Source of the DNA: Candidatus Brocadiia bacterium
GTDB taxonomy: Bacteria > Planctomycetota > MHYJ01 > JACQXL01
Assembly (NCBI GenBank): GCA_041658285.1
Contig: JBBAAP010000002.1
Span: forward strand, 119,029 to 183,028
DNA: 64,000 nucleotides
Direction: 5' to 3'
Shown: positions 1 to 64,000 of the stretch, in pieces
Position numbering within the stretch: position 1 is the stretch's first letter
How the letters are laid out: each line of letters starts with the position of its first letter
The notes under the pieces: generated by a model
Seen by the model: only the letters and a program-made list of their open reading frames with translations
Told to the model about the DNA's origin: nothing
The model's database searches: none
Made by a program: the position numbers and the translations under genes

Positions 1-762
1 GCCGTAAGACCTAACACCATCATTGACCGGCTGGTAATAATTCCTTAACTGGAATGCATGAGTTGCGGCAACTTGCTTCTCCTGACTAAAAACATAGACG
101 CCCCTATCCGGGTCTAATTTATGGTTATAAGGACGCCCGCTGTACCTGAAGCCGTGATCTCCGAACATAAAATAGTACATGCCTCCCAGAAATCCGTCAA
201 AAACATCGTTTGTAAAATCATCCAAGAAATCCCCTTCCTCAATCTCGTAAACATCATGATGACTGTGCGAAGAGATTCCAATATCGTGTTTATCATCGTT
301 TGGATGTGTTTCCACGGAATTGCCCTTTTCACGCCGTGGCGGGCGACTCTGGCCGCGGTCGCCCTTATCCCGATCATGACTATGCTCGTCGTTATCCCTA
401 TCATTCCATAAATTCCTGCCATCTCCTTTATCATTTTCCCTGCCGTTATCACGACCCGGCTTATCACTCTTCTGCTCCGAACGCTTTCCAAAGTAAGGCT
501 CGGAAAAATCTCTCAGCTTTCCTTTATTCTCCGACGGCGGCTTAGACTTAATATCTGATTTAGCAGACCTTTCCTTGGATGGTTTGACGTCAATTTTACC
601 TAAATCAGTCTTGTCTTCCTTACCCTTATCTTTTTTCTTTTCTTTATCCTTATAACAATCTTGCGAATAACTGCTATGGTCAGAAACAAACATAGCGTAA
701 TTATTATGCACTGGCAAAACCATAGCAAGCATCAGCGCCGCCAGCAAAACACATATTTTCAT
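1..762 (-). CDS. Hypothetical secreted protein with a K/D/R/H-rich low-complexity N-terminal region; runs off the left edge
   Basis: Manual translation from ATG at 762 (MKICVLLAALMLAMVLPVH..., signal-peptide-like) is open to position 1. Absent from the ORF track because it has no stop inside the window. Confidence 0.7.
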   Translation of the reverse strand, partial: MKICVLLAALMLAMVLPVHNNYAMFVSDHSSYSQDCYKDKEKKKDKGKEDKTDLGKIDVKPSKERSAKSDIKSKPPSENKGKLRDFSEPYFGKRSEQKSDKPGRDNGRENDKGDGRNLWNDRDNDEHSHDRDKGDRGQSRPPRREKGNSVETHPNDDKHDIGISSHSHHDVYEIEEGDFLDDFTNDVFDGFLGGMYYFMFGDHGFRYSGRPYNHKLDPDRGVYVFSQEKQVAATHAFQLRNYYQPVNDGVRSYG

Positions 763-845
763 GACATTTTCTCTTCCGCTATTCATTAATATATCTAGAT
801 ATTATAATATCCCATCACACTGTCAAATAATTAAACTATTAGATA

Positions 846-873
846 TTGACATATCAAAAACCATGCATATAGT
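846..873 (+). promoter_or_regulatory. sigma70-type promoter of rlmN (near-leaderless)
   Basis: TTGACA(846)-16 nt-TATAGT(868), ending 8 nt before ATG 882; no Shine-Dalgarno (SD) sequence. Confidence 0.5.
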
Positions 874-881
874 GGAAACAT

Positions 882-1922
882 ATGTTACTATGCATAAAAG
901 ATCTGTCCGAGCCAGAACTGATAAAATGGCTTAAGAAACATAACGAGCCTCCTTACCGGATAAAACAAATTTATCAGTGGCTTTATGTCAAACCCGTAAA
1001 TGAATTCAGCCAAATGACTAATCTGTCACTGGAATTACGGACAAAACTAGAATCATCATTCTCTCTGTACTCACTCACATTAACCAATCGCCAGATATCC
1101 AAACTGGATAAAACCGAGAAATACCTCCTATCCACCAACGACAACAAGTATATCGAAAGCGTCACTATGCCTTATCGCGATCGATGCACCGTCTGCGTTT
1201 CTACTCAGGTCGGTTGCCGGCACGCCTGTCAATTCTGCGCCAGCGGCGCGAACGGTTTTGTACGTAATCTCAAACCAACCGAAATACTTGATCAAATTGC
1301 TCTGTCCAAAATACTCGGCCACGAAGTAACCCATATCGTTTTTATGGGCATGGGTGAACCCTTGGACAACCTGGAAAACGTCCTTGACGCCATCAAGATA
1401 ATTAATTCACCCAAATATTTCAATATCGGCGCCAGACGCATTACCATATCCACCGCAGGCATCCCCGATGGCATAGCTCGCCTGAGTCAAACCGGACTTC
1501 AGGTCGAACTCTCCGTTTCCCTGCACAGCCCTTTTAACACCGTTCGCAATCGGCTTATGCCAATTAATAAAAAATATCCCATAGAACTTCTGATTAAAAT
1601 CTGCCACGAATATGTGGCAAAAACTAACCGACAGATTACTTTCGAATATATTCTGATATCCGGTATCAACGAATCAGTCCAGGATGCCGAGGCGCTGGCC
1701 GCTTTGCTAAAAGGGCTTAAATGCCAAGTCAATCTTATTGCCTTCAACCCACATTCACTGGTACACTGCCCGGAACCTATGAAACCCCCTTCCGTAGAAA
1801 ATATCATCCGCTTCCAAGAATGCCTCTTTAAGCTAAAAGTACATACCACCATGCGCCAATCGCGCGGACAGGACATAGATGCGGCCTGCGGCCAGCTCAG
1901 CGCTAAGTACAATAACCCCTAA
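882..1922 (+). CDS. rlmN: Dual-specificity 23S rRNA/tRNA m2A methyltransferase RlmN (radical SAM)
   Basis: CVSTQVGCRHACQFC (CxxxCxxC), MGMGEPL, DIDAACGQL. Confidence 0.95.
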   Translation: MLLCIKDLSEPELIKWLKKHNEPPYRIKQIYQWLYVKPVNEFSQMTNLSLELRTKLESSFSLYSLTLTNRQISKLDKTEKYLLSTNDNKYIESVTMPYRDRCTVCVSTQVGCRHACQFCASGANGFVRNLKPTEILDQIALSKILGHEVTHIVFMGMGEPLDNLENVLDAIKIINSPKYFNIGARRITISTAGIPDGIARLSQTGLQVELSVSLHSPFNTVRNRLMPINKKYPIELLIKICHEYVAKTNRQITFEYILISGINESVQDAEALAALLKGLKCQVNLIAFNPHSLVHCPEPMKPPSVENIIRFQECLFKLKVHTTMRQSRGQDIDAACGQLSAKYNNP

Positions 1923-1946
1923 AACCGAACTATACATTCTTTTTTA

Positions 1947-1975
1947 TTGACAAATCAGGCGTAAGCTTCTATCAT
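1947..1975 (+). promoter_or_regulatory. sigma70-type promoter of the response regulator
   Basis: TTGACA(1947)-17 nt-TATCAT(1970), 11 nt before ATG 1987. Confidence 0.5.
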
Positions 1976-1986
1976 CGAATTAAAAT

Positions 1987-3327
1987 ATGAAAATCCTTTT
2001 GGCAGACGACGAAAAAACAATCACTGTAACATTGAGCGACGCCCTGCGCGACAAGGGACATACCGTTGCCGTTGCCTATGACGGTCTTTCCGCGCTACAA
2101 TACGCCGAAACTGATAATTATGACTGCGTCCTACTAGACATCAAAATGCCCGGTACGGACGGCATGGAAGTCCTCCGGCGGCTCAAAAAGAATAATCCTG
2201 ACTTACCAGTTATCATGATTACCGGCTACGGCACGGCTGATTCAGCCATACAGGCTCTTAAGGAAGGAGCCTATGACTATATCCAAAAACCTTTCTATAA
2301 TAATGAAATACTGCTCTTACTGGAAAAAATAGAAAAATTCCGTTCCGTCAAAGACGACTACAGAAAAGTCAGAAGCGACTTGAACATCAAGCCACAGTAT
2401 GTAGGTCTGGTCGGTAAAAGCCCTAAAATGGCCCAGGTCTACCAGATGATCGAAAGTGTCGCGGGATCCGATACGACTGTTTTAATCGAAGGAGAAAGTG
2501 GCACCGGCAAAGAACTCATAGCTGAAGCAATCCATTATAAAAGCACCCGACGTGATAACCCACTAGTCAAATTTGGCTGCCATGCGGTGCCAGAAACTCT
2601 TATTGAATCCGACCTGTTCGGCCACGAAAAAGGATCTTTTACTGATGCCCGAGCCCAGAAAATCGGCCGGTTTGAGCTGGCTGATAAAGGCACCATATTC
2701 ATCGATGATATCGACGATATGCCTCTATCCATCCAGACTAAGTTCCTTCGCGTCCTGCAGGAACATACCTTCGAACGCATTGGCAGTACCAGCACCATCA
2801 AGGTCGATATCCGCATCACCGCCGCATCTAAAAAAGACCTCTTTGAAATGGTCACGAACAATCGTTTCCGCGAAGACCTCTTCTACCGACTTAAAGTGAT
2901 TACCATCAAAATACCTCCTTTAAGAGACAGAACCGAGGATATCCCGCTCTTGGTCGAGCACTTCATCCGCAAATTTTCGCCGCCCGGCAAGGAATATAAA
3001 ATAGAACCAGAAACCCTGCTGGCCCTGACTAATCATAAATGGCCAGGCAATGTCCGCGAGCTGGAAAATTCCGTCTCACGCGCCATCACCTTAGCCGGAC
3101 CGTCTATGATTCTGGAAAGGAAAAACCTGCTAGAAAGCTCTTTCAGTCCTCTTATGGACGGCAAAGATATGGTCAGCCTGAACGAATTCGTCAAACACTG
3201 CGAAAAGGATTACATACAACGGCTTTTTATCATCACCAAAGCCGACAAAGGCGAAATGAGCCGTATTCTCCAAATCAGCCGAAAAACTCTATGGGAAAAA
3301 CTTAAAAAATATGGCATTGACACATAA
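1987..3327 (+). CDS. NtrC/AtoC-family sigma54-interacting response regulator (REC-AAA+-HTH)
   Basis: REC domain (LLDIKMPG), Walker A GESGTGKE, FGHEKGSFTDA, FREDLFYRL, WPGNVREL, C-terminal Fis-type HTH. Confidence 0.93.
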   Translation: MKILLADDEKTITVTLSDALRDKGHTVAVAYDGLSALQYAETDNYDCVLLDIKMPGTDGMEVLRRLKKNNPDLPVIMITGYGTADSAIQALKEGAYDYIQKPFYNNEILLLLEKIEKFRSVKDDYRKVRSDLNIKPQYVGLVGKSPKMAQVYQMIESVAGSDTTVLIEGESGTGKELIAEAIHYKSTRRDNPLVKFGCHAVPETLIESDLFGHEKGSFTDARAQKIGRFELADKGTIFIDDIDDMPLSIQTKFLRVLQEHTFERIGSTSTIKVDIRITAASKKDLFEMVTNNRFREDLFYRLKVITIKIPPLRDRTEDIPLLVEHFIRKFSPPGKEYKIEPETLLALTNHKWPGNVRELENSVSRAITLAGPSMILERKNLLESSFSPLMDGKDMVSLNEFVKHCEKDYIQRLFIITKADKGEMSRILQISRKTLWEKLKKYGIDT

Positions 3328-3359
3328 AATGTGCTATATTATCAGTGGAGGTATGATAT

Positions 3360-3827
3360 ATGAAAAATAACACCTTGTCAACCGGGTTTACTCTTATTGA
3401 ACTTATGGTGGTCATATCCATCATCGCCCTGCTGGCTGGCATCGGCATACCCACCATTATAAAGAGCCAGTTAAAAGCCAAAGAAGCCTTGGCCAAAACC
3501 GAGATTGCCGGCTTGGCCGGCGCTTTGTCTATGTATGAAACCGACAATGGCCGCTATCCCGAAGACGACGCCACCTTCTCCGGTAAACCGCTGGTCGACG
3601 CTCTTCAGGGTGATGCCATGTCCAGCCCGCCCAAACCGCCTTATTACCAATTCAAAAAAAGCCGGCTGGCCGACGGCGAATACAACAGCCCTCTTAATAA
3701 ACCATATTACTACCGAGAAAATGCCTCTGAGAAAACCAAGACGGCCGAAATGCATAACGCATTCACCTTTGACATCTGGACCGAAAACGGAGCCGAAGAA
3801 AAAGATAAAATTAATAATTGGGATTAA
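3360..3827 (+). CDS. Type II secretion/type IV pilin-like protein (GspG-like major pseudopilin)
   Basis: G|FTLIELMVVISII N-methylation motif; ALSMYETDNGRYP. Confidence 0.85.
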   Translation: MKNNTLSTGFTLIELMVVISIIALLAGIGIPTIIKSQLKAKEALAKTEIAGLAGALSMYETDNGRYPEDDATFSGKPLVDALQGDAMSSPPKPPYYQFKKSRLADGEYNSPLNKPYYYRENASEKTKTAEMHNAFTFDIWTENGAEEKDKINNWD

Positions 3828-3830
3828 TCT

Positions 3831-4367
3831 ATGCGAAAGAACAGAGGGTTTACATTAATTGAACTTCTAGTGGTTATCGCCATCATTGCCTTGTTGGCCA
3901 GCATGGTAGTCAACGGAGTGCAACGCGGCAAGGAACAAGCGCGGATAAAAGCCACCAGAGCGCTTGTCGAGAAAATACTTAACGCCATGGAAGAATATAA
4001 ATCGGCATACTACGCCTATCCGCCATCCGAAGGTGAATACCCGGGAGCCAAGTCTCTATATCATTATCTGGGCACCCAGCTTGATAAGGCCGGCGGCTAT
4101 GACCCAACCACCGGAGAAACCAGTAAAGAAAAATTCGGCCCGGCCGTGCCCGGCGGTTTTGGCAAAACCGAACTTTCCGGCGAGAAGGTCATTGACATCT
4201 GGGGAACCGAACTCTATTACAAAAATCCCGGTACGGACCATTCTGATGCCGGCGGTAAAAACAATAAAGATATCGTGGATATCGAATCATGGGGGCCAAA
4301 CCAAAAAGACGACACGGACGGCGCCGCTGATAATGACGATATCAATAACTGGAAACTGGAAAAATAA
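3831..4367 (+). CDS. Second GspG-like pseudopilin
   Basis: RG|FTLIELLVVIAII; AMEEYKSAYYAYPP; DIWGTELYY..SWGPN, typical of GspG. Confidence 0.85.
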   Translation: MRKNRGFTLIELLVVIAIIALLASMVVNGVQRGKEQARIKATRALVEKILNAMEEYKSAYYAYPPSEGEYPGAKSLYHYLGTQLDKAGGYDPTTGETSKEKFGPAVPGGFGKTELSGEKVIDIWGTELYYKNPGTDHSDAGGKNNKDIVDIESWGPNQKDDTDGAADNDDINNWKLEK

Positions 4368-4915
4368 TGATACCAAGAAAATCATCGGGATTTACGCTTA
4401 TCGAACTGCTGGTGGTAATGGCTATCATTGCCATCGCCGCAACCATAGCATGGATGTCAATACCAACCAGCAACGCCGTAAAACGGGCCGGCAATATCGT
4501 CAGTACGGTATTTATGAAAGCCAGCACACTGGCTATCAGCGAGCGAGCCGTGTATTTTATCTCCTTTGACAAAGAAAAATCATTGATGTCAATATACCGG
4601 AACGCCGAGGAGGACGAAACCGAGGGAGAAGAAAAGCTCGACAAGAAAACAGATATTATCGTGGGCGAGCAAATACAGCTGCCCAAGGGCGTTAAGTTTT
4701 CCAAAACTACGCCTCTATTCCAGCAGACCGAAACATACGTCGGATTCCGCCCCAGCGGCATGATGTTCCTACCCCAAGGCGTGGCTGACAAAGGGCTTAA
4801 CCCGCCCGGCGAAGCTGACATCATCCTTGAACAGGAAAATAAAACCGGTAAGATGTATATTGATTACACCATTCTGACCGGCCGGGTGCGCAGAATAGTT
4901 TTTCAGAATAACTAA
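4367..4915 (+). CDS. Minor pseudopilin, GspH/FimT-like
   Basis: G|FTLIELLVVMAII; FRPSG and TGRVR C-terminal pattern. Confidence 0.75.
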   Translation: MIPRKSSGFTLIELLVVMAIIAIAATIAWMSIPTSNAVKRAGNIVSTVFMKASTLAISERAVYFISFDKEKSLMSIYRNAEEDETEGEEKLDKKTDIIVGEQIQLPKGVKFSKTTPLFQQTETYVGFRPSGMMFLPQGVADKGLNPPGEADIILEQENKTGKMYIDYTILTGRVRRIVFQNN

Positions 4916-4942
4916 GAAATACGAATCGATTAGGAGAACCCA

Positions 4943-5623
4943 ATGGGTAAGAAGAAAAACGGTCTGACGCTGATTGAAATACTGGTGGCCATGATCATAT
5001 TGCTTATCGGAGTGGTCAGCGTTCTGTCTCTTTTCCCCAGCGCCATGCTCAGTACCAAAAGGTCACTCAACGATACCATCTCGGCCCGTATCGCTGAATC
5101 AGTCTGCAACGCCCTGACCATCGCCATGCGCACCTCGACCCCGTGCAATATCAAAGATAAAAAACCTGGTCAAGCCACCGTGGTCCACGACGGACTAACC
5201 GGAGCCGATTCCTCATATACCTTTGCCTTACCGCTTCCGGTTGACCCAGCCCCGGCTAAACCGCGACTGTTTTCACACCCAGCCGCCAATCCTTTGAATG
5301 CGGATAGCGCCTCGCCTGAACCAACCGGCGCTTTCCAACTGGGCTCGTCAGATTTCATTAAAAAGGTCATCGACAATATCAAATCGTCAGGCGACCCAAC
5401 AGAGCTTTATGATCAATTCGCGTTCACCTTCACAGTCAGCCGGGTGGATGACGACCGCTTAGCCACCGAGACCGGCGACAGTTTTAAACCAATGCCGCTT
5501 TACCAATTCGGCGTAAAAATATATCGCGTCCCCAAAACATCGAGCTCTTCAAGTCCCAGCTCGACGGCGAAGCTTCCGGAAAAAGCGGAGAAAGTTTTTG
5601 TATTCAGAATCTCAGGCGGTTAA
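4943..5623 (+). CDS. Minor pilin, GspI/PilV-like
   Basis: G|LTLIEILVAMIIL motif; position in the cluster. Confidence 0.7.
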   Translation: MGKKKNGLTLIEILVAMIILLIGVVSVLSLFPSAMLSTKRSLNDTISARIAESVCNALTIAMRTSTPCNIKDKKPGQATVVHDGLTGADSSYTFALPLPVDPAPAKPRLFSHPAANPLNADSASPEPTGAFQLGSSDFIKKVIDNIKSSGDPTELYDQFAFTFTVSRVDDDRLATETGDSFKPMPLYQFGVKIYRVPKTSSSSSPSSTAKLPEKAEKVFVFRISGG

Positions 5624-5626
5624 ATT

Positions 5627-6433
5627 ATGAAAATAACTAATACCCCGCTGACGACCCTAAGTCAAGCAACCGGCCAATACATATCAAAACTTAACGGCCT
5701 GGTCAGCGTAAAATCACGTCGGTCTGAAAACCGGCCCCGGTCGGGGTTCACCCTGATAGAAATAATGGTCGCCCTGGCCCTGATGGCTATGCTTATGGTT
5801 ATCATCGCTACTATTTTCTCGAGCAGTTCAAAAATAACGACCGACGGATACGATATGTTATATATCTACAGCACGGCTCGGGCCGCAGTTGATTATATGG
5901 TTAAAGATATCAACGGATGCCTGCCGCTGGAAGGCGACCAGCAGAGGTTCGAACTGGGCGAAGACGCCCAGGGTACTGACGAATCCGCAGCCCGCGACTG
6001 GCTCCAGTTCCGAGCTACGGCCCAGACCAAGGACGGCGTCAAAGGCGTCCTGATAAAATATTACCTGGCCGAGGAAACCGACCCGACCATACTGGGCGAA
6101 GCTGGTTCAACCGCCGGCGCCGCCAAGACCGTCAAGTCTAAAAGCACCTTGTATGTACTCAATCGCAAAACATCCGACTTTGACGGTTCCAACGAGGAAA
6201 TCACTGCGATGTGCCATTATATCCTATCGTTTAATATCGAATTCTTCGATACCGCCAGCAAAACTTACAAACAATTAAAGGAATCTAAATTCGATTATCC
6301 CATCGGCGACGCCAAGCCCGAAGACGAAAAATTGCCTCGCGGGCTGAGGTTCATCCTCCAGGTCGTGGCCAGCGCGGCCGAACGCAAGAGCCGGGCCATC
6401 ATACATGAAGTCTATATTCCCATGGGGCAATAA
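5627..6433 (+). CDS. Minor pilin, GspJ/PilW-like (long basic leader)
   Basis: G|FTLIEIMVALALM after a ~40-aa leader; start codon uncertain. Confidence 0.7.
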   Translation: MKITNTPLTTLSQATGQYISKLNGLVSVKSRRSENRPRSGFTLIEIMVALALMAMLMVIIATIFSSSSKITTDGYDMLYIYSTARAAVDYMVKDINGCLPLEGDQQRFELGEDAQGTDESAARDWLQFRATAQTKDGVKGVLIKYYLAEETDPTILGEAGSTAGAAKTVKSKSTLYVLNRKTSDFDGSNEEITAMCHYILSFNIEFFDTASKTYKQLKESKFDYPIGDAKPEDEKLPRGLRFILQVVASAAERKSRAIIHEVYIPMGQ

Positions 6434-6436
6434 CCT

Positions 6437-7168
6437 ATGCAAAGAATCCTGTTTTTCTCTGATACTCATCTAAATCCAACCCAATCTGAACGCATCGGAT
6501 TCCTGGCCGATTTTATGGAAAAACAATCTAAAAATACCGATTTCTACATCCTGGGCGATTTGTTCGATATCTGGATCGGCCCGGGCCACATAAAACTCGG
6601 GGAATATCAGAATATCCTTAAAGAATTAAAAAAACTGTCGTCATCCGGAATTAACATAAACTTCATCCCCGGCAACCGCGATTATATGGTCGGACCGGAA
6701 CTGACCGAGTCAACAGGCATCATCGTCCTATCCGAGATTTACGAGCTCAATGCCAACGGCAAAAAGATATTACTTACCCACGGCGACCTATTATGCACAC
6801 AAGACAGGGATTACCAGCGCTACCGCCGGGTGATGCGCAGCGGCGTGGTCAAAACCATTACCCGCAGCCTACCTCATAGCGTCGGCCAAACCATCGGGCA
6901 GGGGCTTAAAAAAATGAGCGCCCGGAGCAAGGAAACCAAAACGCCTATGTCCAAGAATATTGTCATGGATACCGTTCAGTATTATTTCGACCTGTCGTTT
7001 GACGCCGTCATCTGCGGACATATCCACCAAGCGCAACATATCGAAGTGCCGACCAACGGCAAGACCAAACACCTTTTCGTCACCGGCCAGTTGGCGCCTG
7101 ATACCAAAGGCGGCTTCAGCCTGCCTTATGTGACTATGATTAATGGGCAACTGGAATTGGTTCAATGA
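6437..7168 (+). CDS. lpxH: UDP-2,3-diacylglucosamine hydrolase (LpxH-like metallophosphoesterase)
   Basis: SDTHL, LGDLFD, GNRD, HGD and GHIH motifs. Confidence 0.85.
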   Translation: MQRILFFSDTHLNPTQSERIGFLADFMEKQSKNTDFYILGDLFDIWIGPGHIKLGEYQNILKELKKLSSSGININFIPGNRDYMVGPELTESTGIIVLSEIYELNANGKKILLTHGDLLCTQDRDYQRYRRVMRSGVVKTITRSLPHSVGQTIGQGLKKMSARSKETKTPMSKNIVMDTVQYYFDLSFDAVICGHIHQAQHIEVPTNGKTKHLFVTGQLAPDTKGGFSLPYVTMINGQLELVQ

Positions 7169-7187
7169 CAGAATTGATTACCCGGGT

Positions 7188-9617
7188 TCACCTGTTGATA
7201 TTGGTCATGACTCTCCGGTAAATAGTGTCCCCCATACCCAATTGCCCGTAAAAGTTCTTGCCGCATGACCAGATAGTCCCATCGGACCTAAGCCCGAGCG
7301 TATGGTTGCCACCGCAAACGGCTTTAACCCACAACACGTCGCTACCCACCCGGACCGGCTCGGTCCGGTTAACCGTATCATCCAGCCCGAGTTGCCCGTA
7401 AGTATTATCGCCCCAAGCCCAAAGCGTATTCCAGCCCGGACCATAGTATTCCTTGAGCGCCACAGTGTGATTCTGACCGCAAGAAATAAACTTCCAGTCG
7501 CTGTCAATGCCAACCTGTGTCGGAACCAACCGGTTGACGGTATCGCCCAAACCAAGCTGGCCTTTGTTGTTCAATCCCCAGGCCCAGAGCGTGCCATCTT
7601 TCTTTATAGCCACAGTATGGTCCGAACCACAGGCAATCGCTTCCCAGTCGATATCAGCGCCCACCTGTGTGAGCGTGTTGCGGTCCAGCATATCACCCAG
7701 ACCGAGCTGGCCATAGAAATTATATCCGCAGGCCCAGAGCGTGCCCTCGGTCTTGGTCACCACGCTGTGCGCGTTACCGCAGGCCACGCCGGCGTACCCC
7801 ATAACTATGCCCACCTGGACCGGCGAAATCCGGATGTTGTTATCGCCCGTGCCCAGCTGACCCTTGTCATTGGCGCCCCAGGCCCAGATCGTGTTATCCT
7901 GCTTAACGGCCATACCGTGCGACTGTCCGGCCACCGCATTAACCCAGTCCAACGCGTAATCAAGCTCGGTCAATACGGTGTGACTGTTGGCATCACCCAC
8001 ACCCAACTGGCCCAGCTCGTTCCGTCCGCAAACCCAGAGCGTGGAATAAATCTTCCGGGCCAGACTGTAATAACCGCCGCTGTAAATATCCATATAGTCG
8101 GCCAATCCAAACACCTTGACCGGAATATTCCGATCCGCTGTATCGTTGACGCCGGCGCCCAACTGGCCGTGGAAATTATATCCCCAGGTCCAAACCGTCC
8201 GGTCATCCTTCAGGGCGACGCTGTGCTCCATCCCGCCGGCTATGCTCATCCAATCGTTAAAGGTCAGGCACAAACCTTCGTTGGAATACTCGCTTTCCCA
8301 AAAACCCTTATAGGCCTTGACCCGGTAATAATAAACCGTGTTGGGCGCCACCGAAGTATCGCTAAAATACCTGCTGTCAGGCGGAAGTAAAGCAAGAACT
8401 TCGTAGTCGCCGTCCAGACCGGTCCGGCGTTCAATTTTATATGATTCCTCATCGTTGGCATTATCGCGCCAGGAAACAATCGCCTTATGGGCCGAGACCG
8501 GATAAGCGCCCAGTTCTGACGGCGTATATGGGCTTGTCCGCATGTATTGGCCATCTACGACTGACGAATCATACCACCATAAATCATTGCGGTATCTGGT
8601 ACCGTTATAACCGCCGAACATAACGGCCCGGGTGCCGTTCCAGACCATCTGGTGGCCTTCGCGCGGGTCAGGCGCGCCGACGCTACCCGAGGCGATTCGC
8701 ATAGACCAGGCATTGGTCAACGGGTCATACCACCACAGATCGCTCCGGTGCGCCCCATCGTAGCCACCGAACATAATGGCCCGGAACCCGTTCCAAATCA
8801 TCTGATGTCCGGAACGCTCCGAAGGCATCAACCCGGCTCCGGGCACTCTCTGCGGCTGCCAGACACTATTAGACGGGTCAAACCACCACAGGTCTCCGTA
8901 ATACTGAGCGCCCCAACCGCCGAACATAAGCGCGTATTTGCCATCCCAGGCAAATTGGTAACCGCCCCGGCTGTAAGGCCAGGCCTCCGCGTCCGGCACG
9001 ATTACCTGCGTCCAGCTGTTAGTCTTGGGCGAATACCACCACAAATCATCCAGCGGCGTGGTGCCCGACAGCCCGCCGAACATAACCACCAGCAAACCAT
9101 CGTAAAACATCCGGTGATAACTCCGGGCCGGCGGCGTCCCACCTGAACCGTTAGGTATCTTTTCAGTCCAGGTATTGGATATCGGCTCGAACCACCACAG
9201 GTCGTTCATATCACTGGCGCCGTTGCGCCCGCCGAAAACGATGAACTCCTTACCGTCCCAGACCGCCGCGTGCCCGGCCCGGCCGGCCGGCGGCCCGCCC
9301 GCTGTCACCGCCGATTCCCAGGTATTGCTCAACGGATAATAAAACCATGTGTCGTTGTAATAGGCCGAAGCATCACGCCCGCCGAACATAATGATTTTAT
9401 TGCCGTCCCAGACCATCTGATGATAAGCCCGGGCCGACGGAGTGGTTGTATCGAAATGCTCTATCTTGACGGTCCAGGAATAAACCGGCGCGCTGCTGCC
9501 GCTGTTATGCCTTTTCTTGCCACACATGCCGCCGTAACCGGCCAGCATCGCGACGAAAAGAATAACTACAAGCCCTATTTTTAACCGGACTGATTTATGC
9601 ATAAATCCGGATGCCAT
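7188..9617 (-). CDS. Exported/lipoprotein with Kelch repeats, a fibronectin type III domain and RCC1 repeats
   Basis: Signal/lipobox-like ...YGGMC; about six PxxR.GHQM.W.G...MFGG repeats; FN3 (SWRDNA..E..YKIER..YYYRVKAY); about 7-8 G..H...LK.DGTLWAWG.N..GQLG repeats. Confidence 0.85.
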   Translation of the reverse strand: MASGFMHKSVRLKIGLVVILFVAMLAGYGGMCGKKRHNSGSSAPVYSWTVKIEHFDTTTPSARAYHQMVWDGNKIIMFGGRDASAYYNDTWFYYPLSNTWESAVTAGGPPAGRAGHAAVWDGKEFIVFGGRNGASDMNDLWWFEPISNTWTEKIPNGSGGTPPARSYHRMFYDGLLVVMFGGLSGTTPLDDLWWYSPKTNSWTQVIVPDAEAWPYSRGGYQFAWDGKYALMFGGWGAQYYGDLWWFDPSNSVWQPQRVPGAGLMPSERSGHQMIWNGFRAIMFGGYDGAHRSDLWWYDPLTNAWSMRIASGSVGAPDPREGHQMVWNGTRAVMFGGYNGTRYRNDLWWYDSSVVDGQYMRTSPYTPSELGAYPVSAHKAIVSWRDNANDEESYKIERRTGLDGDYEVLALLPPDSRYFSDTSVAPNTVYYYRVKAYKGFWESEYSNEGLCLTFNDWMSIAGGMEHSVALKDDRTVWTWGYNFHGQLGAGVNDTADRNIPVKVFGLADYMDIYSGGYYSLARKIYSTLWVCGRNELGQLGVGDANSHTVLTELDYALDWVNAVAGQSHGMAVKQDNTIWAWGANDKGQLGTGDNNIRISPVQVGIVMGYAGVACGNAHSVVTKTEGTLWACGYNFYGQLGLGDMLDRNTLTQVGADIDWEAIACGSDHTVAIKKDGTLWAWGLNNKGQLGLGDTVNRLVPTQVGIDSDWKFISCGQNHTVALKEYYGPGWNTLWAWGDNTYGQLGLDDTVNRTEPVRVGSDVLWVKAVCGGNHTLGLRSDGTIWSCGKNFYGQLGMGDTIYRRVMTNINR

Positions 9618-9626
9618 AACTGCCGG

Positions 9627-11075
9627 TTATTTGCGCTTTTCCAACTCGGGCTTATTGACGTTACCAAGTTGCGGGATCTTTGCAATCATATCCTGCCATT
9701 TCAACCCGGTCAAAGCCTCCAGCACCGGCGGCAGCTGGGCAATGATATTGGTCACGTCTTTGGTCACCTTGGAAGCTCCGGCTGAATCGCCGCCCTGATT
9801 AACAATGACAATCTTTTCCGTCTTGGACAAAGGTTCGGCAATCGCCTTGGCAATCTCAGGCAATTTTTCCATAACTAACTGAATCACGGCCGCTTCGTTA
9901 TAAGCCTTCCAGGATTCGGCCTTGCGTGACATCGCCTCGGCTTCGGAATAACCGGTAGCCTTGATGACATCGGCGCTGGCCAGACCACGTGCCCGGTTGG
10001 CCTCAGCCTCACCAATACCGATGTTCTTGGTGGCATTGGCCTGGCCTTCGGCCTCGGTCATCAGCTTGAACCGCTGGGCGTTGGCCAACGTCTCTATCCT
10101 GTATTTTTCCGCGTCGGCCGGACGGGAAACGGTCGCTTCCAGTTCCTTCTGCCTGCGCGTTATTTCCTTCTCCTGGACGTCAATCATCCGTTCCTTTTCC
10201 ACCACCATAACCTGGACTTCTTCAGCCTTGACGGCCTGGTTGGTCTTGTACTTCTGCAGGTCGTAAGCCAGGTCGGCCTCGGCCTTTTTCTGGTTGATGT
10301 TCATCTGGTATCCGGCCTTCTTAACCTCGAAACTCTGGTTGGATTCGGCCACCTTGGTATCAGCCGCAAACTTGGCTTCCTGCCCGGCCTGGTTGGCCTG
10401 GGAACTCTTGATTATCGAATCACGGTCAGCCTCAGCCTGAGCAATAATGGCGTCTCGTTTGACCTGAGCGATGCGCGGCTTACCCAATGCCTCTAAATAA
10501 CCGTGGTCGTCCTTGATGTCACGCAAGGTAAACGAGTCAATGGTCAACCCCATATTGCCCAGATCGCCGCCCGTGACTTCTTGGACCTTCTGGGCAAATG
10601 CGTCACGGTTTTTATAAATATCCTCCACGGTCAACGTACCGACAATGGCCCGAAGATGTCCTTCGACCGTCTGCAAAGCTATGTTCTTTATCTCTTCCTC
10701 GCTCCGGCCCAAGAACCTTTCGGCCGCGGTCCGGATAGCCAGATCCTCGCCTTTAATTTTAACCTGGGCCACGCCATCCACGTTGATGGAAACGCCAATT
10801 ATGGTGTAGACCTCCTTGAGTCGGACATCAAGTGTCATCAGTTCCAGCGACAGGATATCGGCCTTTTCGAATATCGGCCAGACGAACGTGCCACCGCCCT
10901 TTACCAGCCTGAAACCAACGGACCGGCCGTCAAAGGTCTTATGCCGCCGTCCGGAAATAACCATAGCTTGGTTCGGACCGACCTTGGTATAACGGTTGGA
11001 ATACATCCTCAACAGCAGGAGTAATACAATGATAGTAACAACAACGCTCGTGGCCACCCATCCAAATCCTTCCAT
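9627..11075 (-). CDS. Flotillin-family (SPFH) protein
   Basis: N-terminal TM, SPFH domain, AEA-rich coiled coil, [10 protein letters not shown]. Confidence 0.92.
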
Positions 11076-11115
11076 AACGTACTCCTTTCAATATTGGTAT
11101 ATTCTAATTTGTATC

Positions 11116-11721
11116 TTATAAAATCTTGGAACTCTCCGCCGGTTTGACGAAAAACGTATTACCGACTATTTTCTCTATGGTTACAACAGAATGCGCTTTG
11201 ATTTCGGTTTTATAGGCAGAACGGGCCGACGCGGTATAACGTGTTTCCTTGGCCACGTAAGCCACCTCGCCCAAACCTTCAACCGGGATAGTGGTAATAA
11301 CCTCGGCTTCCAATCCGACCATCTCAACCTGGCGTGATTCACTGCTGCCCTGGGTGGCTTTGAATAATGCCGCAAACAGGAAGAAAGTAACGCCGGCGGT
11401 TACGATACCGCCCAACACCGCCACAGGAATGCTGGCATAAACCGAGAACTTAAAGAACTTAAGGCAGACCATGCCCATACCGCCGAAAGCGGTCACGAAC
11501 ATAGCGATGATTACCGGACTGAGCGGTGAAAAGTGGATGGCACCGGAATCCGCCCCGCCGGTATCCATGTGGCCGGCCACGTCGTGGCTAGCATCAAAGC
11601 CGCCCGATTCCGGACCGCCCTCGTGACCACCGCCAAAAATCCCGCTAAAAATCGTGGAAATAACCGCATAGGCCAAACCAAGAATAAAACACCCGATAAA
11701 AACCAGCTCAATCATAGGCAT
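11116..11721 (-). CDS. NfeD-like membrane protein (flotillin partner)
   Basis: TM helices plus C-terminal OB-like domain (VGLEAEVITTIP..GEV); directly upstream of flotillin. Confidence 0.8.
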   Translation of the reverse strand: MPMIELVFIGCFILGLAYAVISTIFSGIFGGGHEGGPESGGFDASHDVAGHMDTGGADSGAIHFSPLSPVIIAMFVTAFGGMGMVCLKFFKFSVYASIPVAVLGGIVTAGVTFFLFAALFKATQGSSESRQVEMVGLEAEVITTIPVEGLGEVAYVAKETRYTASARSAYKTEIKAHSVVTIEKIVGNTFFVKPAESSKIL

Positions 11722-11753
11722 AACTTTACTCCTTTATGTTCAAGGCGGATTAA

Positions 11754-12533
11754 TCACCTTAATCTTTTAGGTCTTGGTTGATTCCCTTTGGCCGGATTGG
11801 TTATCTGCTTGGCAAAATCTTCAAAAGAGTCCGGCTTACCGGTCGTCCCGCCTGACCGGCCGTCAGTTCGGGCAGGCTGTTGCTGTGCCGGCCTTGGCCG
11901 GGCAGACTGCTGTGCCACCAAACGGTGCGCCTCATCCTGCGCCAGGTCGGCCGTGGGAATCTCCGTCTCAGTATGAACAACCCCGGCCTGCGTCGTTTGA
12001 GCCAGGCTGTGATGAACCTCTTTCAGTTCGCCCGTTTCGGAGTTAATCATCAGCCCGTAGACAGGTATCTCCTGCGGGATGATGTCCGACTGCCGGACAG
12101 ACTCGACCACCTTGCGGACGTTGTTTTCCTCGTCGTTAATAACGCCGAACCATTCGCGCAGGTCGTCGGCCTTTATCATCTCACGAGTTTTGTTGTATTT
12201 CTTGAACGAATCGGTCAGCTTGGCCACGTCAATGCGCATGCCGCAATGAGTATGGCCGATAATGGCAACTTCCTTGGCGCCGACCACGTAGATAGCCACG
12301 GCCAGCGAGCGGAGCACGCTGTTATCGAAGGATGTGATGGTATTGCCGGCGTTCTGGATAAAAACCGCCTCGCCCCGTTTCAGTCCCAGCGCCTTGTTGA
12401 TGAAATCCATCAGTTCGCAACACGTGCAGGTTACGATAGCCCAGCGGCAACGAGACTTGATTTCTGACAGCGACTGCGCCGGTGTATTCTTCATAAACTC
12501 CCGACTGACTTTGATAAACTGCTCTAAAGACAT
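11754..12533 (-). CDS. Beta-class carbonic anhydrase with a low-complexity C-terminal tail
   Basis: VTC..., IQNAGN, IIGHTHCGM (HxxC Zn ligands), VYGLMINSETGEL. Confidence 0.8.
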   Translation of the reverse strand: MSLEQFIKVSREFMKNTPAQSLSEIKSRCRWAIVTCTCCELMDFINKALGLKRGEAVFIQNAGNTITSFDNSVLRSLAVAIYVVGAKEVAIIGHTHCGMRIDVAKLTDSFKKYNKTREMIKADDLREWFGVINDEENNVRKVVESVRQSDIIPQEIPVYGLMINSETGELKEVHHSLAQTTQAGVVHTETEIPTADLAQDEAHRLVAQQSARPRPAQQQPARTDGRSGGTTGKPDSFEDFAKQITNPAKGNQPRPKRLR

Positions 12534-12675
12534 AAAAAACTCCTGCTATTCTTATAGTCATTCTGAAAGATTAGTCAATATTTACAGCTAAAATACTTGA
12601 TAAATCACCAAAATTAATTTCCAATGCTGATTTAATTGTTTTAATTTATCCGGCAATGAGATAAGAGAAAGAATC

Positions 12676-13380
12676 ATGCAACTAACAGTTAAAGATGCCG
12701 CTAAGTTCCTGAATATCCCCGAAAAAACCATATATCGCATGATAAAAAATGGCGAGATACCTGCTTGCCAAGTTTTAGACCAATTCCGTTTCAATAAATC
12801 GGAGCTTTTAGAGTGGGCATTAGAGCGCAAGATTAATGTAAATCTGGACAGCTTTTCACAGGAAACCGAACTGGGCGCAAATACCCCTTTACCAACCATA
12901 TCCGATGCCTTACGTGAAGGTGGTGTTTTTTACCGCGTCGGAGGGAAGGATATGCAGTCTGTTCTGCAATCCATAGTTAAGATATTAAATCTCCCCGAAA
13001 GCATAAACCGCGAATTACTTCTAAAGGTGCTGTTGGCGCGGGAATCATTGGCTTCCACCGGAATAGGCGGTGGCATCGCTATACCGCATGTGCGCAACCC
13101 GATAATTGTGCAATCCGCTAAACCACAAATCGCATTATGCTTCCCGGGAAACCCTGTTGATTTCCATGCCATAGACGGGAAACCTGTTTCCGCTCTTTTC
13201 GTTTTAATCTGCCCCAATATTCGGTTACATCTTTATCTTCTTTCCCGCCTGGCATTTATACTACAGAATGAGTCTTTCAAAGAAGTCTTAAAGCGCCAAG
13301 GACTGAGCAATGAAATATTCAGCGTGCTGAACGACATTGACACCAACCCCGTTAAAAACGAGGAGAGCGCCGCAGAATGA
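12676..13380 (+). CDS. Excisionase-type HTH fused to a PTS EIIA(Ntr/Fru) domain
   Basis: LTVKDAAKFLNIPEKTIYRM HTH; STGIGGGIAIPHVR with the phospho-acceptor His. Confidence 0.88.
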   Translation: MQLTVKDAAKFLNIPEKTIYRMIKNGEIPACQVLDQFRFNKSELLEWALERKINVNLDSFSQETELGANTPLPTISDALREGGVFYRVGGKDMQSVLQSIVKILNLPESINRELLLKVLLARESLASTGIGGGIAIPHVRNPIIVQSAKPQIALCFPGNPVDFHAIDGKPVSALFVLICPNIRLHLYLLSRLAFILQNESFKEVLKRQGLSNEIFSVLNDIDTNPVKNEESAAE

Positions 13381-15350
13381 TATTATTTATTTTCGCATTA
13401 CTTATTCTGCTTTTGGGCGGTATCGGTTCATTGCTAATGAGCCATACGCCGCGCATCGGATTTAAGATCGGAAGTTACGGCGCTATTGCCGGCTCTTTAA
13501 TCGGGCTTATTTCTACCATATTAATGCTTATTAATGGACTTACAGAAACAGCTGTTTTCAACTGGGGCATACCGGGTGCCGAAATATCACTTGAAATCGA
13601 CGGCCTTTCGGGCTTTTTCCTCACGGCTATTTTCTTCCTGTCCACCCTGTCGGGCATTTACGGCTCGGGATATTTGGATGCCCTGGCAAAAAAAGCCGCC
13701 CGGTCATGGTTCTGGTTTAACTGGTTGATTATCAGCATGGCCATTGTCGTGGCGTCCAGAAATACCATCCTATTCTTGTTCAGCTGGGAAATCATGTCCC
13801 TGTCCTCATTTTTCCTGGTTATATTTGATGGAGAAAACGAGGCAAGCAGGGATTCAGCCTGGATTTATCTTATCGCCACCCATATAGGAACAGCGTTTTT
13901 AACCGTTATGTTTCTTATCGCCGGAAGCCAAACCGGTTCGTTTGATTTCAACGGTTTGAGTAATACACATCTATACGGTAAATATTTTGCAGACCTGTTT
14001 TTTATCTTTTCCGTCATCGGGTTCGGCGTAAAGGCCGGGTTCTTCCCAATGCATGTATGGCTACCGGAAGCACATCCGGCCGCGCCATCTCATGTTTCCG
14101 CATTGATGTCTGGGGTAATGATTAAAACCGGCATTTACGCGCTGATTAGATTCGTGCTTATTTCCGGGACTATCCCGGCTTGGTGGGGTTTTGCTCTGGT
14201 TATTATCGGGATATCATCGGGCATTTTGGGCGTGATATTCGCGCTCGCCCAGCATGATATAAAACGGTTACTAGCCTACCACAGCATGGAAAATATCGGA
14301 ATCATCTGCCTGGGACTCGGCATCGGACTGCTCGGAATAAGCTATAACCAGCCGGTCATGGTTTTCTTGGGATTGGCCGGAGGCCTGATGCATGTATTAA
14401 ACCATTCCCTCTTCAAGGGTTTGCTGTTTCTCAGCGCCGGCGCGGTAATGCATTCCACTCACGAACGGAATATTGAAAAGCTGGGCGGCTTGCTGAAAAG
14501 GATGCCCGTAACAGGCGCCTCGTTCCTGATAGGCGCCATCGCCATATGCGGACTTCCGCCTTTAAACGGGTTCATCAGCGAGTGGCTGATTTTCTCGGCT
14601 GCGTTACAGGGTGTTTTGGCAAATACTTACCATCTTATGATACCGTCCATATCCGTGATAATCGCGCTGGTAATAATCGGCGGATTGGCCCTGGCCTGTT
14701 TTACCAAAGCTTTCGGGATAGGTTTCCTGGGCGAGCCCCGTAACAAAGCAGCCGCCCAGGCGCATGACCCCGGCACCAGCATGAAATTCCCCATGCTGGC
14801 CATATCATTAGCCTGTATCGCCATCGGAGTTTACCCGCTGTTTTTCATTTCGGCCATATCAAAGGTATTTGCATTGACAAACGGCCTGGCCATTTACAGC
14901 ATATTACCCAAGGATACGGCCGCATCAATGCAGGCCATCTCCCTGTCGTTTGTCTGCTTGATTCTCCTTATCACGGCCATTGTGGTTTTCCGCAAATATT
15001 TATCCCCAAAGGCAAAAGCCCAAAAAACCGTAACCTGGGATTGCGGATATGCGCAGCCGAACAGCCGGATGCAGTATACCGCATCCTCGTTTGCCCAGCC
15101 GTTTTTGCCGTTGATAGGTTTCTTCCAGAAACTGTCCTATGACCGGAAATTACCCGAAGGCGTATTCCCTTCGGAGGCACATTTTGAATCACACAGCGCG
15201 GATATAGCCCGGGCGATACTTTTCAATCCCCTTTTCCGAATCGCATATAACTTGCTTCACCGGATAAAAGTGATGCAGCAAGGACGGGTCCAGATTTATG
15301 TGCTCTATATCGCGCTGACTTTGCTGTTACTGATTATTTTCGGCATGTAA
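13377..15350 (+). CDS. hyfB: Hydrogenase-4 component B-like antiporter subunit (Ehr complex)
   Basis: WEIMS, KAGFFPMHVWLPEAHPAAPSHVSALMSG, RLLAYHSMEN, TWDCGY. Confidence 0.9.
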   Translation: MILFIFALLILLLGGIGSLLMSHTPRIGFKIGSYGAIAGSLIGLISTILMLINGLTETAVFNWGIPGAEISLEIDGLSGFFLTAIFFLSTLSGIYGSGYLDALAKKAARSWFWFNWLIISMAIVVASRNTILFLFSWEIMSLSSFFLVIFDGENEASRDSAWIYLIATHIGTAFLTVMFLIAGSQTGSFDFNGLSNTHLYGKYFADLFFIFSVIGFGVKAGFFPMHVWLPEAHPAAPSHVSALMSGVMIKTGIYALIRFVLISGTIPAWWGFALVIIGISSGILGVIFALAQHDIKRLLAYHSMENIGIICLGLGIGLLGISYNQPVMVFLGLAGGLMHVLNHSLFKGLLFLSAGAVMHSTHERNIEKLGGLLKRMPVTGASFLIGAIAICGLPPLNGFISEWLIFSAALQGVLANTYHLMIPSISVIIALVIIGGLALACFTKAFGIGFLGEPRNKAAAQAHDPGTSMKFPMLAISLACIAIGVYPLFFISAISKVFALTNGLAIYSILPKDTAASMQAISLSFVCLILLITAIVVFRKYLSPKAKAQKTVTWDCGYAQPNSRMQYTASSFAQPFLPLIGFFQKLSYDRKLPEGVFPSEAHFESHSADIARAILFNPLFRIAYNLLHRIKVMQQGRVQIYVLYIALTLLLLIIFGM

Positions 15351-15359
15351 AATTAATTT

Positions 15360-16283
15360 ATGAACGGATATTCGCTAATAAACATATTCCTGGCCCTGAT
15401 ATGCGCCCCATTCCTGTTAAGCATCATCAACAGGGTCAAAGCTTTCTGGGCCGGCCGGCATGGCCAGCCGCTCTTACAGCCGTATTACGACCTCATTAAA
15501 CTGCTCCAAAAAGAATCTGTTTACAGCCGGACCACCACCTGGGTCTTTGCGGCCGGACCGGTCGGCGGCCTGGCTATCGCGCTGTTATTGATTACATTAA
15601 TCCCGCTGGCCGGCATTCCGGCGCTGTTCTCTTTCCGGGGCGATATTTTCCTGCTGATATATCTCCTGGCGCTGCTGAGATTCTTAACCATCATCTCCGC
15701 CCTGGATACCGGCTCCAGCTTCGAAGGCATGGGCGCCAGCCGTGAATCTTTCTTCTCGGCCATGGCCGAACCGGCCTTCGCCATCGGACTGATTGCACTG
15801 GTGAAAATGACCGGCCAGACATCGCTTTCCGGCTGTTTCACCCACTTTTCATTTGCCTTATGGAACGATATTTCGGCGCCGCTCCTGCTGGTGCTCAGCG
15901 CCTGGGTCATTGTTTTCCTGGTCGAAAACGCCCGGATACCTATTGACGACCCAAACACGCATCTGGAACTTACCATGATACACGAGGTCATGGTCCTTGA
16001 CCACAGCGGACCTGATTTCGCGTTTATCCAATACACCTCATCGCTGAAAATGTGGGTATTGGGAATGTTGTTGATTAATGTTTTAGTGCCGTTCCATACC
16101 GGAAAAATAATTATTGACCTGCTCATAGCCATCGGGTCATTATTCCTTTTAGCGACGCTTATCGGGATTATAGAATCGGTAATGGCCCGATTACGGTTGG
16201 TGCGGATACCCCAGCTGCTTATCGTTGCCGGGACATTTTCCATCCTGGCATTTATATTAATCATCCGGAGCCAAATTACATGA
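15360..16283 (+). CDS. hyfC: HyfC/HycD (NuoH-like) membrane subunit
   Basis: GQPLLQPYYDLIKLL, SSFEGMGASRE, ARIPIDDPNTHLELTMIHE. Confidence 0.9.
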   Translation: MNGYSLINIFLALICAPFLLSIINRVKAFWAGRHGQPLLQPYYDLIKLLQKESVYSRTTTWVFAAGPVGGLAIALLLITLIPLAGIPALFSFRGDIFLLIYLLALLRFLTIISALDTGSSFEGMGASRESFFSAMAEPAFAIGLIALVKMTGQTSLSGCFTHFSFALWNDISAPLLLVLSAWVIVFLVENARIPIDDPNTHLELTMIHEVMVLDHSGPDFAFIQYTSSLKMWVLGMLLINVLVPFHTGKIIIDLLIAIGSLFLLATLIGIIESVMARLRLVRIPQLLIVAGTFSILAFILIIRSQIT

Positions 16284-16915
16284 ACGATATTATACTGTCT
16301 GTAGTGATATTAACCGACCTGGCTCTTTTGGGAACAAGCCGGCTGGCCTATTCCATTTCCTTATTGGCGTTCCAGGGAATAATAGTCGGTTTGCTGCCGG
16401 TCTCCTTCGGACACCAGCTTACGATTAGAACGGCCTTAATGGCCATAATGATTATCATCATAAAAGGCGGTGTTTTTCCCAAAATACTGACTAACGCCCT
16501 GCGGGAAGTCAATATCAGGCATGAATCCGAACCATACATCGGTTATGTCGCATCCTCTTTTGCGGGCATAGTCCTGCTGGGAATCTCTTTCTGGCTCGGC
16601 GCCACCATGCCTATTCCAACGGCTGTGGCCGGCACTAATATCGTAATCCCCGCGTCTATTTTCACGATACTAACCGGCCTGTTCCTTATTATCAGCCGGA
16701 AAAATGCCGTCACCCTGGTCATCGGCTATCTGACCATCGAAAACGGCATTGCCGCTTTCGGCCTGGCCATGGTTTCAGGCATCCCGTTCCTTATCGAACT
16801 GGGAATCCTGCTTGACGCTTTTACCGCGGTCTTTGTGATGGCCATAATTATTTACCATATTAACCTGGAATTCAACACCATAGATTCCGACCACTTAAGC
16901 TCTTTAAAAGGATAA
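16280..16915 (+). CDS. hyfE: HyfE-like membrane subunit
   Basis: Hydrophobic; GYLTIENGI..ELGILLD pattern; operon position. Confidence 0.85.
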   Translation: MNDIILSVVILTDLALLGTSRLAYSISLLAFQGIIVGLLPVSFGHQLTIRTALMAIMIIIIKGGVFPKILTNALREVNIRHESEPYIGYVASSFAGIVLLGISFWLGATMPIPTAVAGTNIVIPASIFTILTGLFLIISRKNAVTLVIGYLTIENGIAAFGLAMVSGIPFLIELGILLDAFTAVFVMAIIIYHINLEFNTIDSDHLSSLKG

Positions 16916-16922
16916 ACAAGGT

Positions 16923-18404
16923 ATGACCCTGAATTATTTATTTTGGCTTCTGCTTATTTTACCGGCCCTGGGCAGCCTTTTATGCTACATCTTCAAATCG
17001 GCCGACGCCGTGATGAATTTCGTTGCCTATGGCATGTCCCTGCTGTCCGCGCTCGTTTTTATCTTCTGTTACTCTGTCCTTAAAACCGGCCCGGTCAGCT
17101 TTGCCGGCCAATGGTTCTACATAGACACCCTTTCGGCGCTTCATTTAGTGGTTATGGCCGTTATTTTCGGGCTCAACTCGCTCTACGCCCGGATTTACTT
17201 CCTTAACGGCCCGGCCGGGAAACCGATTAACCTGGACACCGCGCGCAAATTCGGCGCCCTCTGGTTCGGCACACTCACAGCCATCGAACTGGTTTTGTTC
17301 TCCAACAATCTGGGCGTAATGTGGGTCGGGCTTGAAGCGGTCACCCTGATTACCGCTTTCCTGATATGCCTGCATGTCACGCCGGTTTCATTGGAAGCCA
17401 CCTGGAAATACCTGATAGTCTGTTCCGTCGGCGTAGCCTTTGCTTTTATGGGCATCCTGCTCATCGGCGCCGCATCTTCCTTCGCCGACAAGAGCTCCCT
17501 GAGGTTCCTGAACTGGACGGAGCTAAAAACGCATGCCGCATCCTTCGACCCCAAGATAATAAAACTGGCTTTTATCTTCCTGTTTGTCGGCTACGGAACC
17601 AAGGCCGGCCTGGCGCCGATGCATAGCTGGCTCCCCGATGCGCACAGCCAGGCTCCGGCGCCCGTCTCAGCCCTATTCTCGGGGTTCCTGCTCAACTCCG
17701 CCCTATACTGCATCATGAGGTTTATCCCAATCGTCGAACCTGCCGCCGGTGCAGCCTGGGTCAAGCACATCCTGCTTTTCTTCGGACTATTCTCAATCCT
17801 GGTTTCCGCCGCATTCATCGTCACCCAACATAACCTGAAACGACTCTTGGCATACTGCAGCGTCGAACATATCGGAATCATCACGGTCGGGCTGGGCCTC
17901 GGCCCGCTCGGCGCCTTTGCCGCGCTTTTCCACTCGATTAACCACTCGCTGGCCAAAACGCTCAGTTTCTGGAGCGCCGGCCATGTCGGCAAGATATACG
18001 GCACATACGATATGAGAAACATCTCGGGCGTGCTGAAAACGGCCCCGCTATGGGGAATCGGATTGCTGGGCAGTTCACTGGCGCTCATCGGCGTCGCCCC
18101 ATTCGCGATTTTCCTGAGCGAATTCTTCATACTCAAGGCCGCCGCCCAGGCCAAAGACTACGTCACCTTGGCCCTTTCCCTGGCAGGCGCCGGAATGATA
18201 TTCATCGGTATGCTCCGTATGGTTATCAATATGTCATACGGCGCGGCTCAAAGCACGAAGAACAAAACCTCTGTCACCTTCTCCGAAGTCGTCATTGTCG
18301 GCATCCCCTTAGCAGCGCTTTTAATACTGGGTTTATGGATGCCCCAGGCTCTTCGGGATGTCCTGACTGACGCGGCAAAGATTATATGGAGCGGCAATAT
18401 ATGA
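16923..18404 (+). CDS. hyfF: HyfF-like antiporter subunit
   Basis: LEATWKYL, GYGTKAGLAPMHSWLPDAHSQAPAPVSALFSG, KRLLAYCSVEH. Confidence 0.9.
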   Translation: MTLNYLFWLLLILPALGSLLCYIFKSADAVMNFVAYGMSLLSALVFIFCYSVLKTGPVSFAGQWFYIDTLSALHLVVMAVIFGLNSLYARIYFLNGPAGKPINLDTARKFGALWFGTLTAIELVLFSNNLGVMWVGLEAVTLITAFLICLHVTPVSLEATWKYLIVCSVGVAFAFMGILLIGAASSFADKSSLRFLNWTELKTHAASFDPKIIKLAFIFLFVGYGTKAGLAPMHSWLPDAHSQAPAPVSALFSGFLLNSALYCIMRFIPIVEPAAGAAWVKHILLFFGLFSILVSAAFIVTQHNLKRLLAYCSVEHIGIITVGLGLGPLGAFAALFHSINHSLAKTLSFWSAGHVGKIYGTYDMRNISGVLKTAPLWGIGLLGSSLALIGVAPFAIFLSEFFILKAAAQAKDYVTLALSLAGAGMIFIGMLRMVINMSYGAAQSTKNKTSVTFSEVVIVGIPLAALLILGLWMPQALRDVLTDAAKIIWSGNI

Positions 18405-19918
18405 AACGGTTTCTGGAGATAAAACCATCAATCGCGGTCCCGATGGCGGAACTGCCGGCGCTGGAGTTCAATGATTTCAGGGAACACATCATTGAATCCA
18501 TCCATCAGGGCCGCCGTTTAGCGGCCTTTTACGGCTCCGGCGACAGTTCCGGCAAGGTCAGGATTATCGCCGTATTGGCCGACGACCAAAACGGATTGTT
18601 ATACGCGGCATCATCTTTCCCCGGGGATTCGTTTGATTCACTCACCTCGGACTGCCCACAAGCGCATTGGTTCGAGCGCGAAATAGCCGAACAATGGTCC
18701 GTAAAACCCGAAGGCCATCCCTGGCTTAAACCCATCCGATTCCATACCGCATACCGGGACGGAAAAAAAACCAGCGGCACTCCCCGGCAACCGGAACCAG
18801 TCTGCGGCACAACCGGATTCTTCCAGGTCAGCGGCGACGAAATCCACGAGGTCGCGGTCGGCCCGGTCCACGCCGGTATTATCGAGCCCGGCCATTTCCG
18901 GTTCCAATGCCACGGCGAAGACGTATTGCACCTGGAAATCTCGCTGGGCTACCAGCATCGCGGCATCGAACGCCGTTTGATTGGCGGACCGGACAAGAAA
19001 ACCGCCCACTATATGGAAACACTGGCCGGCGACACGACCATCGGCCATACGCTGGCATATTGCCAGGCAATCGAAGCTCTGTCCGGCTTGTCCGTGCCGG
19101 CGCGCGGGCAAGTTCTGCGCGCCATCGCGCTGGAACTGGAGCGTATCGCCAACCACGTCGGCGACCTGGGCGCGCTGGCCGGAGACGTGGCATTCCTGCC
19201 CACCGCTTCTTACTGCGGCCGGATTCGCGGCGATTTCCTTAATATGACCGCCGTCTTGTGCGGCAACCGCTTCGGGCGCGGACTTGTCCGACCGGGCGGA
19301 ATTATGCATAACATAGACGAAAGACAAATACAAGAGATTGGACAACGGCTTCTCAATGCGGAACAGGACACCCTATCGGCCGTCAACCTCCTCTGGAGCA
19401 ACAGTTCCGTTATGGCCCGGTTTGAGGAAACCGGCGTCGTCTCCAAATCAACCGCGGAAACGACCGGCCTGGTCGGCGTGGCCGCCAGGGCCAGCGGGCT
19501 GGAACGCGATATCCGGCGCGATTTCCCGCAGGGCTACTACCAATACGCTCATATACCCGTTTCCACCTGGAACAACGGCGACGTCTTCGCCCGGGCATTT
19601 GTGCGCTGGATGGAAATACAACGGTCTATCGCATTTATAAAGGAACAAATAAAATCCATCCCGGGCGGACCGATTTCGGTGCCGGAAGCCACACTAAAAC
19701 CGGATTCATTGGTGGTTTCACTGACAGAAGGCTGGCGCGGAGAAATCTGCCACTGCATCATCACGGACCGTGCCGGCCGGGTCGGTCATTACAAGGTAAT
19801 CGACCCGTCGTTCCATAACTGGTTCGGGCTGGCGCTGGCATTGCGGAACCAGCAGATATCCGACTTCCCGCTGTGCAACAAGAGTTTTAACCTGTCCTAT
19901 TGCGGACACGATTTGTAA
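18401..19918 (+). CDS. HyfG/HycE-like (NuoCD-like) large subunit lacking NiFe-binding motifs (Ehr)
   Basis: GPVHAGIIEPGHFRF, GYQHRGIE, ELERIANH, EGWRGE; L1 region reads ETLAGDTTIGH and the C-terminus SFNLSYCGHDL. Start taken at the ATG overlapping the hyfF stop. Confidence 0.88.
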   Translation: MKRFLEIKPSIAVPMAELPALEFNDFREHIIESIHQGRRLAAFYGSGDSSGKVRIIAVLADDQNGLLYAASSFPGDSFDSLTSDCPQAHWFEREIAEQWSVKPEGHPWLKPIRFHTAYRDGKKTSGTPRQPEPVCGTTGFFQVSGDEIHEVAVGPVHAGIIEPGHFRFQCHGEDVLHLEISLGYQHRGIERRLIGGPDKKTAHYMETLAGDTTIGHTLAYCQAIEALSGLSVPARGQVLRAIALELERIANHVGDLGALAGDVAFLPTASYCGRIRGDFLNMTAVLCGNRFGRGLVRPGGIMHNIDERQIQEIGQRLLNAEQDTLSAVNLLWSNSSVMARFEETGVVSKSTAETTGLVGVAARASGLERDIRRDFPQGYYQYAHIPVSTWNNGDVFARAFVRWMEIQRSIAFIKEQIKSIPGGPISVPEATLKPDSLVVSLTEGWRGEICHCIITDRAGRVGHYKVIDPSFHNWFGLALALRNQQISDFPLCNKSFNLSYCGHDL

Positions 19919-19945
19919 TATTTAGTATACAAGGATTAATAAACT

Positions 19946-20698
19946 ATGTGGGACATTCTTATCGCCCGGTTGAAACAGAAATACCGGACCATACCGTATC
20001 CGAAAGGACTGCCCGTCCTGCCAGAGCGGTTTATCGGACGGCCGGCGCCGGTATCAAACAGCGCCGGGCATATAGCAGACGCGGTTAAGGCCTGCCCGAC
20101 CGCGGCATTAAAGATAAGCGCCGGCAATAACCTCAGCCTGGATATGGGCCGATGCGTATTCTGCGGCCAATGCGCCCGGATAGCGCCTGACGCCGTAACC
20201 TTCGGGCGTAACCACAGCCTGGCCGGACGAACCCGGGCCGAACTCATCCTTAAGGGAAAAGACCACAAAGCGCCGGAGCCATTGGATACCAAGCTCCTGA
20301 AACTGTTCGGCAAATCGCTCAAACTACGCCAGGTAAGCGCCGGCGGATGCGGCGCCTGCGAAGCCGATACCAACGTCTTAAACACGGTCGTGTTCGACCT
20401 CGGCCGGTTCGGAATCCAGTTCGTCGCCTCGCCCCGCCACGCGGACGGCCTGTTGATTACCGGGCCGGTAACCAAAAATATGAGGTTAGCCCTGGGAAAA
20501 ACCTATGCCGCCCTGCCCAAGCCAAAAATAGTCATTGCAACCGGCGCCTGCGCCATCTCCGGCGGGCTGTTCAGCGGGCATCCCGAATCCTGCGACGGAG
20601 CCGATACCATCGTCCCGGTAGACCTTTACATCCCCGGCTGTCCCCCACACCCGTTAACTATTCTTGACGGAATGCTCCGCCTTCTTGGCAAGGCCTAG
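19946..20698 (+). CDS. Ferredoxin domain fused to a NuoB/HyfI-like small subunit
   Basis: CPTAA..CVFCGQC; SAGGCGACE, SPRHAD, GACA, IPGCPP. Confidence 0.9.
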   Translation: MWDILIARLKQKYRTIPYPKGLPVLPERFIGRPAPVSNSAGHIADAVKACPTAALKISAGNNLSLDMGRCVFCGQCARIAPDAVTFGRNHSLAGRTRAELILKGKDHKAPEPLDTKLLKLFGKSLKLRQVSAGGCGACEADTNVLNTVVFDLGRFGIQFVASPRHADGLLITGPVTKNMRLALGKTYAALPKPKIVIATGACAISGGLFSGHPESCDGADTIVPVDLYIPGCPPHPLTILDGMLRLLGKA

Positions 20699-20793
20699 TG
20701 CCACTTGGAGCAAAGCGACTTAGTGGCACATTATCCCAACTATTACGTCGGGGCTAGGACCAGTTCGACTAAAAAGAGTTACATGGATATTAG
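20696..20793 (+). repeat. Two-hairpin dispersed repeat (family A), 1.5 units
   Basis: TAG-TGCCACT-T..TT-AGTGGCA-CATTAT-CCCAAC..GTCGGG, then a degenerate second unit from 20755. Confidence 0.65.
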
Positions 20794-21056
20794 ATTCCGT
20801 CTATTTAGCAGAAAATCCAGTTAAGCCCTTCGATTATTTAGGATAAATTTGTCTTAACTGGGCAATCATATTAATCAGCCCTTACTCCGAACTGGCTGGC
20901 AACCCATAGCGTTAAACTGGATTTCCAGAAATACCAATCCAAGGCATAAAAACACCACCCCCCACCCCCTCCGGGAGGACTCCCCTCCCCGTATATCCCC
21001 CCCGGGTTATCTATGGAAGCGGCAAGTGCTTCCTTCGCCTCCAATACAGTAAATCC

Positions 21057-21315
21057 CTTATGCCGGTGGCATAGTATATTTGTGCCACGTACATAATAGC
21101 CTTGTGCCGGTGGCATAGTATACTTGTGCTACGTACATAATAGTCTTGTGCCGGTGGCATAGTATACTTGTGCTACGTACATAATAGTCTTGTGCCGGTG
21201 GCATAGTATACTTGTGCTACGTACATAATAGTCTTGTGCCGGTGGCATAATATACTTGTGCTACGTACATAATTGGCTTATGCCGGTGGCATAGCAGACT
21301 TGTGCCGGTGGCATA
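21057..21315. repeat. Tandem array: five 44-bp units (each a 22+22 A/B dimer) plus two extra A subunits
   Basis: Units start at 21057, 21101, 21145, 21189 and 21233, with extra A subunits at 21277 and 21299. A=cttgtgccggtggcatagtata, B=cttgtgctacgtacataatagt. Confidence 0.95.
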
Positions 21316-21487
21316 AACGGTTTAAACCTATAAGGAGAGAGTTGGTTTTTGTATTTTGAAGGCGTGTACACCGAGAGCAAAGCCTCCCGCAGGGGCAATT
21401 TTTGTCACTTTGCCCTCAAAAACCCCTGATTTTAGGCAAAAAGTGACGATTTTTGTCATTTCTGATGTGTGTAGCGCCTGCAGGGTG

Positions 21488-22927
21488 TCACCGGACCCGT
21501 TGATGGCAAGCAACAGAAGGTTTACCCATATGATTAAGATAGTTAAAATAAAACTTGTTGTGCTTAAGCCAGCTTTTCACAATTCCCTTGCCGGCAAATT
21601 TCATAAAAGAACGATAAAAAGATGCCCTATGCGGTTTTGATGGCATTAGTTTTGTGACAGATGCGACTCTTTCAACGACAGTGTTCAAGGCGTCGTTGAA
21701 TGCGTTTGTGTATGAATAGAAATCGCTGAAGCATTCTATCAAACCGTTTTGCAGTTCGTAAGCGGTCATATTTGTCGGGGTAAACAGGGCGTGCAGCCCG
21801 TCGTATAATTCCCAGTTTTTGTGCAGAATCCTTTTTTCCTCTTCCAGTTTGAAATATGTCTTAGTCCCCGGCAAAGGAGTCAATATCGAGTACTGGACAT
21901 AATCAAGCTTGCTGTCGTGGCAAAAATCAGCCGTCATCTTAAAGACATCTTTGGTATCGGCATCGTTGCCCACGATAAACATGCCGTGCACTTCTATACC
22001 GTTGGCGTGAAAAACCCTGATTGAACGTTTTATGTCATCAACCGTTTGATGTTTGTTCATATCTTTCAGGCTTTGCGGGTTTATGGATTCGAAGCCGATA
22101 TATACTCTTTCACAACCGGCCTGTTTCATCTTGGCGATAAATTCCGGTTTTTTGGTTACTTCGGTTCTTAACTGAGTTGACCATGAGCGGTTAAATTCAT
22201 GTTCAATCATCATGTCAAGGAGCCTGGTTGTCTTTTCCGTATTGACGGCAAAATGGTCGTCCACGAAAAATATATGCCCAGCCCGGTATCTTGAAATCTC
22301 CTCAATAACCCTTTCGGCTGTCTGGGCCCGGTAATCCCTGCCGAACATTTTGGTAACAGAGCAGAAGTTACAATCATAAGGACAACCTCTGGACGTCATT
22401 AACGGCCAGGTGCGTATTTTTTCCCAGTTCCTGATAAGGGTAAAATCGGGAAGAGGCAGACCACCCAAGTTATCCGGCCTTGGCGCATATATCTTTTTAT
22501 CTTTAATCCTGCCGGACAGCACGTCCAGAATGATATTTTCGGCTTCTCCGATAACGACCTGGTCAAAATGCGGGATAACATCGTCCGGAATCATGCTGGC
22601 GTGGATTCCGCCGATGACGGTTCTGGATTCAAGTCCGTGTGATTCCCTGATTGATTTATATTCTTTTGCTATTTCCTTGCCCCGGGTAACCGTGGCGGTT
22701 ATACAGCTTAGGCATAAGATATCAACCGAAGCAAGTTCATCAGGACTGATTGCTCGGCCCGTTATATTCTCGTTAAAAACAGAGACGTCATATCCGGCAT
22801 CCCGCGCTATCGTTGCCAGGTATACCGGTCCCAACAGCGGGATGGTCATAAACCTGGCAAAGACATTGGAATGCGTGCCCATTGGCTCGACGAATAGAAC
22901 TCTTTTATTATACATTTTCTTTCCCAT
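21488..22927 (-). CDS. B12-binding domain radical SAM protein
   Basis: GGIHASM, TSRGCPYDCNFCSV, FFVDDHF, IGFES. Confidence 0.9.
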   Translation of the reverse strand: MGKKMYNKRVLFVEPMGTHSNVFARFMTIPLLGPVYLATIARDAGYDVSVFNENITGRAISPDELASVDILCLSCITATVTRGKEIAKEYKSIRESHGLESRTVIGGIHASMIPDDVIPHFDQVVIGEAENIILDVLSGRIKDKKIYAPRPDNLGGLPLPDFTLIRNWEKIRTWPLMTSRGCPYDCNFCSVTKMFGRDYRAQTAERVIEEISRYRAGHIFFVDDHFAVNTEKTTRLLDMMIEHEFNRSWSTQLRTEVTKKPEFIAKMKQAGCERVYIGFESINPQSLKDMNKHQTVDDIKRSIRVFHANGIEVHGMFIVGNDADTKDVFKMTADFCHDSKLDYVQYSILTPLPGTKTYFKLEEEKRILHKNWELYDGLHALFTPTNMTAYELQNGLIECFSDFYSYTNAFNDALNTVVERVASVTKLMPSKPHRASFYRSFMKFAGKGIVKSWLKHNKFYFNYLNHMGKPSVACHQRVR

Positions 22928-23489
22928 TCTCGCTTTCGTTAGAGCCAGTTAGTCCCGATGCCGCCGAAGGCGGTTCGGGGCGATACTGGGTCTTATCCCG
23001 ATTCACATCGGGGTTCATCTTGTTAAAATAGTCAATAACCAATAAACTTATGCCGAACAATACCAATGACATCGGCCATAATTTATAAGAAATAGTGAAG
23101 ACGAAGTATAAAACCAGGAAGACGGTTATGAACGATATCGCCATATAAATATGCACTTTGCCTTTGGCAAAAACGCTGGTCATAAAAAAACTCATCCCGA
23201 CAATACCCAAAAAAACCGGCCAAAGGTATGACAGAACCGTCCATGAAGTATTATTCAGGCAGAGGAAAAATATGCTCAGCAAAATCATGAATGAACCGAG
23301 CCAGATAAGCGCGGCATCTCTTCTTTGGCGGCTAAAGAACAGTAAAACAAAACCGCTTCCGGTTATAAGAATAAGGGCAGGCCAGAATTTGCTTATGCCG
23401 CTCAGCAGTGAATAGTTTTCAAGCACCAGAACCAGTCCGGCAATTATAAATAGTCCGGCTAAAGCAATGATACTTTTCTTGTTTTTCAA
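22908..23489 (-). CDS. Multi-pass membrane protein (LiaF/DUF5668-like) whose C-terminal tail is encoded by a palindromic repeat
   Basis: Repeated WPxxLI helices; TTG start; tail NPDVNRDKTQYRPEPPSAASGLTGSN lies over the repeat at 22938-23016. Confidence 0.7.
   Translation of the reverse strand: MKNKKSIIALAGLFIIAGLVLVLENYSLLSGISKFWPALILITGSGFVLLFFSRQRRDAALIWLGSFMILLSIFFLCLNNTSWTVLSYLWPVFLGIVGMSFFMTSVFAKGKVHIYMAISFITVFLVLYFVFTISYKLWPMSLVLFGISLLVIDYFNKMNPDVNRDKTQYRPEPPSAASGLTGSNESENGKENV
22938..23016 (+). repeat. Two-hairpin dispersed repeat (family A) inside a CDS
   Basis: GTTAGAGCCAGTTA-[gtcccga..ccgccGAAggcgg..tcggggc]-GATACTGGGTCTTAT-cccgattcacatcggg. Confidence 0.85.
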
Positions 23490-23600
23490 ATCCGACTCCT
23501 GTTGATTTCATTTCCCTTTATTTATCCCAACCGTAGTCCCTAAAAGAATGCTTCGCTAAGGCCGGTAGGCATAGGCCCAGGCTCTATGGTCACCACCTCG

Positions 23601-25370
23601 TTATTCGCCTTTGTCGGGCGGGGCGAAGTAGATAAAATCGCCTATGTAGGAAGACAGCGCTTCCCGGAACAGCCCTTCTTTATCTGCCGTCTTTTCGGTG
23701 ATACTGACCGGTATCAGTGTTTTGTAGGTTGCCGGATACCTCTTGTATGAGCGTTCGGGAATGTTGAATTTGTATTCGATATGGCCGGCTCCGGCCACGA
23801 CGATTACCTGTGATGCCGGGTTGTCGGCGGCTTTAAGGTAGTTGGCTATGGCCTCGCCGAAGGTTTCGTCCCAGACGCATTGCAAAACATACATCCGGTC
23901 TTCGTTGAACTTGGGCGACATCTTTTTCATCTCTTCAAATGACTTCATCACGAACTCGCGGTGCGCCTTATTGGAGGTGTCTATGTCTTTGGCAATAAGC
24001 TTCTGCTCGGCCGGAGTCAGTTTATCCCAGCCCTCGTCAACAAGCTTGTTCTTTATCTCTTTTTCCACGTTCAATCCCAGCAGTTTCAGGCCGTTCTCTT
24101 TGGCGTAGCGGACTAATCCGACATAATACAGCTCATACCATTCGTTGCTGAATCCTGCCCTGACCGCTTTATCAAACTCAGATTCGGTGATTTTTCCGGC
24201 GATATAATCGTCGCAGACCTGCTGTTTGGAACGGTACAGGAACTCCATTGCCAGAACGGCCTTGGGATTCTTCTGGGCCAGGCTTTCGAGGACCTTTTCC
24301 TGGAATTTGTGGTGAACCGAATTTGTATGCGATTCGGCCACATAAACAACCCGGATATCCTTAAGCCGTTCTATCAAAACATCATAATCCAGCACCTCAA
24401 ACGTGTCCAAATCAACGTATTTATTATACAATTCCGGTATTTTAAGCGATGCCAGCTTGACGACCGCCTTTGAAATCACTTCTTCCTCTGACGCACTCAA
24501 CTGAGCCCTTCTTTTAAACTGGGTTAGCTCGCTATCGGTGCCTGTTCCGGCGCTGACGGCCTTAGTGTCCGGCGCCGCCAGCAGTTCTTTTGCCTCGGGC
24601 GGAATAACTATCGCATCTCCCTTGTCATAATTTGAATAATTCATCTCCATCTTCATTTTTACGGCGGCTCCGGCCGCTTTCCCCTCCATATCAAGAATGA
24701 CCTTGGATAAAAGATAGGCGTCCTTGGCCACCCACATCTTTATTGTCACCTTGTCAAACTTGCCGGCCATACCCTGCACGCCGCTGCCGCCGAATGCTTT
24801 GTCGTTGATTGTCTCGGGGTTAACCGTCAGTTCTATGACCTGATAGGATTTGTCTCCTATTTTTTCCTCTTTGCTGATTAAGGCATCCTGGTTGATTCCC
24901 GGGATTTGGTTCAGGCCGGCCGGGAACATCTCCGCGGCTAATATCATAGACTTCTGGGCCGGCGATGCCAATGCCCACTTTTTGTCGGCCGGATCCATCA
25001 TAACCGCGTTTGTGTCATCTGAATAATATTCAAACGGCGTTTTTGTCAATCCGTTGCTCCCATCGATTAATTCGCCATGAGCATAGATATCCTTGTCATA
25101 TCTGGCGCTGTCGCAGTCAAGAATCCTGATATTCATTCCCATTACACCCATCTCCATCACTATTTTTGACGAGACGCTTTTAGCGTCGGCAAAGTTTTCC
25201 ACTGCCCTCTTGATAACACCCTTAGCATCCTTGGGCGCTTCTTTGACAACCGGCGCCACCGGCGGTGGCGGCACGATGGGTTTTTGGGCTCCGGATTGGC
25301 ATCCGGCGAATAATGCCGTTGATACTATCAGGGTGCATATTAACAAGTAGCGCTTATTGCCTGGTTTCAT
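23601..25370 (-). CDS. Lipoprotein: N-terminal LppX/LolA-like beta-sheet domain fused to a ChaN-family (haem-uptake/TIKI-like) domain
   Basis: Lipobox LFAGC; C-terminal VVYVAESHT..HHKFQ, LAMEFL, VVAGAGHIEY..IPER match ChaN; the N-domain call is tentative. Confidence 0.65.
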   Translation of the reverse strand: MKPGNKRYLLICTLIVSTALFAGCQSGAQKPIVPPPPVAPVVKEAPKDAKGVIKRAVENFADAKSVSSKIVMEMGVMGMNIRILDCDSARYDKDIYAHGELIDGSNGLTKTPFEYYSDDTNAVMMDPADKKWALASPAQKSMILAAEMFPAGLNQIPGINQDALISKEEKIGDKSYQVIELTVNPETINDKAFGGSGVQGMAGKFDKVTIKMWVAKDAYLLSKVILDMEGKAAGAAVKMKMEMNYSNYDKGDAIVIPPEAKELLAAPDTKAVSAGTGTDSELTQFKRRAQLSASEEEVISKAVVKLASLKIPELYNKYVDLDTFEVLDYDVLIERLKDIRVVYVAESHTNSVHHKFQEKVLESLAQKNPKAVLAMEFLYRSKQQVCDDYIAGKITESEFDKAVRAGFSNEWYELYYVGLVRYAKENGLKLLGLNVEKEIKNKLVDEGWDKLTPAEQKLIAKDIDTSNKAHREFVMKSFEEMKKMSPKFNEDRMYVLQCVWDETFGEAIANYLKAADNPASQVIVVAGAGHIEYKFNIPERSYKRYPATYKTLIPVSITEKTADKEGLFREALSSYIGDFIYFAPPDKGE

Positions 25371-25494
25371 ATTAGTTCCTTTCTTATTATGTTATTTGAC
25401 ATATCTCATTACCCGATAACCGGGCAAGGAATGATTCACACATTACTTAATCGCACCTTGGAAGTCAATTTATTTGTCTAATGTGAATAGTGAC

Positions 25495-25653
25495 ATCCCG
25501 ATTATTTACTAACCTATGTCCCGAAAGAATTCGGGACATAGTATCATATTGAAGTAATCGGGATTACACGGCCGTAAGCCTCTCGATCAGATTTTATCTG
25601 TTCTGCGAGGCTAACGGACATTATTCACGCCACTACGTGAATAACCCGTGTAA
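25495..25653 (-). repeat. Large nested multi-hairpin intergenic element related to family A
   Basis: atcccgatta/taatcgggat encloses tatgtcccgaa/ttcgggacata; ttacacgg/ccgtgtaa encloses two further hairpins. Confidence 0.7.
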
Positions 25654-25720
25654 AGAATCTTCCCTAAAAATACGATAACAATATCTGGCTCGTTAACAAT
25701 CAAGCAACCTAATGTGAAAG

Positions 25721-26074
25721 GTGTTGTTTATGTCTAAAACTCACATACCGGATAATATCGAAGTAGTTGATACCGAACTGGATTTATCGGCGGCCAGATT
25801 GTTGGAATACCTGAACTCCAATAAGAACGCGGCCGTGAAAGAGCTCCTGGCCCATTACGAGGAAATCATCTCTCCCAAACTGCAAGGTCTATTGCCGCCG
25901 GAATCAGCGGCGCGGCTGGGCATCCGCATGACACTGGGCCGGCTCCAACGCCAGGGCAAAGTCAAAGTCCTGCGCGACGCCGATACCGGCCAGGACCGGG
26001 TCTGCCTGGCAGAAGACCTGGTTTTGAGGAATAAATGGATATCCGCACTGAAAAGCTCACCTAACGTGCTTTAA
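25721..26074 (+). CDS. Hypothetical protein (possibly winged-helix)
   Basis: Fills the gap with no overlap; no recognisable motif. Confidence 0.55.
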   Translation: MLFMSKTHIPDNIEVVDTELDLSAARLLEYLNSNKNAAVKELLAHYEEIISPKLQGLLPPESAARLGIRMTLGRLQRQGKVKVLRDADTGQDRVCLAEDLVLRNKWISALKSSPNVL

Positions 26075-26080
26075 AACCTA

Positions 26081-26122
26081 ACCACAAAGAATACTAAATA
26101 ATGACTTTGGCGCCTTTGTGGT
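26081..26122. repeat. ACCAC(A/G)AA(G/A) inverted-repeat element (family C)
   Basis: accacaaag...ctttgtggt; related sequences at 50587-50614 and 56414-56481. Confidence 0.6.
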
Positions 26123-26156
26123 GAATAATTTCTGTCTACTATTATTAACCGTTTTC

Positions 26157-27437
26157 TTACTCCGGAGCGGGTTGTTCCGCAGGCGTCTGACTGGACAGGC
26201 TGTAACTCAACCTAGTTTCCGGTATGGATTTGATGAATTCCAGGCCCTCGGGTGTGTAATAGCGGTGCCGGATGTTCCGGGTCAGAACCAGATTCCCATC
26301 CTCGCCTTTAAGAAAGTTGAGCTGGCGCAGTTGCTCATTCTTGTATTCCTTAAAATCGCTGTAGAAGATATCGATATAAGCTGACAGGCTGTTATTGGTC
26401 GGTCCGAACCCCTGTGCGTAGAGGTATTTCTGTTCGAGCACGTCGCCGACGTCTATCATATTCTGATAGCGCTTGTTCTTATCCTTGGCCAACATCTTCA
26501 TAATGATTAATGACAACGATTCGGGAATGTCGGTCCGGAACTGATGCGGCGGAATGATTTCACGGGACATCTGGTCTATGACCCAGTTCCTTTGCTCTTC
26601 AAATGACAACCGCCGGGGATAGGTGTAGGGATGGATGCCGGTAATGAGCTCGTAGGCCACCAGGCCGAGCGAAAAGATGTCGGTGCGAGTGTCTATACCC
26701 TCCTGCTTAATCTGTTCCGGCGACATATAGGCCAGTTTGCCGGCGAAGAATTTCATTTCCTCTTGCGTCTGGGCGGCCACGCCAAAGTCGGACAGCTTGC
26801 AGACTCCGTGGTTGTTAATCAGAATATTACCGGGCGAGATGTCGCGGTGGATGATATACTGGTGCGCATAACCCAACGCCCGGCAGATGCGGCTGATGAT
26901 GAAGCCGGTCAGTTCGCATGGTATAAGCAGATGTTTTTCCAGGTGGTCGCTATAAAGGGTCTGCAAGTCCGGCCCCTGGACATAGTCCATGGCGATGAAA
27001 TAAAGCTTGCGATTGTCCGGCGCGTGTGACGGATGTATTTTATGAGTAGACAAGACCGGCTGTTTCCGGTTAAGCATCTGCCCTATCGGAGAAAAATGGT
27101 TGTAACGCCGCTGATCCTTGGGCTGACCGGCTGAAAGAGAATCTATCTCGCCGCGAAACGACGGCGGTAACGACGATACCGGTAATGACTCCATACCGTA
27201 AGTCTTGACGATATTTTCATGCCGAAGCATAGTGGCAATATTGGCTTCGTGCTTTAGCCGACTTTCGTGCTCTTTGGAAAGCGTCTTAACCGTTTTCAGA
27301 ACGACATAGTCATTGACGCCTTCGGTATGCTTTTCGGCCAGGAAAACTATACCCATACCGCCCCGGCCTATCTCGTCTACCAACGTATAGGTGGAAGTGG
27401 AATGGAAAGAAATACCTGCTAATTCGCTGTTACTCAT
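26157..27437 (-). CDS. Cytoplasmic Hanks-type Ser/Thr protein kinase
   Basis: [39 protein letters not shown]; start set at the ATG overlapping the lysS stop. Confidence 0.92.
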
Positions 27438-28914
27438 TAGATTTAACTTCACTCACGTGCCGTAATGTCGGAAAAAGAATCACATCCCTGATGGATTTAC
27501 TGTTGGTCAGAACCATAACCAGGCGATCGATACCGATACCCAGCCCACCGGCCGGCGGCATGCCGTAGGACAGGGCCGTGACGTAGTCTTCGTCCAGCTT
27601 GACGGCGCCTTCGGCCTTTTCTTTGAGCTGGCATTCGAAGCGGGACTGTTGGTCGGCCGGGTCGTTAAGCTCGCTGAAGGCGTTGGCCAGTTCCATACCG
27701 GTCATAAACAGTTCGAACCGCTCGGCCAGCTCGGGATTGTCACGCTTGGATTTGGTCAGCGGACATATAGCCGCCGGGTAATCGGTCACGAATATCGGGC
27801 CAACCAGGTGCGGTTCGACAAATTTTTCAAACAGGTCGTTGGCCACCTTGGGAAAAGAGGCATTCTTCGGTATTGCTATGCCGGACTCCCCGGCTTTTTT
27901 GAGCACCGCTTCCTGATCGTGGTAATCCACGCCGCAGTGCTGGTTAAACAGTTCTATGTAAGGCTTCCTCTGCCAGGGCGGAGTCAGGTCCAACGCCGTA
28001 TCATTGAAGGTTATCTTAAGCGAAGGCAAGACTTTTTTGGCTATCTCGGTAACCAGGTATTCGGTCAGGTTCATCATATCGTTGTAATCGGCGTAAGCCT
28101 GGTAAATTTCTATCATAGTAAACTCGGGATTATGATGCGTGGATATGCCTTCGTTGCGGAAGTTGCGGTTGATTTCGTAGACCCTTTCCATACCGCCGAC
28201 CAACAGGCGCTTGAGGTAGAGCTCCGGTGCAATCCTGAGGTATAAATCCATATCCAGCGCGTTGTGATGGGTAATGAACGGCCGGGCCGCGGCACCGCCC
28301 GGTATCGTGTGCATCATAGGCGTTTCCACTTCGACAAAACCTTTGTCGTCCAGGAAATAGCGCAGATACCTGATTATCTGGGTACGATTTAGGAATGTCT
28401 GGAGCACCTCGGGGTTGGAAATAAGGTCAAGATAGCGCTGGCGATAGCGGATTTCGACATCCTTGAGTCCGTGCCACTTTTCAGGCAAAGGCAATAATGA
28501 CTTGGTCAACAATGTTAATGCGGTGACCAGTATGGTTATCTCGCCGGTCTTGGTCTTGAACAAGTCGCCCTTGATGCCGATGATATCGCCGATATCGAGA
28601 AGCTCGAAAACCCGATATTGTTTTTCGTCTATCTTATCTTTCTTGATGTATAGCTGAACCCTACCGGACCAGTCACGCAGGTCCAGGAAAGCGGCCTTGC
28701 CGTGGCCGCGGATGGCCATAAGCCGCCCGGCTACGGTTACAGGCTTGCTTGCGGGCTGGCCAATATCAGCATGAGCCTGGCCTTCGATTTTGGCAAAATC
28801 CTCGAGCACTTCCTTAATCGAAACGCTGTCCGGAAAAGAGTAGGTAAAGGGATTGATACCCAATTCTTTAAGCGCAGCCAATTTCTTGAGTCGTTCTTCG
28901 TGGTAAGTATTCAC
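27430..28914 (-). CDS. lysS: Lysine--tRNA ligase (class II)
   Basis: [47 protein letters not shown]. Confidence 0.98.
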
Positions 28915-28915
28915 T

Positions 28916-29503
28916 TTATATCGCTCCCATCATTCTCAATAATCTTTTGGCGTTCTGATACAATTCGCTGTCGGGCTTGGTCAGCCTGAGTACACTACAC
29001 AGGTAAGGCATCGCCTTACGGTTCTGGCCCATCTGGCAATAGTGGTTGCCCAGGTTGTAATAAGGCCTGGGGTTATAGGGATTTTCCTGTATTTCCTTTT
29101 CATACTCCGAGACTGTTATACGGGCGAATTCGCTGTCGGTAATTTCGGACGACAAAGGATAATCAACCACATTGCTGCCGTCAACACCCATGCTGCCAGC
29201 CGTTACGCCGCCAAGATGGGACAGAAAATCCAAAGCCTTTTCCGGTTGGTCAAGCTTGGCATAGGCCATAATCAGTCCGTTCCGGGCGTCGGTATACTGA
29301 GAATCGAGCTCCAACGCTTTCTGGAATGAATTTGCCGCGGACTGGTAGTCGTTGTTGGTGTTCATCATCTGCTGGCCCATCTGGTAATACTGCTGGGCCA
29401 TGGCTACCGGAGTCAGTACGGCGCTGGCGGCGGCTCCGCCGACTCCAACACAGCCGGGCAAACAAGCCAGCACGGCGATGATTAACAGGCATATAAATTT
29501 CAT
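28916..29503 (-). CDS. TPR-repeat lipoprotein
   Basis: Lipobox LPGC; [10 protein letters not shown] and [12 protein letters not shown]-like segments. Confidence 0.75.
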
Positions 29504-29569
29504 AGGGCTATGGTTTATATTAAAAGCGGTGCCCTGTCAAGAATTAAATAGGCCAGGCGATCCGAACGG

Positions 29570-30307
29570 TTAAATATCCGATTGCGCCTTAATATCACCC
29601 TTGATGCCGATGGTAATTTCGCGAGCCGGTATCTTCTTTTCTGACGACTCAAGCGCCTTTTTGGTGATATGAACCAGGCCGGAACAGCACGGCACCTCCA
29701 TATGCAAAACGGTGATTGACTTGATTTTAGCTGTCTTGAATATGTCCGTAAGTTTTTCCAGGTAATACTGGCTGTCGTCGAGTTTTGGGCAGGCGATAAT
29801 CAGCGATTTACCGCTAATGAAGTCCTGGTGGAAATCGGCATAGGCATAGGAGGTACAGTCTGCCGCAATGACCAAGTCGCGATTCTGCAGAAACGGCGCG
29901 GTGGACGGCACCAGCATCAACTGGATAGGCCAATTAGCCAGCCGGGAATCGGGCCGGACAGAGAACGGAGCGGTGGCTGACGGACAACGCTCATTGCTCA
30001 AATCCCTAACCTGGCTGGACGGGCAACCGCAGGGCAAAGTCTTGGCGGCCGCCTGCTCCTTATGTTTTTCGGCCGCGGCCAGGCTAAATGGAGACACCTC
30101 GCGATTTTCGATAGTAATAGCGCCTTCGGGGCATTCGCCGATGCAAGCACCTAAGCCGTCGCAGTAGGTCTCGCTGACCAATTTAGCCTTGCCGTTGACT
30201 ATTTTCAGAGCCCCTTCAACACAACCAGTAACGCATTGACCACAACCGGTGCATTTGGACTCGTCTATCTTAACTATCTTTCTTTTTGTCTTCATCGCGT
30301 CTTTCAT
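29570..30307 (-). CDS. 2x[4Fe-4S] ferredoxin-domain iron-sulfur protein
   Basis: CTGCGQCVTGC, CDGLGACIGECP, LANWPIQL, CPKLD, MEVPCC. Confidence 0.88.
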   Translation of the reverse strand: MKDAMKTKRKIVKIDESKCTGCGQCVTGCVEGALKIVNGKAKLVSETYCDGLGACIGECPEGAITIENREVSPFSLAAAEKHKEQAAAKTLPCGCPSSQVRDLSNERCPSATAPFSVRPDSRLANWPIQLMLVPSTAPFLQNRDLVIAADCTSYAYADFHQDFISGKSLIIACPKLDDSQYYLEKLTDIFKTAKIKSITVLHMEVPCCSGLVHITKKALESSEKKIPAREITIGIKGDIKAQSDI

Positions 30308-30608
30308 ATTTGCTGTCCTTTTCCATATTTAATAATGTTTTCTTATTGACATCCCCTGTTTCAACGGCGCAGGGTGCGTCCTTTTCCACATCCTTCAAAT
30401 CACGGCCAATGCAATATTTAGCATGCTGGCACCACTCGGCACAGCCAAGATCAAGCTTAGGATTCCGGAAACGATGTCCGCATTTTTTACAACGCCGATA
30501 GACATCATCCTTCCAAAACTCAACCCCGGCCCGGCATTTTGGGCAGGCGACATCGAATATGTCCTCGGGCTTCCAGAACCTGGTATCCTGTCCCGGGCAT
30601 CCACCCAT
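30270..30608 (-). CDS. Small Cys-rich (Zn-ribbon-like) protein
   Basis: CPGQD..CPKC..EFWKDD..CKKCG..DLGCAEWC..AKYC; SD GAGGTG. Confidence 0.75.
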   Translation of the reverse strand: MGGCPGQDTRFWKPEDIFDVACPKCRAGVEFWKDDVYRRCKKCGHRFRNPKLDLGCAEWCQHAKYCIGRDLKDVEKDAPCAVETGDVNKKTLLNMEKDSKYERRDEDKKKDS

Positions 30609-30703
30609 AAATCACCTCATCATTCAACGAATAACGGTTATCATAAATAGATTTTACGAGGCTGTGACGGAATGTCAATATAAATTTTCCAATAATTCTT
30701 ATT

Positions 30704-30739
30704 TTTTTGTAGTAAAATGGCCTCGCCGATCATATATAT
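30704..30739 (+). repeat. Perfect 36-bp direct repeat, copy 1 (putative ECF promoter)
   Basis: tttttgtagtaaaatggcctcgccgatcatatatat, identical to 31395-31430. Confidence 0.9.
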
Positions 30740-30811
30740 ATTAGGAAAGGAGATAAATGGCTATCCTAAAGGAACTAATCGCCTGCCAACCATTAAGAAA
30801 GGAGTAAATAT

Positions 30812-31285
30812 ATGTTCCGTATTAAAAGAAAAGACGACGACCCAAGTATGGAAATAAACATGACTCCGATGATTGACGTGATTTTTCAGCTGATTATCTT
30901 CTTTATGTGCTCGATTCATTTCAAGTCATTGGAAGGAAAACTGCAGTCTTATCTGCCAAAGAATAAAGGCCCAGAACCGACTATCGTTACAGAACCAGAT
31001 GATCTAAATGAAGTGCGTATCAAGCTTATCTATAGCCCGGATAGCAAACCGCTGATGAGCAAAATTGTAATCGGCACCGAGAACATACCGGATTGGGACG
31101 CTCTGGAAAAACGGGTAACCTCAATTACGGCGGATCAGAGAAATCGAATAACCGAAAAACCTATCCCATTCAAGATAGACCCTCAACTTAAGGTACCAAC
31201 CCAGGCAGTTATTAATGTAATCAATATATGTAAAAAGGCAGGTGTCAGCAAGATAGAATTTGCGTACAAGCCGCCGGATAAGTAA
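30812..31285 (+). CDS. exbD: ExbD/TolR-family biopolymer transporter subunit
   Basis: INMTPMIDVIFQLIIFFM; C-terminal ..VINVINICKKAGVSKIEF. Confidence 0.85.
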   Translation: MFRIKRKDDDPSMEINMTPMIDVIFQLIIFFMCSIHFKSLEGKLQSYLPKNKGPEPTIVTEPDDLNEVRIKLIYSPDSKPLMSKIVIGTENIPDWDALEKRVTSITADQRNRITEKPIPFKIDPQLKVPTQAVINVINICKKAGVSKIEFAYKPPDK

Positions 31286-31394
31286 TTATTTACCGGATGG
31301 CATCACGACTTCAGGCGTGGTCAAGGCAAAAGCTATGCCAACCGGGCATTATTTATCTTTACTTTGACAAATATTTTTTTATAATATTCTCAGA

Positions 31395-31430
31395 TTTTTG
31401 TAGTAAAATGGCCTCGCCGATCATATATAT
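31395..31430 (+). repeat. Perfect 36-bp direct repeat, copy 2 (upstream of the ECF sigma gene)
   Basis: Identical to 30704-30739. Confidence 0.9.
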
Positions 31431-31482
31431 GGTAGAGGGAAGTGTTAATATCCCGGCTTTTTGGGGCAGAAAGGCGTTTTGA

Positions 31483-32076
31483 GTGGATAATAAGCCTCAG
31501 GAACAGGATAACCTAAAAGGAGGTACTGATAACCGGGCGCCTGATATCGAGTTGGTCCGAGCCTCTAAAAAAGGCGACAAGAAAGCCTTTGAGGAGCTGA
31601 TTAACAGGTATTATAAGGCTGTTTTCGGGTATATTTACCTGCGGGTAAATAACCAACTTACAAGCGAAGAGCTGACGCAAGAGACCTTTTTACGCGGTTA
31701 CAGGTCACTTCGAAAGCTGTCAGCCAGAACCGGGTTTGCCGAGTGGCTCTTTACCATTGCCCGAAACTGTCATGGCGAATGGGTTCGTGACCAAAAGCGT
31801 GCAATCAGTCATAAAACCGAAACCATGGAATCGGCTAAATCGACCGATCCGGAGCTGATAACCAAGGCCGGCAATGCCGAAAAGGAGAGACTGGAAGACC
31901 TGATGCACCTGATGAAGGAACTGCCGGAAAATCATTACCTGCTGTTAACTATGCGGTTCCAACAGGGAATGAGTTGTGAAGAAATCGCCCGGGCGCTTGA
32001 CCAACCGGTCGGAACGGTAACCGGCACCCTGGCACGAGCTTATAAATTACTGAAAGATGGGCTTAAGTATGAATAA
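31483..32076 (+). CDS. ECF-family RNA polymerase sigma factor
   Basis: GDKKAFEELINRY, EELTQETFLR, WLFTIARN, region 4 GMSCEEIA..PVGTV..LARA. Confidence 0.92.
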   Translation: MDNKPQEQDNLKGGTDNRAPDIELVRASKKGDKKAFEELINRYYKAVFGYIYLRVNNQLTSEELTQETFLRGYRSLRKLSARTGFAEWLFTIARNCHGEWVRDQKRAISHKTETMESAKSTDPELITKAGNAEKERLEDLMHLMKELPENHYLLLTMRFQQGMSCEEIARALDQPVGTVTGTLARAYKLLKDGLKYE

Positions 32077-32629
32077 TTTTGACGAAAATGATAAATCAGC
32101 CATGACAGAGCCGGAGCTGCCTAAAGAGCTGGAAGGCATGCTTAAAGAAACCTTTAAGAGAATGTCTCCGCCTAATACGGCCGCGCTGAACTGCAAAATG
32201 CATATCGCCGGAATGCCTAAACCGTCGGAAAGCATTTGGCTGTATCCTATTATTTACCCGGCGGCAGCGGTTGTTTTAAGCATCCTAAGCATTTTTATAA
32301 TGATGAACTATATGGTTTCTCCTGACCTAGCGCGGGAAACCAGCTTGGTCGCCGATAAGGAAATAACCTTGACCGACGGAACTATTCTGGGCATCGGCAA
32401 GGAGTCGTCGGTTAAGATAGAGGAAAACAACCGGACGCTGGTTCTGGAAAAAGGCTGGCTCAGGGTCAATTGCCCAACCGCATCCGGATTGCCCGGACAG
32501 AATAAATTGCGCATTATTGCTCCGGCCGGCACAATAATAAATAAAGGCGATAATTTTATGGCCGGTTATTCGTCATCATCAAGAACCTTCTCCGTATGGG
32601 GAAGTATTGAACTTTTAACTTCTAAATAG
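32069..32629 (+). CDS. Putative anti-sigma factor (TM plus truncated FecR-like domain)
   Basis: Coupled to the ECF gene; one TM; LTDGTILGIGKESSV..LEKG FecR-like pattern. Confidence 0.65.
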   Translation: MNNFDENDKSAMTEPELPKELEGMLKETFKRMSPPNTAALNCKMHIAGMPKPSESIWLYPIIYPAAAVVLSILSIFIMMNYMVSPDLARETSLVADKEITLTDGTILGIGKESSVKIEENNRTLVLEKGWLRVNCPTASGLPGQNKLRIIAPAGTIINKGDNFMAGYSSSSRTFSVWGSIELLTSK

Positions 32630-32638
32630 GAGGCAATT

Positions 32639-35600
32639 ATGAACAGATTTACAGCTGACAAAAAAGGCGTCGTCTTCATAGTGGTTCTGGGTATTCTGGT
32701 TCTGCTGGTACTTCTGGGCGTAACCTTCAGCCTGGTAGCCCGGATCGACAAGACCAGCTCGGCTTCTTACGCAGACCGAGTCCGGGCTAAGATGATTGCC
32801 CAAAGCGGCATCGAAACAGCTATCGCTAAAATTAAAGCAACCAACGCTCAATTTCCACCCGAAGCCATGTACTGGGGCGAGGATGCCAATAAAAACGGCA
32901 AGCTCGATGCGGATGAAGACCAGAATAAAAATGGCATACTTAACGTGGCCGACTGCCCGCTGGATTACGCACTCCGGCCATCATTCGCAACAGTTGATAA
33001 AGATGATAAACCTAAAACTTTCCAGTTCAAGAACCACAAACGCGGATATTCGGGCGAACTACCAGCTGTTACAAGTGGGACTTCGGATACCTTCGCCATA
33101 AAAATAACCGATTGCAACAGCATGATCTGCATCAACAGCGAAAGCAAAGGGCTGGAACAAATACTCAATAACATAGGTATTATCCTAGACCTGGGCGATA
33201 ATCTCGGCTCCAGGATTATCAACGTCCGCTATTCGCTGGCCACCAAGAAATTTTCCACCAAGGAAGAGTTAAAAACAACCCTGGGCACGGATACCTACAA
33301 CAAAGTATCCCCCTACCTGACCGTTTACGCCTATATCAACGAAAAAGTTGTCAAGCCCAAACCGCTGTCCGAAAGGCCCTGCCGAACGCTGGACGGCAAC
33401 AAACGCCAACTTGAAGTAGGAAGCAATGTCTATACCTGGGCTTCTCTTAACCCGGGCAAACTGGAACTTGAAAAACGCGCCCCGATAAACATCAACGTCG
33501 CGGCCAAACCCATCCTTATGGCGGTATTCGGCAATATTGAGGGTTTCTACCTTAAGGAAGAGGATGTTTCCACCGCTGGTCTTGAATTTCCACCAACAAT
33601 ATCAACATATAAAGATGACGGAATAAATAATGCTCAAAGGATAGGAATTATTCAATCTACCAGTATTGACCTGAAAAAAATCGGGCAAAATAGTTTGGCC
33701 GAACAAATTGCCGACAAAATAATAACGAAAAGAGCAGAAAAACAATTTTCATCTTGGGATGATTTCGATAACTTCCTTAAGGATTTAATCTATGATGGAA
33801 CTCTGGGTGCAAGCAGCGATATAAAAACAGAAGCTCTTTATGATATTATCAGAGCAAATGCAAATCCAAACACTTTATTGAATGATTTCAACCCGAACAA
33901 AACTACTTGGCGCTTTGTGGACAAGGCTGATTTAAATATTTATACAACCGAATTTTGCTTCCAACCTATGGGCTATTTTGAAATCGAGTCCCAAGGCCTG
34001 TTGTCAACACCAACCCCAAGCACTTCAGGCACCCCAATTGCCGAATTACCCCGCAGAATACTCTCCGATTATCGAATAAAATGCATTGTTAAACTTTGGG
34101 AAAATATCTACCAAACTACTCAAAAAGACTTTTCCAACGGAACTATATCCAAAATACCATCGGGCGAAATGTATAATACTTCTACCGGCGACAACCAAGC
34201 ACTTCAGCTTTATCCAGAACCTGCCATAAATGATTACCCCAAGAATTGTGAAGCTGACGGCCAAATTATGCTGGCCACACTTCAGAATACCGCTTCAAAA
34301 CAAAGCGTAAAAATGAGACTTCATTTCGATAAAGCATTAAAAGCTAATGACAGTTGGACCCAGGATGTCGACATTGAGGAAGAAACAGAGGAGGCCGACG
34401 CCAACCTGGTTCCTCATGGCGCATCCTTCAATCGGCCCAATACCAAGAGTCTTTTCAATGACTCCAAGGAAGGCCCCGGATCGCTTTACCCAGATGGAGC
34501 TTATTCGGAATGGGGCGCTACTCCAACATATCACAAAAGTAATTTTGTCGCTTACGAGAAACAAAAAGACCCTAAAACAGGCCAAGATAAACCAACGCAA
34601 AGATTATACGGCTCATTATCCTTCTGGTTAAAATCAAACTATATTAACACCGAAAGATATAGCAGCACAAAGCCAAGAATATTATTCTCGGCTACCAGAT
34701 GCAGTATCGCGGAGATCAGGGCTGGCGTTAACCAAACACTCAACACAACTGTTTTTGAGCTTTTCGCGTTCCCTTATAAATATCTCGAGTACCCTAAACA
34801 TGAATTTGTTAAAAACGACAGTAGCGGCGTCTGGCGAAATTATTTGTTATTCCAGCCCAAAGGAAGATATTTGTGGTTTTGGGAAATCGATCAACGGCCA
34901 AGCGTAACAACTGCCGATGAATACATGGTAACCAATGATTATGTAAGCTCTGATTCAAGTATGAACTCCGGATTAGGAAGACACAACCGAAATGAATGGA
35001 CTCATATCGCTATTGTATGGGACAGTGACCCAAAAACTGGAGTTTCATCATTTCCCTCACCATGCTCAACTTGCGGTGCTGATGGACAAGTCCCGATCCC
35101 CTGTAGTAACTGCGATTCAAATGGAAAGGAAAAAGTGGCGACAGGAAGTGAAGAATGCAAGATCTGCAATGGAACAAAAACTGTCCCTAAATACTGTCCT
35201 ACTTGCGGAGGAAATGGGCGAGTAAACGAAAAATATGAAGACATCGGAAACTGTCCAAAATGTAACGGAACGAAAAAAGAAGAAACCACAACAAAAGAGA
35301 CATGTACTCAATGCAACGGCACTATGAAAATTACAGAAAACTGCAAGAAATGCGGAGGACAAGGATTTACTCCAGGCCTGCCTCCTTACGGCCAAGATCC
35401 CTGCAAAGCATGCAATGAAACAGGAAAAAAAGAAGTTAAATGCCCAGGATGTAAAGACGGATCAATCGATGTCCCGACAGGTCAATTCAAAAATTGTACC
35501 AGATGCGGTGGCTCAGGAAAGGAAAAAGTGCTAAAAAATAGGGGCATACCTTGTACTGCCCCCGGATGCGACAAAGGGGTACTTACTGGTCAAACAAGTC

Positions 35601-36415
35601 CATGCCCTTCTTGTAAAGGTTCTGGGATGACTGATGTAAAGCTTGATTGTCCCGTCTGCGGCGGTAAAGATAGAGTACGTAAGGATAGCCAGGGTAATCC
35701 AGTTACTACGGGTTGCAGCAAATGTGCTGGAACCGGCGCGATAATAACAGAATTTACTGAAAGAAGTGTTCAAAGTTGTTTCGCCCTAATAGTTAATGAT
35801 TCTATATACATCAATGATGTCTGCTGGAAACAAGCTAAAACCCCTCCGGAAGCACCAAATGAGTATCCTGATTTTTCCGCCGGATACAATCTTCTCAGGT
35901 TGGGCGAAAGATATGGTTCACAAATTTGGAATTTTGGAGCCGATTCAACAATTGATGAATTCTCAATAAACCAATATGATTTATCTAAAGAAGCTCAGGA
36001 ATTAGCAATCCAAGAATTCCACAACGGACGTTATTATAAGGGCGAAGCAACATTCACATCTGACTTGGTCCAAATCTTTACACCAACTGGAGATACCAAT
36101 TCTATGAATGCCTCGGTATCATGGACGGCATATTACCCAAAGGATTGGGATACATCAAAAAGAGGAGTAGAAATACAATTTTTTGACGAATCAAACACCT
36201 CCATATCAGAAGCTCTTTCAGACCCTGAAGGAAGCGACTTCACAATACCTCTCAATAAAACAAAAGGATATGCAACCAAAATCAAATACAAATTACTTTT
36301 CCACGGAGACACTGATGACTTAAATACCCCCCTTTTGGAAAGCCCAATATTTGACGATATAACAATAAAGATTATTTACCCTGAACCTATGGTTCTAAAA
36401 TGGTCTTCGGAGTAA
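32639..36415 (+). CDS. Giant PilX/GspK-like protein with a LamG-like domain and a 14-fold Cys-pair insertion
   Basis: KKG|VVFIVVLGILVLL..A..IAQSGIETA PilX-type N-terminus; GspK-like HhH-type segment; LSFWLK and WTHIAIVWD LamG strands; CxxCxGxG repeats at aa ~809-1029. Confidence 0.75.
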   Translation: MNRFTADKKGVVFIVVLGILVLLVLLGVTFSLVARIDKTSSASYADRVRAKMIAQSGIETAIAKIKATNAQFPPEAMYWGEDANKNGKLDADEDQNKNGILNVADCPLDYALRPSFATVDKDDKPKTFQFKNHKRGYSGELPAVTSGTSDTFAIKITDCNSMICINSESKGLEQILNNIGIILDLGDNLGSRIINVRYSLATKKFSTKEELKTTLGTDTYNKVSPYLTVYAYINEKVVKPKPLSERPCRTLDGNKRQLEVGSNVYTWASLNPGKLELEKRAPININVAAKPILMAVFGNIEGFYLKEEDVSTAGLEFPPTISTYKDDGINNAQRIGIIQSTSIDLKKIGQNSLAEQIADKIITKRAEKQFSSWDDFDNFLKDLIYDGTLGASSDIKTEALYDIIRANANPNTLLNDFNPNKTTWRFVDKADLNIYTTEFCFQPMGYFEIESQGLLSTPTPSTSGTPIAELPRRILSDYRIKCIVKLWENIYQTTQKDFSNGTISKIPSGEMYNTSTGDNQALQLYPEPAINDYPKNCEADGQIMLATLQNTASKQSVKMRLHFDKALKANDSWTQDVDIEEETEEADANLVPHGASFNRPNTKSLFNDSKEGPGSLYPDGAYSEWGATPTYHKSNFVAYEKQKDPKTGQDKPTQRLYGSLSFWLKSNYINTERYSSTKPRILFSATRCSIAEIRAGVNQTLNTTVFELFAFPYKYLEYPKHEFVKNDSSGVWRNYLLFQPKGRYLWFWEIDQRPSVTTADEYMVTNDYVSSDSSMNSGLGRHNRNEWTHIAIVWDSDPKTGVSSFPSPCSTCGADGQVPIPCSNCDSNGKEKVATGSEECKICNGTKTVPKYCPTCGGNGRVNEKYEDIGNCPKCNGTKKEETTTKETCTQCNGTMKITENCKKCGGQGFTPGLPPYGQDPCKACNETGKKEVKCPGCKDGSIDVPTGQFKNCTRCGGSGKEKVLKNRGIPCTAPGCDKGVLTGQTSPCPSCKGSGMTDVKLDCPVCGGKDRVRKDSQGNPVTTGCSKCAGTGAIITEFTERSVQSCFALIVNDSIYINDVCWKQAKTPPEAPNEYPDFSAGYNLLRLGERYGSQIWNFGADSTIDEFSINQYDLSKEAQELAIQEFHNGRYYKGEATFTSDLVQIFTPTGDTNSMNASVSWTAYYPKDWDTSKRGVEIQFFDESNTSISEALSDPEGSDFTIPLNKTKGYATKIKYKLLFHGDTDDLNTPLLESPIFDDITIKIIYPEPMVLKWSSE

Positions 36416-36425
36416 ACTTACTGAT

Positions 36426-37598
36426 ATGCCTCAAATTAATGTTCCCCGGATTATTCTAATCCTCCTATTAATCCTGGGAATTAATACAACTCTTTATGCG
36501 GACGAAAAAAAAGTCGAGATCGAAGTTTTCACTTCAATTAGCAACGCAAATAAACCGTCTGAATTATTACTAATTGAGTTAAAAACAAACATTCCTAAAG
36601 AAACACTTATGGTAATGAACATTAGCGGAACTATTTACCGTTCAAATAGCTTAAAAAATATTGCCGTCTCGACCTTACGTGCGGAAATCGACAAAAAAGG
36701 CTATTGCTCAGCGAAATCCTTAACTGTCAAACTTAATGTGTGCGAAGAATATAAAATCGAGGTATCAATTGACAGTGATTACTTGAGAAACAAAGAAAAA
36801 CCGCTAAAAAAGCAGGGTTATAATATTGAGGACCTTTCAAAAATAAGAATAATACATTCTATTAACCTTGCATCTCCGTCCTTATCTATGAAAAGGCAAA
36901 AAAGCGCTTTATCCATAGCGGCAGAACTGCGCAAATTGATTAATTTACAACCGGATATCGCCAGATGCATGCAAGAATATAAGTCCTTATCATCTAATAT
37001 AGAACTTTCGAATCAACTTAAAAGAATACAACAAACTATGTCTAAGGAAAATTTCTTCCTTGATACCGCAGATTATATCCAACAAATAACCAAACGAATA
37101 TATTTATACGAATTATCCCTTAACTCCAACCCGCAGGAAACTCTTGTTAAACTCCCAACCCCAGAAGAAATGAGTATTGCTTATAATGTTTTTAGCGAAG
37201 AAATCGGCTTTAAAATTCATCAGGATTTACTCTATTTGATAAAAACCTACCAGGAATCGCTTGGCGATAATCTAGGAAATATGCAAAATAATATCACCCT
37301 CGAAAATATAAATCAAAAAAAATGGGTCAGTGCAAATACTAATTCAAAAAAACTCCTGGATCAAATTATTGAGGAATGCGCCGCTTACAAAACAGTCGGC
37401 AATTTCCCTGACAATAGTTACTCGAAAAAAATAGACTACTTTATAGCTGCTTGTTCAAAAACAGACACCTTAAGGGAATCTCTAATCAATCTCGTTAAGG
37501 AACCAAACAACACTAATTTCTTAAAGATTGCAAAACAAAACTGGCGTGTAGTATTAGAGCATTTAAGCGCCATCAAGCTTGTTACCCAACAAAAATAA
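36426..37598 (+). CDS. Hypothetical exported protein, low GC
   Basis: 390-aa ORF with a signal-peptide-like start; no motif recognised. Confidence 0.7.
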   Translation: MPQINVPRIILILLLILGINTTLYADEKKVEIEVFTSISNANKPSELLLIELKTNIPKETLMVMNISGTIYRSNSLKNIAVSTLRAEIDKKGYCSAKSLTVKLNVCEEYKIEVSIDSDYLRNKEKPLKKQGYNIEDLSKIRIIHSINLASPSLSMKRQKSALSIAAELRKLINLQPDIARCMQEYKSLSSNIELSNQLKRIQQTMSKENFFLDTADYIQQITKRIYLYELSLNSNPQETLVKLPTPEEMSIAYNVFSEEIGFKIHQDLLYLIKTYQESLGDNLGNMQNNITLENINQKKWVSANTNSKKLLDQIIEECAAYKTVGNFPDNSYSKKIDYFIAACSKTDTLRESLINLVKEPNNTNFLKIAKQNWRVVLEHLSAIKLVTQQK

Positions 37599-37603
37599 CA
37601 AGC

Positions 37604-38653
37604 TTATTTATCTAATTTTCCCTTGATAAACTGCGCCCTAAGTATGTCCCGCTCGGTCGCATTGAGCGACTTCTTTTCCATTTTTTGAAGGTGGGACGGC
37701 TGGGTAAGAATAAACAACTCGTTAATCGTTTTAAGAGAAATATCTTTTATCAATCCCGTGGTGATACCCAGCCGGATAACCGAAAAAAGCTCCAGAGCTT
37801 CTTCCGACGAAACTGACCGCGCATAACGAAGCACCCCGTAAGAGCGATAAACCTTGTCTTCCATGCGTTTATGGGAGTCATTGAGCATCTTATCACGGCA
37901 ACCCCGCTCATATTTTACTATCTCCGGGATGATATTAGCCAATTCGCTGGCTATCTCCTTTTCTGATTTTCCCAGGGTCACCTGGTTGGAAATCTGGTAG
38001 AAATCACCGGTTGCTTCCGTGCCTTCGCCGTAAAAACCGCGAACCATTATTTTTATCCGGCCAAGAGCCTGGAATACTTTATTTATCTGCTTAATCATAG
38101 CTAGAGCCGGCAGGTGAAGCATAACCGAAACACGCATGCCGGTCCCGGCGTTGGTAGGACAGGCGGTCAGGTATCCGAACTGCGGCGAAAAAGCATACGG
38201 CAAAACGCTTTCCACCTGGTTATCAAGCGCGTCAAGCTCCTCCCAGGCTTTTTCTATCTGCAAGCCGGATTTGAGGACCTGAAGCCTGAGATGGTCCTCC
38301 TCATTGACCATGATAGCCTGCGATTCCTTACTGTTGACAAAAAGCCCTCTTGCCCCGCTACCCGAAACCATGTCCTTACTTATCAGGTGGCGCTCAACCA
38401 ACAACCCCCTGTCCAGGCTGTTCATTTCTTTCATAAAAAAATAATCCGTGCCAGACTTTGACAGAATCGGTTGAAGTTTGGCCCTGATATACTCCTCTAT
38501 TTCCGACTGCTGTTTCTCATTAGCCATGGTCAGAAAAATAAAGCCGTGAAGATTCCGGGCCAGTCGTACGCGGCTGCTTATAACCACATCAGAATCCGGG
38601 CCGTTACCTTTAATCCATTCCCCGGCCTGCGACAAGAAACTATCGATTTTCAT
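37604..38653 (-). CDS. mcsB: Protein arginine kinase McsB
   Basis: SSRVRLARN, LLVERHLIS, MVNEEDHLR, YLTACPTNAGTG; start re-assigned to MKIDSF at 38653. Confidence 0.93.
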   Translation of the reverse strand: MKIDSFLSQAGEWIKGNGPDSDVVISSRVRLARNLHGFIFLTMANEKQQSEIEEYIRAKLQPILSKSGTDYFFMKEMNSLDRGLLVERHLISKDMVSGSGARGLFVNSKESQAIMVNEEDHLRLQVLKSGLQIEKAWEELDALDNQVESVLPYAFSPQFGYLTACPTNAGTGMRVSVMLHLPALAMIKQINKVFQALGRIKIMVRGFYGEGTEATGDFYQISNQVTLGKSEKEIASELANIIPEIVKYERGCRDKMLNDSHKRMEDKVYRSYGVLRYARSVSSEEALELFSVIRLGITTGLIKDISLKTINELFILTQPSHLQKMEKKSLNATERDILRAQFIKGKLDK

Positions 38654-39182
38654 CTGTTTTTTTATTCTTAGCGGCATTCTTTCTGGCGCCGGATTTCTGC
38701 CGCAAAGAATTGATTTTATCCCTGATTTTAGCGGCTTCCTCGAATTTCTCCTGCCTGACCAATTGCTCCAGTTCTTTCTGCAAATCCTTAATCTCCTTTT
38801 CCTTAAGCACATTAGGGTTAACCTGGGCCGGCACCTTGCCTCTATGGTGGGTGCTATGATGTATCTTTTCCAGTAACGGCTCGACGCCGCCCTTAAAAAC
38901 TTCATAATCATGGGCGCATCCAAACCGCATTTTTGTCTTAAAAAGCAAATAGCTCATCCCGCAATGTTCGCACTTGGCATCAGCCATTTCCTTGACCATT
39001 TTTCCGATAATCGGCTCCATAAAACTGCCCATTATTTCAGCCAGAGAGAAGGGCATTTTATGGGTCACGCCTTCTTTCTGAGCGCAATCGGTGCAGAGAT
39101 GGAGCTCTTGATTAACATTATGATTGACTATCTCAGTCATATGGATAGTCGCCTGTTTTTTATTACACTTACCGCACAGCAT
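38640..39182 (-). CDS. mcsA: McsA (McsB activator, UVR domain)
   Basis: MLCGKC, LCTDCA, CEHCG, GCAHDY, EEAAKIRDKI. Confidence 0.92.
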   Translation of the reverse strand: MLCGKCNKKQATIHMTEIVNHNVNQELHLCTDCAQKEGVTHKMPFSLAEIMGSFMEPIIGKMVKEMADAKCEHCGMSYLLFKTKMRFGCAHDYEVFKGGVEPLLEKIHHSTHHRGKVPAQVNPNVLKEKEIKDLQKELEQLVRQEKFEEAAKIRDKINSLRQKSGARKNAAKNKKTDENR

Positions 39183-39543
39183 AATAGCACGCTCCACACT
39201 GGGCTGATTCCCAGACGCATACCTTGATCACTTTAACCCGTTTGGTTTTTAGTTTTTTCTGAAGTTTAACTGATATTAAAAATGAAATATTTTCGGTGGT
39301 CGGGTTTAACTTTCTAAAATCCGGCAGCTCGTTCAGGTATTTATGGTCGTATTCTTCCAGAACTGAATTGATTATTTTCTTAAGCTCGTCAAAATCAATA
39401 ATCATGCCCTGAGAATTAAGTTTGCCGCCCCGTATGGTCACATCCACATTCCAGTTATGGCCGTGCAGATTCTCGCACTTACCGCGGTATCCTCGTAATC
39501 TATGAGCCGAAGAAAAATGGTTTTTTATCAAAAGTTCATACAT
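39169..39543 (-). CDS. queD: 6-carboxy-5,6,7,8-tetrahydropterin synthase
   Basis: FSSAHRL..KCENLHGHNW, DHKYLN, PTTEN, VWES. Confidence 0.92.
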   Translation of the reverse strand: MYELLIKNHFSSAHRLRGYRGKCENLHGHNWNVDVTIRGGKLNSQGMIIDFDELKKIINSVLEEYDHKYLNELPDFRKLNPTTENISFLISVKLQKKLKTKRVKVIKVCVWESAQCGACYYAVR

Positions 39544-39628
39544 ATCTACTGATTTAATTACTTATATCTTGAAGCAATGTCAAGTTTTTGGTATGAAATG
39601 ATGATTATCGGCCGTAAATAATGGTTTT

Positions 39629-40915
39629 ATGAAGAAGACAACCAGCAAATTATTGAGGGAATCTTGCTTCCAGGGCAGCTTGGAATGCGAGCTGCCGTGC
39701 ATCATTATTCCAAAAAAAGGCCAGTCCAAGAAGACGGCCATAGTCTCGGTGCTTTACGGCTCGACTGACAATAAGTTTATCCCACCGGGCGGCAACCAGA
39801 AGGAGGTGCCGGCCGGAATCGCCCATTTCCTGGAGCACCAGCTGTTCAAGAAAGCCGAAGGCGACCTAGGCCAGGAATTCGCCCGATACGGGGCTTATTA
39901 TAACGCCAATACCGGGTATCATTCCACAAACTACTTCTTTACCAGCACTGATAATTTTGAAGACAACCTAAAAATACTGATGCGCTTAACCAGCCAGCCC
40001 TACTTTTCGGAAGAATACGTTTCCACGGAAAAACTAATTATCGAACAAGAACTCCGCATGTATCTTGATATGCCGGATACTAAAATCTATCTGAACCTGC
40101 TTAAAAACCTGTATCATCACCACCCGGTAAATATTGAAGTGGGAGGCACAATCGACAGCATCAGGAATATCACCCCGCAGTTGCTGGAAATATGCTATCG
40201 GCTGTTTTACCATCCGGATAATATGGTCATCGCGCTGGCCGGAGATATGGACCCCGAAAAATCCATGGCTACTTTGAATAAAATATGGAATATCAAATAT
40301 GACAAACTCGATGGCCCCATCAAAAGGGTTCTGCCGGACGAACCAGACAGCATCAAAGCTGATTCCGCCTCAGAGAACATGTCTGTGGCCAGGCCTCACC
40401 TGCTGATAGGATACAAAGATACGGTGGTGGGGTTAAAAGGCAAAGACCTGATTACGCATAACCTGACAAACGATATTATGCTGGAACTTCTTTTGGGACA
40501 CTCGTCCGAAATTTACAACAAACTCTATAAGGAAAGCTTGATTGACGATCATTTCGGGGCCTCTTGCAGCAATCACGAAACATACGGCTTCACTATCATA
40601 AGCGCGGAAACTGATACGCCGCAGGAAGTATACCAACGGCTACTTAAGGAAATAACCAAGGCAAAAAAAACCCGGTTCAAGAAGCGCGACCTGGAAAGGA
40701 TTAAAAACAAGTTTATCGGTAAATTCATCTCTGCTTTCAACTCTTCGGAATCACTGGCTATGATATTCAGCGCCTACTATTTCCAGAAAATAAACGTCTT
40801 CGATATTCCCCGGTATATAAAGCAAATATCATTGAAGGATGTGCAGGAAAGGCTGTCCGTGCATCTTGATGAGGAATATCATTCCATTTCAGTAGTCAAT
40901 CCGACAGGAAAATAA
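39629..40915 (+). CDS. M16 (pitrilysin-family) zinc peptidase
   Basis: GIAHFLEH (HxxEH), NANT, EKLIIEQE, FYHPDNM. Confidence 0.9.
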   Translation: MKKTTSKLLRESCFQGSLECELPCIIIPKKGQSKKTAIVSVLYGSTDNKFIPPGGNQKEVPAGIAHFLEHQLFKKAEGDLGQEFARYGAYYNANTGYHSTNYFFTSTDNFEDNLKILMRLTSQPYFSEEYVSTEKLIIEQELRMYLDMPDTKIYLNLLKNLYHHHPVNIEVGGTIDSIRNITPQLLEICYRLFYHPDNMVIALAGDMDPEKSMATLNKIWNIKYDKLDGPIKRVLPDEPDSIKADSASENMSVARPHLLIGYKDTVVGLKGKDLITHNLTNDIMLELLLGHSSEIYNKLYKESLIDDHFGASCSNHETYGFTIISAETDTPQEVYQRLLKEITKAKKTRFKKRDLERIKNKFIGKFISAFNSSESLAMIFSAYYFQKINVFDIPRYIKQISLKDVQERLSVHLDEEYHSISVVNPTGK

Positions 40916-40916
40916 T

Positions 40917-41369
40917 TTACGGAACCACGGATATCAATTTCACCCTATCACCGGATCTAACCATCCCGTTTTTAATAACCTCGGCAAATACCCCTTCTAC
41001 CGGCATTATGCAGTTGCCTATTTTATGGTAGATGGCGCACTTGGTATGGCATTTCTTCCCTATCTGAGTTATCTTTAACACAACTGAATCACCGACTTGT
41101 AATAAGGTCCCAATCGGCAATAATTCCAGTTTGATACCCTCAACTGTCAGATTCTCGGCAAAAGAACCAGCCTCTATTTTAAGTCCCGGAAACTTAATCC
41201 TGACGTTATCAATAGACTCCCAGGCCAGAAGACTCACCTGTCGGTGACCTGGCCCGGCATGAGCGTCATTAACTAATCCTTTACCGACCTCGAGCTCGCA
41301 CTCCAAGACACTCTGTTTGGACGCGCCCTTACGTTGGCTAATACAAACTGCGACTATTTTACCATTCAT
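40917..41369 (-). CDS. MOSC-domain protein
   Basis: DAHAG..RQVSLL, FAENL, TQIGKKCH..CAI..CIMP.EGVF. Confidence 0.9.
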   Translation of the reverse strand: MNGKIVAVCISQRKGASKQSVLECELEVGKGLVNDAHAGPGHRQVSLLAWESIDNVRIKFPGLKIEAGSFAENLTVEGIKLELLPIGTLLQVGDSVVLKITQIGKKCHTKCAIYHKIGNCIMPVEGVFAEVIKNGMVRSGDRVKLISVVP

Positions 41370-41441
41370 AATGAAGTAGATAGAATATAGCAGGTAGACT
41401 AATATTCTCCTACCTTCTACATACTATATTTTATATTCTTT

Positions 41442-41505
41442 TATCCATCGGCTGTTATCAGCCAGAGGCTGACCCGCCTCTGGTGGTGAACATCAGCCGA
41501 GGATA
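41442..41505. repeat. Intergenic nested hairpin, possibly family A
   Basis: tcggctg-TTA-[ccagagg..cctctgg]-cagccga. Confidence 0.45.
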
Positions 41506-41536
41506 CTCGGCAGTAATTCTGGCGCCAAATGCACCA

Positions 41537-42010
41537 TCAAACTGCCGAAATATAATGCCCACTTTTACCGCCCGACTTCTCTATCAATTTTATATCACTG
41601 ATAACCATCCCCCGGTCTATGGCCTTGCACATATCATATATGGTCAGACTGGCCACAGCCATCGCAGTCAGAGCTTCCATTTCCGCCCCGGTCCGGTCAA
41701 TACATTCAACGAGGCCCATAACCTCTATCAAACCCAATTTTTGCATCTTAAATTCTATAGCCACATTAGTTATATTAATCGGGTGGCAAAGCGGAATCAT
41801 CGTGTGGGTGGACTTGGCGGCCATAATACCAGCCAACCGCGCCGCTTCCAAAACATTGCCCTTTTTTATTTTATTAGCGGTTATGGCCTTATATGTGGCC
41901 GGCTTCATTTTAATACAGGCTGAAGCCCTAGCCATTCTTAAGGTTATATCCTTAGCGCCGATGTTAACCATCTTGATACTGCCTTTGGGTGTCAGGTGCG
42001 AAAGACCCAT
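41537..42010 (-). CDS. moaC: Cyclic pyranopterin monophosphate synthase
   Basis: KKGNVL..ARLAGIMAAK, IPLCHP, GAEMEAL, IYDMCKA, KSGGKSG. Confidence 0.96.
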   Translation of the reverse strand: MGLSHLTPKGSIKMVNIGAKDITLRMARASACIKMKPATYKAITANKIKKGNVLEAARLAGIMAAKSTHTMIPLCHPINITNVAIEFKMQKLGLIEVMGLVECIDRTGAEMEALTAMAVASLTIYDMCKAIDRGMVISDIKLIEKSGGKSGHYISAV

Positions 42011-42017
42011 AATAATT

Positions 42018-42983
42018 CTATCCTCCTATCCTGGACATAATATTATCCCGGCGGCATAAATGTTTCAAAGGCTTGTTCAATACCGCCTGTTTTATGACGG
42101 ATTCAAGCTTATCGGGCTCAAAGGGCTCAGCCCTTAGAATATCCTTGATATCTATTTCATCATCGGAAAGCAAACAAGACTTAAGATATCCGTCCGATGT
42201 CAATCTGAGCCTGTTGCACTTATCACAGAATGGGCTCGAAACCGGGGCGATAAATCCCAACCAACCTTTACTGTCATTCAACCTGTAATACTGGGCCGGG
42301 CCGTTACTAATATCGGGCTGAACAGGCTTCAATTCACCCAATTTTCCCATTATTATCTTCTTAATAGCGCCAACCCTGACAATATCTTCCTGCTTCTCAT
42401 CCCAATTACCGCAAGGCATATACTCTATAAAGCGCACAGTCAAAGAATAATTAATTGTCAGGCGGGCAAAATCTAAAACCTCGTTTTCATTTATACCATT
42501 AAGCAAAACGGTATTTATCTTTATGTTTCTGATTCCTACTTCCAGCAGTTTAGATATCCCATCCCAAACCCGTTTCATGCCATTTATACCGGTAATACTC
42601 TGAAAAATATCCGATTTCAAGGAATTAAGCCCAATATTAACACTGTGCAGATTAAGCCTGCTCAACTCACCGGCGTAATCATCAAGCAAATATCCGTTAG
42701 TAGTCAAGGAAACTTTCCGGGTTCCCGGCAAATTAATCAATTCTTCAATAAACCCAATGATGCCCTTCCTCAACAAAGGCTCACCGCCCGTTATCCGGAA
42801 TTTATCGATACCCATTTTTATGGCTGACTGCGCCGCCCGGATAATTTCCTCGTACGAAAGAATATCGGATTGCGCCAATAACTCCCGCCCACCGGATGGG
42901 AAACAATATCGGCACTTAAAATTGCATCGGTCGGTTACAGAAATGCGCAGGTAATCTATTTGGCGATGGAATCTGTCTTTCAT
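42018..42983 (-). CDS. moaA: GTP 3',8-cyclase
   Basis: YLRISVTDRCNFKCRYC, FCDKCNRLRLT..LKSCL, MSRIGG. Confidence 0.96.
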   Translation of the reverse strand: MKDRFHRQIDYLRISVTDRCNFKCRYCFPSGGRELLAQSDILSYEEIIRAAQSAIKMGIDKFRITGGEPLLRKGIIGFIEELINLPGTRKVSLTTNGYLLDDYAGELSRLNLHSVNIGLNSLKSDIFQSITGINGMKRVWDGISKLLEVGIRNIKINTVLLNGINENEVLDFARLTINYSLTVRFIEYMPCGNWDEKQEDIVRVGAIKKIIMGKLGELKPVQPDISNGPAQYYRLNDSKGWLGFIAPVSSPFCDKCNRLRLTSDGYLKSCLLSDDEIDIKDILRAEPFEPDKLESVIKQAVLNKPLKHLCRRDNIMSRIGG

Positions 42984-43003
42984 AAAATCCTGGCGTGTCT
43001 AAT

Positions 43004-44461
43004 TTATTCCGCCCAGTAATTAGGCGCTTCCCTAGTAATTATGACATCATGAGGATGGCTTTCCCTCAGAGAGGCAGCTGATATTTTTATGAATTTGGTC
43101 CTGGTCCTCAATTCATCGATATTTCTGACGCCGCAATATCCCATACCGGCCTTAAGCCCGCCAACCAGTTGGTAAACAAAGTCACTGATCGGTCCTTTAG
43201 AAGGTATCTGCCCCTCTATGCCTTCAGGCACAAGTTTATCCCTTGTTGTTACGCTCTCCTGGCGGTAACGGTCCTTGCTACCCTTCATCATAGCGCCTTC
43301 GGAACCCATACCCCGGTATGATTTATAAGAACGGCCTTTGTAGATAAACGATTCGCCCGGGCTTTCCGCCACGCCGGCGAACAACCCGCCGATCATAACC
43401 GAATGGGCGCCTGCCGCAATGGCTTTGGTTATATCGCCCGAATGCCTGATACCGCCGTCGGCGATAACCGGGACCTTGTATTTCTGGGCAATCTTGGTGC
43501 AATCATAAATCGCCGTAATCTGCGGTACGCCAACACCGGCAATAATCCGGGTGGTGCATATCGAGCCCGGCCCGATACCGACCTTAACCGCATCAACCCC
43601 GGCTTTTATCAAATCAATAGCCGCTTCGCTGGTGGCGATATTACCGGCCACGATATCTATCTTGAACCGCTTCTTGAGTTCTTTCACGGCATTAATAACG
43701 TTATTGGAATGGCCGTGCGCCGTATCAACTACAATTACATCTATTCCGCAACTAATCAGCTGCTCGGCCCGCTCAATATCATTAACTCCGACCGCCGCGC
43801 CAACCCTGAGCCGGCCCTGTTTATCACGGCAAGCATTCGGAAACTGGAGCATCTTGTTGATATCTTTTATGGTAATAAGCCCCTTAACAATAAAATCCTT
43901 ATCAACCAGAAGCAGTTTCTCAACTTTATTCTTATGAAGAATCTGCTTTGCCTGTTCCAGCGTGGTATCCGGCGCCGCGGTTATCAGATGGTCCTTAGTC
44001 ATCACCTCGGAAATATTCTTGGCGTCGCTTTTCTGGAACCTCAAGTCGCGAATAGTCAAAATCCCTTGAAGCTTCTTATTTTCATCGGTTATAGGAATCC
44101 CAGATATATGGTGGTCAGTCATTATCTTGCGGGCTGTGCCGATAGATTCATTAGGTGGCAGGCAAATCGGGTCAAGGATAACCCCGCTGGCCGAGCGTTT
44201 AACCTTGGTTACTTCCCGGGACTGCTCTTCGATAGTGAGGTTTTTATGAATAATGCCTATTCCGCCTTCCTGAGCTAAAGAAATAGCCAGATTAGCTTCG
44301 GTAACCGTATCCATAGCGGCGGAGATAATGGGTATATTTATCGAAATATGGCGGGAAAACTGACTTTTCACTTCAACCTGCACCGGGATGATATCTGACT
44401 TGCGGGGAACCAGCAAGACATCGTCAAAAGTTATGCCTTTACCAATAATCCTGTCGTCCAT
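43004..44461 (-). CDS. guaB: IMP dehydrogenase (with CBS domains)
   Basis: [33 protein letters not shown]. Confidence 0.98.
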
Positions 44462-44509
44462 ATAGCAAAATTATATTATTATAAAGAAATGTCAAGAAAA
44501 TTGGCCCAA

Positions 44510-44542
44510 TAAAAAAGGGGCGGGTTTTAGCCCGCCCCCTTT
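44510..44542 (-). terminator. Rho-independent terminator after tuf-rpmG
   Basis: ggggcggg/cccgcccc stem followed by a T-run on the minus strand. Confidence 0.85.
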
Positions 44543-44555
44543 AATCTGATTCGCC

Positions 44556-44705
44556 CTACTTCTTCTTTTCCTTGTGCTTTGTATGCGCCCTACAGATAGA
44601 GCAGAATTTCTTTAGCTCCAGTTTGGCCTGTTTTTTAGGATCTTTACTGGTCCGGTAATACCGGTTGCCACACTGCGAGCATTCCATGAAAATCCATTCT
44701 CTCAT
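44556..44705 (-). CDS. rpmG: 50S ribosomal protein L33, Zn-binding (C+) form; not in the ORF track
   Basis: Manual translation MREWIFMECSQCGNRYYRTSKDPKKQAKLELKKFCSICRAHTKHKEKKK (49 aa), downstream of tuf. Confidence 0.95.
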   Translation of the reverse strand: MREWIFMECSQCGNRYYRTSKDPKKQAKLELKKFCSICRAHTKHKEKKK

Positions 44706-44718
44706 ATTTAACCTTTTT

Positions 44719-44793
44719 TAGAGCCAGTTAAGCGAACCGACACGAAGTGACGGTACGCTGTTACTGGGTCTTATCCCGACTATTCCGTCGGGA
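44719..44793 (+). repeat. Two-hairpin dispersed repeat (family A) in the tuf-rpmG spacer
   Basis: TAGAGCCAGTTA-[agcgaaccgacacGAAgtgacggtacgct]-GTTACTGGGTCTTAT-cccgactattccgtcggg. Confidence 0.85.
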
Positions 44794-44815
44794 CACATTT
44801 TAACAAATACCCTTT

Positions 44816-46024
44816 TTATTCTACTATCTTGGTAACAACGCCGGCGCCAACAGTCCTGCCGCCTTCACGAATAGCGAACCGCAGCTTATCTTCCATGGCT
44901 ATCGGTGTCATCAGCTCCACGTTCAAACTTACGTTCTCGCCCGGCATTACCATTTCCACCTTGGCCGGAAGCTTGACCTCGCCGGTAACATCCGTGGTCC
45001 TGAAGTAGAACTGGGGCCTGTATCCGGAGAAAATCGGCGTATGGCGTCCACCTTCATCCTTAGACAGGATGTACACCTCACACTCAAATTTAGTGTGCGG
45101 CGTGATTGTGCCCGGAGCGGAAACAACCATCCCGCGTTCCAAATCATCCTTTTCAACGCCACGCAGCAAGATGCCGACATTGTCGCCGGTAATGCCCTCA
45201 TCCAGCAGTTTATTGAACATTTCTATACCGGTAACAACGCTCTTCCTTATTTCCTTGGAAAATCCGACAATGTCAACCGGATCATTAATCTTTACTCTCC
45301 CGCGTTCGATACGGCCGGTACCAACCGTACCGCGCCCTTTGATGCTGAATACATCTTCAATCTGCATCAGGAACGTCTTATCCACTTGGCGAATCGGTTC
45401 CGGAATATTAGCATCAATCGCATCCATTAACTGCCAGATTGGGCCGCAGTTGGGGCATTCCTTCTTGGCGCATAGGCATTCCAAAGCCTTCATTGCCGAA
45501 CCTTTGATAATGGCAATCTTGTCGCCCGGGAACTGAAATTTAGTCAAGAGTTCCCTAACCTCCACCTCAACCAACTCTAAAAGTTCCGGATCAGTGACTA
45601 AATCGCACTTATTCAAGAATACCACCAGCGCCGGCACCTGAACCTGTCGGGCCAGAAGCACGTGTTCCCTTGTCTGGGGCATCGGGCCGTCTGCCGCGGA
45701 AACCACTAGAATCGCGCCGTCCATCTGGGCCGCGCCGGTAATCATGTTCTTAATGTAATCCGCATGTCCCGGGCAGTCGATGTGTGCATAATGGCGTTTA
45801 TCTGTCTGATATTCAACGTGCGCCACCTGAATCGTCAGAATCTTGGTTTCACCGCGTTGCTCACCGCCCTTGGCTATTTCCGCATAAGTCCTGGCGTTTG
45901 ATAATTTATGCTTGGCTAGGACGTTTGTAATCGCGCTGGTTAAACTGGTTTTGCCGTGATCAATGTGCCCGATGGTTCCCACATTCAAGTGTGGTTTTGT
46001 CCGATCAAATTTTTCCTTGGCCAT
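44816..46024 (-). CDS. tuf: Elongation factor Tu
   Basis: [37 protein letters not shown]. Confidence 0.99.
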
Positions 46025-46059
46025 AAAAGCTCCTTTCGATATCTAATTTTTACTTTCTT

Positions 46060-46132
46060 AGCTGTTGACGGGAATTGCACCCGTGACCTCGTCCTTACCA
46101 AGGACGTGCTCTTCTAGCTGAGCTACAACAGC
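46060..46132 (-). tRNA. tRNA-Thr(GGT), no encoded CCA
   Basis: Cloverleaf: acceptor GCTGTTG/CAACAGC, anticodon loop TTGGTAA, T-loop TGCAATT. Confidence 0.93.
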
Positions 46133-46162
46133 GTTTATTTCAATACGCTGTTCGAACGCAAA

Positions 46163-46190
46163 ACTATAGCAGTTTAATATTTAGTGTCAA
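46163..46190 (-). promoter_or_regulatory. Internal sigma70 promoter for tRNA-Thr(GGT)-tuf
   Basis: TTGACA-16 nt-TATAGT with an extended TG on the minus strand. Confidence 0.55.
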
Positions 46191-46274
46191 GTTATTTATA
46201 TATTTTGTATTAAATTCCTGACTTTAAAATTCAGCCGTGATATCCCTCCCCTAAAACCATCATTTTATCTAAGT

Positions 46275-46350
46275 TGGAGCGGCGGACCGGGGTCGAACCG
46301 GCGACCGTCTGCTTGGAAGGCAGATGTTCTACCAATTGAACTACCGCCGC
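46275..46350 (-). tRNA. tRNA-Gly(TCC)
   Basis: Acceptor GCGGCGG/CCGCCGC, loop CTTCCAA, CCA encoded. Confidence 0.96.
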
Positions 46351-46353
46351 TCT

Positions 46354-46485
46354 TACTCCCTGTTAGCTATCGCCTGAATATTTTCAGGAGATAGCGTTAC
46401 AGCGGAGTTAGACCCCGCACCTATCTTTCCGGGATAGGTGCGGGGTATAAGAAATTCTAAGGCTCACGTTTCGCCAAGAATTTCT
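46354..46485 (+). repeat. Cluster of hairpins in the tRNA-Gly/tRNA-Tyr spacer (family A unit plus accccgcacc/ggtgcggggt IR plus agaaattct/agaatttct IR)
   Basis: ctgtTA-[gctatc..gatagc]-GTTacag, followed by two further inverted repeats (IRs). Confidence 0.65.
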
Positions 46486-46488
46486 AAA

Positions 46489-46571
46489 TGGGCAGGGAGG
46501 GATTCGAACCCCCGAAGCTAAAAAGCAACAGATTTACAGTCTGTCCCCTTTGGCCGCTTGGGTACCTGCCC
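46489..46571 (-). tRNA. tRNA-Tyr(GTA), no encoded CCA
   Basis: Acceptor GGGCAGG/CCTGCCC, loop CTGTAAA, long variable arm. Confidence 0.95.
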
Positions 46572-46599
46572 CGTTATCCCGCCTTAGCAGTATAACGGG
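46570..46599. mobile_element. Miniature CCCGTTA...TAACGGG element (family B) overlapping the tRNA-Tyr 5' end
   Basis: cccgttatcccgccttagcagtataacggg. Confidence 0.6.
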
Positions 46600-46622
46600 G
46601 CATGCCCAAAACAAGTTCTATA

Positions 46623-46694
46623 AGCTGGGAGCGGGATTTGCACCCGCAACCGCCGGTTTACAAAACCGGAGCTCCGCTGTTGAGCTATCCCAGC
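46623..46694 (-). tRNA. tRNA-Thr(TGT), no encoded CCA
   Basis: Acceptor GCTGGGA/TCCCAGC, loop TTTGTAA, T-loop TGCAAAT. Confidence 0.93.
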
Positions 46695-46726
46695 CCCGTT
46701 ATCCCGCCAGAGGGCGGGATAACGGG
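46695..46726. mobile_element. Miniature family B element abutting the tRNA-Thr(TGT) 5' end
   Basis: cccgttatcccgcc-agag-ggcgggataacggg, a perfect 14-bp IR. Confidence 0.65.
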
Positions 46727-46764
46727 GCCGGCATTCTCAATCTTAGTTATCCTATTCCGCCTTA

Positions 46765-46793
46765 CTGATACCAAACAGGTTATTACCTGTCAA
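46765..46793 (-). promoter_or_regulatory. sigma70 promoter of the tRNA-tuf operon with an overlapping palindrome
   Basis: TTGACA-17 nt-TATCAG; ACAGGT-TATT-ACCTGT palindrome at 46775-46790. Confidence 0.5.
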
Positions 46794-46818
46794 TATTTTT
46801 GCTTATCCTGATAGGATT

Positions 46819-47799
46819 CTATATCTTTTGAGACCGGCCCTTTAAAGTCGCCCATTCCGGGCACAACATCAAATGCCACCATAACAAAGCAAAGTAAACC
46901 ACCAACATCTGCCTTATACGCCTTACCAAACAAAATGTCAGTATGCACCCTGCCAGATTCAGCGCAAAACCAAGAATTATCTTTATCGGCTTTAACAGCC
47001 GGAAGACTAAATATATCCACAGTGCATGATGTTTCCGGTAAAATTTATACAACGAATTGAGGTATTCTATTTTAGCCGCCACCACAATCTTCTTTTTGGA
47101 CTGTCCTTGAATGTGATAAATGCCGGACTCCGGCACAAACCAGACCTGACAACCTTTGCCAGTCATGCGCCGGCACCAATCGGTTTCTTCCAGAAAAAGG
47201 AAATAATTCTCATCCAGCATACCGACCTCTTTTATCGCCTCCTCCCGCACCATCATAGCCGCGCCGATGACCGATTCCACCTCAATAGGGCTCGAATACG
47301 CCTGCCGCTTGCTGGGATACCGCCCCGGCGCTAGAATCCGTAACAAGCTTTTGCCCAAAAGCTCGCTTTCCAATCCCGGGATATTATCGAACGAATGCTG
47401 CCGCGAACCGTCCTGATTGAGCAGTTGTCCGGTTATAATACCCGCCCTAGGGTTGGCATCCATAAACCTAACCAGGCTTTCCAAAGACCGTTCGGTCAGC
47501 AAGATATCGCTGTTAAGAATAAAATAATATTTAGCCGGCCTGTCACGCAAACCGGCATTGACCGCTCCGGCAAACCCAATATTGCGTTCCAGCCGGATAA
47601 TTTCAGCAGTCGGGTAATACTGGCGAACGGCCTCGATACTGCCGTCGGATGAGCCGTTATCAACAACCGTAACCAGGCATCCGGATGTTTTAACCTTGTT
47701 AAAAACGGAGTTCAGGCACCCCAAAAGCAGGTCTTTGGTGTTGTAATTAATAACAATGATGGATACTTCAGGCACGGCTAATGACAGTATAGGGCGCAA
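46819..47799 (-). CDS. GT2-family glycosyltransferase
   Basis: VSIIVINYN, VVDNGSSDGS, NIGFAGAVN, ILNSD, YFLFLEETDWC. Confidence 0.92.
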   Translation of the reverse strand: MRPILSLAVPEVSIIVINYNTKDLLLGCLNSVFNKVKTSGCLVTVVDNGSSDGSIEAVRQYYPTAEIIRLERNIGFAGAVNAGLRDRPAKYYFILNSDILLTERSLESLVRFMDANPRAGIITGQLLNQDGSRQHSFDNIPGLESELLGKSLLRILAPGRYPSKRQAYSSPIEVESVIGAAMMVREEAIKEVGMLDENYFLFLEETDWCRRMTGKGCQVWFVPESGIYHIQGQSKKKIVVAAKIEYLNSLYKFYRKHHALWIYLVFRLLKPIKIILGFALNLAGCILTFCLVRRIRQMLVVYFALLWWHLMLCPEWATLKGRSQKI

Positions 47800-47856
47800 T
47801 TCAATAATTCACTGCGAATTATATACTGCGCCCTATTTTCTTCCGGGAATTACAGG

Positions 47857-48060
47857 TTAATCTTCCAGGACAAAGGTAATGCTCATATGAACCCGATACT
47901 CGATTATTTTGCCGTTTTCCACCTTAACATTAGTTTTGGTCACTTCCGCGCCGGTGATACCGCGCAGAGTCTTGGTTGCCCTCCTGATGCCTTCCTGTAC
48001 CGCCTCGGTAATCCCTTTGGGTGATGACGCCACTATCTGTGTCACTCTTGCTACTGCCAT
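47857..48060 (-). CDS. Dodecin-family protein
   Basis: MAVARVTQIVASSPKGITEAVQEGIRRATKTLRGI..EYRV.M.ITF; SD AAGGAG. Confidence 0.9.
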   Translation of the reverse strand: MAVARVTQIVASSPKGITEAVQEGIRRATKTLRGITGAEVTKTNVKVENGKIIEYRVHMSITFVLED

Positions 48061-48073
48061 ATTCAACTCCTTT

Positions 48074-48300
48074 TAGAAACTGTTAGGGATTTAGCCATGA
48101 AATAGCTAAAGACCGTTACAGTTTCTTATCCCGACTATTCCGTCGGGGTTCTAGAGCCACTTAAACATATTGACACACAGTGGCAATATGCTTTTAGTGG
48201 GTCTTATCCAGTTATGATAGCATATCAGAACTGGGTTCTTGCCAGTTAGGATGGTCCCGATGTGACATCGGGACCAACCGTTACTGAGCCTTATCTAATC
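48074..48300 (+). repeat. Three tandem family A units (78 bp, 87 bp, partial)
   Basis: Units start at 48074, 48152 and 48239, with covarying outer stems AAACTGT/ACAGTTT, CCACT/AGTGG and CAGT/ACTG. Confidence 0.85.
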
Positions 48301-48374
48301 AGCCTCCTTTTTACCTTATCATCTTTATCTTGTCAAGAAACCAGGAATATTTTATCCATACTGCCAGATAACAA

Positions 48375-49307
48375 ATGCTTAATCTATTAGAATTAGTCAC
48401 TGCCGCCCTGTTTATCGGAGTTGTATTCTCCGTATTCACCGCCGGATTCATCGTCATCATCGCCAAGCGATGTTTTATCAAGTCGTCACCTGATAAAAAA
48501 CCCGATTTCCTGGATAAGCCTAAAATCAAGTTTACCATCATCGCCTTAGCCATCATAGGCATCGTCTGCATCCTTTACGGCTACTTTATCGAACCGAACT
48601 GGATAAAGGTTACCAATCTTAAATTAGTTTCTCCTAAAATAGGCGGCGGAGGCAAAACCGTCCGGATTGTCCATATCTCGGATTTGCATATCGAATCTGA
48701 AGGCCGGCGCGAGCTGGCCGCGCCGGAACTGATAAATAGCCAAAACCCTCAAATTATTATCCTGACCGGCGATTACCTCAACGACGAAAAAGGCCGTCTC
48801 TATCTGGCAAACTTCCTATCCAAACTCAAAGCGCCCTACGGCATCTATGCCGTGCCGGGTAATTTCGAGTGGCGCTACAAAAGCGATGACATCCTGGCCG
48901 CAAACGGAGTCCTGTCAGGCAACAACATCAGCATCAACCTGGATAACCTTAATGTATGCCTGTATCTCTGCGGACTGAATAGTCCAACCCTACCCGAAAC
49001 GCTCGATCCTAAGCAGTATAACATATTTGTATTCCACAGCCCAGACCTGATACCCGAAGCCACGGCAAAGGGATTTGACCTGTATCTGGGCGGGCATACG
49101 CACGGCGGCCAGGTGCGTCTGCCCTTTTACGGCGCCCTGATTACATTCTCTAAATATGGCAAAAAATACGAGATGGGTTATTATAAGGAAAACCACATGA
49201 ACGCCTACATCAACAGCGGGCTGGGTATGGAAGGCGGGTTTGCGCCCAGGGTGAGATTCCTGTCCCGGCCGGAAATCGCGATCATAGATATTGTGACACC
49301 AGAATGA
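48375..49307 (+). CDS. Membrane-anchored metallophosphoesterase (YkuE-like)
   Basis: HISDLH, LTGDY, VPGN, HSPD, GHTHGGQ, RPEI. Confidence 0.9.
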   Translation: MLNLLELVTAALFIGVVFSVFTAGFIVIIAKRCFIKSSPDKKPDFLDKPKIKFTIIALAIIGIVCILYGYFIEPNWIKVTNLKLVSPKIGGGGKTVRIVHISDLHIESEGRRELAAPELINSQNPQIIILTGDYLNDEKGRLYLANFLSKLKAPYGIYAVPGNFEWRYKSDDILAANGVLSGNNISINLDNLNVCLYLCGLNSPTLPETLDPKQYNIFVFHSPDLIPEATAKGFDLYLGGHTHGGQVRLPFYGALITFSKYGKKYEMGYYKENHMNAYINSGLGMEGGFAPRVRFLSRPEIAIIDIVTPE

Positions 49308-50029
49308 ATAATTATCAGTCTGCTTGGCAAGAAAAGGCAAATCTTCTGCCGGATGAGATATTCAGCCGGATAAACCCGGCTGTTTTAACCTCGGCATTAA
49401 AGCTCAGGGCCTTCATTTCCGGCCCCGGCGCCGAGTTATTCCTGCCCCGGCTGGCCAACACCAAGGTCTTCCTGGTCAACCCGCTGGCGCCGCCGCCGGA
49501 GGGACATACGGCCACCGTGCTCAAAGGCGAGCCACTAACCAAACTCGGCGTATTCCCGCCGGAAACTTTCCACCTGGTCGTAAGCCTCTGGGATATCCAG
49601 ACTAAACCGGCAGAGGCGTTCAAAACCATATACAAATCGCTCAAGAAAACAGGATTTGCCGGCATCGTTACTCTCCAGGACAACGCCCCGAAAGTCCCCT
49701 TAAACATATTCAAAAGCATATTACGCCGCCACCGCGATTGGTCCTTGCGGATGTTCGAATCGGAATTGCCGCCGTCCAAAGACCATCTCCGGGCCATGCT
49801 TGACAAATCCGGCTTCGGCGATGTCCGGGTCTGGAAAGACGCCATCACCTGCGACTATAAAACGGCACAAGATGTCTACGATGAACTTACCCAAAAGACC
49901 AGCGGTCTGTTTAGGGATGAAATCCTTCCGGCGGTGCGGAACACCATCAGGCAGGAGTTCCTGAAAGAAATGTCCAGCCAATCGCTTCAGGTCAAATACG
50001 ATTTCCTCGGCGCGGTCTGCCGCAAGTAA
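49304..50029 (+). CDS. Hypothetical protein, divergent SAM-methyltransferase-like fold
   Basis: ETFHLVVS..LKKTG and GFGDV segments resemble a class I MTase C-terminal half; no clear motif I. Confidence 0.45.
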   Translation: MNNYQSAWQEKANLLPDEIFSRINPAVLTSALKLRAFISGPGAELFLPRLANTKVFLVNPLAPPPEGHTATVLKGEPLTKLGVFPPETFHLVVSLWDIQTKPAEAFKTIYKSLKKTGFAGIVTLQDNAPKVPLNIFKSILRRHRDWSLRMFESELPPSKDHLRAMLDKSGFGDVRVWKDAITCDYKTAQDVYDELTQKTSGLFRDEILPAVRNTIRQEFLKEMSSQSLQVKYDFLGAVCRK

Positions 50030-50037
50030 CCGCCCGT

Positions 50038-50556
50038 CTAGCGGTCAAAATAAATGCTCTTGCCCGAAGCCGAAATCGGTATGCCCAGGACGTAATCCGA
50101 ATCTATCAGCTTCATCTGTCGGGCAATAACACCAACACGATACATAATCCGGCTGTCGGCGTTAAGGATACCGGCCGTTTTGGCGGCCGAGCCCAGGGCG
50201 ATGCCCAAATCCAGCAGGCGGTAAGCGCAGTAAGGCCCCTTAAATTCCGGACCTTCCTTGACAGCCGGCAATTTGGCGCATTCAGGATAGCCGCAGGCGC
50301 CGCAGTTAAGCCCGACCGTTTTGGAATCCTTCAACCCGACCAACACCAGCGCGTCCGACTTGGCGATGTTATTGCCGTCCCGGTCGAAGTTCTTCTTTCC
50401 GGTCTTGGCGCCGTAGGTAATCATTTCACGGGACAGATTGGCCAGCACCTGGCCGGTAAGTATTTCTATTTTGACGAAATCCTGCCCGGCCGACTTGGGC
50501 GCGGTCCGGGCCGCCACGGCCATCATCTGGGCAATGGTTTCAAGGTATTCTTTCAT
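50038..50556 (-). CDS. Ferredoxin-domain-containing protein (DUF2148-like)
   Basis: MAVAARTAPK, FDRDG, NCGACGY..C, C....DLGIALGSA. Confidence 0.8.
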   Translation of the reverse strand: MKEYLETIAQMMAVAARTAPKSAGQDFVKIEILTGQVLANLSREMITYGAKTGKKNFDRDGNNIAKSDALVLVGLKDSKTVGLNCGACGYPECAKLPAVKEGPEFKGPYCAYRLLDLGIALGSAAKTAGILNADSRIMYRVGVIARQMKLIDSDYVLGIPISASGKSIYFDR

Positions 50557-50640
50557 GGTAAATATCCTTTCTTAGTGAATCCATATAACCACAAAGGCAC
50601 AAAGAACACAAAGAATTATTATATTTTAATTTTCCATATT

Positions 50641-50680
50641 AAAAAGAAAAGGGCGGATTCAAATCAATGAATCCGCCCTC
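50641..50680 (-). terminator. Terminator of the 23S-5S operon
   Basis: gggcggattc/gaatccgccc stem plus a T-run on the minus strand. Confidence 0.8.
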
Positions 50681-50690
50681 GAGTATAGCA

Positions 50691-50811
50691 CCCCGGCAGT
50701 GACCTACTTTCCCACCGAATAAATCATCAGTAGTATCATTGGCCCCAAGGGCTTAACGGCCGTATTCGAGATGGGAACGGGTGTGGCCCCTTGGGAATTG
50801 GACCACCGGGA
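50691..50811 (-). rRNA. rrf: 5S rRNA
   Basis: CCCGGTGG...ACACCCGTTCCCATCTCGAATAC..GTTAAGC..GGGAAAGTAGGTCACTGCCGGG. Confidence 0.93.
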
Positions 50812-50912
50812 GTTAAAAATAAAACGTACAATACGCTGGCAGCTTTAAGCAGCTATTACTGCCAGTCATAGCCGGCTTTAACAGCCGACTATATGGGCTC
50901 AAGGATAAAAAA

Positions 50913-53946
<3,034 letters not shown>

Positions 53947-53988
53947 TTTTTTATCCTAAAGCCCATTGTTATTGCACTAATTACCAAA

Positions 53989-54000
53989 TTTTCAAAGAAC
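53989..54000 (-). promoter_or_regulatory. rrn boxA antitermination site
   Basis: GTTCTTTGAAAA in the 23S leader. Confidence 0.75.
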
Positions 54001-54064
54001 GACCTTAACTGCCGGGACTATTCCCCTGTTACAAGGAATAATTTTATCGGCAAACAAGTCTGGT

Positions 54065-54093
54065 ACATTAGCAAACGGAAAAGTCCTTGTCAA
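54065..54093 (-). promoter_or_regulatory. sigma70 promoter of the 23S-5S operon
   Basis: TTGACA-17 nt-TAATGT with an AT-rich upstream region. Confidence 0.8.
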
Positions 54094-54345
54094 GTATTTT
54101 TATTGTTTTATAAAAAAATATATTAACCGCGGATTTTACGGGTTTAATAAATTTACTATTATACATTTAATCAGACAAATATGCAGTTTGTGTTTATTCA
54201 TGATTTTATAGATAACACCTTATGCGAATCACGATCAAAACCATTCAAAATTTTAGGGGCTTGACTGTACTTACCCTGAAACAAACCAAAATCTGCCCTG
54301 CAAAAATGGCATATCCACTATGAAATGCCAAGGTGTACAGAAATT

Positions 54346-54697
54346 GATTTATAGTAGTTATGAATAAGATTTATGATGGTTACGGACAGAATTCATAGTG
54401 ATTATGAATAAGATTTATACTAGTTATGGGCATGATTTATGATGCTTATGAATAAGATTTATAGTGGTTATGGACAGGATTTATAATGGTTATGAACAGA
54501 ATTTATGATGGTTATGAATAAAACTTATAGTAGTTACGAACAGGATTTATACTGGTTATAAATAAAACTTATAGTGGTTATGAACAGGATTAATAATGGT
54601 TATGAATAAGATTTATAGTGGTTATGAACAGGATTTATAATGGTTACGAATAAGACTTATAATGGTTATTAACAAGATTTATAGTGGTTATGGATAA
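54346..54697. repeat. Tandem array of sixteen degenerate 22-bp units
   Basis: Consensus gatttatagtggttatgaa(c/t)a(g/a); units every 22 bp from 54346 to 54676 with no indels. Confidence 0.95.
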
Positions 54698-54916
54698 GTA
54701 TCCAGGTGGTATAGGGGTAGGGTACCCCCACCCCCTTGAGCCAAATATGCATTATATTAGGATTTAGGCGCGAAAAAAAACTTATTTGCCGAAAACAGCA
54801 CATGGGAAAGGGCTAAATTACTGCGTTATTATGCCAGAGACAGCATGCCAAAGGCAGACAAGAATTCCGTTTCGAGAGAACAAAATCCAGTGGTCTATCC
54901 CGCCTACCACCCCTAC

Positions 54917-55570
54917 TCACACTTTTCCCTTATCAGGCTTCGAGCGGTGGCGCCAGAATTCTATGGCCACCGGCAGTACGGAAATGATTATTATGGCCAG
55001 TATCACCAGCGAAAAGTTGTTCTTGACGAACGGCACATTGCCGAAATAGTATCCGGCGCCGATGAAAAGCCCCACCCATAAAACGGCGCCGATGACGTTG
55101 GCCGTAAAGAAATACAAATAGCCCATCTTGCCCATGCCGGCCACGAACGGCGCAAAGGTGCGGACAATCGGAACGAACCGGGTCAGGATGATGGTCTTGC
55201 GCCCGTGCTTTTCGTAAAACCGGTGCGTCCGGTCCAGGTATTCTTTCCTGAATATGCGGGATTTATCGTCCTTGAACAGCCTCTGGCCGAACAGTCGGCC
55301 AACGGCGTAGTTGACGGTGTTGCCGATTATGGCCGCCGCGGTCAGCAATAGGAACAGCCACCAGGAATTGAAAGAACCGGTGGCGGCAAACGCGCCGGCC
55401 GCAAAGAGCAATGAATCACCGGGCAGGAACGGCGTGACCACGAATCCGGTCTCAGAGAAAATAATCAAGGCCAGCAGGCCGTAAGACCATACCCCGAAGT
55501 TCTGGATGATAACACTGAGGTATTTGTCCACGTGGAGGACGAAATCTATGCCGTTTTTAATAAAGTCCAT
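54917..55570 (-). CDS. DedA (SNARE-associated/VTT) family membrane protein
   Basis: FSETG..PFLPGDSLLFAAGA, RFVPIVRTFAPFVAG. Confidence 0.95.
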   Translation of the reverse strand: MDFIKNGIDFVLHVDKYLSVIIQNFGVWSYGLLALIIFSETGFVVTPFLPGDSLLFAAGAFAATGSFNSWWLFLLLTAAAIIGNTVNYAVGRLFGQRLFKDDKSRIFRKEYLDRTHRFYEKHGRKTIILTRFVPIVRTFAPFVAGMGKMGYLYFFTANVIGAVLWVGLFIGAGYYFGNVPFVKNNFSLVILAIIIISVLPVAIEFWRHRSKPDKGKV

Positions 55571-55603
55571 TTTCTTTTACCTTTATTATTACAAGAGGCT
55601 ACT

Positions 55604-55701
55604 CTCTGCCAATAACTCGTTATACTCGAACTGCCCTAATCCCACTCCGCTACGCTTCGGGGATAACGTGGCAGTAACTCGCTTCGCTCGAACTGCCACT
55701 A
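55604..55701 (-). repeat. Two family A units; the first TAG is the livF stop codon
   Basis: TAGTGGCAGTT-cgagcGAAgcga-GTTACTGCCACGTTAT-cccc..ggga-TTAGGGCAGTT-cgagtataacga-GTTATTGGCA. Confidence 0.8.
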
Positions 55702-56403
55702 ACCCCCCAGGTACGCTTCTATAACCTTAGGATTATGCAACAACGCCTGGGCTTTGTCAGTCAGGGTTATCCGGCCGGTTTCCATAACATATCCGCGATG
55801 GGCCACCTGCAACGCCATCCGGGCGTTCTGCTCGACCAGCAATATAGTCGTGCCGGACTTGTTTAATTCTTTGATTATGTCGAATATCCGGGTGACGATG
55901 ATGGGCGCCAGGCCGAGCGACGGCTCGTCCAGCAACAACAGCTTGGGCCGGGCCATCAGCGCCCGGGCGATGGCCAGCATCTGCTGTTCACCGCCGGAAA
56001 GAGTACCGCCCAACTGGCCGGACCGCTCTTTCAATATCGGGAACAGCCCGAAAACCCGCTCCAGGTCCGGCTTGATGGCCTCGGTATCGGTCCGGACGAA
56101 TGCGCCCATCTGCAGGTTTTCCAGCACGGTCAGGCGCGGGAAGATGCGCCGGCCTTCGGGTATCTGGGCGATACCTTTGGCCACTATCTGGTGCGCCGGC
56201 AGATGGTCTATCGGCTGACCCTCGAAGGTTATCGATCCACGACTGAGCTGGTTGATGCCGGATATAGCCATCAGGGTGGTGGTCTTGCCGGCCCCGTTGG
56301 CGCCGATGATGGTGACAATTTCGCCGGCATTGACCTCGAAGGAGATTCCCTTCAAAACCTCTATCGGCCCGTACCCGCTATGTATGTCAGTCAGTTTGAG
56401 CAT
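55699..56403 (-). CDS. livF: Branched-chain amino acid ABC transporter ATPase
   Basis: GANGAGKTT, PEGRRIF, LSGGEQQML, LLDEPS, EAYLG. Confidence 0.95.
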   Translation of the reverse strand: MLKLTDIHSGYGPIEVLKGISFEVNAGEIVTIIGANGAGKTTTLMAISGINQLSRGSITFEGQPIDHLPAHQIVAKGIAQIPEGRRIFPRLTVLENLQMGAFVRTDTEAIKPDLERVFGLFPILKERSGQLGGTLSGGEQQMLAIARALMARPKLLLLDEPSLGLAPIIVTRIFDIIKELNKSGTTILLVEQNARMALQVAHRGYVMETGRITLTDKAQALLHNPKVIEAYLGG

Positions 56404-56413
56404 AATCAATACA

Positions 56414-56481
56414 ACCACGAAAACACGAAATAACTAAATCACTAAATATTTCGCATCTTCTTACTTTCGCGCTTTCGTGGT
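56414..56481. repeat. Family C inverted repeat in the livG-livF spacer
   Basis: accacgaaaacacgaaa...tttcgcgctttcgtggt. Confidence 0.65.
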
Positions 56482-56485
56482 AAAA

Positions 56486-57391
56486 TTAGTGGTTGTTATC
56501 CTTTCCTAAATAGGCCTCTATTACCTTGGGGTCGCACTGGACGTCTTTGCAGGTGCCTTCGGCTATCTTTACGCCGTGGTCAAGCACGCAGACCCGGTCG
56601 GAGATACCCATAACCACCTTCATATGATGCTCTATCAGGAGCACGGTGATGCCGCTGTCGCGTATCTTGCGTATCAGTGCCATCAGCTCGTTGGTCTCGG
56701 TCGGGTTCATCCCGGCGCCAGGCTCATCCAGGCACAACAGTTGCGGACGGGTGGCCATGGCCCGTGCTATTTCCAGCCGGCGCTGGTCGCCGTAAGCCAG
56801 GTTGCGCGCCCAGACGTTGGCCTTGTTCACCCCGTTAGAGATACAACTCGTTCTATTTGATATGTTTCCTTTAGTTTTATCATCTGCTAAAGTAGAGGTC
56901 GGTGTTGCCGATTTGCGGTCGTCTCTCTGGAACGACCTATCTCTAACGGGGTCCACCAACCCGACGAACCGGAGCAGTTCCAGCGCCTGTTCGGTGATGC
57001 TCTTTTCCTCGCGGACCATTCCCGGATGCCTAACTAAGGCCGAAAATACCCCGCAGCCGGTCCGGCAATGCATGCCGACCATAACGTTTTCCAGCGCGGT
57101 CATCTCGGCGAACAGCCGGATGTTCTGGAACGTCCGGCAAACGCCCAGCCGGGTTATCTGGTATGCCCTCAGCCCGGTGATATCACGGTCATTAAATACT
57201 ATCTGCCCGGCCGTGGGCGCGTAAAGCCCGGTAAGGCAGTTAAAGAGCGTGGTCTTGCCGGCGCCGTTCGGTCCGATGATGCTCAGGATTTCGCCCTTGC
57301 GCAGGTCAAAACTCATGTCCTGCAAAGCGGCCAGCCCGCCAAAGGACTTCGAGACTGATTTGGCTTCGAGCAATATATTATTATTCATCAT
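56486..57391 (-). CDS. livG: Branched-chain amino acid ABC transporter ATPase with a 42-aa in-frame insertion
   Basis: GPNGAGKTT, RTFQNIRLF, LAYGDQRRLEIARA, LDEPGAG, DPKVIEAYLG; insert between GLV and NKANVW. Confidence 0.93.
   Translation of the reverse strand: MMNNNILLEAKSVSKSFGGLAALQDMSFDLRKGEILSIIGPNGAGKTTLFNCLTGLYAPTAGQIVFNDRDITGLRAYQITRLGVCRTFQNIRLFAEMTALENVMVGMHCRTGCGVFSALVRHPGMVREEKSITEQALELLRFVGLVDPVRDRSFQRDDRKSATPTSTLADDKTKGNISNRTSCISNGVNKANVWARNLAYGDQRRLEIARAMATRPQLLCLDEPGAGMNPTETNELMALIRKIRDSGITVLLIEHHMKVVMGISDRVCVLDHGVKIAEGTCKDVQCDPKVIEAYLGKDNNH
56831..56950. mobile_element. 120-bp MITE-like element (family B) inserted in frame in livG
   Basis: 13-bp perfect terminal inverted repeat (TIR) cccgttagagata/tatctctaacggg (15 bp with flanks); flanking 6-mers gtggac/gtgaac on the minus strand; net +126 nt. 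Confidence 0.85.
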
Positions 57392-57393
57392 AT

Positions 57394-58608
57394 CTAATCC
57401 GCCGTTTCAGCGGTCAGTTCCACCTGCCGGCGCTTACTGCTGATTAAGCCCTGTGGCCTGAATAGCATCATCAGCACCATAGTGGCGCCGTATATCAACA
57501 GCCGGTAGTCCTGGAACGCCGGCATCTGGTCACGGATAAACCAGGGCAGGATGAACAGGATTACCGCTCCTAAAATTACGCCCAGGGTGTTTCCCATTCC
57601 ACCCAGGATGACCATGGCCAAAATCAGTGCCGACTGTTCGAACCGGAACGCTTCCGGGGTGATGTAGTTCATCTTGGCCGCGTAGAGTACTCCGGCAAAC
57701 CCGGCCCAGACGGCGCTGATGACGAAAGCCAGGATTTTTAACTGAGTGGTGTTGATGCCCATACTGGTGGCGGCCATCTCGTCTTCGCGCAGGGCTATCC
57801 AGGCCCGGCCTATGCGAGAATTATTGAGACGCCCTATTATGACCACGGTCAGGATGACCATAATAAAGGTCAGGTAATAGTAATGGAGCGGCTGTTTCAG
57901 GACCCAGCCGAATATTTCCGGATGGTTGATTTTGCCGCTGAGCAGTTCGTTGGGCAGGCCTTTTTCGCCTCCGGTCAGGTTGGGCAGGTTCTTGAGCAGG
58001 TAGCGGACCAGCTCACCGAAGCCGAGCGTGACGATGGCCAGGTAATCACCGCGCAGGCGCAGGCAGGGTAATCCGACAATCAGCCCGCACAGCCCGGTCA
58101 CCACCGCAGCCAGGACCAGCCCCAGCCAGAACGGGCAATTGAGCATGATGGAGGCCAGCGCGAAGGTATAAGCGCCGATGGCCCAGAACCCGGCATAGCC
58201 CAGCACCAGCAGTCCGGCCGAGCCGACCACGATATTCAGACCCAGGGCCAATATTATGTAAATGCCGGTGTCAATGGCCAGGTTGAGGTGCTTGCCCGGG
58301 AGCACCCAGGGAATCACGGACAGGACGACCAGCAGTGCCACTACTTCCAATTTTACGGCGGCCGGTTTGGCCATCTTCTCGGTGGTATAGCGGAAAGGTT
58401 CGGCCAGGAGCGAGCCCAGCTTGGCAAGACCTTTCCACCGGCTAAAACCCAACCAGGCCAAACCGCCGACCAGAACCAAGGCGCTGATAACTACCGGACC
58501 GATGCGCCATACGACGCCGTCATCGACCATCTTTATCCCGACGATGGGCAGGGTTATCAGCCCCATCCACAATGCCATCAAGAATACTTTTTTGAAAGTC
58601 AGTTTCAT
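57394..58608 (-). CDS. livM: Branched-chain amino acid ABC transporter permease
   Basis: LGLNIVVG.AGLL.LGY, LRLRGDYLAIVTLGFGE, GRAWIALREDE. Confidence 0.95.
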   Translation of the reverse strand: MKLTFKKVFLMALWMGLITLPIVGIKMVDDGVVWRIGPVVISALVLVGGLAWLGFSRWKGLAKLGSLLAEPFRYTTEKMAKPAAVKLEVVALLVVLSVIPWVLPGKHLNLAIDTGIYIILALGLNIVVGSAGLLVLGYAGFWAIGAYTFALASIMLNCPFWLGLVLAAVVTGLCGLIVGLPCLRLRGDYLAIVTLGFGELVRYLLKNLPNLTGGEKGLPNELLSGKINHPEIFGWVLKQPLHYYYLTFIMVILTVVIIGRLNNSRIGRAWIALREDEMAATSMGINTTQLKILAFVISAVWAGFAGVLYAAKMNYITPEAFRFEQSALILAMVILGGMGNTLGVILGAVILFILPWFIRDQMPAFQDYRLLIYGATMVLMMLFRPQGLISSKRRQVELTAETAD

Positions 58609-58609
58609 A

Positions 58610-59521
58610 CTATGCTTTGTCGGCCAGCCGTTCGCCCAACAGTCCTCTGGGCCGGATAATCAATACCAGCATCAGGATAACGAAGGCGTAGACCTCTTTG
58701 TAATCAGGCGAGATATAAGCCACGCCCAAGGTTTCGACTATGCCAAGCAGGAACCCGCCCAGCATGGCACCGGGAATGTTGCCAATGCCGCCCAGGACGG
58801 CCGCGGTAAAGGCCTTAATACCGGTCATATAACCGACATCAAAACGGGTGGTGGAAATATACATAGAGACCATCACGCCGCCGGCCGCGGCCAATGCCGA
58901 GCCGATGATGAACGTCAGGGCGATGATCCTGTTTATGTCAATGCCGACCAGTGCGGCCATCTTCTTGTCCTGAGCCGTGGCCCGCATGGCCCGGCCGACC
59001 TTGGTCCGGCTGATGAACAGGTGCAAGCCGAGCATTATCAGTATGCACGAAACGATGATGACTATTTCCAGAAGGGATATCCGGGCCGAGCCGACCAGGT
59101 AAGGGTGGCTGGTGAGCGGTTCCTTGAAGAATGCCGGGAAGGCCTTATTCTCCTTGCCCTGGGCGACCATAATGTAGTTCTGCAGGAAGGTGGACATGCC
59201 GATGGCGCTGATAAGAGCGGACAGCACCGGCGCGTGGCGCAGGCGGCGGTAAGCCACCTTTTCAATGGTGAAGCCATATCCGGCGGCAAAGGCGACGCTG
59301 ATAATCAGCGCGATGAACAGGCACAGGATTGGCAGGCCGGCAATCGGGGCGAAGGTGGATAGCACAGCCAGCGAAATGATGCCCAGATAAGCGCCAATCA
59401 TATAGATTTCGCCGTGGGCGAAGTTAATCATCCCGAGTATGCCGTAGACCATTGTGTAGCCGAGGGCAATCAGCGCATAGATACCGCCCTGAATCAAGCC
59501 GTTGACTAAATGTTGCAGCAT
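58610..59521 (-). CDS. livH: Branched-chain amino acid ABC transporter permease
   Basis: LIALGYTMVYGILGMINFAHGE, GRAMRA, KAFTAAVLGGIG; start re-assigned to MLQHLV. Confidence 0.93.
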   Translation of the reverse strand: MLQHLVNGLIQGGIYALIALGYTMVYGILGMINFAHGEIYMIGAYLGIISLAVLSTFAPIAGLPILCLFIALIISVAFAAGYGFTIEKVAYRRLRHAPVLSALISAIGMSTFLQNYIMVAQGKENKAFPAFFKEPLTSHPYLVGSARISLLEIVIIVSCILIMLGLHLFISRTKVGRAMRATAQDKKMAALVGIDINRIIALTFIIGSALAAAGGVMVSMYISTTRFDVGYMTGIKAFTAAVLGGIGNIPGAMLGGFLLGIVETLGVAYISPDYKEVYAFVILMLVLIIRPRGLLGERLADKA

Positions 59522-59550
59522 ACTCTGGACGAACAGGCCTTTCTCCGGGT

Positions 59551-59608
59551 TAGTGGCAGCAGGAACGAAGTGACGTACTGCCACGTTATCCTAAACGAAG
59601 TCCATGGG
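59551..59608 (+). repeat. Family A unit in the livK-livH spacer
   Basis: TAGTGGCAG-[caggaacGAAgtgac]-GTACTGCCACGTTAT-cc... Confidence 0.7.
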
Positions 59609-59630
59609 AAACAGCCCTACTTTGGCTTGT

Positions 59631-59661
59631 CCCGTTTAGAGACAACAATGTCTCTAACGGG
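59631..59661. mobile_element. Short family B element supplying the livK stop codon
   Basis: cccgtttagagac-aacaat-gtctctaacggg. Confidence 0.7.
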
Positions 59662-60766
59662 GTTCGCAGGTAACTAATTTCCCGCCCTTGACTACCCACA
59701 TAATGTAATAGGAACTGGCCAGGTCGCCTTTGGCGTCAAACTGGACCTTGCCAATGGCGCCGTCGTAAGCGGTCTTCCTAATCTGCTCGGATACCTTGGC
59801 GCAGTCCGTGGTGCCGGCGGCCTGGATGGCGGACAGGATGATATTAGCCGCGTCATAAGCATAGATTGAATAAGGGCCGTACGGGCCGTATTTCTCACGA
59901 TATTTATCCAGGAACGACTTGGCTGAGGGGATGATTTCAGGGTCGCGTGAGAATGTCAAGTAAGAACCCTCGGCCGATGCGCCGGCCACCTTGAGGAAAA
60001 CCGGGTCAAACACGCCGTCGCCGCTCATGAAAGCCGCGGTCAAACCGGCTTCGCGCGCCTGGACCATCATCGGACCGGCCTGGTTGTACATCCCGCCGAA
60101 GAACAGCAGCTCCGGATTGGTCTCCTTGACGGCGCTGATGATGGGCTTGAAGTTAAGCTCTTCCTTGGGGAACCCGCCGTAATAAACGACTTCGGCGTTT
60201 GTGCCCAGCGCTTTCTTGAACTCATCGGCCAGCCCCTGGCCGTATTGGGTCTTGTCGTGCAGGATGGCCACCTTCTTGACTTTCAACGTGCCTATCGCGT
60301 AATCAGCCGAGACTTTGCCCTGCTGGTCGTCACGGCCGCAGACCCGGAAAATATTGGCGAAATTACGGTCGGTTACGTAAGGATTGGTCGAGGACGGGGT
60401 AATCATGGGGATATTGGAATCGTGATAAACCACCGAAGCCGGTATGGTGCAGCCGCTGTTGAAATGCCCGACCACGCCGACGACACCTTCGCCGGCCAGT
60501 TCTTTGGCCACCGACTGGGCCTGCTGTTCCTGGGCCATGTCGTCGCGGGAAACGATGACGACTTTCTTGCCCAGGACGCCGCCTTTGGCGTTCCATTCCT
60601 CAACGGCCAACGTGGCGCCGTTAAGCACGTCGGTGCCCAACTTGGCCTGGTCACCGGTTAACGGGCCGGCCACGCCCAACTTGATGACATCAGTTTTTGT
60701 ACCGCAACCCAACAATATTATTGATAAACCAAAAGCCCATCCCCAAGTAATTACTTGCCTTTTCAT
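59654..60766 (-). CDS. livK: Branched-chain amino acid ABC transporter substrate-binding lipoprotein
   Basis: LLGC lipobox, GPLTG, VVGHFNSG, FRVCGRDDQQG, DKTQYGQGLA, YAYDAA. Confidence 0.93.
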   Translation of the reverse strand: MKRQVITWGWAFGLSIILLGCGTKTDVIKLGVAGPLTGDQAKLGTDVLNGATLAVEEWNAKGGVLGKKVVIVSRDDMAQEQQAQSVAKELAGEGVVGVVGHFNSGCTIPASVVYHDSNIPMITPSSTNPYVTDRNFANIFRVCGRDDQQGKVSADYAIGTLKVKKVAILHDKTQYGQGLADEFKKALGTNAEVVYYGGFPKEELNFKPIISAVKETNPELLFFGGMYNQAGPMMVQAREAGLTAAFMSGDGVFDPVFLKVAGASAEGSYLTFSRDPEIIPSAKSFLDKYREKYGPYGPYSIYAYDAANIILSAIQAAGTTDCAKVSEQIRKTAYDGAIGKVQFDAKGDLASSYYIMWVVKGGKLVTCEPR

Positions 60767-60795
60767 ATAATACCTCCTTAAATATCGTTTAATTA

Positions 60796-62094
60796 TTAGA
60801 CGTCTTTAATCCAACCGAAACGCTTGATGAATTCTCCGGACGTGAGATTGGACGCTTTGACTATCTGTTCCAGCTGTTCAGGGTCCTCGAAGTCTGACCG
60901 CTCCAGCCGTATCATATAGGCTCGGGCCACGGCGTATGATTCGGTCTTGGGGTTGACGTAACGTATTTTGGTCTTACCGGTAACCGTGTCCATTATATCA
61001 GGGAAATATATCGGGACAATCCGGCCGCCCTGCAGGCTGACCATAGCGCCGGTGACACCATCCTGAAGAAGTTTGCTGGCGCCATAACCCAGGTCCCGGG
61101 TATATTCTGAGTCGAACGGTATGGGCGGCGCGCAACGGAGCTCGTAACCGATGTCCTTATCGACGATAGTCAGCTTTATATTACGCGCTTCAAGGCGTTT
61201 GCGGACCTCGTTCTTGAGGTATTTGCCTAAATCTATTTCGGCCAGACGGATATTGCCGTGCTCGTCTTTTTCGGCCTTGTCTATCAGTTCGCGCTCAGCC
61301 GGGTCAAACCGCTCGGCAATGCCTTCCGACAGGATGGCCACGCCGTGCGACTTACCCATAGCCAGGCGCTTAACGATGGCGCCTTCGAGGATATCGCATA
61401 TCTGCGACACTTTGATAACCTTGTCCCTGCTGAATTCCTCGGCGATAACGGTCAGGGTAGCGCCGGATGATTTGCCGATACCCAAGGCCAGATGGCCGGC
61501 TTTGCGACCCATAGTCACGATAAAATACCAGCGGTTGGTGGTGACAGCGTCCTCCATTATGTTCTGGACAATTTCCACTCCGTAATGCCGGGCCGTATGG
61601 AACCCGAATGATGATTTGCTGTCCGGCAGAGGTAAATCGTTATCAATGGTCTTGGGCACGTGAACGATATAGATGCGCCCTTTAGCCTGGCTTTCTATAA
61701 CGCTGGCCGTGTATGCGGTATCATCGCCTCCTATAGTGATAAGACGGTCGATTTTGAGTTTGAGCAGGTTATCAACCACGTTCCTGACCTTTTTAGGGTC
61801 GCTGGTCGGGTTTTCCCTGGAGGTTCTTAAGATTGAACCGCCCCGCTGGTGAATGCGTGATATATCGCTGATGGCCAGCGGCATGGTCGGCACCTCACCC
61901 GTGCCTGATAGCCAGCGAAAGCCGTCCATAATACCGGTGACCTGCCAGCCGTGCTTGATGGACTCGATAGCCGCGGCGCTGATGACGCCGTTTATGCCCG
62001 GCGCCGGGCCGCCGCCCACCAGTATGCCCATCGTATGGCTGTATGCCGTCGGTATTTTCTTCAGTTGAATGTCAAGTTCGTGAATATCAGCCAT
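60796..62094 (-). CDS. pfp: Phosphofructokinase, PPi-dependent type
   Basis: GGGPAPGING, GGDDT (Asp) and PKTIDND (Lys) signature, MGRKAG, LGY; start set at MADIHE after GGAGG. Confidence 0.8.
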   Translation of the reverse strand: MADIHELDIQLKKIPTAYSHTMGILVGGGPAPGINGVISAAAIESIKHGWQVTGIMDGFRWLSGTGEVPTMPLAISDISRIHQRGGSILRTSRENPTSDPKKVRNVVDNLLKLKIDRLITIGGDDTAYTASVIESQAKGRIYIVHVPKTIDNDLPLPDSKSSFGFHTARHYGVEIVQNIMEDAVTTNRWYFIVTMGRKAGHLALGIGKSSGATLTVIAEEFSRDKVIKVSQICDILEGAIVKRLAMGKSHGVAILSEGIAERFDPAERELIDKAEKDEHGNIRLAEIDLGKYLKNEVRKRLEARNIKLTIVDKDIGYELRCAPPIPFDSEYTRDLGYGASKLLQDGVTGAMVSLQGGRIVPIYFPDIMDTVTGKTKIRYVNPKTESYAVARAYMIRLERSDFEDPEQLEQIVKASNLTSGEFIKRFGWIKDV

Positions 62095-62176
62095 ATGCGT
62101 TCCTCCGTTCTGTTGGATATTGCATAAATCCGTCATTGATGTCAATAATTTTGTGCTTGCCGGGAATATCTATTTC

Positions 62177-62205
62177 TTGACAGCCCAATATAATGTAAGT
62201 ATTGT
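62177..62205 (+). promoter_or_regulatory. sigma70-type promoter (near-leaderless)
   Basis: TTGACA(62177)-17 nt-TATTGT(62200), 9 nt before ATG 62215. Confidence 0.45.
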
Positions 62206-62214
62206 CAGGGACTT

Positions 62215-64000
62215 ATGGCATATAAAAAATCCGACCTGGGTATCATGGGAATGTTTCTTACATTCCTGCTGACACTGCCCTCTCTGGGATTTTCCGAAGG
62301 TGACAAACCAATAATCGACAAGCCGGCCAAAGAAGCTATTCCGGAACAATTCGGCCCGATAACTCCCCCGCGGATAATGAAGGTGGCCGATGTCCGCATC
62401 GGCATGAAAGGTTACGGTAAAACCGTATTTGAAGGCAGCCGAATCGAAAGATTCGGGGTCGAGGTTTTCGGCATCCTTAAAAACACCACGCCCAAGCACG
62501 ACGCCATCCTGGTCCGGGTCAACCATCATATCACCGATAATGCCGGCATCATCCAGGGAATGAGCGGCAGCCCGGTCTACCTGGTGGTCGATGAAATAAA
62601 CGAACCTGAAGGCCGGCTGGTCGGCGCTCTGGCATTCGGCTGGGGCTACAGCAAGGAACCGCTGGGCGGGGTTACGCCTATCGAATATATGATAGAAGAG
62701 ATGAACAAACCGCTGGAAAAGGAATCGCGGATTGATTCCGAACCCGATACGCTAATGGCCCGGTCTGATAATAAACCCAAAAACAACATTGACGCCCAGA
62801 ACAGCGATTCGGGCGCGCTCAGACCGCTGATGACGCCGCTGTTCGTGGCCGGACTGCATCCCAAGCTGATGAAATATTTCGAACAGGATTTAAAGCAATT
62901 CAACCTTTATCCGATACAATCCGGCGGCGCGGGCACCGATTACGACGTGCCCGGACCGATTGAACCGGGCAGCGCGCTGGGAATCCCAATGGCCCGGGGC
63001 GACCTGGATTTGACCGGCATAGGCACGGTCACTTACGTCGAAGGCAATCGGCTGACGGCCTTCGGGCATTATATGGACCTGGTGGGCGAGACGCTCTTGC
63101 CCATGTGCAAAGCATATATCTTCGGCACGATACCGCGCCAGTCATTGTCATTCAAATTAGGCGCCGGAACGCAGGAAATAGGATCTATCACCCAGGACCG
63201 CCAGTTCTGCGTGGCCGGCGTTATGGGCAAGAAAACCCCTATGTTCCCGTTAAGCATCAAAATCGCCAATCTCAAAACCGGCGTCAAGAATGATTTCAAT
63301 ATGGAAATCGTCCACCACAAGGATATAACCCCGTTTATCCTGAGATACGCCATTGCCAGCGCCATAACCGTAAGCGAGCCTAACGAAGGACGAACTACGG
63401 TGGAATCAATCGTAACCATGAAAATAAAAGATTACGAACCGATAACCTTCACGCGCCACCTGGCCAGTTCTTACGGAGTGACCTCGCCGGTACTGGGAGA
63501 TTTATTCTACGACCTGCTCGGACCGCTCTGGAATAACCCTTACAAAGATATCAAACTGGAAAATATAGCGGTTGACCTAAAGGTGATTAACGAAGACCGG
63601 ACCGCATTCATAAGGAATACCTGGCTGGAAAAAGATGAGGTTAAACCGGGCGAATTGGTCAAGCTTTTTGTAGCGCTTAAACCTGACAAGAAACCGGAGG
63701 TCATCAGGACCGTCCAATTCGTCATCCCGGATGACATGGAAAACCAGGACCTGAATATAGAGATTACCTCCGGAGATAATGTCATGCCAGAACTGCCCAC
63801 TCCGACCAGCATCAAAGAGATGATTTATTTTCTTAAGTCATTATACGAATCGAATACCCTGATAACTGTTATTCCCATCAGGTCAACCAACCTGCTTTAT
63901 AACGGCAAATCCCTGAAAGACCTGCCTAACTCGGTCTTGAGCTCGATTATCAACCAATCACGCGAGCCGGTTAACGTCAAAAGCCATAATCAAGCTTCTC
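62215..64000 (+). CDS. SpoIVB-type (peptidase S55 domain) exported protein; runs off the right edge
   Basis: Manual translation: IGMKGYGKTVFEG, GIIQGMSGSPVY, GRLVGALAFGW, AFGH. Absent from the ORF track because it has no stop in the window. Confidence 0.85.
   Translation, partial: MAYKKSDLGIMGMFLTFLLTLPSLGFSEGDKPIIDKPAKEAIPEQFGPITPPRIMKVADVRIGMKGYGKTVFEGSRIERFGVEVFGILKNTTPKHDAILVRVNHHITDNAGIIQGMSGSPVYLVVDEINEPEGRLVGALAFGWGYSKEPLGGVTPIEYMIEEMNKPLEKESRIDSEPDTLMARSDNKPKNNIDAQNSDSGALRPLMTPLFVAGLHPKLMKYFEQDLKQFNLYPIQSGGAGTDYDVPGPIEPGSALGIPMARGDLDLTGIGTVTYVEGNRLTAFGHYMDLVGETLLPMCKAYIFGTIPRQSLSFKLGAGTQEIGSITQDRQFCVAGVMGKKTPMFPLSIKIANLKTGVKNDFNMEIVHHKDITPFILRYAIASAITVSEPNEGRTTVESIVTMKIKDYEPITFTRHLASSYGVTSPVLGDLFYDLLGPLWNNPYKDIKLENIAVDLKVINEDRTAFIRNTWLEKDEVKPGELVKLFVALKPDKKPEVIRTVQFVIPDDMENQDLNIEITSGDNVMPELPTPTSIKEMIYFLKSLYESNTLITVIPIRSTNLLYNGKSLKDLPNSVLSSIINQSREPVNVKSHNQAS

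Follow-up and report, generated by a model that had tools for sequence, protein, structure and literature searches.

Covarying two-hairpin repeats of uncultivated Planctomycetota resemble tagged REP elements

The 64-kb window, by which we mean the whole stretch of DNA analyzed here, carries about 12 copies of a repeat family (family A), all of them intergenic. Each unit reads, in order, (T/C)TAG, a first hairpin (H1), one or two nucleotides, TTAT, and a second hairpin (H2) of the form CC..GG. The copies fall into two subtypes, short and long. Bit scores given below come from a covariance model, R1, that was trained only on copies from other genomes and on none from the window; related loci are designated by L numbers. 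The copies and associated features are as follows.

20695 to 20753, + strand: copy A, short type, with CTAG, an H1 stem TGCCACT/AGTGGCA around TGGAGCAAAGCGACT, CA-TTAT and H2 (CCCAAC..GTCGGGG); 51.2 bits (E 3.9e-14), DNA fold z -2.55; a NuoB-like ORF (19946-20698) uses its TAG (20696-20698) as stop codon.
20754 to 20793, + strand: copy A2, a decayed unit directly after A, read by eye as CTAG-GACCAGT-TCGACTAAAAAGAGTTAC..; partial match at 20763-20782 (12.2 bits, E 0.58).
22939 to 23013, + strand: copy B, long type, TTAG-AGCCAGT-TA, a 30-nt inner hairpin, GAT-ACTGGGT-C-TTAT and H2 (CCCGATTCACATCGGGG); 11.9 bits, inner hairpin z -4.0; antisense to a B12/radical-SAM gene whose ATG (22927) lies 11 nt from the CTAA.
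25495 to 25563: a separate long hairpin.
25564 to 25653, + strand: copy C, a TTAC-tag variant read by eye as TTAC-ACGG-CCGT-AAGCCTC..GAGGCT-AACGG-ACATTAT-TCACG..CGTGA; bracketed by ACACGG/CCGTGT, inner hairpin z -4.8, no R1 match.
41445 to 41547, - strand: a sister-family composite, CGGCAGT-TTGA..GAATT-ACTGCCG-AG-TATCC-(TCGGCTG..CAGCCGA)-TGG; 16.6 bits (E 0.018) at 41501-41551; also present in L003, L008 and L012.
44718 to 44792, + strand: copy D, long type, antisense, in the EF-Tu/L33 spacer, H2 CCCGACTATTCCGTCGGG; CTAA 12 nt ahead of the L33 ATG (44705); DNA fold -22 kcal/mol (z -5.64).
46353 to 46412, + strand: copy E, long type, TTAC tag and TTAGA linker, with a tRNA gene on either side; forms the left half of an inverted pair.
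46413 to 46445, no strand assigned: hairpin H2 common to E and K, CCCCGCACCTATC..GATAGGTGCGGGG.
46446 to 46487, - strand: copy K, short type, TTAG-AAATTCT-TGGCGAAACGTGAGCCT-TAGAATTT-C-TTATA; begins 2 nt after the tRNA at 46489-46571, with an orthologous copy in L035; the whole inverted pair E/H2/K (46353-46487) folds at -43.2 kcal/mol (z -11.2).
48073 to 48148, + strand: copy F, an antisense long-type copy, final element in the 5' leader of dodecin; its CTAA directly adjoins AAGGAG, and the ATG comes next at 48060; DNA fold z -6.34; orthologues in L035 and L036 differ in their stems and keep the pairing.
48151 to 48234, + strand: copy G, long type, CTAG tag, H2 CCAGTTATGATAGCATATCAGAACTGG; 14.1 bits, inner hairpin z -3.5.
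48238 to 48295, + strand: copy G3, degenerate long type with CTTG in place of the tag and H2 absent; inner hairpin z -6.1.
55604 to 55639, - strand: copy I2, partial short type in tandem after I1, TTAG-GGCAGT-TCGAGTATAACGAGT-T-ATTGGC; 22.3 bits (E 2.2e-4) at 55610-55633.
55641 to 55702, - strand: copy I1, short type, the best copy, TTAG-TGGCAGT-TCGAGCGAAGCGAGT-T-ACTGCCA-CG-TTAT-H2; 64.4 bits (E 1.3e-18), DNA fold z -2.34; its TAG (55701-55699) is the stop codon of an ABC ATPase-like ORF (55699-56418).
59550 to 59608, + strand: copy J, short type, AGGA..GACG subclass, TTAG-TGGCAG-CAGGAACGAAGTGACGT-ACTGCCA-CG-TTAT-CCTAAACGAAGTCCATGGG; 49.8 bits (E 1.1e-13); antisense to flanking genes.

An earlier note had described a dispersed two-hairpin family in this DNA, and we confirmed its architecture at ten sites, those of copies A, B, D, E, F, G, G3, I1, I2, and J. 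Two copies are added (46446-46487(-) and the decayed 20754-20793). Items that are weaker or of another kind are the variant copy C, the separate hairpin beside it, the sister-family composite, and 50836-50889 in the 23S-5S spacer, which has neither tag nor model match and is not counted.

H1 is 31 to 36 nt long in a whole unit of 60 to 80 nt, and its 7-bp outer stem is free in sequence provided that pairing persists. The short type has as its interior a T/TT internal loop and a single C:G pair (alternatively G:C or T:A), then a tandem G.A/A.G platform that leads through 2 bp to a triloop; a variable, long hairpin takes its place in the long type. The small asymmetric loop and the cGAAg-type mini-hairpins of inner loops, both noticed earlier, are borne out, the former as T or TA opposite TT or GTT. 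In H2, the TTAT tag is followed by CCCG-NN, a conserved TATTCC loop, and N'N'-CGGG, and purine-rich variants exist. Each of the two hairpins is thus headed by a TTA-containing tag, and almost all copies have a TTA on each flank of H1 (TTA-G..N-TTA-T). The TTAG tag is present in 29/29 aligned copies, its first T not having been used in selection; CTAG is found in window copies A and G. The purine platform is confined to the TTAG strand, which is the better folder in 43 of 52 copies under RNA folding parameters. We found no conserved unpaired core resembling a ligand pocket in family A elements.

Family A is real, and it is the fold that is conserved, not the sequence. R1 scored window copies at 64.4, 51.2, 49.8, and 22.3 bits (E 1e-18 to 2e-4), so that a covariance model built from outside copies finds three of them at 50 to 64 bits. 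The same model produced 70 matches in 224 kb of MAG loci and zero in two chance-match control loci. A loose regular expression alone is only mildly enriched in the window, with 18 matches versus 7.45 in shuffles (maximum, 14). The claim that the outer stem changes its letters while staying paired was upheld by a covariation test that took in three inner pairs not used for copy selection: 95.2% of cells are paired, compensatory changes occur at 7 of 10 pairs, and none of 500 shuffles attains the score. An unbiased metagenome sample gave 103 paired positions among 110 free stem positions, compared to a permutation mean of 62.8 (maximum, 78), with 15 different stem pairs among 22 copies. The stems of H2 also covary about the fixed TATTCC loop (CCCGAC/GTCGGG, CCCGGC/GCCGGG, CCCGCT/AGCGGG, CCCGCG/CGCGGG, and CCCGTC/GACGGG).

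The host range of family A is a small clade of uncultivated Planctomycetota, where units occur as singletons, 66-nt tandem arrays, inverted pairs with a common H2, and nested insertions. Near-identical 66-nt head-to-tail arrays are present in L045 and L053, the window holds a triple tandem at 48073-48295, and mosaic clusters are also seen. Two comparisons of orthologous loci juxtapose filled and empty sites: L032 has 172 nt that are extra relative to L050 (~82% identity), where two genes lie 7 nt apart, and L019 has ~103 nt that are extra relative to L045 (~72-77% identity), divergence that is too high in both comparisons to fix exact element ends or a target duplication. Copy D is likewise missing from the same EF-Tu/L33 spacer in L035 and L039. 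Judged from the two filled and empty site comparisons, family A spreads or is lost as DNA, in agreement with the DNA-level element proposed earlier.

The relationship to transcription differs between the subtypes. The earlier observation that copies occur in both orientations holds for short-type copies (13 sense, 16 antisense). The long type departs from it: this type sits upstream of genes, and about nine of its 12 copies are antisense, their CTAA directly preceding a Shine-Dalgarno sequence and start codon (within 20 nt). Spacers holding short-type copies comprise 23 co-directional, 13 convergent, and 6 divergent cases, against 104, 35, and 31 among background spacers, and both orientations are present within one replichore of the window. 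In four copies the TAG of the tag also terminates the reading frame of the gene upstream. Three lineages retain the dodecin leader, with outer stems that are different yet paired, and the window, L035, and L036/L037 all preserve the order tRNA, sense unit, H2, antisense unit, tRNA; the leader and the post-tRNA element occupy orthologous sites across lineages with 82-86% identical EF-Tu. An RNA-level role is plausible for part of the family because the long type is antisense-biased and the dodecin leader is kept in three lineages, although conservation at these two sites fits RNA function and old insertions equally.

Taken further, these data could mean that family A is primarily a cis-acting RNA module serving as gene punctuation, with duplication merely its mode of acquisition. 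On the antisense side, a stem-loop set ending in CUAA before a ribosome-binding site would act as a 5' stabilizer, the end of a processing product, or a translation enhancer; on the sense side, it would fold into a 3'-end or processing structure downstream of stop codons and tRNAs. The proximity of long-type copies to start signals, always antisense to the TTAG strand, the retained dodecin leader, and the retained tRNA arrangement all speak for this reading, and RNA action has been proposed for published REPs too (PMC3733652). We nevertheless consider it rather unlikely as the primary explanation: in the 5'-leader copies the conserved G.A platform lies on the untranscribed strand, the short type has no orientation preference (13:16), and orthologous sites without copies, such as L050 with its genes 7 nt apart, show no visible compensation. 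Such a function also poorly explains near-identical tandem arrays and nesting, and the elements have neither a pocket-like unpaired core nor an Rfam match.

The insertion sites themselves speak for a mobile DNA element and also bear on a second alternative. Nested copies enter at a fixed point after ..GAGTTA, just 3' of the TTA within another copy, and the junctions read ..TTA|TTAG, so that the host TTA precedes the nested unit's own TTAG while the far side lacks a TTA. A TTA stands immediately 5' of TTAG in 17/66 copies versus a 1.8% background, many of these junctions belonging to one composite subfamily and therefore not being independent. Units also sit between a module's TTA and its H2 (L030 5198, L046 4131, and L032). 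If the unit were a miniature inverted-repeat derivative of an IS5/PIF-like DDE transposon, the TTAs of TTAG and TTAT would be its target duplication and the outer stem of H1 its terminal inverted repeats, consistent with the TTA on both sides of H1, the insertions ahead of H2, and what may be an ATA duplication at the filled site of L019. However, transposase-bound terminal repeats should be constant, and here at least 15 different stems covary. A length of 31 to 36 nt is far under the usual element size, the model gives no role to the conserved internal non-canonical pairs or to the second hairpin, and the nested units lack the far-side TTA. Neither a transposase gene nor a multi-copy ORF was found near copies, and we regard this origin as improbable.

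Still more improbable is an identity as folded sites for recombination, either integron attC sites or those of another tyrosine recombinase, which are recognized as single-stranded hairpins with extrahelical bases: structure conserved without sequence, terminal structures varying from 3 nt to a long hairpin, GTT beside the 3' arm, and an asymmetric internal loop are shared features, but copies lie between housekeeping genes, tRNAs, and rRNA instead of in cassette arrays, TA faces GTT, the arms are not complementary RYYYAAC/GTTRRRY boxes, and the window has no integrase gene.

Searches for a Y1/HUH gene (phmmer, a scan for an HUH..Y motif, and Pfam searches of candidate ORFs) found none in the window, as stated earlier, or in ~500 kb of related loci; phmmer used two probes, and the searches may miss divergent class 3 enzymes. 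The related loci examined contain no tnpA or tnpB ORF between inverted or separated ends that would mark an autonomous copy. An Rfam scan of the window at gathering thresholds returned rRNA and tRNA only, and lenient scans of 44400-48400 and 20600-25800 returned nothing over the elements. Intrinsic terminators were rejected as an identity, as T-runs are missing after both hairpins on both strands; canonical terminators stand apart from the elements at ~44490-44530 (after the L33 gene) and ~50640-50680 (after 5S rRNA). A match to a known RNA motif or an ordinary terminator, which the earlier note had named as grounds for dropping its proposal, was thus not found.

The closest likeness is to the GTAG-tagged REP/BIME elements (Di Nocera et al. 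2013, PMC3733652; Nunvar et al. 2010, PMC2817692), which are short extragenic imperfect palindromes at high density, as are family A units. In both, one end bears four unpaired nucleotides that finish in TAG and can double as a stop codon, subfamilies are distinguished by complementary substitutions in the stem, and loops range from 3 nt up to inner hairpins. Published tagged REPs form head-to-head, tail-to-tail, and head-to-tail dimers and clusters (PMC3733652), and both groups occur as singletons, inverted dimers, head-to-tail clusters, and mosaics. GTAG-tagged REPs have been reported in Planctomycetes before, in R. baltica (PMC3733652; PMC2817692). The tags share TAG but differ in that published variants (GYAG, GTRG, and similar) retain the first G, whereas family A has TTAG/CTAG. 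Unlike GTAG-tagged REPs, family A has a second, different hairpin (TTAT-H2 with its TATTCC loop), the tandem G.A platform within H1, systematic nesting of copies in one another, and one subtype tied to ribosome-binding sites. REPs lie mostly downstream of ORFs in convergent or co-directional spacers, and REP genomes carry a RAYT (Y1 HUH) gene, typically flanked by the REPs. REPINs (Bertels and Rainey 2011, PMC3116915) are inverted pairs folding as one long structure, comparable to the E/H2/K pair; they are symmetric doublets, however, and most family A copies are single units or head-to-tail arrays.

Two further groups share traits with family A. The ends of IS200/IS605 elements and of their ORF-less derivatives (PATEs), which are moved by the Y1 HUH enzyme TnpA, likewise carry two different subterminal hairpins. 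Recognition as folded single strands with irregular stems, insertion beside a short specific sequence (TTA in family A) apparently without obvious duplication, and a tendency to settle beside or inside similar elements are further traits that family A may share. Family A differs in its unit of only 60 to 80 nt, its freely varying stems, its two orientations within one replichore, and the lack of any tnpA/tnpB-bearing copy among those seen. Class 3 TnpA-Y1 "REPtron-like" systems (Quentin et al. 2018, PMC6006769), found in Planctomycetes, the phylum of family A, and in Acidobacteria, involve atypical secondary structures in high copy number whose 5' tetranucleotide foot is conserved, and stand between IS elements and REPtrons (PMC6006769). 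Their foot is CnGA, not TTAG, and no class 3 gene was found here; this relation is only a lead. Several observations count against a REP/BIME reading: the missing Y1/HUH gene (window plus ~500 kb), a TTAG/CTAG rather than GTAG tag, both orientations in one replichore, unlike IS200/IS605, the long-type bias (antisense, beside Shine-Dalgarno sequences), and orthologous-site conservation. The earlier description of an undescribed REP-like system thus applies to the family itself, previously uncatalogued and lacking an Rfam match, but not to the kind of element, tagged REPs being already known, including in Planctomycetes.

With some reservation, we favor the interpretation that family A consists of REP/BIME-like, non-coding small hairpin modules that spread and are lost at the DNA level in this clade of uncultivated Planctomycetota. 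The form under selection would be a folded single strand, as pairing is conserved without sequence and the G.A platform is on one strand only; this strand is most likely single-stranded DNA, because short-type copies occur irrespective of transcription direction, and would be read by a trans-acting, structure-specific enzyme, presumably a Y1/HUH (RAYT-like) nuclease. New units may land directly 3' of TTA, including TTAs within existing units, which would explain nesting, head-to-tail arrays, and inverted pairs alike. Some copies would also have been co-opted, the long type supplying a stable stem-loop just ahead of ribosome-binding sites and the TAG tag a stop codon.

The family A repeat consists of four parts: an unpaired (T/C)TAG tag, a first hairpin (H1) whose outer stem is about 7 bp long, a linker of 1 to 2 nt followed by TTAT, and a second hairpin (H2) that starts with CC and ends with GG. 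Reading the named loci bears out the two-hairpin architecture described in the earlier note, and the inner part of H1 distinguishes two subtypes, short and long. The copies in the window are as follows.

20695-20753, forward strand, copy A, short type
22939-23013, forward strand, copy B, long type
25564-25653, forward strand, copy C, long type
44718-44792, forward strand, copy D, long type
46353-46412, forward strand, copy E, long type
46446-46487, reverse strand, copy K, short type
48073-48148, forward strand, copy F, long type
48151-48234, forward strand, copy G, long type
48238-48295, forward strand, copy G3, long type
55604-55639, reverse strand, copy I2, short type
55641-55702, reverse strand, copy I1, short type
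59550-59608, forward strand, copy J, short type

The inner H1 of the short type comprises a T, a C:G pair, a tandem G.A/A.G, 2 bp, and a triloop (for example, T-CGA-GC-GAA-GC-GAG-TT), and that of the long type comprises TA, a hairpin of 29 to 36 nt, and GTT. The long inner hairpin has a different sequence in each copy and folds much better than its shuffles (z of -3 to -6.2 each), and whole units folded as DNA reach z of -2.3 to -6.3. A structural regular expression regained the listed copies and added copy K, which has its H2 in common with copy E and so forms an inverted pair (DNA folding z of -11.2); on its own, this pattern is only mildly above chance (18 matches versus 7.45 in shuffles). 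Several loci attributed to the family in the earlier note fall outside it. The locus at 50836-50889 was dropped, as it is rRNA spacer with neither a tag nor a match to R1, the covariance model of the short type. At 25495-25563, immediately upstream of copy C, lies a separate 69-nt near-perfect hairpin of another architecture (ATCCCGATTA..TAATCGGGAT, inner CTATGTCCCGAA..TTCGGGACATAG). The 41442 locus (41445-41547) belongs instead to a sister family, (CTCT)GGCAGT-TTGAG..GAATT-ACTGCCAGG-TAT(CC)-[TCGGCTG..CAGCCGA]-ACTAT/TGG, which also occurs in loci L003, L008, L012, L015, L019, L029, and L034 from other assemblies, where its copies are often fused with, or host to, family A units.

Using the 22-nt H2 common to copies A, D, and F as a probe, we recovered 30 loci from JAZDFB01 and JAZDFP01, two Planctomycetota MAGs. 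The probe also matched twice in other phyla without the upstream module; these exact matches (L009 7671-7692, in Patescibacteria MAG H41-bin011_1, and L025 5130-5151) are probably due to chance, and mis-binning of L009 is conceivable because its MAG has the site label “H41” in common with the family-bearing Hainich H41 contigs. The probe-found loci hold 29 distinct short-type copies that align cleanly, with 95.2% of cells paired on the proposed structure and compensatory changes in 7 of 10 pairs, a score that no shuffle and no slid register approaches. The outer stem served to select these copies, whereas three inner pairs did not, and these covary as well (C:G/G:C 18:8; G:C/A:U/C:G 14:11:3; C:G/U:A 19:6). 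R1, built from these 29 outside-window copies, matches the window at 64.4, 51.2, 49.8, and 22.3 bits and the long type more weakly. The earlier note had also proposed a covariance-model search for further copies, and R1 delivers them: 70 matches over 224 kb of MAG loci and 0 in two control loci. An unbiased metagenome scan, with the tag, inner motif, and TTATCC fixed and five of seven stem positions left free, returned 22 matches with 15 different stem pairs from three sample sets (JGI metagenome Ga0265292, with contigs of up to 401 kb; Ga0315284; and Hainich groundwater). Among these, 103 of 110 free positions are paired, against a permutation mean of 62.8 and a maximum of 78. The claim that the stem stays paired as its sequence changes holds in the scan. 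H2 covaries too, as CCCG-NN/N'N'-CGGG with AC/GT, GC/GC, CT/AG, CG/CG, and TC/GA around a fixed TATT(C/T)C loop, and has a second, purine-rich class. The module pattern has 0 matches in viral contigs.

The window is a bacterial chromosome segment with 23S and 5S rRNA genes at 50691-53944 on the minus strand, no 16S gene beside that pair, four tRNAs, EF-Tu, L33, IMP dehydrogenase, dodecin, and a hydrogenase/Nuo-like operon. Among named EF-Tu relatives, the nearest come from MAGs with the label Planctomycetota, at no more than 86% identity. Other features of the window include, at 54283-54763, the 22-nt unit TTATGAATAAGATTTATAGTGG, repeated in tandem about 20 times in a 1-kb ORF-free stretch directly upstream of the 23S rRNA 5' end, and a low-GC region (0.37) at 36001-38000, where a gene for an ATP:guanido phosphotransferase (McsB-like) adjoins a 390-aa ORF without a Pfam match (36426-37598). 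What looks like a separate conserved or mobile noncoding module of about 500 nt lies at 20957-21458, with 44-nt (2 x 22) tandem repeats (..TTGTGCCGGTGGCATAGTATACTTGTGCTACGTACATAATAG..) at 21013-21349; it is 95% identical to positions 80-581 of L043, a Ga0265292 contig, and the flanks differ on both sides.

Two other metagenome assemblies contain the window DNA at 100% identity, and strain-level polymorphism was rejected as a source of comparison: L001, L002, and L059 do not differ from the window at all (100% identity), and the differences between L036 and L037 are N runs from scaffolding. An all-against-all comparison of loci supplied orthologous stretches from different genomes, and the presence/absence comparison suggested in the earlier note yields filled and empty sites, evidence for movement at the DNA level. 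In L032, a 172-nt three-module composite separates a stop codon from the start codon that follows; the matching site in L050 (about 82% identity) has no composite, and 7 nt separate its two genes. A 103-nt sister-family unit in L019, possibly flanked by ATA on both sides, is missing from L045. Copy D, in the EF-Tu/L33 spacer, is absent from L035 (6-nt spacer) and L039 (23 nt), and the dodecin leader holds three units in the window versus one each in L035 and L036.

Copies stand as singletons, in head-to-tail arrays of near-identical 66-nt units (at least five in L045, four in L053), and as inverted pairs around a single H2, both in the window and, in a like design, between tRNA genes in L035 and L036/L037. 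In nested composites, an entire unit sits within the H1 of another, always right after ..GAGTTA, ..GAATTA, or ..GCCTTA and before the 3' arm; other units lie between a module's TTA and its H2. Among 66 strong short-type copies, TTAG is preceded by TTA in 17 (1.8% background) and by GGG, with which a preceding H2 ends, in 9. One composite subfamily accounts for several of the 17, and the independent TTA-junction events are therefore fewer.

The two types differ in their relation to genes. Short-type sites fall in 23 co-directional, 13 convergent, and 6 divergent spacers (background, 104, 35, and 31), and copies in co-directional spacers are 13 sense and 16 antisense. Roughly 9 of 12 long-type copies are antisense, ending in CTAA followed at once by a Shine-Dalgarno sequence and start codon, as at the window dodecin, L33, and radical-SAM genes and in L010, L016, L017, L030, and L035. 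The view that copies occur in either orientation to transcription therefore stands for the short type and not for the long. In four copies (window A and I1, L008 at topoisomerase I, and L028), the upstream ORF terminates in frame at the TAG of the tag, as has been published for GTAG REPs (PMC3733652). Mechanical ORF starts also enter repeats (47857-48066, 58610-59584): the dodecin ORF is called from TTG 48066, where the form on record is 67 aa from ATG 48060, and the GTG start at 59584 falls within copy J. In these MAGs, the repeats will mislead gene callers through spurious starts and ORFs that run into elements.

A REP-like element acting at the DNA level is the best-supported reading of these data, one toward which we lean with modest confidence, and the HUH enzyme it calls for is something we infer. 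A role in RNA is a serious partial rival, unlikely as the whole explanation, and probably coexists with the DNA-level role for the long subtype. The dodecin leader keeps its position in three lineages while the outer stems differ and stay paired (AAACTGT/ACAGTTT, ACCCAGT/ACTGGCT, and GAGTCAGT/ACTGACTC); RNA selection, gene conversion from master copies, or repeated hot-spot insertion could each produce this conservation. The G.A platform forms on the TTAG strand only, as its complement would have C.T mismatches, and RNA-parameter folding makes that strand the more stable in 43 of 52 copies, which together point to selection on a folded single strand. Under DNA parameters, whose treatment of tandem G.A is poor, the strands do not differ (23 of 52), and the asymmetry of G.T versus A.C mismatches is too noisy to use. 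In the short type, the TTAG strand is the transcribed one in only about half of cases, and in 5'-leader copies it is the nontranscribed strand. This favors single-stranded DNA as the recognized form and makes RNA roles secondary to it.

Understanding of REP-type repeats is most advanced in Proteobacteria, whose system is defined by its GTAG tag and RAYT enzyme. The nearest described kind to family A is this GTAG-tagged REP/BIME superfamily, with which it shares an unpaired tag that ends in TAG, subfamilies with complementary stems, variable loops of up to 27 bp, the formation of dimers and clusters, and the donation of stop codons. Family A differs in its two-hairpin unit, in a conserved noncanonical core (tandem G.A), and in often inserting into copies of itself; because its tag is TTAG or CTAG in place of the defining GTAG and the RAYT link is putative, we file it as a variant of this kind and not a member. 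GTAG-tagged REPs are also present in a planctomycete, R. baltica (PMC3733652). IS200/IS605-derived elements resemble family A in having two different end hairpins and insertion beside a short motif, but no autonomous family A copy was seen in the loci examined. No Rfam family matches at gathering or lenient thresholds, terminators are rejected (no T-run; canonical terminators are found elsewhere), and neither the DDE-type MITE nor the attC reading passes its defining tests.

The earlier note's statement that the window holds no HUH enzyme gene agrees with our phmmer, motif, and Pfam results, and its proposed search for RAYT, TnpA-Y1, or HUH genes near copies found none in about 500 kb of genome pieces. 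Approximate IS200 TnpA and E. coli RAYT probes gave no true phmmer match in 288 kb and 215 kb, with every ORF of 70 aa or more covered; the sole match, weak and IS200-like (window 53981-54208), is a low-complexity false positive. An HUH..Y motif scan of every ORF down to 70 aa over about 500 kb gave 0 matches, Pfam revealed no such enzyme among weak candidates and window ORFs of unknown function, and nuclease or transposase domains were not found in ORF 36426-37598 and its neighbors. ORFs between inverted copies (L008, L018, L034) are not transposase-like, those of L008 encoding a radical-SAM enzyme and topoisomerase I. Multicopy ORFs near repeats were rejected as kinase-like paralogues. As RAYT genes usually occur once per genome and the search covered pieces of these genomes, such a gene may lie elsewhere in them. 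Class 3 Y1 enzymes of Planctomycetes, described together with atypical high-copy structures and a CnGA foot (PMC6006769), are a lead to the missing enzyme.

A fuller version of the DNA-level reading, possible but doubtful in its entirety, is a self-targeting family whose single-stranded hairpins would be read by structure. TTAG-H1, with its tandem G.A platform, and TTAT-H2, with its fixed TATTCC loop, would be recognized by a nonclassical enzyme (not a GTAG-specific RAYT), either a Planctomycetota class 3 Y1 or something undescribed. Insertion after TTA, including within the family's own hairpins, would yield nested fold-within-fold mosaics, which the host would have domesticated as modular gene punctuation: leader stem-loops flush with the ribosome-binding site, stop codons supplied by the tag, and spacers between tRNAs. 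If the enzyme is found, family A would provide a compact natural substrate series, many stems in one fold, for a nuclease that reads DNA shape and not sequence. The long subtype, ending exactly at ribosome-binding sites, offers a testable case of selfish hairpins turned mRNA leaders, within an unusual and well-defined family from an uncultivated Planctomycetota clade.

Follow-up and report, generated by a model that had tools for sequence, protein, structure and literature searches.

Two 22-bp tandem arrays with unrelated units in a Planctomycetota genome share a G/C-rich cap and a putative multi-copy repeat family

Direct repeats of 22 bp are known from plasmid iterons, with seven units in the gamma origin of R6K and four in pPS10, and iterons also form the incA/incC control arrays of P1. 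The sopC locus of the F plasmid consists of 12 units of 43 bp, each of which carries an inverted repeat. Apart from these, the REP/BIME elements of Enterobacteria and Pseudomonas form mosaic clusters of palindromic units (PMC3733652), and the mycobacterial MIRU-VNTR loci are treated along with other bacterial interspersed minisatellites in a published overview (PMC6749651). Transposon-derived satellites of eukaryotes combine conserved ends with expandable internal tandem repeats (reviewed in PMC6947457).

Here we compare these systems with two tandem arrays of the window, by which we mean the whole stretch of 64,000 nucleotides analysed, from an uncultured bacterium:

Array 1: 21057-21320, plus strand, 12 units of 22 bp as assembled (TRF and unit listing).
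Array 2: 54346-54698, minus strand, 16 units of 22 bp (TRF and unit listing).

The initial annotation had described two period-22 arrays with alternating A and B units, unrelated in unit sequence and inverted relative to each other, and each of these points held. TRF recovered both with 0% indels, at 21057-21316 with periods of 22/44 for array 1 (the 44-mer being 94% matched) and at 54346-54698 with periods of 22/44/66 for array 2. The alternation of units A (CTTGTGCCGGTGGCATAGTATA) and B (CTTGTGCTACGTACATAATAGT) is strict in array 1, where unit identity is 0.60 at lag 1 and 0.91 at lag 2, and in array 2 13 of 14 neighbours alternate (order BABABABABBABABA; exact permutation P=0.0023). The units of the two arrays could not be aligned in any rotation or on either strand, the best score of 20/44 being reached by 27% of shuffles. 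The inverted orientation is correct as judged by the head motif described below. Both unit types of array 1 carry the arms TGTGC...(G/A)CATA around a variable centre and are dyad-symmetric (TGTGC-N5-GCATA). Array 2, with the unit consensus ATAAATC(T/C)T(A/G)TTCATAACCA(T/C)T, is A/T-rich (26% G+C, with 5% G on the minus strand); its ATAA-type positions do not vary across the units, and it carries 35 substitutions relative to class consensus and zero indels. Both arrays are non-coding. Array 2 is identical across three assemblies of the same sample. ENA contigs terminate within array 1. Units of array 1 were also present in two other metagenomes, with 0-3 differences over 74-118 nt.

On one side each array is flanked by a G/C-rich cap, here called the head, and by further modules:

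Weak leader-core-like stretch: 20928-20951, plus strand, GAAATACCAATCCAAGGCATAAAA, directly adjoining head 1.
Head 1: 20954-21006, plus strand, C6-A-C5-TCC-GGGAGG-ACT-C4-T-C4-G-TATAT-C7-GGG, matching the head regular expression.
Spacer from head 1 to array 1: 21007-21056, plus strand, with a small hairpin GGAAGC-N7-GCTTCC (21015-21033; direct sequence reading).
Head 2: 54699-54735, minus strand, G5-T-G5-TA-C3-TA-C4-TATA-CCACC-TGG-ATACTTATCC, a near-palindrome of G-runs and C-runs.
Leader of array 2: 54740-54814, minus strand, following the DedA-family gene, with a terminator-like hairpin and T8, then the core, then GGCTCAA.

Flank alignments between the two arrays had been proposed on both sides, and against dinucleotide shuffles neither was significant (head side, P about 0.23; tail side, P about 0.63); over all orientations the best of 8 tests gave P about 0.04. 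What survived of the head-side claim is the recurrence of its motif, not the pairwise alignment. The motif common to both heads, C4-T(A)-C4-(G)TATA(T)-CC.CC-(G/T)GG, was derived from arrays 1 and 2 alone. It matched three times in the ~109 kb of own-genome sequence scanned (window 20992, plus; window 54713, minus; third locus L172 4508, minus), each time within 60 nt of a 22-bp array and facing it, and five times in 1.84 Mb of control DNA. L172 was discovered as an array locus independently of the motif, which was also found in a further unitig of the genome. Heads are G/C near-palindromes dispersed in the genome, composed of S-runs joined by TA or TATA and ending in TATA(T)-C-run-(G/T)GG toward the array; the TATAT-C7-GGG end of head 1 and the TATA-CCACC-TGG end of head 2 face their arrays accordingly. 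Head 1 is the densest G/C-run cluster of the window. The 12-mer CCCCCACCCCCT occurs just twice in the window (20959-20970 and 54725-54736), and 1.8 Mb of control loci contained not a single match to its 11-mer core. Two other long unitigs end in the same ~30 nt with which head 1 begins (start 20954 or 20957, end 20983 or 20986, depending on the contig), and their depths are 15.1 and 15.4 against 15.6 at the array 1 locus.

The leader of array 2 contains a 24-nt core, TAAATCCTAATATAATGCATATTT (54766-54743), which is identical at L172 4612-4635 beside a further array, 3b (blastn-short E=3.5e-8). The alignment extends into the following head (score 55, E=3.5e-8), and at both arrays the leader runs for ~75 nt before the head. 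Three other copies of this leader were present in the source metagenome, two of which continue into C-run heads, and a unitig beside another leader copy reads GGTACTCCCCCTCCCCCCTATACCCCCCCT, which is the second half of head 1, run lengths aside. At array 1, GAAATACCAATCCAAGGCATAAAA agrees with the core at 15/24 positions, the best in the 259-nt gap, and is alone not significant (P about 0.06-0.10). In the source metagenome the sequence that separates head 1 from array 1 has a single copy.

The third locus, L172, was reached by a walk through the same genome and holds two arrays, 3a and 3b, located upstream of ybaB. Both have a period of exactly 22 bp, are non-coding and are free of indels, with 66 substitutions and zero indels in array 3a. 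Inward-facing inverted head motifs flank array 3a at both ends, a looser form of the motif lying at the opposite end (L172 4141, plus); the 24-nt leader core is not present at its left end. As A/B alternation is absent from array 3a, it is no family trait. In total four 22-bp arrays lie in about 116 kb of this genome, and no comparable array of at least 10 units was found in 1.9 Mb of loci from other organisms, the closest being a weak 22-bp x 8.7 stretch in locus L139 (55% matched). Besides, unitigs of the source metagenome contained extra copies of head, leader and the tail module of array 1. As a G/C-rich cap is common to one side of arrays 1 and 2, we place both in the same family. Judged by sequence, arrays 1 and 2 and L172 form one multi-copy family composed of a G/C head, preceded by the leader at arrays 2 and 3b, and a 22-bp array with locus-specific units. 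Its members all come from one metagenomic population and from short unitigs of two other metagenomes. The family, apparently undescribed, has so far been observed only in this lineage.

The opposite sides of the arrays are occupied by the following:

Tail-1 module: 21337-21462, plus strand, a dispersed repeat with two terminator-like hairpins, then T-runs (21382-21396, 21404-21447).
Tail 2: 54230-54345, minus strand, with the hairpin TGGCAT-N12-ATGCCA, then T5 (54330-54302).

One element type with conserved ends had been proposed, and this was upheld for the head end, the phase-locked 22-bp array and the locus-specific units, and not for the tail end. Tails 1 and 2 have no significant similarity, and the likeness seen earlier on this side, which included TGTACACC, can be put down to chance. 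TGTACACC is found about once per 59 kb of control DNA, lies 49 bp from array 1 and 7 bp from array 2, and is changed in most tail-1 paralogs (21364 G>T, 21368 A>G, 21372 C>T). Tail 1, where the terminator scan picked up a terminator-like site, has at least three other copies with 5-11 differences each in unitigs at genome-like depth, while tail 2 is single-copy in the source metagenome at a likeness of at least 80%. By its sequence, the tail of array 1 is a member of a separate dispersed repeat family. With dissimilar tails at arrays 1 and 2 and an inverted head at the end of array 3a, no conserved module was found on the distal side of the arrays.

The arrays had not been assignable to iterons, parS, CRISPR or MITEs, and we arrived at the same view, as the neighbourhood lacks Rep, Par and Cas genes and the comparisons with plasmids and Rfam gave no match. 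The genes adjoining arrays 1 and 2 encode an Ehr small subunit, a B12-radical SAM enzyme, a DedA/VTT membrane protein and rRNA. Pfam searches of all flanking genes returned Complex1_49kDa, Oxidored_q6, Radical_SAM, LiaF, VTT_dom and ABC_tran, the ABC ATPases at 55699-57391 being LivG/LivF-type transporter subunits. A plasmid iteron array or replication origin was rejected as no Rep initiator gene adjoins, a plasmid or phage replicon by the chromosomal context (rRNA, tuf and tRNA genes), and parS/centromere arrays as no cognate parA/parB, sopA/sopB or parM/parR operon adjoins. The units are contiguous and without spacers and no cas-like gene was found among the flanking ORFs, which excludes CRISPR. 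As to MITEs, the two flanks of array 1 are not linked by an inverted repeat, nor are those of array 2, inverted head motifs being restricted to array 3a, and modules, not whole elements, are repeated in the genome. It is hardly credible that the arrays are remnants of a plasmid or phage origin or of a parS/sopC-like site, or the ends of a 33-kb mobile or invertible segment. The 22-bp period is that of the R6K and pPS10 iterons, the 44-bp dyad unit recalls F sopC, and arrays 1 and 2 face each other across 33 kb. However, no integrase gene adjoins either array, the intervening 33 kb holds tuf, four tRNA genes and a 23S-5S operon, base composition is ordinary, cumulative GC skew keeps falling without a clear turn, blastn against 72,556 plasmids gave no similarity to the arrays, and further arrays lie outside the segment.

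We also considered a non-coding RNA locus, in which a transcript of tandem 22-nt units, started in the leader or head or arising by read-through, would end at the tail hairpin and T-run and either act as a sponge or yield small RNAs of unit length. At arrays 2 and 3 the neighbouring genes run in the direction from head to array (array 1 lies between convergent genes and cannot inform on this), terminator-like hairpins and T-runs follow arrays 1 and 2 in this direction, and the leader core of arrays 2 and 3b includes TATAAT. However, this TATAAT has no acceptable -35 element or extended -10 and no promoter was found on its strand, nor did a sigma-70-type promoter scan of the leaders and heads return any; the organism's rRNA and ybaB promoters are consensus-like. 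The leader-like stretch of array 1 is without TATAAT, and ahead of head 2 stands a terminator-like site, detected by the scan as the hairpin with T8. The predicted RNA structures are wholly different, single-stranded array 1 folding much more strongly than shuffles (z=-6.3) and array 2 having less structure than shuffles (z=+2.2). Rfam gave no match to array 1 up to E = 1; for array 2 it gave just two hits at chance level (E 0.18 and 0.26), whose scores fall well short of the families' gathering scores. The missing promoter, the terminator-like hairpin before head 2, the opposite folding and the dyad-symmetric units of array 1 favour action as DNA over RNA, and an RNA locus appears improbable.

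Array 2 lies close to an unlinked 23S-5S operon:

Promoter of the 23S-5S operon: 54065-54093, minus strand, TTGACA-17-TAATGT, 253 bp downstream of array 2 (direct reading).
23S gene: 50913-53944, minus strand, with a processing stem.

An A/T-rich UP-like stretch accompanies this promoter. Array 2 could be a locus-specific upstream element of this promoter, consisting of phased activator sites or of A/T-rich DNA with intrinsic bending, much as Fis sites and UP elements serve rrn P1 in E. coli; its resemblance to array 1 would then be a coincidence. Its position upstream of a consensus promoter, its low G+C and its invariant ATAA-type positions would suit this role. Against it, a terminator-like hairpin and 250 bp of unique DNA lie between array and promoter, and rRNA genes are not the only setting of the element, as comparable architecture recurs at array 1, between convergent genes, and in arrays 3a and 3b upstream of ybaB. 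We regard such a promoter element as very unlikely, and the placement of array 2 may be incidental or a local co-option.

A weightier alternative, though still on the unlikely side, is a selfish or neutral composite repeat, in which a REP/BIME- or MITE-like module of leader and hairpin spreads without cellular function. Stalling or slippage at its G/C runs would seed a minisatellite, whose 22-bp period would come from an ancestral array and be maintained through unequal crossing-over in register. Head, leader and tail 1 are indeed dispersed multi-copy modules, and some copies are 100% identical, implying recent spread. The elements are found where genes end, in long intergenic gaps. In the closest available Ehr operon (66% identity) there is neither a gap nor an array at the end, suggesting that array 1 is not ancestral to the neighbouring Ehr operon. 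A/B higher-order repeats and a 44-mer with 94% identity are what recent unequal exchange typically leaves behind, and the inverted heads of array 3a resemble terminal inverted repeats. However, no transposase or RAYT-like gene was seen in the ~116 kb examined, and fresh slippage at each locus should yield varied periods, not 22 bp four times. Neutral decay is also hard to square with the old, degenerate arrays 2 and 3a, which jointly hold ~100 substitutions with the 22-bp register intact and not one indel. This argument uses an indel-to-substitution ratio of ~0.05-0.1 and presumes that the substitutions are independent events.

Our leading interpretation, to which we give a probability of roughly 0.45, is that arrays 1 and 2 belong to one multi-copy non-coding family with a selected 22-bp register that acts as a phased DNA platform. 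Protein binding on such a helically phased platform is the most likely role. The element would act as DNA, as a helically phased row of sites, 22 bp making two turns when the DNA is underwound. The array may be coated or wrapped by a nucleoid protein or another DNA-binding protein, starting from or bounded by the G/C head. In-register unequal exchange is the probable route of array growth and turnover, and would explain both the A/B higher-order repeats and the sequence divergence between loci. It counts against the phased platform that unrelated unit sequences would call for many proteins, or else for a single one recognising shape or phase, and no candidate binding protein was identified among the genes adjoining arrays 1 and 2. 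A bolder proposal, which we consider rather unlikely, is a dedicated PVC/Planctomycetota chromosomal system in which leader and G/C head nucleate 22-bp-phased arrays with free unit sequence. In one version, a protein sensing helical phase rather than bases would polymerise from the head along the array; the multi-domain HTH_17 proteins of this genome, one of which was found at locus L176, are candidates, and the output would be domain boundaries or regulatory nucleoprotein filaments, e.g. upstream of the rRNA and ybaB promoters. In another, a ruler-like mechanism would make 22-bp units de novo beside the head.

If functional, the family would be a bacterial cis-element of a poorly known phylum, defined by geometry, i.e. 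a two-turn period and a structured cap, and not by common sequence. We know of no described bacterial repeat class that works in this way, as iterons, REP/BIME, MIRU and CRISPR do not. With one member just ahead of an rRNA promoter and another ahead of ybaB, which encodes a nucleoid protein, the family could bear on chromosome organisation or growth-rate control. If merely selfish DNA, it would offer a clean prokaryotic case of satellite-like evolution in which the period is kept and the sequence is not. Such arrays break short-read assemblies, as seen from the ENA contigs that end in array 1, and should therefore be under-represented in MAGs.

Compared with known systems, the family resembles iterons in its 22-bp direct repeats in strict phase, presumably helically regular sites for multimeric protein binding. 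It differs in being chromosomal, with several loci per genome, 12-16 units and no similarity to plasmids, and it is accompanied neither by a rep gene nor by a cluster of DnaA boxes or an A/T-rich unwinding element. Like sopC, array 1 is a tandem lattice (6 x 44 bp with dyad-symmetric sites) suited to protein spreading or wrapping, but parA/parB-type genes are not found nearby and the units differ by locus. As in CRISPR, there are several loci per genome, and at arrays 2 and 3b a conserved A/T-rich leader borders the strictly periodic array on one side; unlike CRISPR, the family has no spacers, the window contains no cas genes, and neither an Rfam match nor a CRISPR-type repeat was found. Conserved terminal modules around an internal array that expands and diverges by locus, together with the inverted heads of array 3a, recall the transposon-derived satellites; those belong to another domain of life, and no transposase was seen here over ~116 kb. 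REP/BIME elements are likewise intergenic, often at gene 3' ends, dispersed and mosaic, with short G/C-rich hairpin modules, two alternating unit types and ties to terminator-like structures. The BIME unit is the dispersed palindrome itself in alternating orientation, whereas here the dispersed part is leader and head, the head being the G/C near-palindrome, and the tandem units are direct repeats of exactly 22 bp that change from locus to locus; neither a GTAG/CGTC tag nor, over ~116 kb, a RAYT gene was seen. MIRU-VNTR loci are also non-coding tandem arrays of fixed unit length scattered among housekeeping genes, but they have unit sequence in common, whereas the arrays described here have in common the period and the flanking head.

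The arrays of this genome share an architecture in which a conserved cap adjoins a locus-specific array, the modules being dispersed, and the 22-bp register is strictly maintained. In the 64 kb of the window, TRF detected only two long tandem arrays, at 21057-21316 and at 54346-54698; each has a period of 22 and no indels. A walk along the same genome in a second assembly of this sample, covering 15 kb ahead of the window and about 37 kb beyond it, yielded one more array locus. The features of the two window loci are given below, where the head is an oligo-C/oligo-G module at one array end, the tail is the opposite flank and the leader precedes the head.

19946-20698, + strand: terminal gene of an Ehr-type operon (hydrogenase-like), one neighbour of array 1
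20954-21006, + strand: head 1
21057-21320, + strand: array 1, 12 units, A = CTTGTGCCGGTGGCATAGTATA alternating with B = CTTGTGCTACGTACATAATAGT
21337-21462: tail 1
21488-22927, - strand: B12-binding radical SAM gene, the other neighbour of array 1
50893-50921 / 53938-53966: 29-bp processing stem of the 23S-5S operon
50913-53944, - strand: 23S gene of the unlinked 23S-5S operon
within 53945-54100: the operon's own promoter TTGACA-17-TAATGT with an A/T-rich UP-like stretch
within 53945-54100, downstream of this promoter: boxA-like CGTTCTTTGAAAA
54230-54345: tail 2
54346-54698, - strand: array 2, 16 units of ATAAATC(T/C)T(A/G)TTCATAACCA(T/C)T
54699-54735, - strand: head 2
54740-54814: leader module
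54917-55570, - strand: DedA/VTT-family gene

The 22-bp period, the A/B alternation and the dissimilarity of the units of arrays 1 and 2, all proposed in the initial annotation, were upheld by TRF, lag identities, a permutation test and an all-rotation comparison. Unit identity in array 1 is 0.91 at lag 2 vs 0.60 at lag 1, and the A and B units of this array, which diverge chiefly in the centre, have the arms TGTGC...(G/A)CATA in common, so that each is a dyad-symmetric site. The copy number of 12 is provisional, as ENA contigs (at about 21164-21193) and Logan unitigs both break inside the array, and the units recur nearly unchanged in two other metagenomes. The type order of array 2 is BABABABABBABABA (P=0.0023 for alternation this strong, exact permutation). 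No relatedness between the units of the two arrays was detected in any rotation on either strand, and no ORF of at least 70 aa spans either array. Array 2 is also extremely strand-asymmetric, C making up only 5% of the plus strand across the 353 bp of 54346-54698, and GTAAC, an EbfC/YbaB GTnAC-type site, occurs in only 3 of its 16 units. We rejected TTATCCATA at the start of array 2 as a DnaA box, as it is a single near-match from which the units deviate and the GC skew has no clear turn. Just past the last unit of array 1 (21322-21345), GTTTAAACCTATAAGGAGAG is similar to the opening unit of array 3a at the third locus (GTTTACCTCTAAGGGGAG; 16/18 with one 2-nt gap); as the alignment scores at the null level, this stretch may be either a relic unit from a different array type or a chance match.

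The flanks of the two arrays had also been paired through common motifs. When these pairings were compared by local alignment under three scoring schemes and in all eight strand/side combinations against dinucleotide shuffles, neither the head side (P about 0.23) nor the tail side (P about 0.63) was significant. Besides, the proposed tail motif TGTACACC is an ordinary 8-mer with 31 matches in 1.84 Mb of control DNA, and its distance to the array differs between arrays 1 and 2. The non-significant alignments and the commonness of TGTACACC therefore leave the pairwise motif evidence at chance level. Tail 1 and the leader beside array 2, both consisting of a hairpin and T-run, gave P about 0.04-0.05 among the 8 comparisons, which was taken as convergence of terminator-like features.

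Unitigs from the sample's own run were compared with the loci (genome depth about 15.5). Two other long unitigs, 5.8 kb and 42.5 kb in length and with depths of 15.1 and 15.4, carry at their ends an exact copy of the initial ~30 nt of head 1 (CACCACCCCCCACCCCCTCCGGGAGGACTCCC), with different left-hand sequence. Tail 1 (126 nt) has at least three further copies with 5-11 differences each, and because most of these are altered within or beside TGTACACC (21364 G>T, 21368 A>G, 21372 C>T), the 8-mer is not a conserved feature; as the tail of array 2 is moreover single-copy in the source metagenome, the conserved tail-side motif did not hold. The leader module of 75 nt, which lies between the DedA-family gene and head 2, has three further copies, of which two continue into C-run heads. 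One of these heads, GGTACTCCCCCTCCCCCCTATACCCCCCCT, equals the second half of head 1 (ACTCCCCTCCCCGTATATCCCCCCC) except in run lengths, so that the loci of arrays 1 and 2 are linked through a third locus. Read on the minus strand, head 1 forms a G-rich hairpin followed by TGGTGTTTTT (20958-20978), scored as terminator-like; if this terminator is real, radical SAM transcripts would cross array 1 first and Ehr-operon transcripts would stop at the tail hairpins, giving convergent transcription over array 1. About 15.1 kb before the window start, an ENA contig ends in the G/C-rich palindromic GGCGCCATAAGGGCGCCATGGCGC (L166:18540-18607), which may be another dispersed, assembly-breaking repeat.

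The array locus reached by the walk occupies a 1.2-kb non-coding gap between a TPR gene and ybaB, upstream of the latter (L172 3880-5084), about 18 kb beyond the window end, with the following elements in order.

Element 1: ATACCCCCCGGG
Element 2: array 3a (unit TATAGTTTATCTCTATGGGGCG, 15 copies, exact 22-bp register)
Element 3: G/C palindromic head TACCCCCGGGGGGGTATACCCCTACCCCCCACCGGGGGGTGGG
Element 4: leader, with a 24-nt core TAAATCCTAATATAATGCATATTT identical to window 54766-54743
Element 5: second head, G7...C6TC6
Element 6: array 3b, a short 22-bp array of about 3-4 units

The head regex TATA(T)CC.CC(G/T)GG, which was derived from the initially noted motif, partly shaped post hoc and in its strict form taken from arrays 1 and 2 alone, matches the scanned sequence of this genome (about 109 kb) three times, once each beside arrays 1 and 2 and once at the right-hand end of array 3a. 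All three matches lie within 60 nt of an array and are directed into it, vs 5 matches in 1.84 Mb of control DNA; with a looser regex the left end of array 3a is matched as well. These matches at independent family members, all known ones coming from one population, confirm the head-side flank and show that arrays 1 and 2 are indeed inverted relative to each other. The counterpart of the leader core at array 1 is weak (15/24 positions, directly abutting the head, P about 0.06-0.1). In array 3a the A/B alternation is absent, and alternation therefore belongs to individual arrays and not to the family. Array 3a is flanked by inward-facing ATAC6-7GGG motifs resembling terminal inverted repeats, and its 22-bp register extends into the adjoining head. 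Elsewhere in this genome, L176:1-427 covers the last 142 residues of a 305-aa HTH_17 protein (...VGRQWRFKPDEV...), whose HTH_17 domain precedes an unannotated one of ~130 aa.

Array 1 occupies a 790-bp gap between convergent genes, and array 2 lies between the DedA/VTT-family gene and the 23S-5S operon, its end 253 bp upstream of the TTGACA-17-TAATGT promoter. The 33 kb between the arrays encodes tuf, four tRNAs and housekeeping functions; composition is ordinary, and the cumulative GC skew falls on without a clear turn. Since core genes lie within this stretch and further arrays beyond it, we rejected the idea that the two arrays bound a mobile or invertible segment of 33 kb. The bacterium is uncultured and was sampled from a landfill metagenome; its Ehr small subunit has its closest named homologues in Sedimentisphaerales/Phycisphaerae and Kiritimatiellia (61-66% identity), and these homologues and the unlinked rRNA genes are jointly consistent with the PVC group. 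The closest Ehr operon available, with a small subunit 66% identical, is the same operon but ends without a gap or array, and array 1 therefore appears to have been added in this lineage. The closest relative of the radical SAM protein (79% aa identity) showed neither synteny nor an array. The 160 loci of other organisms (1.8 Mb), from genome contigs found with a DedA-family protein query and metagenome contigs found with a radical SAM protein query, contained no comparable 22-bp array or 23S gene and were thus usable only as control DNA. No array of similar size or regularity was found in 1.9 Mb of other organisms' loci, the nearest being a weak 22-bp x 8.7 stretch, 55% matched (L139). Although its 99.2% identity first suggested a second strain, the ENA assembly differs from the window only at a chimeric 23S end and so gives no population information. 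Its 470-kb contig k141_567441 matches the window perfectly into the 23S gene and then carries 56 differences in its last 250 nt (52928-53180), which indicates an end joined to another organism's 23S.

Array 2 carries 35 substitutions from consensus and array 3a carries 66, both with 0 indels. Indels in bacterial non-coding DNA amount to about 5-10% of substitutions, from which five to ten would be expected, so the 22-bp phase looks selected on this general rate. A DNA-level role is favoured since no sigma-70-type promoter was found in leader or head (this organism has near-consensus promoters at its rRNA genes and ybaB), head 2 comes after a terminator-like hairpin plus T8, and predicted RNA folding is opposite in array 1 (z=-6.3) and array 2 (z=+2.2, less structured than random). 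An RNA locus is accordingly improbable; Rfam searches up to E = 1 gave no match for array 1 and only two chance-level matches for array 2 (E 0.18 and 0.26), nothing credible. Metatranscriptomes with related 23S contain nothing that lies upstream of its mature end, and the array 1 region is covered by no RNA run, which signifies absent data and not absent transcription.

No Rep, Par, Cas, integrase or transposase genes flank arrays 1 or 2, neither locus had a match among 72,556 plasmids, and our literature search returned no description of such arrays. From register maintenance and the points favouring a DNA-level role, the arrays are therefore read most plausibly as DNA platforms with multiple helically phased sites for a putative binding partner, a reading proposed tentatively with a probability of about 0.45. 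A protein would coat or wrap the phased sites, with the G/C head as the start or boundary, and the arrays would turn over through in-register unequal exchange, which would also yield the A/B higher-order repeats. The chief competing explanation, considered somewhat less probable, is that a selfish module of REP/BIME- or MITE-like kind seeds neutral minisatellites; the dispersal of the modules speaks for it, the apparently selected phase against it.

What the first reader, a model, noticed from the sequence alone, without database searches (positions are those of the whole stretch)
35063..35725. Fourteen DnaJ-like Cys pairs inserted into a LamG-like domain of an exported pilin-like protein
Residues ~809-1029 contain 13 CxxC motifs and one Cx4C, mostly CxxCxGxG-like (CSTC, CSNC, CKIC, CPTC, CPKC, CTQC, CKKC, CKAC, CPGC, CTRC, CTAPGC, CPSC, CPVC, CSKC). 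They sit between the LamG-type strands WTHIAIVWD and FALIVND. DnaJ uses four such motifs, paired in nested fashion, for two Zn ions. Fourteen could form an elongated hairpin stalk with up to seven metal sites. Such an array in an extracytoplasmic pilus-tip protein is unexpected; metal binding, redox or disulfide activity are all possible.
Basis: partly seen in the sequence, partly recalled or inferred. Interest (0 to 1): 0.7.

Follow-up and report, generated by a model that had tools for sequence, protein, structure and literature searches.

The report
Fourteen-motif cysteine array in pilin-like protein
A large surface protein of an uncultured planctomycete carries a ready-made block of 14 DnaJ-type cysteine pairs (seven likely metal sites) inside a lectin-like domain; the block recurs in other envelope proteins, none of them studied, and its function is untested.

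Summary
ORF 32639-36415 (+, 1258 aa) has 13 CxxC and one Cx4C at aa 809-1029, exactly nt 35063-35725. Shuffles of the protein give about 1.

The host belongs to a Planctomycetota family of ~1000-aa proteins. They have a GspK/PilX-like N-terminal helix, a Laminin_G_3-type domain and a C-terminal beta-sandwich, and a conserved secreted partner gene follows. Homology maps the LamG domain across the insert, so the array sits in one LamG beta-hairpin.

Relatives carry 0, 2, about 12 or 14 motifs in that loop. The array is not a local expansion. It aligns motif for motif (35% identity) with a fixed 14-motif module at the C-terminus of an unrelated membrane-anchored family. Only four-motif DnaJ domains have solved structures.

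AlphaFold gave no confident fold for the insert, so the pairing is unresolved: one nested ladder, three DnaJ-like hairpins (4+6+4), or serial ribbons.

Zinc-type Cys4 sites are the best-supported reading. The sequence is DnaJ-like, has almost no hydrophobic core, shows a Cys-to-Asp swap and has odd Cys counts in relatives.

In the closest relative, an in-frame UGA with a SECIS-like hairpin replaces one motif cysteine. This hints at reactive thiol chemistry.

Verdict: real, and a new variant of known kinds. Function untested.

The parts
30812..31285 (+). ExbD/TolR-like gene, 198 nt upstream of the sigma factor gene
   Evidence: Pfam ExbD, 67.7 bits. An ExbD gene lies next to the array-bearing orthologues in L001 and L005 as well.
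31483..32076 (+). ECF sigma factor, first gene of the tight operon
   Evidence: Pfam Sigma70_r2, Sigma70_r4_2 and Sigma70_ECF. It overlaps the next gene. By tblastn it is found only beside the array-bearing clade among the 38 loci then held.
32057..32629 (+). FecR-like anti-sigma factor
   Evidence: Weak Pfam FecR hit at aa 101-180. It ends 10 nt before the large ORF. Orthologues are present in L001 and L005.
32639..36415 (+). The 1258-aa host protein (P0001): GspK/PilX-like N-terminus, LamG-like domain carrying the insert, and a C-terminal beta-sandwich
   Evidence: ORF. Fifty homologues besides the protein itself, every one with an organism name being from Planctomycetota MAGs. Domain evidence.
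32639..32740 (+). Short basic leader (MNRFTADKKG) followed by a 24-residue hydrophobic helix, pilin/pseudopilin-like
   Evidence: Weak matches to PilX_N (aa 9-59), NCBIfam T2SS_GspK (aa 9-86) and Verru_Chthon_A (aa 10-70). PilX_N passes its cut-off in family member P0027. AlphaFold predicts a continuous helix at aa 7-61 of homologue P0008.
33086..33808 (+). GspK-like region with the helix-hairpin-helix signature APININVA (approximate bounds)
   Evidence: Weak Pfam T2SSK hit at aa 283-300. The family profile matches P. aeruginosa T2SS protein K (5vtm) at E=0.0016, including 'aPiNiNtA'. T2SSK passes its cut-off in P0047.
34601..35062 (+). N-terminal half of the Laminin_G_3-type domain, ending in strand WTHIAIVWD
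   Evidence: Pfam Laminin_G_3 hits in P0047, P0036, P0035, P0045 and P0020 map through alignment A1 onto P0001 aa 655-1122. Weak profile matches to LamG-like domains 5hon and pentraxins.
35063..35725 (+). The 14-motif Cys array (aa 809-1029): 13 CxxC plus one Cx4C, 28 Cys, seven potential four-ligand sites
   Evidence: for positions. DnaJ Cys-rich-domain homology. Motif-for-motif alignment with the 14-motif module of P0053/54/56/76/82. Only 13% hydrophobic residues.
35726..36004 (+). C-terminal half of the Laminin_G_3-type domain (FALIVND ... LRLGER ... STIDEFSI)
   Evidence: Same mapping as the N-terminal half. The motif 'G..(W)..(D)xTIDE..I' aligns with LamG-like 5hon.
36005..36412 (+). C-terminal beta-sandwich domain
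   Evidence: The AlphaFold model of aa 540-1258 has pLDDT about 90 here and is all-beta. Foldseek gives only weak lectin/CBM-type beta-sandwich matches.
36426..37598 (+). Conserved partner gene: a 390-aa protein with an N-terminal signal-like segment and no known family
   Evidence: No Pfam or PDB match. It is 31% identical to the gene downstream of P0002, and that gene matches the 439-aa gene downstream of P0005 at 21% identity (E=4e-10). A gene of 420-500 aa follows family members in L002, L003, L005 and L020.

Best explanation
The region encodes a discrete domain of about 220 residues built from 14 DnaJ-type CxxC(xGxG) knuckles. That gives seven four-ligand (tetrathiolate) sites, most likely binding zinc.

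The domain sits in the beta-hairpin between two adjacent strands of a Laminin_G_3-type lectin-like domain. The host is a large protein anchored by an N-terminal GspK/PilX-like helix and predicted to face outside the cytoplasm.

The domain has almost no hydrophobic core, so it must be held together by its Cys sites. The knuckles most likely pair in antiparallel, DnaJ-like hairpin fashion, either as one seven-rung ladder or as three hairpin units of 4+6+4 motifs. Either arrangement returns the chain to the LamG loop and projects a cross-linked, fast-evolving stalk from the lectin-like module.

Shown: the motif array, its DnaJ homology, its insertion point, its identity as a shared 14-motif module, and the conserved operon.

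Inferred: metal occupancy, the pairing topology, export, and the role as a distal contact or spacer element. The thiols may also be chemically reactive.

The gene is probably switched on by its own ECF sigma/FecR-like pair.
For: - Motifs and positions. They are conserved across orthologues, while non-Cys/Gly residues are only 26% identical against 58-61% in the flanks.
- DnaJ homology: 1EXK at E=3.4e-5 (single sequence) and 4.7e-12 (profile); Pfam 61.6 bits in orthologue P0002. DnaJ-type domains with four such motifs bind zinc (PMC5818400).
- Insertion in one LamG domain.
- Discrete module: exactly 14 motifs with near-identical spacing in all 9 members examined of an unrelated family, 35% identity to this insert, and invariant features beyond Cys/Gly such as 'CD' in motif 11.
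- Core-less composition: 13% hydrophobic residues against 31% in the rest of the protein.
- Metal rather than obligatory disulfides. P0002 and P0003 have Asp in place of the first Cys of motif 14, giving 27 Cys, an odd number. The P0004 read-through product has 23 ligand positions. In P0001 motif 11 lost its second Cys and gained one five residues upstream, so the site keeps four ligands.
- Hairpin-type pairing. The relatives with two motifs keep them at the same distance from the LamG strands as motifs 1 and 14. AlphaFold predicts a zinc-ribbon-like four-strand unit there (pLDDT 74-84). Spacings are palindromic about the centre (inner pairs p about 0.002 in P0002/3; p=0.0007-0.04 in the other family). 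Arm lengths change together: 49/54, 57/58, 59/60 and 28/33 residues.
- Operon and ECF sigma association.
- N-terminal helix and GspK signature.
Against: - No metal, redox state or structure was measured.
- AlphaFold left the insert below pLDDT 50 and without secondary structure.
- The palindromic spacing test excluded the outermost pair after the fact. With all pairs included p is 0.06-0.25. Period-2 spacing patterns are automatically palindromic, so serial two-motif ribbons are not excluded. P0004's spacings look period-2.
- A DnaJ profile matches motifs 11-14 best as a complete four-motif unit. That argues against a single seven-rung ladder.
- Extracytoplasmic CxxC motifs are usually oxidised to disulfides where a Dsb system exists, and I could not check for one.
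- P0001 scores 1.7 bits below the Pfam cut-off for DnaJ_CXXCXGXG.
- No prepilin cleavage motif model matches, and no pilus or T2SS genes were found nearby. Foldseek did not recover GspK.
- A possible selenocysteine in the closest homologue fits reactive chemistry better than a purely structural zinc site.
Confidence: 0.5

Rival explanations
1. The array is a chemically active thiol (or selenol) module rather than a passive scaffold. Its CxxC pairs would cycle between dithiol and disulfide, or capture soft metals or metalloids. It would then serve as an extracytoplasmic oxidoreductase or holdase, a redox sensor, or a metal-binding element at the tip of the protein, with or without structural zinc in some sites.
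For: In the closest homologue (L005, 58% identical) an in-frame TGA sits exactly at the first Cys of motif 3. The frame stays open for 387 more codons. The 37 nt after the UGA fold at -18.4 kcal/mol, with a 5-nt loop CGGGA 17 nt from the UGA. This meets the four bacterial SECIS criteria quoted in PMC13188914. The orthologous UGC sites fold at only -2.4 and -7.8 kcal/mol. A hairpin of this kind follows only 1.7% of codons in that gene. Sec/Cys pairs typically mark redox-active cysteines (PMC1794560), and some prokaryotic selenoproteins may use Sec as a metal ligand (PMC13188914). DnaJ's Cys-rich domain shows thiol-disulfide oxidoreductase activity in vitro (PMC5818400). The operon begins with an ECF sigma/FecR-like pair, the arrangement typical of responses to an extracytoplasmic cue.
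Against: The TGA could be a sequencing error or a nonsense mutation, since TGC or TGT to TGA is one base. The 70-nt fold is not better than shuffles (z=0.45). No Rfam family matched, and the Sec machinery of that MAG could not be checked. The hairpin criteria were fixed after seeing the hairpin. The protein in this window has Cys, not Sec. Fourteen equivalent motifs with little conservation around them do not resemble a single catalytic site.
Confidence: 0.25
2. The array is a metal-free, disulfide-bonded cysteine-rich stalk, as in many extracellular Cys-rich repeats. The resemblance to DnaJ would reflect only a shared knuckle geometry.
For: The domain is predicted to lie outside the cytoplasm, where Cys-rich repeats are usually oxidised (general knowledge). 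It has no hydrophobic core and needs covalent or metal cross-links. P0001 has an even number of array Cys, 28.
Against: P0002 and P0003 have 27 array Cys, with Asp replacing one. P0004 has 23 ligand positions. An all-disulfide fold would leave free thiols. The conserved xGxG after each CxxC is the zinc-knuckle signature of DnaJ, and sequence homology to zinc-binding DnaJ domains is significant (PMC5818400). The genome context hints at an anaerobe: a cluster with Mrp-type antiporter-like (Proton_antipo_M) and Complex1_49kDa-type subunits (an anaerobic hydrogenase-like complex is my reading), a B12-binding radical SAM enzyme and 4Fe-4S proteins.
Confidence: 0.15
3. The insert is a tolerated, functionally neutral insertion into a variable surface loop, with no role of its own.
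For: The loop is very labile in the family. It holds 0 motifs (P0019 onward and the 1009-aa protein of L020), 2 motifs, about 12 or 14. Non-ligand residues evolve fast.
Against: All ligand positions are conserved over orthologues that are only 26% identical at other insert positions. The motif count and spacing are conserved in a second, unrelated family. A lost ligand was compensated in P0001.
Confidence: 0.05

Closest known systems
DnaJ/Hsp40 type I central cysteine-rich domain (Pfam PF00684; PDB 1EXK, 1NLT)
   Same: It has the same CxxCxGxG knuckle motif, with significant sequence similarity (1EXK E=4.7e-12 to the module profile). Motifs 11-14 match a profile built from 47 true DnaJ proteins over its full length, including the 'CD' start and a 17/17-19/14 spacing in the membrane-anchored family against 17/22-26/14 in DnaJ. 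In DnaJ, four motifs bind two zinc ions (PMC5818400). The nested 1-4 / 2-3 pairing is from my own knowledge of the 1EXK structure.
   Different: There are 14 motifs instead of 4. There is no J domain, G/F region or DnaJ C-terminal domain. The predicted location is extracytoplasmic, and the domain is inserted into a loop of a LamG-like domain. P0001 scores just under the Pfam cut-off (31.0 against 32.7 bits).
Stand-alone DnaJ-like zinc-finger proteins (plant and algal BSD2/ZnJ2, LQY1, PSA2; bacterial anti-TRAP, PF15777)
   Same: The DnaJ-type Cys-rich motifs are used outside a DnaJ chaperone context. These proteins bind zinc and some have holdase or thiol-oxidoreductase activities (PMC5818400). 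There are weak Anti-TRAP matches in the orthologue and in related arrays.
   Different: Those proteins have two to four motifs and are small soluble or membrane-tethered proteins. None is an insertion in a lectin-like domain of a pilin-like protein.
Modular type IV pilins and GspK-type minor pseudopilins (S. sanguinis PilB/PilC; T2SS GspK/XcpX, PDB 5VTM)
   Same: Both have an N-terminal hydrophobic helix followed by large grafted modules. A pilin fused to a PF13385 (concanavalin A-like lectin) module is one of the commonest modular pilin architectures, and such proteins are proposed to sit at filament tips (PMC8179133). The family profile matches XcpX at E=0.0016, including the NxNTA helix-hairpin-helix signature.
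   Different: No prepilin cleavage/methylation motif model matches. No GspH/I/J-type or pilus machinery genes were found among the neighbours scanned. Foldseek did not recover GspK. The protein is three to four times larger than GspK. No modular pilin with a Cys-knuckle array turned up in the literature searches.
Uncharacterised family with two TFIIB-type zinc ribbons, a membrane helix and a C-terminal 14-CxxC module (P0053, P0054, P0076, P0082, P0104, P0105; P0056 lacks the ribbons)
   Same: It carries the same 14-motif module, aligned motif for motif at 30-35% identity and with the same spacing pattern.
   Different: The module is C-terminal rather than inserted. The host protein is unrelated. 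The neighbouring gene is CsgG/FlgO-like. The only source name is the automatic 'DnaJ-class molecular chaperone'.

Membership tests
DnaJ central cysteine-rich domain (Pfam PF00684 DnaJ_CXXCXGXG) | Repeated CxxCxGxG motifs | tested here: met
   13 CxxC and one Cx4C, most followed by xGxG or a near variant.
DnaJ central cysteine-rich domain (Pfam PF00684 DnaJ_CXXCXGXG) | Score at or above the curated Pfam cut-off (32.7 bits) | tested here: inconclusive
   P0001 scores 31.0 bits, just below the cut-off. Orthologue P0002 scores 61.6 bits. PDB 1EXK matches at E=3.4e-5 and 4.7e-12.
DnaJ central cysteine-rich domain (Pfam PF00684 DnaJ_CXXCXGXG) | Four motifs forming two zinc centres in a nested hairpin | not testable with these tools
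No metal data exist.
Type I DnaJ/Hsp40 chaperone | J domain and DnaJ C-terminal substrate-binding domains flanking the Cys-rich region | tested here: not met
   No PF00226 or PF01556 match at E<=1. NCBIfam DnaJ_bact scores 17 bits against a cut-off of 377.
T2SS minor pseudopilin GspK (PF03934, NF037980) | Family model score above cut-off | tested here: inconclusive
   P0001 scores 16.5 bits on T2SSK (cut-off 24.2) and 14.7 bits on NF037980 (cut-off 130). Family member P0047 scores 27.3 bits, above the cut-off. The family profile matches 5vtm at E=0.0016.
T2SS minor pseudopilin GspK (PF03934, NF037980) | Encoded with other pseudopilins and T2SS machinery | tested here: not met
   None of the 30 window ORFs scanned against Pfam is a T2SS or type IV pilus component. 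None appears in the gene tables of L001, L002, L003 or L005.
T2SS minor pseudopilin GspK (PF03934, NF037980) | GspK fold (pilin fold with an inserted alpha-domain) | tested here: inconclusive
   The P0008 model (pLDDT 82) has a 55-residue N-terminal helix and a helical region. Foldseek against the PDB listed no GspK chain among the top 50.
Type IV pilin-like proteins (class III signal peptide, IPR012902/TIGR02532) | Prepilin cleavage/methylation motif | tested here: not met
   No NCBIfam prepilin-type match at E<=1. Only PilX_N is seen: 14.5 bits in P0001 and 28.4 bits in P0027, against a cut-off of 25.5. A Gly precedes the hydrophobic helix, but there is no Glu at +5 (from the sequence).
Laminin_G_3 / concanavalin A-like lectin domain (PF13385) | Family model match covering both flanks of the insert | tested here: inconclusive
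   P0001 itself has no hit at E<=1. P0047 (47.9 bits) and P0036 (28.9 bits) exceed the cut-off of 27.6, and their hits map onto P0001 aa 655-1122 across the insert.
Laminin_G_3 / concanavalin A-like lectin domain (PF13385) | Beta-sandwich jelly-roll fold | tested here: inconclusive
   The models are beta-rich with good confidence in the flanks. Foldseek matches to lectin, CBM, neurexin-LNS and BoNT binding domains all have E>=2e-3.
14-CxxC module shared with P0053/54/56/76/82/104/105 (unnamed) | Exactly 14 motifs, alignable one to one with conserved position-specific features | tested here: met
   Alignment A5 has 42 invariant columns, including C-D in motif 11, and 30-35% identity.
Bacterial selenoprotein (applies to the homologue in L005, not to the window protein) | In-frame UGA aligned with Cys in homologues, plus a downstream SECIS meeting the consensus constraints | tested here: met
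   The TGA at L005 12461 aligns with C840 of P0001. The hairpin has a 5-nt loop CGGGA, a 5-7 bp upper stem, 17-nt spacing and -18.4 kcal/mol. The criteria are from PMC13188914.
Bacterial selenoprotein (applies to the homologue in L005, not to the window protein) | Genome encodes selA, selB, selD and tRNA-Sec | not testable with these tools
Only three contigs of that MAG are held.

The most novel reading that the evidence does not exclude
The 14-knuckle module may not be a zinc scaffold. It could be a chain of seven closely spaced, redox-active tetrathiolate centres, either rubredoxin-like Fe(Cys)4 or thiol/selenol-disulfide sites, with selenocysteine in one lineage. Displayed on the distal lectin-like domain of a pilin-like surface protein, it would act as an extracytoplasmic electron relay, a redox sensor or a soft-metal or metalloid capture device. 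Its expression would be controlled by the adjacent ECF sigma/FecR-like pair.
Probability: 0.08. Interest if true: 0.9.

Novelty: new variant of a known kind. Interest (0 to 1): 0.62.

Why it matters
DnaJ-type zinc knuckles are known almost only as four-motif units inside cytoplasmic or organellar chaperones. Here the same motif forms a fixed 14-motif, core-less domain. It has no solved structure and no studied member. It moves between unrelated envelope proteins, and in this case it has been grafted into a lectin-like domain of a giant pilin-like protein.

If the seven sites bind metal, this is a new way to build a long, stable surface appendage from very little sequence.

If they are reactive, as the possible selenocysteine variant suggests, it is a new kind of extracytoplasmic thiol or redox module in anaerobic planctomycetes.

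Either way it gives a concrete, small, expressible target of about 240 residues for metal analysis and structure determination.

Tried and rejected
- A word-indexed homologue search with the insert alone returned nothing at E<=0.001, not even the protein itself. The exhaustive representative search was used instead.
- Tandem Repeats Finder found no DNA repeat in 34900-35900. Recent tandem duplication is rejected.
- AlphaFold on aa 540-1258 with 42 sequences left the insert below pLDDT 50 with no secondary structure. Coordinates are not exposed, so Cys-Cys distances could not be measured.
- Foldseek of both models against the PDB gave only weak beta-sandwich and lectin hits (E>=2e-3). It gave no GspK and no clear LamG match, probably because the queries are long and multi-domain.
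- A metagenome scan with clade-specific patterns found no further array-bearing relatives. The broader scan found only 0- or 2-motif relatives, as did the genome scan. No form with 4 to 10 motifs was seen.
- A period-2 spacing model was not supported for P0001-3 (p=0.4-0.6). It cannot be excluded for P0004.
- Correlating spacings across 12 arrays put the mirror pair d6/d8 first. Other mirror pairs ranked 9th to 34th of 66, so the test does not discriminate.
- Rfam search around the L005 TGA found nothing meaningful. The 70-nt fold was no better than shuffles.
- The partner protein has no Pfam or PDB match.
- Insert GC content (0.448) resembles the rest of the gene (0.424), so there is no sign of recent transfer.
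- Gradual local expansion from 2 to 14 motifs is rejected. The 14-motif block is as similar to the module of an unrelated family as to its own orthologues.

Full report
**Observation.** The region lies in one long ORF, window 32639-36415 on the + strand, encoding 1258 aa.
- Twenty-eight of its 38 cysteines fall between aa 809 and 1029.
- Shuffling the protein gives on average 1.1 CxxC and never more than 6 in 2000 trials.
- There is no DNA-level tandem repeat.
- The segment is rich in Gly, Lys, Thr and Pro. Only 13% of its residues are hydrophobic, against 31% in the rest of the protein. It cannot have a conventional core.

**The host protein.** A search of 5.8 billion proteins found 50 relatives besides the protein itself. 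Every one that carries an organism name is from a Planctomycetota metagenome-assembled genome. Genome loci include Candidatus Brocadiia and Brocadiaceae bins from groundwater.
- The family is about 1000 aa long.
- The N-terminus is a short basic leader ending in Gly, followed by a long hydrophobic helix. It gives weak PilX_N, T2SS GspK and Verru_Chthon_A matches in this protein. PilX_N and T2SSK exceed their cut-offs in family members P0027 and P0047.
- A family profile matches P. aeruginosa T2SS protein K (5vtm) at E=0.0016, through the 'APxNxNTA' helix-hairpin-helix signature.
- AlphaFold on the homologue P0008 (pLDDT 82, pTM 0.83) predicts a continuous helix at aa 7-61, as in pilins.
- Against a strict pilin assignment: no prepilin-motif model matches, Foldseek did not return GspK, and none of the 30 window ORFs I scanned against Pfam is a T2SS or pilus component.
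- 'Pilin-like, N-terminally anchored and facing outward' is therefore a reasonable inference. 'Pilus-tip protein' is not shown.

**The insertion point.** P0001 has no direct Laminin_G_3 hit. Five distant family members do, and P0047 (47.9 bits) and P0036 (28.9 bits) exceed the cut-off of 27.6. Carried through the family alignment, these hits cover P0001 aa ~655-1122, on both sides of the array.
- The profile also aligns weakly with the LamG-like domain of arabinanase 5hon and with pentraxins. That alignment places W-H-I-A...WD and the following Y/F-x-x-N-G strand as neighbours.
- In canonical members the two strands are joined by a few residues (WHHIALTWD--AVSQKLYFDG).
- Pilin plus PF13385 is among the commonest 'modular pilin' architectures (PMC8179133).

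**Variation among relatives.** That hairpin is highly variable in the family.

| Relatives | Identity to P0001 | Motifs in the loop |
|---|---|---|
| Distant members, and a 1009-aa relative in L020 (42%) | low to 42% | none |
| P0005-P0018 clade and seven genome loci | ~34% | exactly two CxxC |
| P0002, P0003 | 52% and 51% | 13 CxxC plus DxxC |
| P0004 (read through its TGA) | 58% | 11 complete motifs plus a lone Cys |

- The two motifs of the ~34% clade lie 18-52 residues apart. They sit at the same distance from the LamG strands as motifs 1 and 14 here.
- AlphaFold models that pair in P0008 as four short strands with a knuckle after the first and third, a zinc-ribbon-like unit.
- A 2-motif paralogue (P0007) and the array-bearing P0004 occur in the same MAG. 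The forms are therefore paralogous, not merely orthologous variants.

**The array is a pre-formed module.** An exhaustive HMMER search of 1.84 billion representatives with the insert found 49 other proteins. Many carry long CxxCxGxG arrays in predicted extracytoplasmic settings: after a signal peptide, after the membrane helix of a Ser/Thr kinase, or next to Big domains.
- One family stands out. It has two TFIIB-type zinc ribbons, a membrane helix and a C-terminal array (P0056 lacks the ribbons). All 9 of its sequences examined have exactly 14 motifs with nearly constant spacing.
- Its array aligns motif for motif with the insert at 35% identity. That is as high as P0001 against its own orthologue P0002 within the array. 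Shared position-specific features include an invariant Cys-Asp in motif 11 and CPxCxxGxV in motif 9.
- In two genomes the gene for this family is followed by a CsgG/FlgO-like gene.
- The array here is therefore a discrete mobile domain, not a local run-away expansion.
- A profile of it matches only four-motif DnaJ domains (1exk at 4.7e-12, also 2ctt, 6jzb, 1nlt) and anti-TRAP in the PDB. No long array has a solved structure.

**Pairing topology.** This is unresolved. Three arrangements remain possible.

*For antiparallel, DnaJ-like pairing:*
- The precedent of DnaJ itself.
- An insertion into a beta-hairpin needs its two ends close together.
- The 2-motif relatives keep the first and last positions.
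- Spacings are mirror-symmetric about the central gap. In P0002 the pairs are 18/17, 17/18, 21/20, 19/20 and 15/15. Permutation gives p about 0.002 for the inner five pairs but 0.06-0.07 with the outermost pair included. The unrelated family gives p=0.0007-0.04.
- Arm lengths change together between relatives. Motifs 3 to 6 against 9 to 12 measure 49/54, 57/58, 59/60 and 28/33 residues. Motifs 6 to 7 against 8 to 9 measure 13/13, 15/15, 15/15 and 13/13.

*Against a single seven-rung ladder:*
- A profile built from 47 genuine DnaJ proteins matches motifs 11-14 best, as a complete four-motif unit (33-47 bits in the other family). It also matches motifs 1-4.
- Local spacing maxima fall at gaps 2, 7 and 12. 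This suggests three hairpin units of 4+6+4 motifs.

*Serial two-motif ribbons* also give palindromic spacing whenever the pattern has period 2, as in P0004. A cross-array correlation test did not discriminate.

My rough weights are: single ladder 0.4, three hairpins 0.35, serial ribbons 0.25. All three give seven four-ligand sites.

**Metal, disulfide or reactive thiols.**

*Points favouring metal sites:*
- Significant homology to a zinc-binding domain (PMC5818400).
- Conserved Gly after each CxxC.
- Asp, a competent zinc ligand, replaces one Cys in P0002 and P0003. This leaves 27 Cys.
- P0004 has 23 ligand positions.
- In P0001 a lost ligand in motif 11 (CDKG instead of CDxC) is compensated by a new Cys five residues upstream.
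- Odd Cys counts are awkward for an all-disulfide fold.
- Outside Cys and Gly the array is only 26% identical between orthologues whose flanks are 58-61% identical. This suits a scaffold with a fast-evolving surface.
- The window encodes a cluster with Mrp-type antiporter-like (Proton_antipo_M) and Complex1_49kDa-type subunits, a B12-binding radical SAM enzyme and 4Fe-4S proteins. I read the cluster as an anaerobic hydrogenase-like complex. This hints weakly at an anaerobe, in which extracytoplasmic thiolate sites are more plausible.

*The point favouring reactivity:* P0004 ends at a TGA that sits exactly on the first Cys of motif 3.
- The frame continues for 387 codons through the rest of the array and the LamG domain.
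- The 37 nt after the UGA fold at -18.4 kcal/mol, with a CGGGA loop 17 nt from the codon.
- This satisfies the four bacterial SECIS constraints quoted in PMC13188914.
- The orthologous UGC sites fold at -2.4 and -7.8 kcal/mol. A comparable hairpin follows only 1.7% of codons in that gene.
- Caveats: the criteria were chosen after seeing the hairpin, the longer fold is unremarkable, and a one-base error cannot be excluded. I put selenocysteine at roughly even odds.
- If it is real, at least that site is likely to do chemistry rather than only hold structure.

**Genomic context.** The ECF sigma gene (31483-32076) overlaps the FecR-like anti-sigma gene (32057-32629). That gene ends 10 nt before the large ORF. 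A 390-aa secreted partner starts 11 nt after the large ORF. An ExbD-like gene lies just upstream.
- The sigma, anti-sigma and ExbD trio accompanies all three array-bearing genomes (window, L001, L005). By tblastn it was not found beside any 0- or 2-motif relative among the loci held, though many of those loci have little upstream sequence.
- A gene of comparable size follows family members in every locus examined; similarity to the window's partner is detectable only in the nearer ones.
- The rest of the window is ordinary chromosome: 23S and 5S rRNA without an adjacent 16S, a tRNA cluster next to tuf, and McsA/McsB.

**Most likely mechanism.** The protein is inserted with its N-terminal helix in the membrane (N-in, by the basic leader) and the remainder outside the cytoplasm. 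Its LamG-type module carries, in one hairpin, a 14-knuckle domain whose seven Cys4 sites are most likely zinc-occupied. These sites clamp antiparallel hairpins into a compact or elongated core-less appendage. The appendage would serve as a protease- and heat-resistant contact or spacer element, and its surface diverges quickly. Thiol or selenol reactivity of some sites is a live alternative. Metal occupancy, topology, export and function are all inferred.

**Comparison and novelty.** The closest known entities are the DnaJ Cys-rich domain, the stand-alone DnaJ-like zinc-finger proteins, and modular pilins or GspK. The region is not a DnaJ chaperone, since the J and C-terminal domains are absent. 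It is not a demonstrable GspK either.
- What is new: the 14-motif module as a fixed unit, its insertion into a LamG hairpin of a pilin-like giant protein, and the possible Sec variant.
- Literature searches for CXXCXGXG with pilin, with periplasm, or with extracellular repeats, and for GspK in Planctomycetes, found no description.
- I class it as a new variant of known kinds, with moderately high interest.

Noticed in passing
L005 12461-12463 (NCBI GCA_043808305.1, JAZDFB010000148.1); homologue of window 35156-35158: The closest homologue (P0004, annotated as 820 aa) stops at an in-frame TGA placed exactly on the first Cys of motif 3. The frame stays open for 387 more codons. A -18.4 kcal/mol hairpin with a CGGGA loop lies 17 nt downstream. 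This is a candidate selenocysteine (UxxC) in a DnaJ-type motif, or else a one-base error.
   Followed up: partly
L039 6001-8230 and L040 1556-3711: An unrelated family carries the same 14-CxxC module at its C-terminus, after a membrane helix (in most members also after two TFIIB-type zinc ribbons). In both genomes examined its gene is followed by a CsgG/FlgO-like gene. This suggests an uncharacterised envelope system.
   Followed up: partly
L020 144-6839: Two family genes lie in tandem, each followed by its own 420-470-aa partner gene. The first (cut by the contig end) has two CxxC motifs in the LamG loop. The second (1009 aa, 42% identical to P0001) has none. The loop content differs even between adjacent paralogues.
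   Followed up: partly
window 36426-37598 (+): A conserved 390-aa partner gene with a signal-like N-terminus has no Pfam or PDB match. A counterpart follows almost every family member.
   Followed up: partly
window 50691-53944 (-): A 23S and 5S rRNA pair lies here with no 16S gene adjacent in the window. An unlinked rRNA arrangement fits what I recall for Planctomycetota.
   Followed up: no
window 37604-39197 (-): A McsB-type protein arginine kinase (ATP:guanido phosphotransferase domain) and a UVR-motif McsA-like gene lie directly downstream on the opposite strand. They are syntenic in L001 and L005. To my knowledge this pair is best known from Gram-positive bacteria.
   Followed up: no
window 7188-9617 (-): An 809-aa protein combines Kelch repeats (N-terminal half) with RCC1 repeats (C-terminal half), giving two beta-propellers in one bacterial protein.
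   Followed up: no
window 12676-20698 (+): A gene cluster encodes Mrp/NuoL-type antiporter-like subunits, a NuoH-like subunit and a Complex1_49kDa ([NiFe]-hydrogenase large-subunit-like) protein. It may be an energy-converting hydrogenase-type complex, which would suggest an anaerobic lifestyle.
   Followed up: no
window 46060-46695 (-) and 44816-46024 (-): A tRNA cluster (Thr-Gly-Tyr-Thr) lies immediately upstream of an EF-Tu gene.
   Followed up: no

Follow-up and report, generated by a model that had tools for sequence, protein, structure and literature searches.

A minus-strand operon of a Candidatus Brocadiia genome, consisting of tRNA-Thr(TGT), tRNA-Tyr, tRNA-Gly, tRNA-Thr(GGT) and tuf, raises the question of how palindromes ended by CCCGTTA and TAACGGG came to lie exactly at the 5' ends of its first two tRNA genes, and how these genes stayed intact. 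The operon is located in a 64,000-nucleotide stretch of DNA, termed the window here, from a genome (G000) of 2.59 Mb in 29 contigs with 49% G+C. The evidence presented below makes it probable that both hairpins are gene-less, MITE-like copies of an element family that also has members bearing a GIY-YIG nuclease gene, and that they inserted in the first bases of the tRNA genes, the starts of which were rebuilt.

Two hairpins at tRNA 5' ends

A first-pass annotation of the window had described a 32-bp perfect hairpin abutting base 1 of tRNA-Thr(TGT) and a 30-bp copy overlapping bases 1-2 of tRNA-Tyr, with GGGCATG, a near match to the tRNA start GGGCAGG, just upstream; both features have the coordinates and sequence it gave (Table 1). 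The core of the tRNA-Thr palindrome (46695-46726) is CCCGTTATCCCGCC-AGAG-GGCGGGATAACGGG, 32 bp with perfect 14-bp arms, and reaches 34 bp with an outer C/G pair, the last G of which (46694) is base 1 of the tRNA. This assignment follows Rfam and the relatives, in which the tRNA starts GCTGGGA, while ARAGORN places base 1 at 46695. On the minus strand the leader reads ...ttgagaat GCCGG CCCCGTTATCCCGCC CTCT GGCGGGATAACGGGG CTGGGATAGCTCA... The core of the tRNA-Tyr copy spans 46570-46599 (30 bp, or 32 bp with the outer pair), its left arm being TATACTGC compared with GCGGGATA, and the junction between the two tRNAs reads ...tttGGGCATG CCCCGTTATACTGC TAAG GCGGGATAACGGGG CAGGTACCC... on the minus strand. 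As base 1 of tRNA-Tyr is 46571, the copy covers bases 1-2, or 1-3 if the fourth G at 46569 is counted; bases 1-3 of the tRNA are thus the last three G of the hairpin (46571-46569). The pattern CCCGTTA-N(5-35)-TAACGGG occurs twice in the window, compared with 0.02 occurrences expected from shuffles. A comparison of the locus with the Rfam covariance models returned only the four tRNAs above threshold and no family for the hairpins; weak matches of microRNA models to the hairpin are ascribed to chance.

Table 1. Coordinates of the tRNA genes, hairpins, stubs and related features (positions without a contig refer to the window).
Feature	Position	Strand	Description
tRNA-Thr(TGT)	46622..46694	-	sole G000 gene with anticodon TGT; right GCTGG duplicate at 46694-46690
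tRNA-Thr hairpin	46694..46727		tRNA strand: CCCCGTTATCCCGCC-CTCT-GGCGGGATAACGGGG; 15-bp perfect arms, 4-nt loop
Thr stub GCCGG	46728..46732	-	former tRNA-Thr bases 1-5 (GCTGG), now upstream of the element, one substitution
Candidate operon promoter	46765..46793	-	TTGACA, 17 nt, TATCAG; upstream of Thr stub and hairpin; conserved in G000 and G001
tRNA-Tyr(GTA)	46489..46571	-	sole tRNA-Tyr gene of G000
tRNA-Tyr hairpin	46569..46600		tRNA strand: CCCCGTTATACTGC-TAAG-GCGGGATAACGGGG; left arm decayed by three substitutions
Tyr stub GGGCATG	46601..46607	-	original bases 1-7 of tRNA-Tyr (GGGCAGG) displaced upstream, one substitution
livG copy	56830..56951		122 bp, in frame in livG; adds 126 bp including the 4-bp duplication
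livK copy	59631..59661		31-bp reduced copy, CCCGTTTAGAGAC-AACAAT-GTCTCTAACGGG, at end of livK
26-27-bp copies with conserved flanks	G001 L038, L042, L044, L046, L041, L043; G000 C1:19615, C1:376503
G000 small GIY-YIG genes near tRNAs	C9:6292-6510; C4:2502-2717; C2:322372-322575
Orphan tRNA fragments beside copies	C1:4440-4520; upstream of tRNA-Leu(TAG); C6:79731		Phe-like; Leu-like; Pro-like

Evidence for insertion

In G001, a genome of the same genus, the candidate promoter and leader of the operon match those of G000 up to ...ttgagaat, at which point G001 continues directly with GCTGGGATAG, while G000 has GCCGG, the element and then CTGGGATAG. As the leader in G001 runs straight into GCTGGGATAG, the GCCGG stub is the old tRNA-Thr start pushed upstream. 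The tRNA-Thr start is without a hairpin in G001, G002, G004, G005, G006 and G007, and carries a copy with a different inside in G009 and a similar one in G012, a genome from another family. The tRNA-Tyr copy has an intact orthologue in G001, TCCCGTTATCCCGC-TTTG-GCGGGATAACGGGG, relative to which the G000 copy has lost three pairs, a decay that argues against selection on the hairpin. In G004 an unrelated inside is found at the same nucleotide of tRNA-Tyr, with a perfect GGGCAGG on both sides. Within G000, tRNA-Met displays a fresh copy flanked on both sides by a perfect GGGCCCG, beside an older decayed copy, and the copy at tRNA-Leu(CAA) lies between perfect GGGCGTG repeats. The empty site in G001, the direct repeats in a single register and the differing copies at the same tRNA starts show that both hairpins are insertions. 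The first-pass annotation had named leader structures conserved among relatives, free of presence/absence variation, as the finding that would speak against mobility; comparison with the empty sites of relatives reveals that such variation exists.

It should be noted that a palindrome between short direct repeats could be lost precisely, and primary absence is therefore not assignable genome by genome; an old insertion at tRNA-Thr followed by precise loss in G001 is possible. A further point that weighs against the favoured explanation is that the left and right duplicates differ by one base at both tRNA-Thr and tRNA-Tyr (3/4 match each), the duplicated 4 bp of tRNA-Tyr being CATG in the stub and CAGG at 46568-46565.

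In the same region of G001 (L002, contig C164), the 5' part of tRNA-Thr(TGT) is present a second time, as a 27-nt duplicate (GCTGGGATAGTTCAACAGCGGAGCT) some 30-110 nt upstream of the gene. The duplicate sits directly after the shared leader and is followed by small hairpins and then the intact tRNA; it reflects a different type of event, in which the 5' part was likewise rebuilt. In the spacer between tRNA-Thr and tRNA-Tyr (window 46608-46621), G001 has 70 bp, comprising a TTAGAACTTGTTAGCG... palindrome and a TCCCGACGAATGTCGGGA hairpin, that is cleanly absent in G000.

A family of palindrome-ended elements

The family to which the hairpins are assigned has the termini CCCCGTTA...TAACGGGG and comprises about 20 copies in G000, where 14 CCCGTTA..TAACGGG pairs lie less than 200 bp apart (approximately 1 expected), with several degenerate copies besides. 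Most G000 copies read CCCCGTTAGAG/GAAG...CTCTAACGGGG, with interiors that vary between copies. Members were detected in 9-10 of 41 related genomes, all within the same order, and a control with the reversed pattern returned 0 matches in the 41 relatives. The first-pass annotation had matched the termini of the two hairpins to those of an insertion in livG, and the outer 8 bases (CCCCGTTA/TAACGGGG) are indeed common to all three, those of the livG copy (56831-56950) being identical. The livG orthologues of G001, G002, G004 and G010 are without exactly the 126 bp added by this copy and display the empty site G|TGRA|C. Family copies with a length divisible by three, the livG copy among them, occur within open reading frames.

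Two observations count against the favoured explanation. In their inner arms (TCCCGCC/GGCGGGA), the Thr and Tyr hairpins are unlike the nuclease-bearing copies (GAGAT...) and resemble approximately 50 other small TCCCG...CGGGA hairpins, so that the outer 8 bases alone link the two copies to the family. In addition, many copies of 26-27 bp possess conserved flanks (TTCAC...GCAAGAAGA) and no target duplication. These short copies are flanked by ..GTTCAC and GCAAGAAGAGCGCAGAGAAT, and the repeated unit is about 55-60 bp.

The length of the target duplication was assessed in 53 non-redundant copies against 2000 permutations in several registers and lengths. Perfect 4-bp direct repeats just outside CCCC...GGGG were found in 7 of the 53, compared with 0.62 in permutations, none of which reached 7 (0/2000), while all other registers and lengths, including 6 bp and 7 bp, gave 0 or 1 perfect repeats. 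The first-pass annotation had likened the 6-bp flanks to eroded duplications of a GYNNRC site, an interpretation that these data do not sustain, as repeats are significant at 4 bp only. The two left 6-mers, gccggc and gcatgc, consist of a fifth base, the 4-bp repeat and a final C, with which the palindrome of the element begins. Among full-length copies in other phyla, 18 of 55 have perfect 4-bp repeats, mostly TGAA. In the 30 clean copies, defined by such a repeat without mismatch, the nucleotide immediately 5' of it, read on one or the other strand, is the 3'-terminal base of the element in 30/30, where about half would be expected by chance, and at 7/30 at least three further target bases match the element terminus. 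As the base before the repeat equals the last base of the element, the 4-bp duplication is effectively one of 5 bp. The outermost pair of the element varies by lineage, being C/G here, T/A in most ultra-small bacteria and G/C at one tRNA-Pro. The 4-bp repeats at tRNA sites are CNNG, unlike the usual TGAA of the family, and this difference counts against the favoured explanation.

The copies thus present the features by which a MITE is recognized: terminal inverted repeats on dispersed copies (CCCCGTTA/TAACGGGG), a target duplication of fixed length (in the 4-bp register only), empty sites in relatives (tRNA-Thr in G001; livG in G001, G002, G004 and G010) and a longer, same-ended partner coding for an enzyme, in the form of 272-285-bp copies with a GIY-YIG gene.

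Rebuilding and bias at tRNA starts

At tRNA-Thr the duplicated GCTGG corresponds to tRNA bases 1-5, which places the insertion point exactly at the gene boundary. In four further genes, tRNA-Tyr, tRNA-Met, tRNA-Leu(CAA) and tRNA-Leu(TAA), the repeat corresponds to bases 3-7, and bases 1-2 come from the terminal G-run of the element. The earlier suggestion that the element regenerates tRNA 5' ends is thereby borne out, the duplication and the terminal G together recreating the starts of tRNA-Thr and tRNA-Tyr. In the proposed mechanism a copy would insert inside the first bases of the tRNA gene, with bases 1-5 as target at tRNA-Thr and bases 3-7 at tRNA-Tyr, and would duplicate 4 bp, effectively 5 bp; the duplication and the terminal G-run would then recreate an intact tRNA 5' end downstream, and the original bases would remain as an upstream stub.

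Copies are concentrated at particular tRNA genes. In G000 they are found at 5/7 of the tRNAs that start GGGC and at 1/40 of the others (Fisher P = 8e-5). All G000 copies at tRNAs abut or overlap base 1 and none lies distant within the 50-140-nt spacers, a placement that random insertion and later survival would not produce. In G001, copies are located at tRNA-Tyr, tRNA-Leu(TAG), tRNA-Leu(TAA), tRNA-Leu(CAA) and tRNA-Ile. In 56 genomes of the class, the exact class I tRNA junction TAACGGGG-NNNN-TWGCTCA was found in this genus only. The same arrangement recurs in other phyla, where the terminal CGGG of a copy contains the start of three tRNA-Pro genes (CGGGC..., CGGGG...) and of one tRNA-Leu gene; a perfect TGTA repeat is present at bases 6-9 of one of the four. 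Three further G000 copies abut orphan tRNA 5' fragments (Table 1). Taken together, the sequence data indicate insertion, a fixed duplication register, family membership and repeated targeting of tRNA starts.

The bias towards GGG starts, including the CGGG of tRNA-Pro in other phyla, may arise because these starts resemble the terminus ...AACGGG(G) and are cut by the same enzyme. Such terminus mimicry fits the extended identities between target and terminus, but not the CNNG (as opposed to TGAA) repeats at tRNA sites. A broader proposal, which we consider doubtful at present, is that the family seeks the 5' edges of functional units, the nuclease cutting mimics of its terminus at (C)GGG tRNA starts, both here and at the tRNA-Pro of ultra-small bacteria, and at A|TGAA start codons; the terminal bases and the 4-bp duplication would constitute a repair patch, and a hairpin that sequesters tRNA bases 1-5 would alter precursor folding and RNase P cleavage.

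Fragmentary tRNA starts occur at several other loci. Upstream of G000 tRNA-Leu(TAG), C2:187800-187870 contains a decayed CCGTTATCCCGC...GGAATAACGG hairpin with 16 nt of a Leu tRNA start (GGCGAGTGGCGGAAT); the G001 tRNA-Leu(TAG) itself starts GGGCGAG and carries a hairpin. C1:4440-4560 combines a promoter and a hairpin copy with a 5' segment of tRNA-Phe, 38 nt long, that reaches the anticodon loop; the intact G000 tRNA-Phe on C4 (2290-2760) is followed by a small GIY-YIG gene flanked by the direct repeats TTAACCCTGAGGAACG. A second hairpin family was also observed, in which a GC-rich hairpin and then TAAGAnnnnGTAAC...CTAACnnnnTCTAA end 0-2 nt before tRNA base 1. Its sites include tRNA-Gly(TCC) and tRNA-Lys(TTT) of G000 (window 46351-46488; C7:103172-103250) and at least 10 tRNAs of G004 (L085-L115), and it also follows several tRNA 3' ends in the opposite orientation. 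The junction TAAC|GGG..TAGCTCA of this second family gave 12 matches in the class, compared with 1 for the control.

The GIY-YIG nuclease and full-length copies

Full-length copies of approximately 275 bp (272-285), bounded by CCCCGTTAGAG...CTCTAACGGGG, contain one gene for a GIY-YIG nuclease of about 85 amino acids. They are found in G003, G005, G007, G009, G012 and G013, and the nucleases of these six genomes are 57-64% identical to an 87-aa protein of G000. A scan of 185,579 species located the nuclease gene at more than 550 loci across phyla. Of the 80 best loci, at least 55 contain the full-length unit, mostly in Patescibacteria and also in Planctomycetota, Omnitrophota and others. The small GIY-YIG proteins comprise 84-87 aa and retain the catalytic-motif columns, the 87-aa G000 protein matching PF01541 at 67 bits; the nearest solved structures to the nuclease are the UPF0213 proteins 1zg2 and 1ywl.

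G000 encodes three small GIY-YIG open reading frames, all adjoining tRNA genes. The frame for the 87-aa protein (C2:322315-322575) is intact; its start lies 13 bases beyond a CCCCGTTAGAGG end, and the copy at tRNA-Leu(CAA) follows directly downstream. This nuclease-bearing copy has its left end but no recognisable right end, which counts against the favoured explanation. The Thr and Tyr sites have no nuclease gene between the tRNA duplicates, only a stub of 5-7 bases; a nuclease gene between a long duplicate of a tRNA 5' part and the intact tRNA is found at a tRNA-Pro of G013 (L148) and not at these two sites. We infer that the GIY-YIG nuclease may mobilise the gene-less copies.

Several further properties of these genes were observed. 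Small GIY-YIG genes of several subfamilies lie at most about 350 nt from tRNA genes in 12/15 cases (3/3 in G000, 3/3 in G001 and 6/9 in G004), and the stop codons of some are 1-3 nt before tRNA base 1. The nuclease frame of full-length copies (for example L121 and L124) continues across the right inverted end (..RFLSLTG) to a stop codon in the flank; this flank is often a TAA(A) derived from the duplicated target, a possible reason for the bias towards TAAA/TGAA targets. At L148 (G013:C211:100-660) the GIY-YIG gene is located between a truncated tRNA-Pro copy of about 60 nt, with a different anticodon arm, and an intact tRNA-Pro(CGG). Some 45-50 bp of a host gene are duplicated at approximately 80% identity beyond the full-length copies L122 (G013:C97) and L147 (G012:C8), the duplicated part being the gene end in the former and the gene start with its ribosome-binding site in the latter; with these far-side duplicates an intact host gene is kept.

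Alternative explanations

The hairpin-only copies could be remnants of nuclease-bearing copies that landed at the tRNA starts, with the inside since deleted or replaced. The locus tRNA-Leu(CAA) fits such a history, as G000 and G001 share its left boundary, gacatt|CCCCGTTA, with a GIY-YIG gene and a 42-bp copy in the former and a 44-bp hairpin alone in the latter; the proximity of small GIY-YIG genes to tRNAs (G000 3/3, G001 3/3, G004 6/9) points in the same direction. The Thr and Tyr hairpins, however, have inner arms unrelated to those of full-length copies, and a simple internal deletion would not yield them. Moreover, perfect duplications also flank short copies at many sites other than tRNAs, livG among them, and the full-length CCCCGTTAGAG copies of the relatives lie mostly away from tRNAs. 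A remnant origin of the hairpin-only copies is thus unlikely, while in-place decay of a nuclease-bearing copy at some sites, such as tRNA-Leu(CAA), is possible.

A role for the hairpins as conserved leader structures of the tRNA operon, acting as a processing or stability signal rather than being mobile DNA, is difficult to reconcile with presence/absence variation within the genus and across the family, with differing insides at the same site and a decayed tRNA-Tyr arm in G000, or with the same ends being present inside protein genes and matching no Rfam family. Such a role would account for the exact abutment of the hairpins on the mature 5' end, for other hairpin families that end 0-2 nt before many tRNAs in the lineage and for stub substitutions that both increase pairing with the tRNA start, but we regard it as highly improbable; the hairpins themselves are presumably without function. 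Least credible is an origin as REP-type repeats, with a RAYT or IS200-like Y1 transposase responsible for their spread. The palindromes are short and partly intergenic, and G000 does encode one Y1_Tnp protein, but this sole Y1 gene (C1:444880-445620) is flanked by its own, unrelated inverted repeat, GGGGACACATCCCA / TGGGATGTGTCCCC, with no CCCGTTA within 700 bp. The family duplicates its target, unlike IS200/IS605-type elements, which do not, and the gene between the family ends is a GIY-YIG nuclease. These data largely refute a REP origin, and insertion of gene-less family members is retained as the probable source of both hairpins.

The RNA leader and RNase P

The candidate promoter (Table 1), which is absent from the list of a strict consensus scan, may serve the operon; if it is used, the Thr hairpin is transcribed within the tRNA leader. 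According to the proposed mechanism both hairpins would now be part of the tRNA leader transcript, from which RNase P would have to remove them, a constraint that the first-pass annotation had rightly raised; G000 contains a type A RNase P RNA gene (C4:89032-89401; 274 bits). Nearest-neighbour folding predicts that tRNA bases 1-5 pair into the leader hairpin, in competition with the acceptor stem, and that the upstream stub of tRNA-Tyr pairs with the 3' acceptor strand. In these calculations, which ignore tertiary structure, the fold with the true acceptor stem lies above the minimum by 5.1 kcal/mol for tRNA-Thr and 6.8 kcal/mol for tRNA-Tyr. As tRNA-Thr(TGT) and tRNA-Tyr are single-copy, maturation must work. 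The stub substitutions CTGG to CCGG (46728-46732) and CAGG to CATG (46601-46607) both raise complementarity to the tRNA start and lengthen the predicted hairpin, which, in two independent cases, may be chance. The two transcripts would provide natural precursors for the study of RNase P on a stable hairpin that overlaps the cleavage site.

Relation to known systems

The data imply that a minimal mobile element can occupy single-copy essential tRNA genes, each gene being restored by the terminal bases of the element together with a very short duplication. They would also explain features that mislead annotation, namely hairpins fused to tRNA starts, short upstream pseudo-starts and truncated tRNA copies, and they supply a testable pair of substrates, the element end and the tRNA-gene start, for unstudied, very small GIY-YIG nucleases. 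These nucleases are related in layout to the Ssn enzymes, themselves of interest as single-stranded-DNA tools. A search of the accessible literature on GIY-YIG elements or MITEs at tRNA 5' ends found no relevant description.

In the Ssn system, the gene for a single-domain GIY-YIG protein of about 90 amino acids is bracketed by hairpin repeats that are also scattered genome-wide, a hairpin-gene-hairpin layout that the authors of its description liken to an insertion sequence; SsnA binds this hairpin when the DNA is single-stranded and cleaves a few bases upstream of it (Chenal et al. 2025, PMC11893778). The likeness to the present family lies in the small single-domain nuclease (84-87 aa here) and in the location of its gene between hairpins. 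In the searchable text of that paper the word tRNA is absent, and target duplications or gene insertions are not reported (PMC11893778). Neither strand of the Thr and Tyr hairpins matches the published degenerate SRM motif, which is not enriched in G000 either, with 5 matches compared with 14-26 in shuffles. By analogy the family may work like Ssn/NTS, which is to be set apart from membership of that system, as the SRM motif does not match.

The short palindromic, non-autonomous MITEs with target duplications known as Rickettsia palindromic elements and Neisseria Correia elements resemble the present copies in their in-frame survival within genes, as in livG here, and in their cotranscription with neighbours. 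Their partners are classical transposases or unknown, whereas here a GIY-YIG nuclease gene is found between the same ends, and we know of no element of the Rickettsia or Correia type reported to insert in the first bases of a tRNA and rebuild them. SegB, a free-standing GIY-YIG homing endonuclease from the tRNA gene cluster of phage T4, provides another example of a selfish GIY-YIG gene associated with tRNA genes. In contrast to the nuclease described here, SegB is a multi-domain enzyme that spreads by double-strand-break repair between co-infecting phages, and it is without inverted ends, target duplication and gene-less hairpin copies, all three of which characterize this family.

Integrative elements attach at tRNA genes and bring with them a copy of the part they displace, such that the gene stays intact, while Ty3 and the Dictyostelium element TRE5-A are tRNA-targeted retrotransposons of eukaryotes. 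Common to these elements and to the family is the use of tRNA genes as safe landing places. Integrative elements, however, depend on an integrase and usually rebuild the 3' part of the tRNA from tens of bases of identity, whereas in this family a 4-5-bp duplication and the terminal bases of the element restore 1-5 bases at the 5' end; Ty3 and TRE5-A land upstream of the tRNA gene, and the copies described here land inside it. New in the present system are gene-less copies at tRNA starts with a 5-7-base stub, an empty site in the same genus and repeated independent insertions, together with the fifth-base rule and the rule of rebuilding from the element terminus. Should the broader proposal that the family seeks the 5' edges of functional units hold true, it would represent a recombinase-free, 5'-end counterpart of integrase action at tRNA 3' ends.
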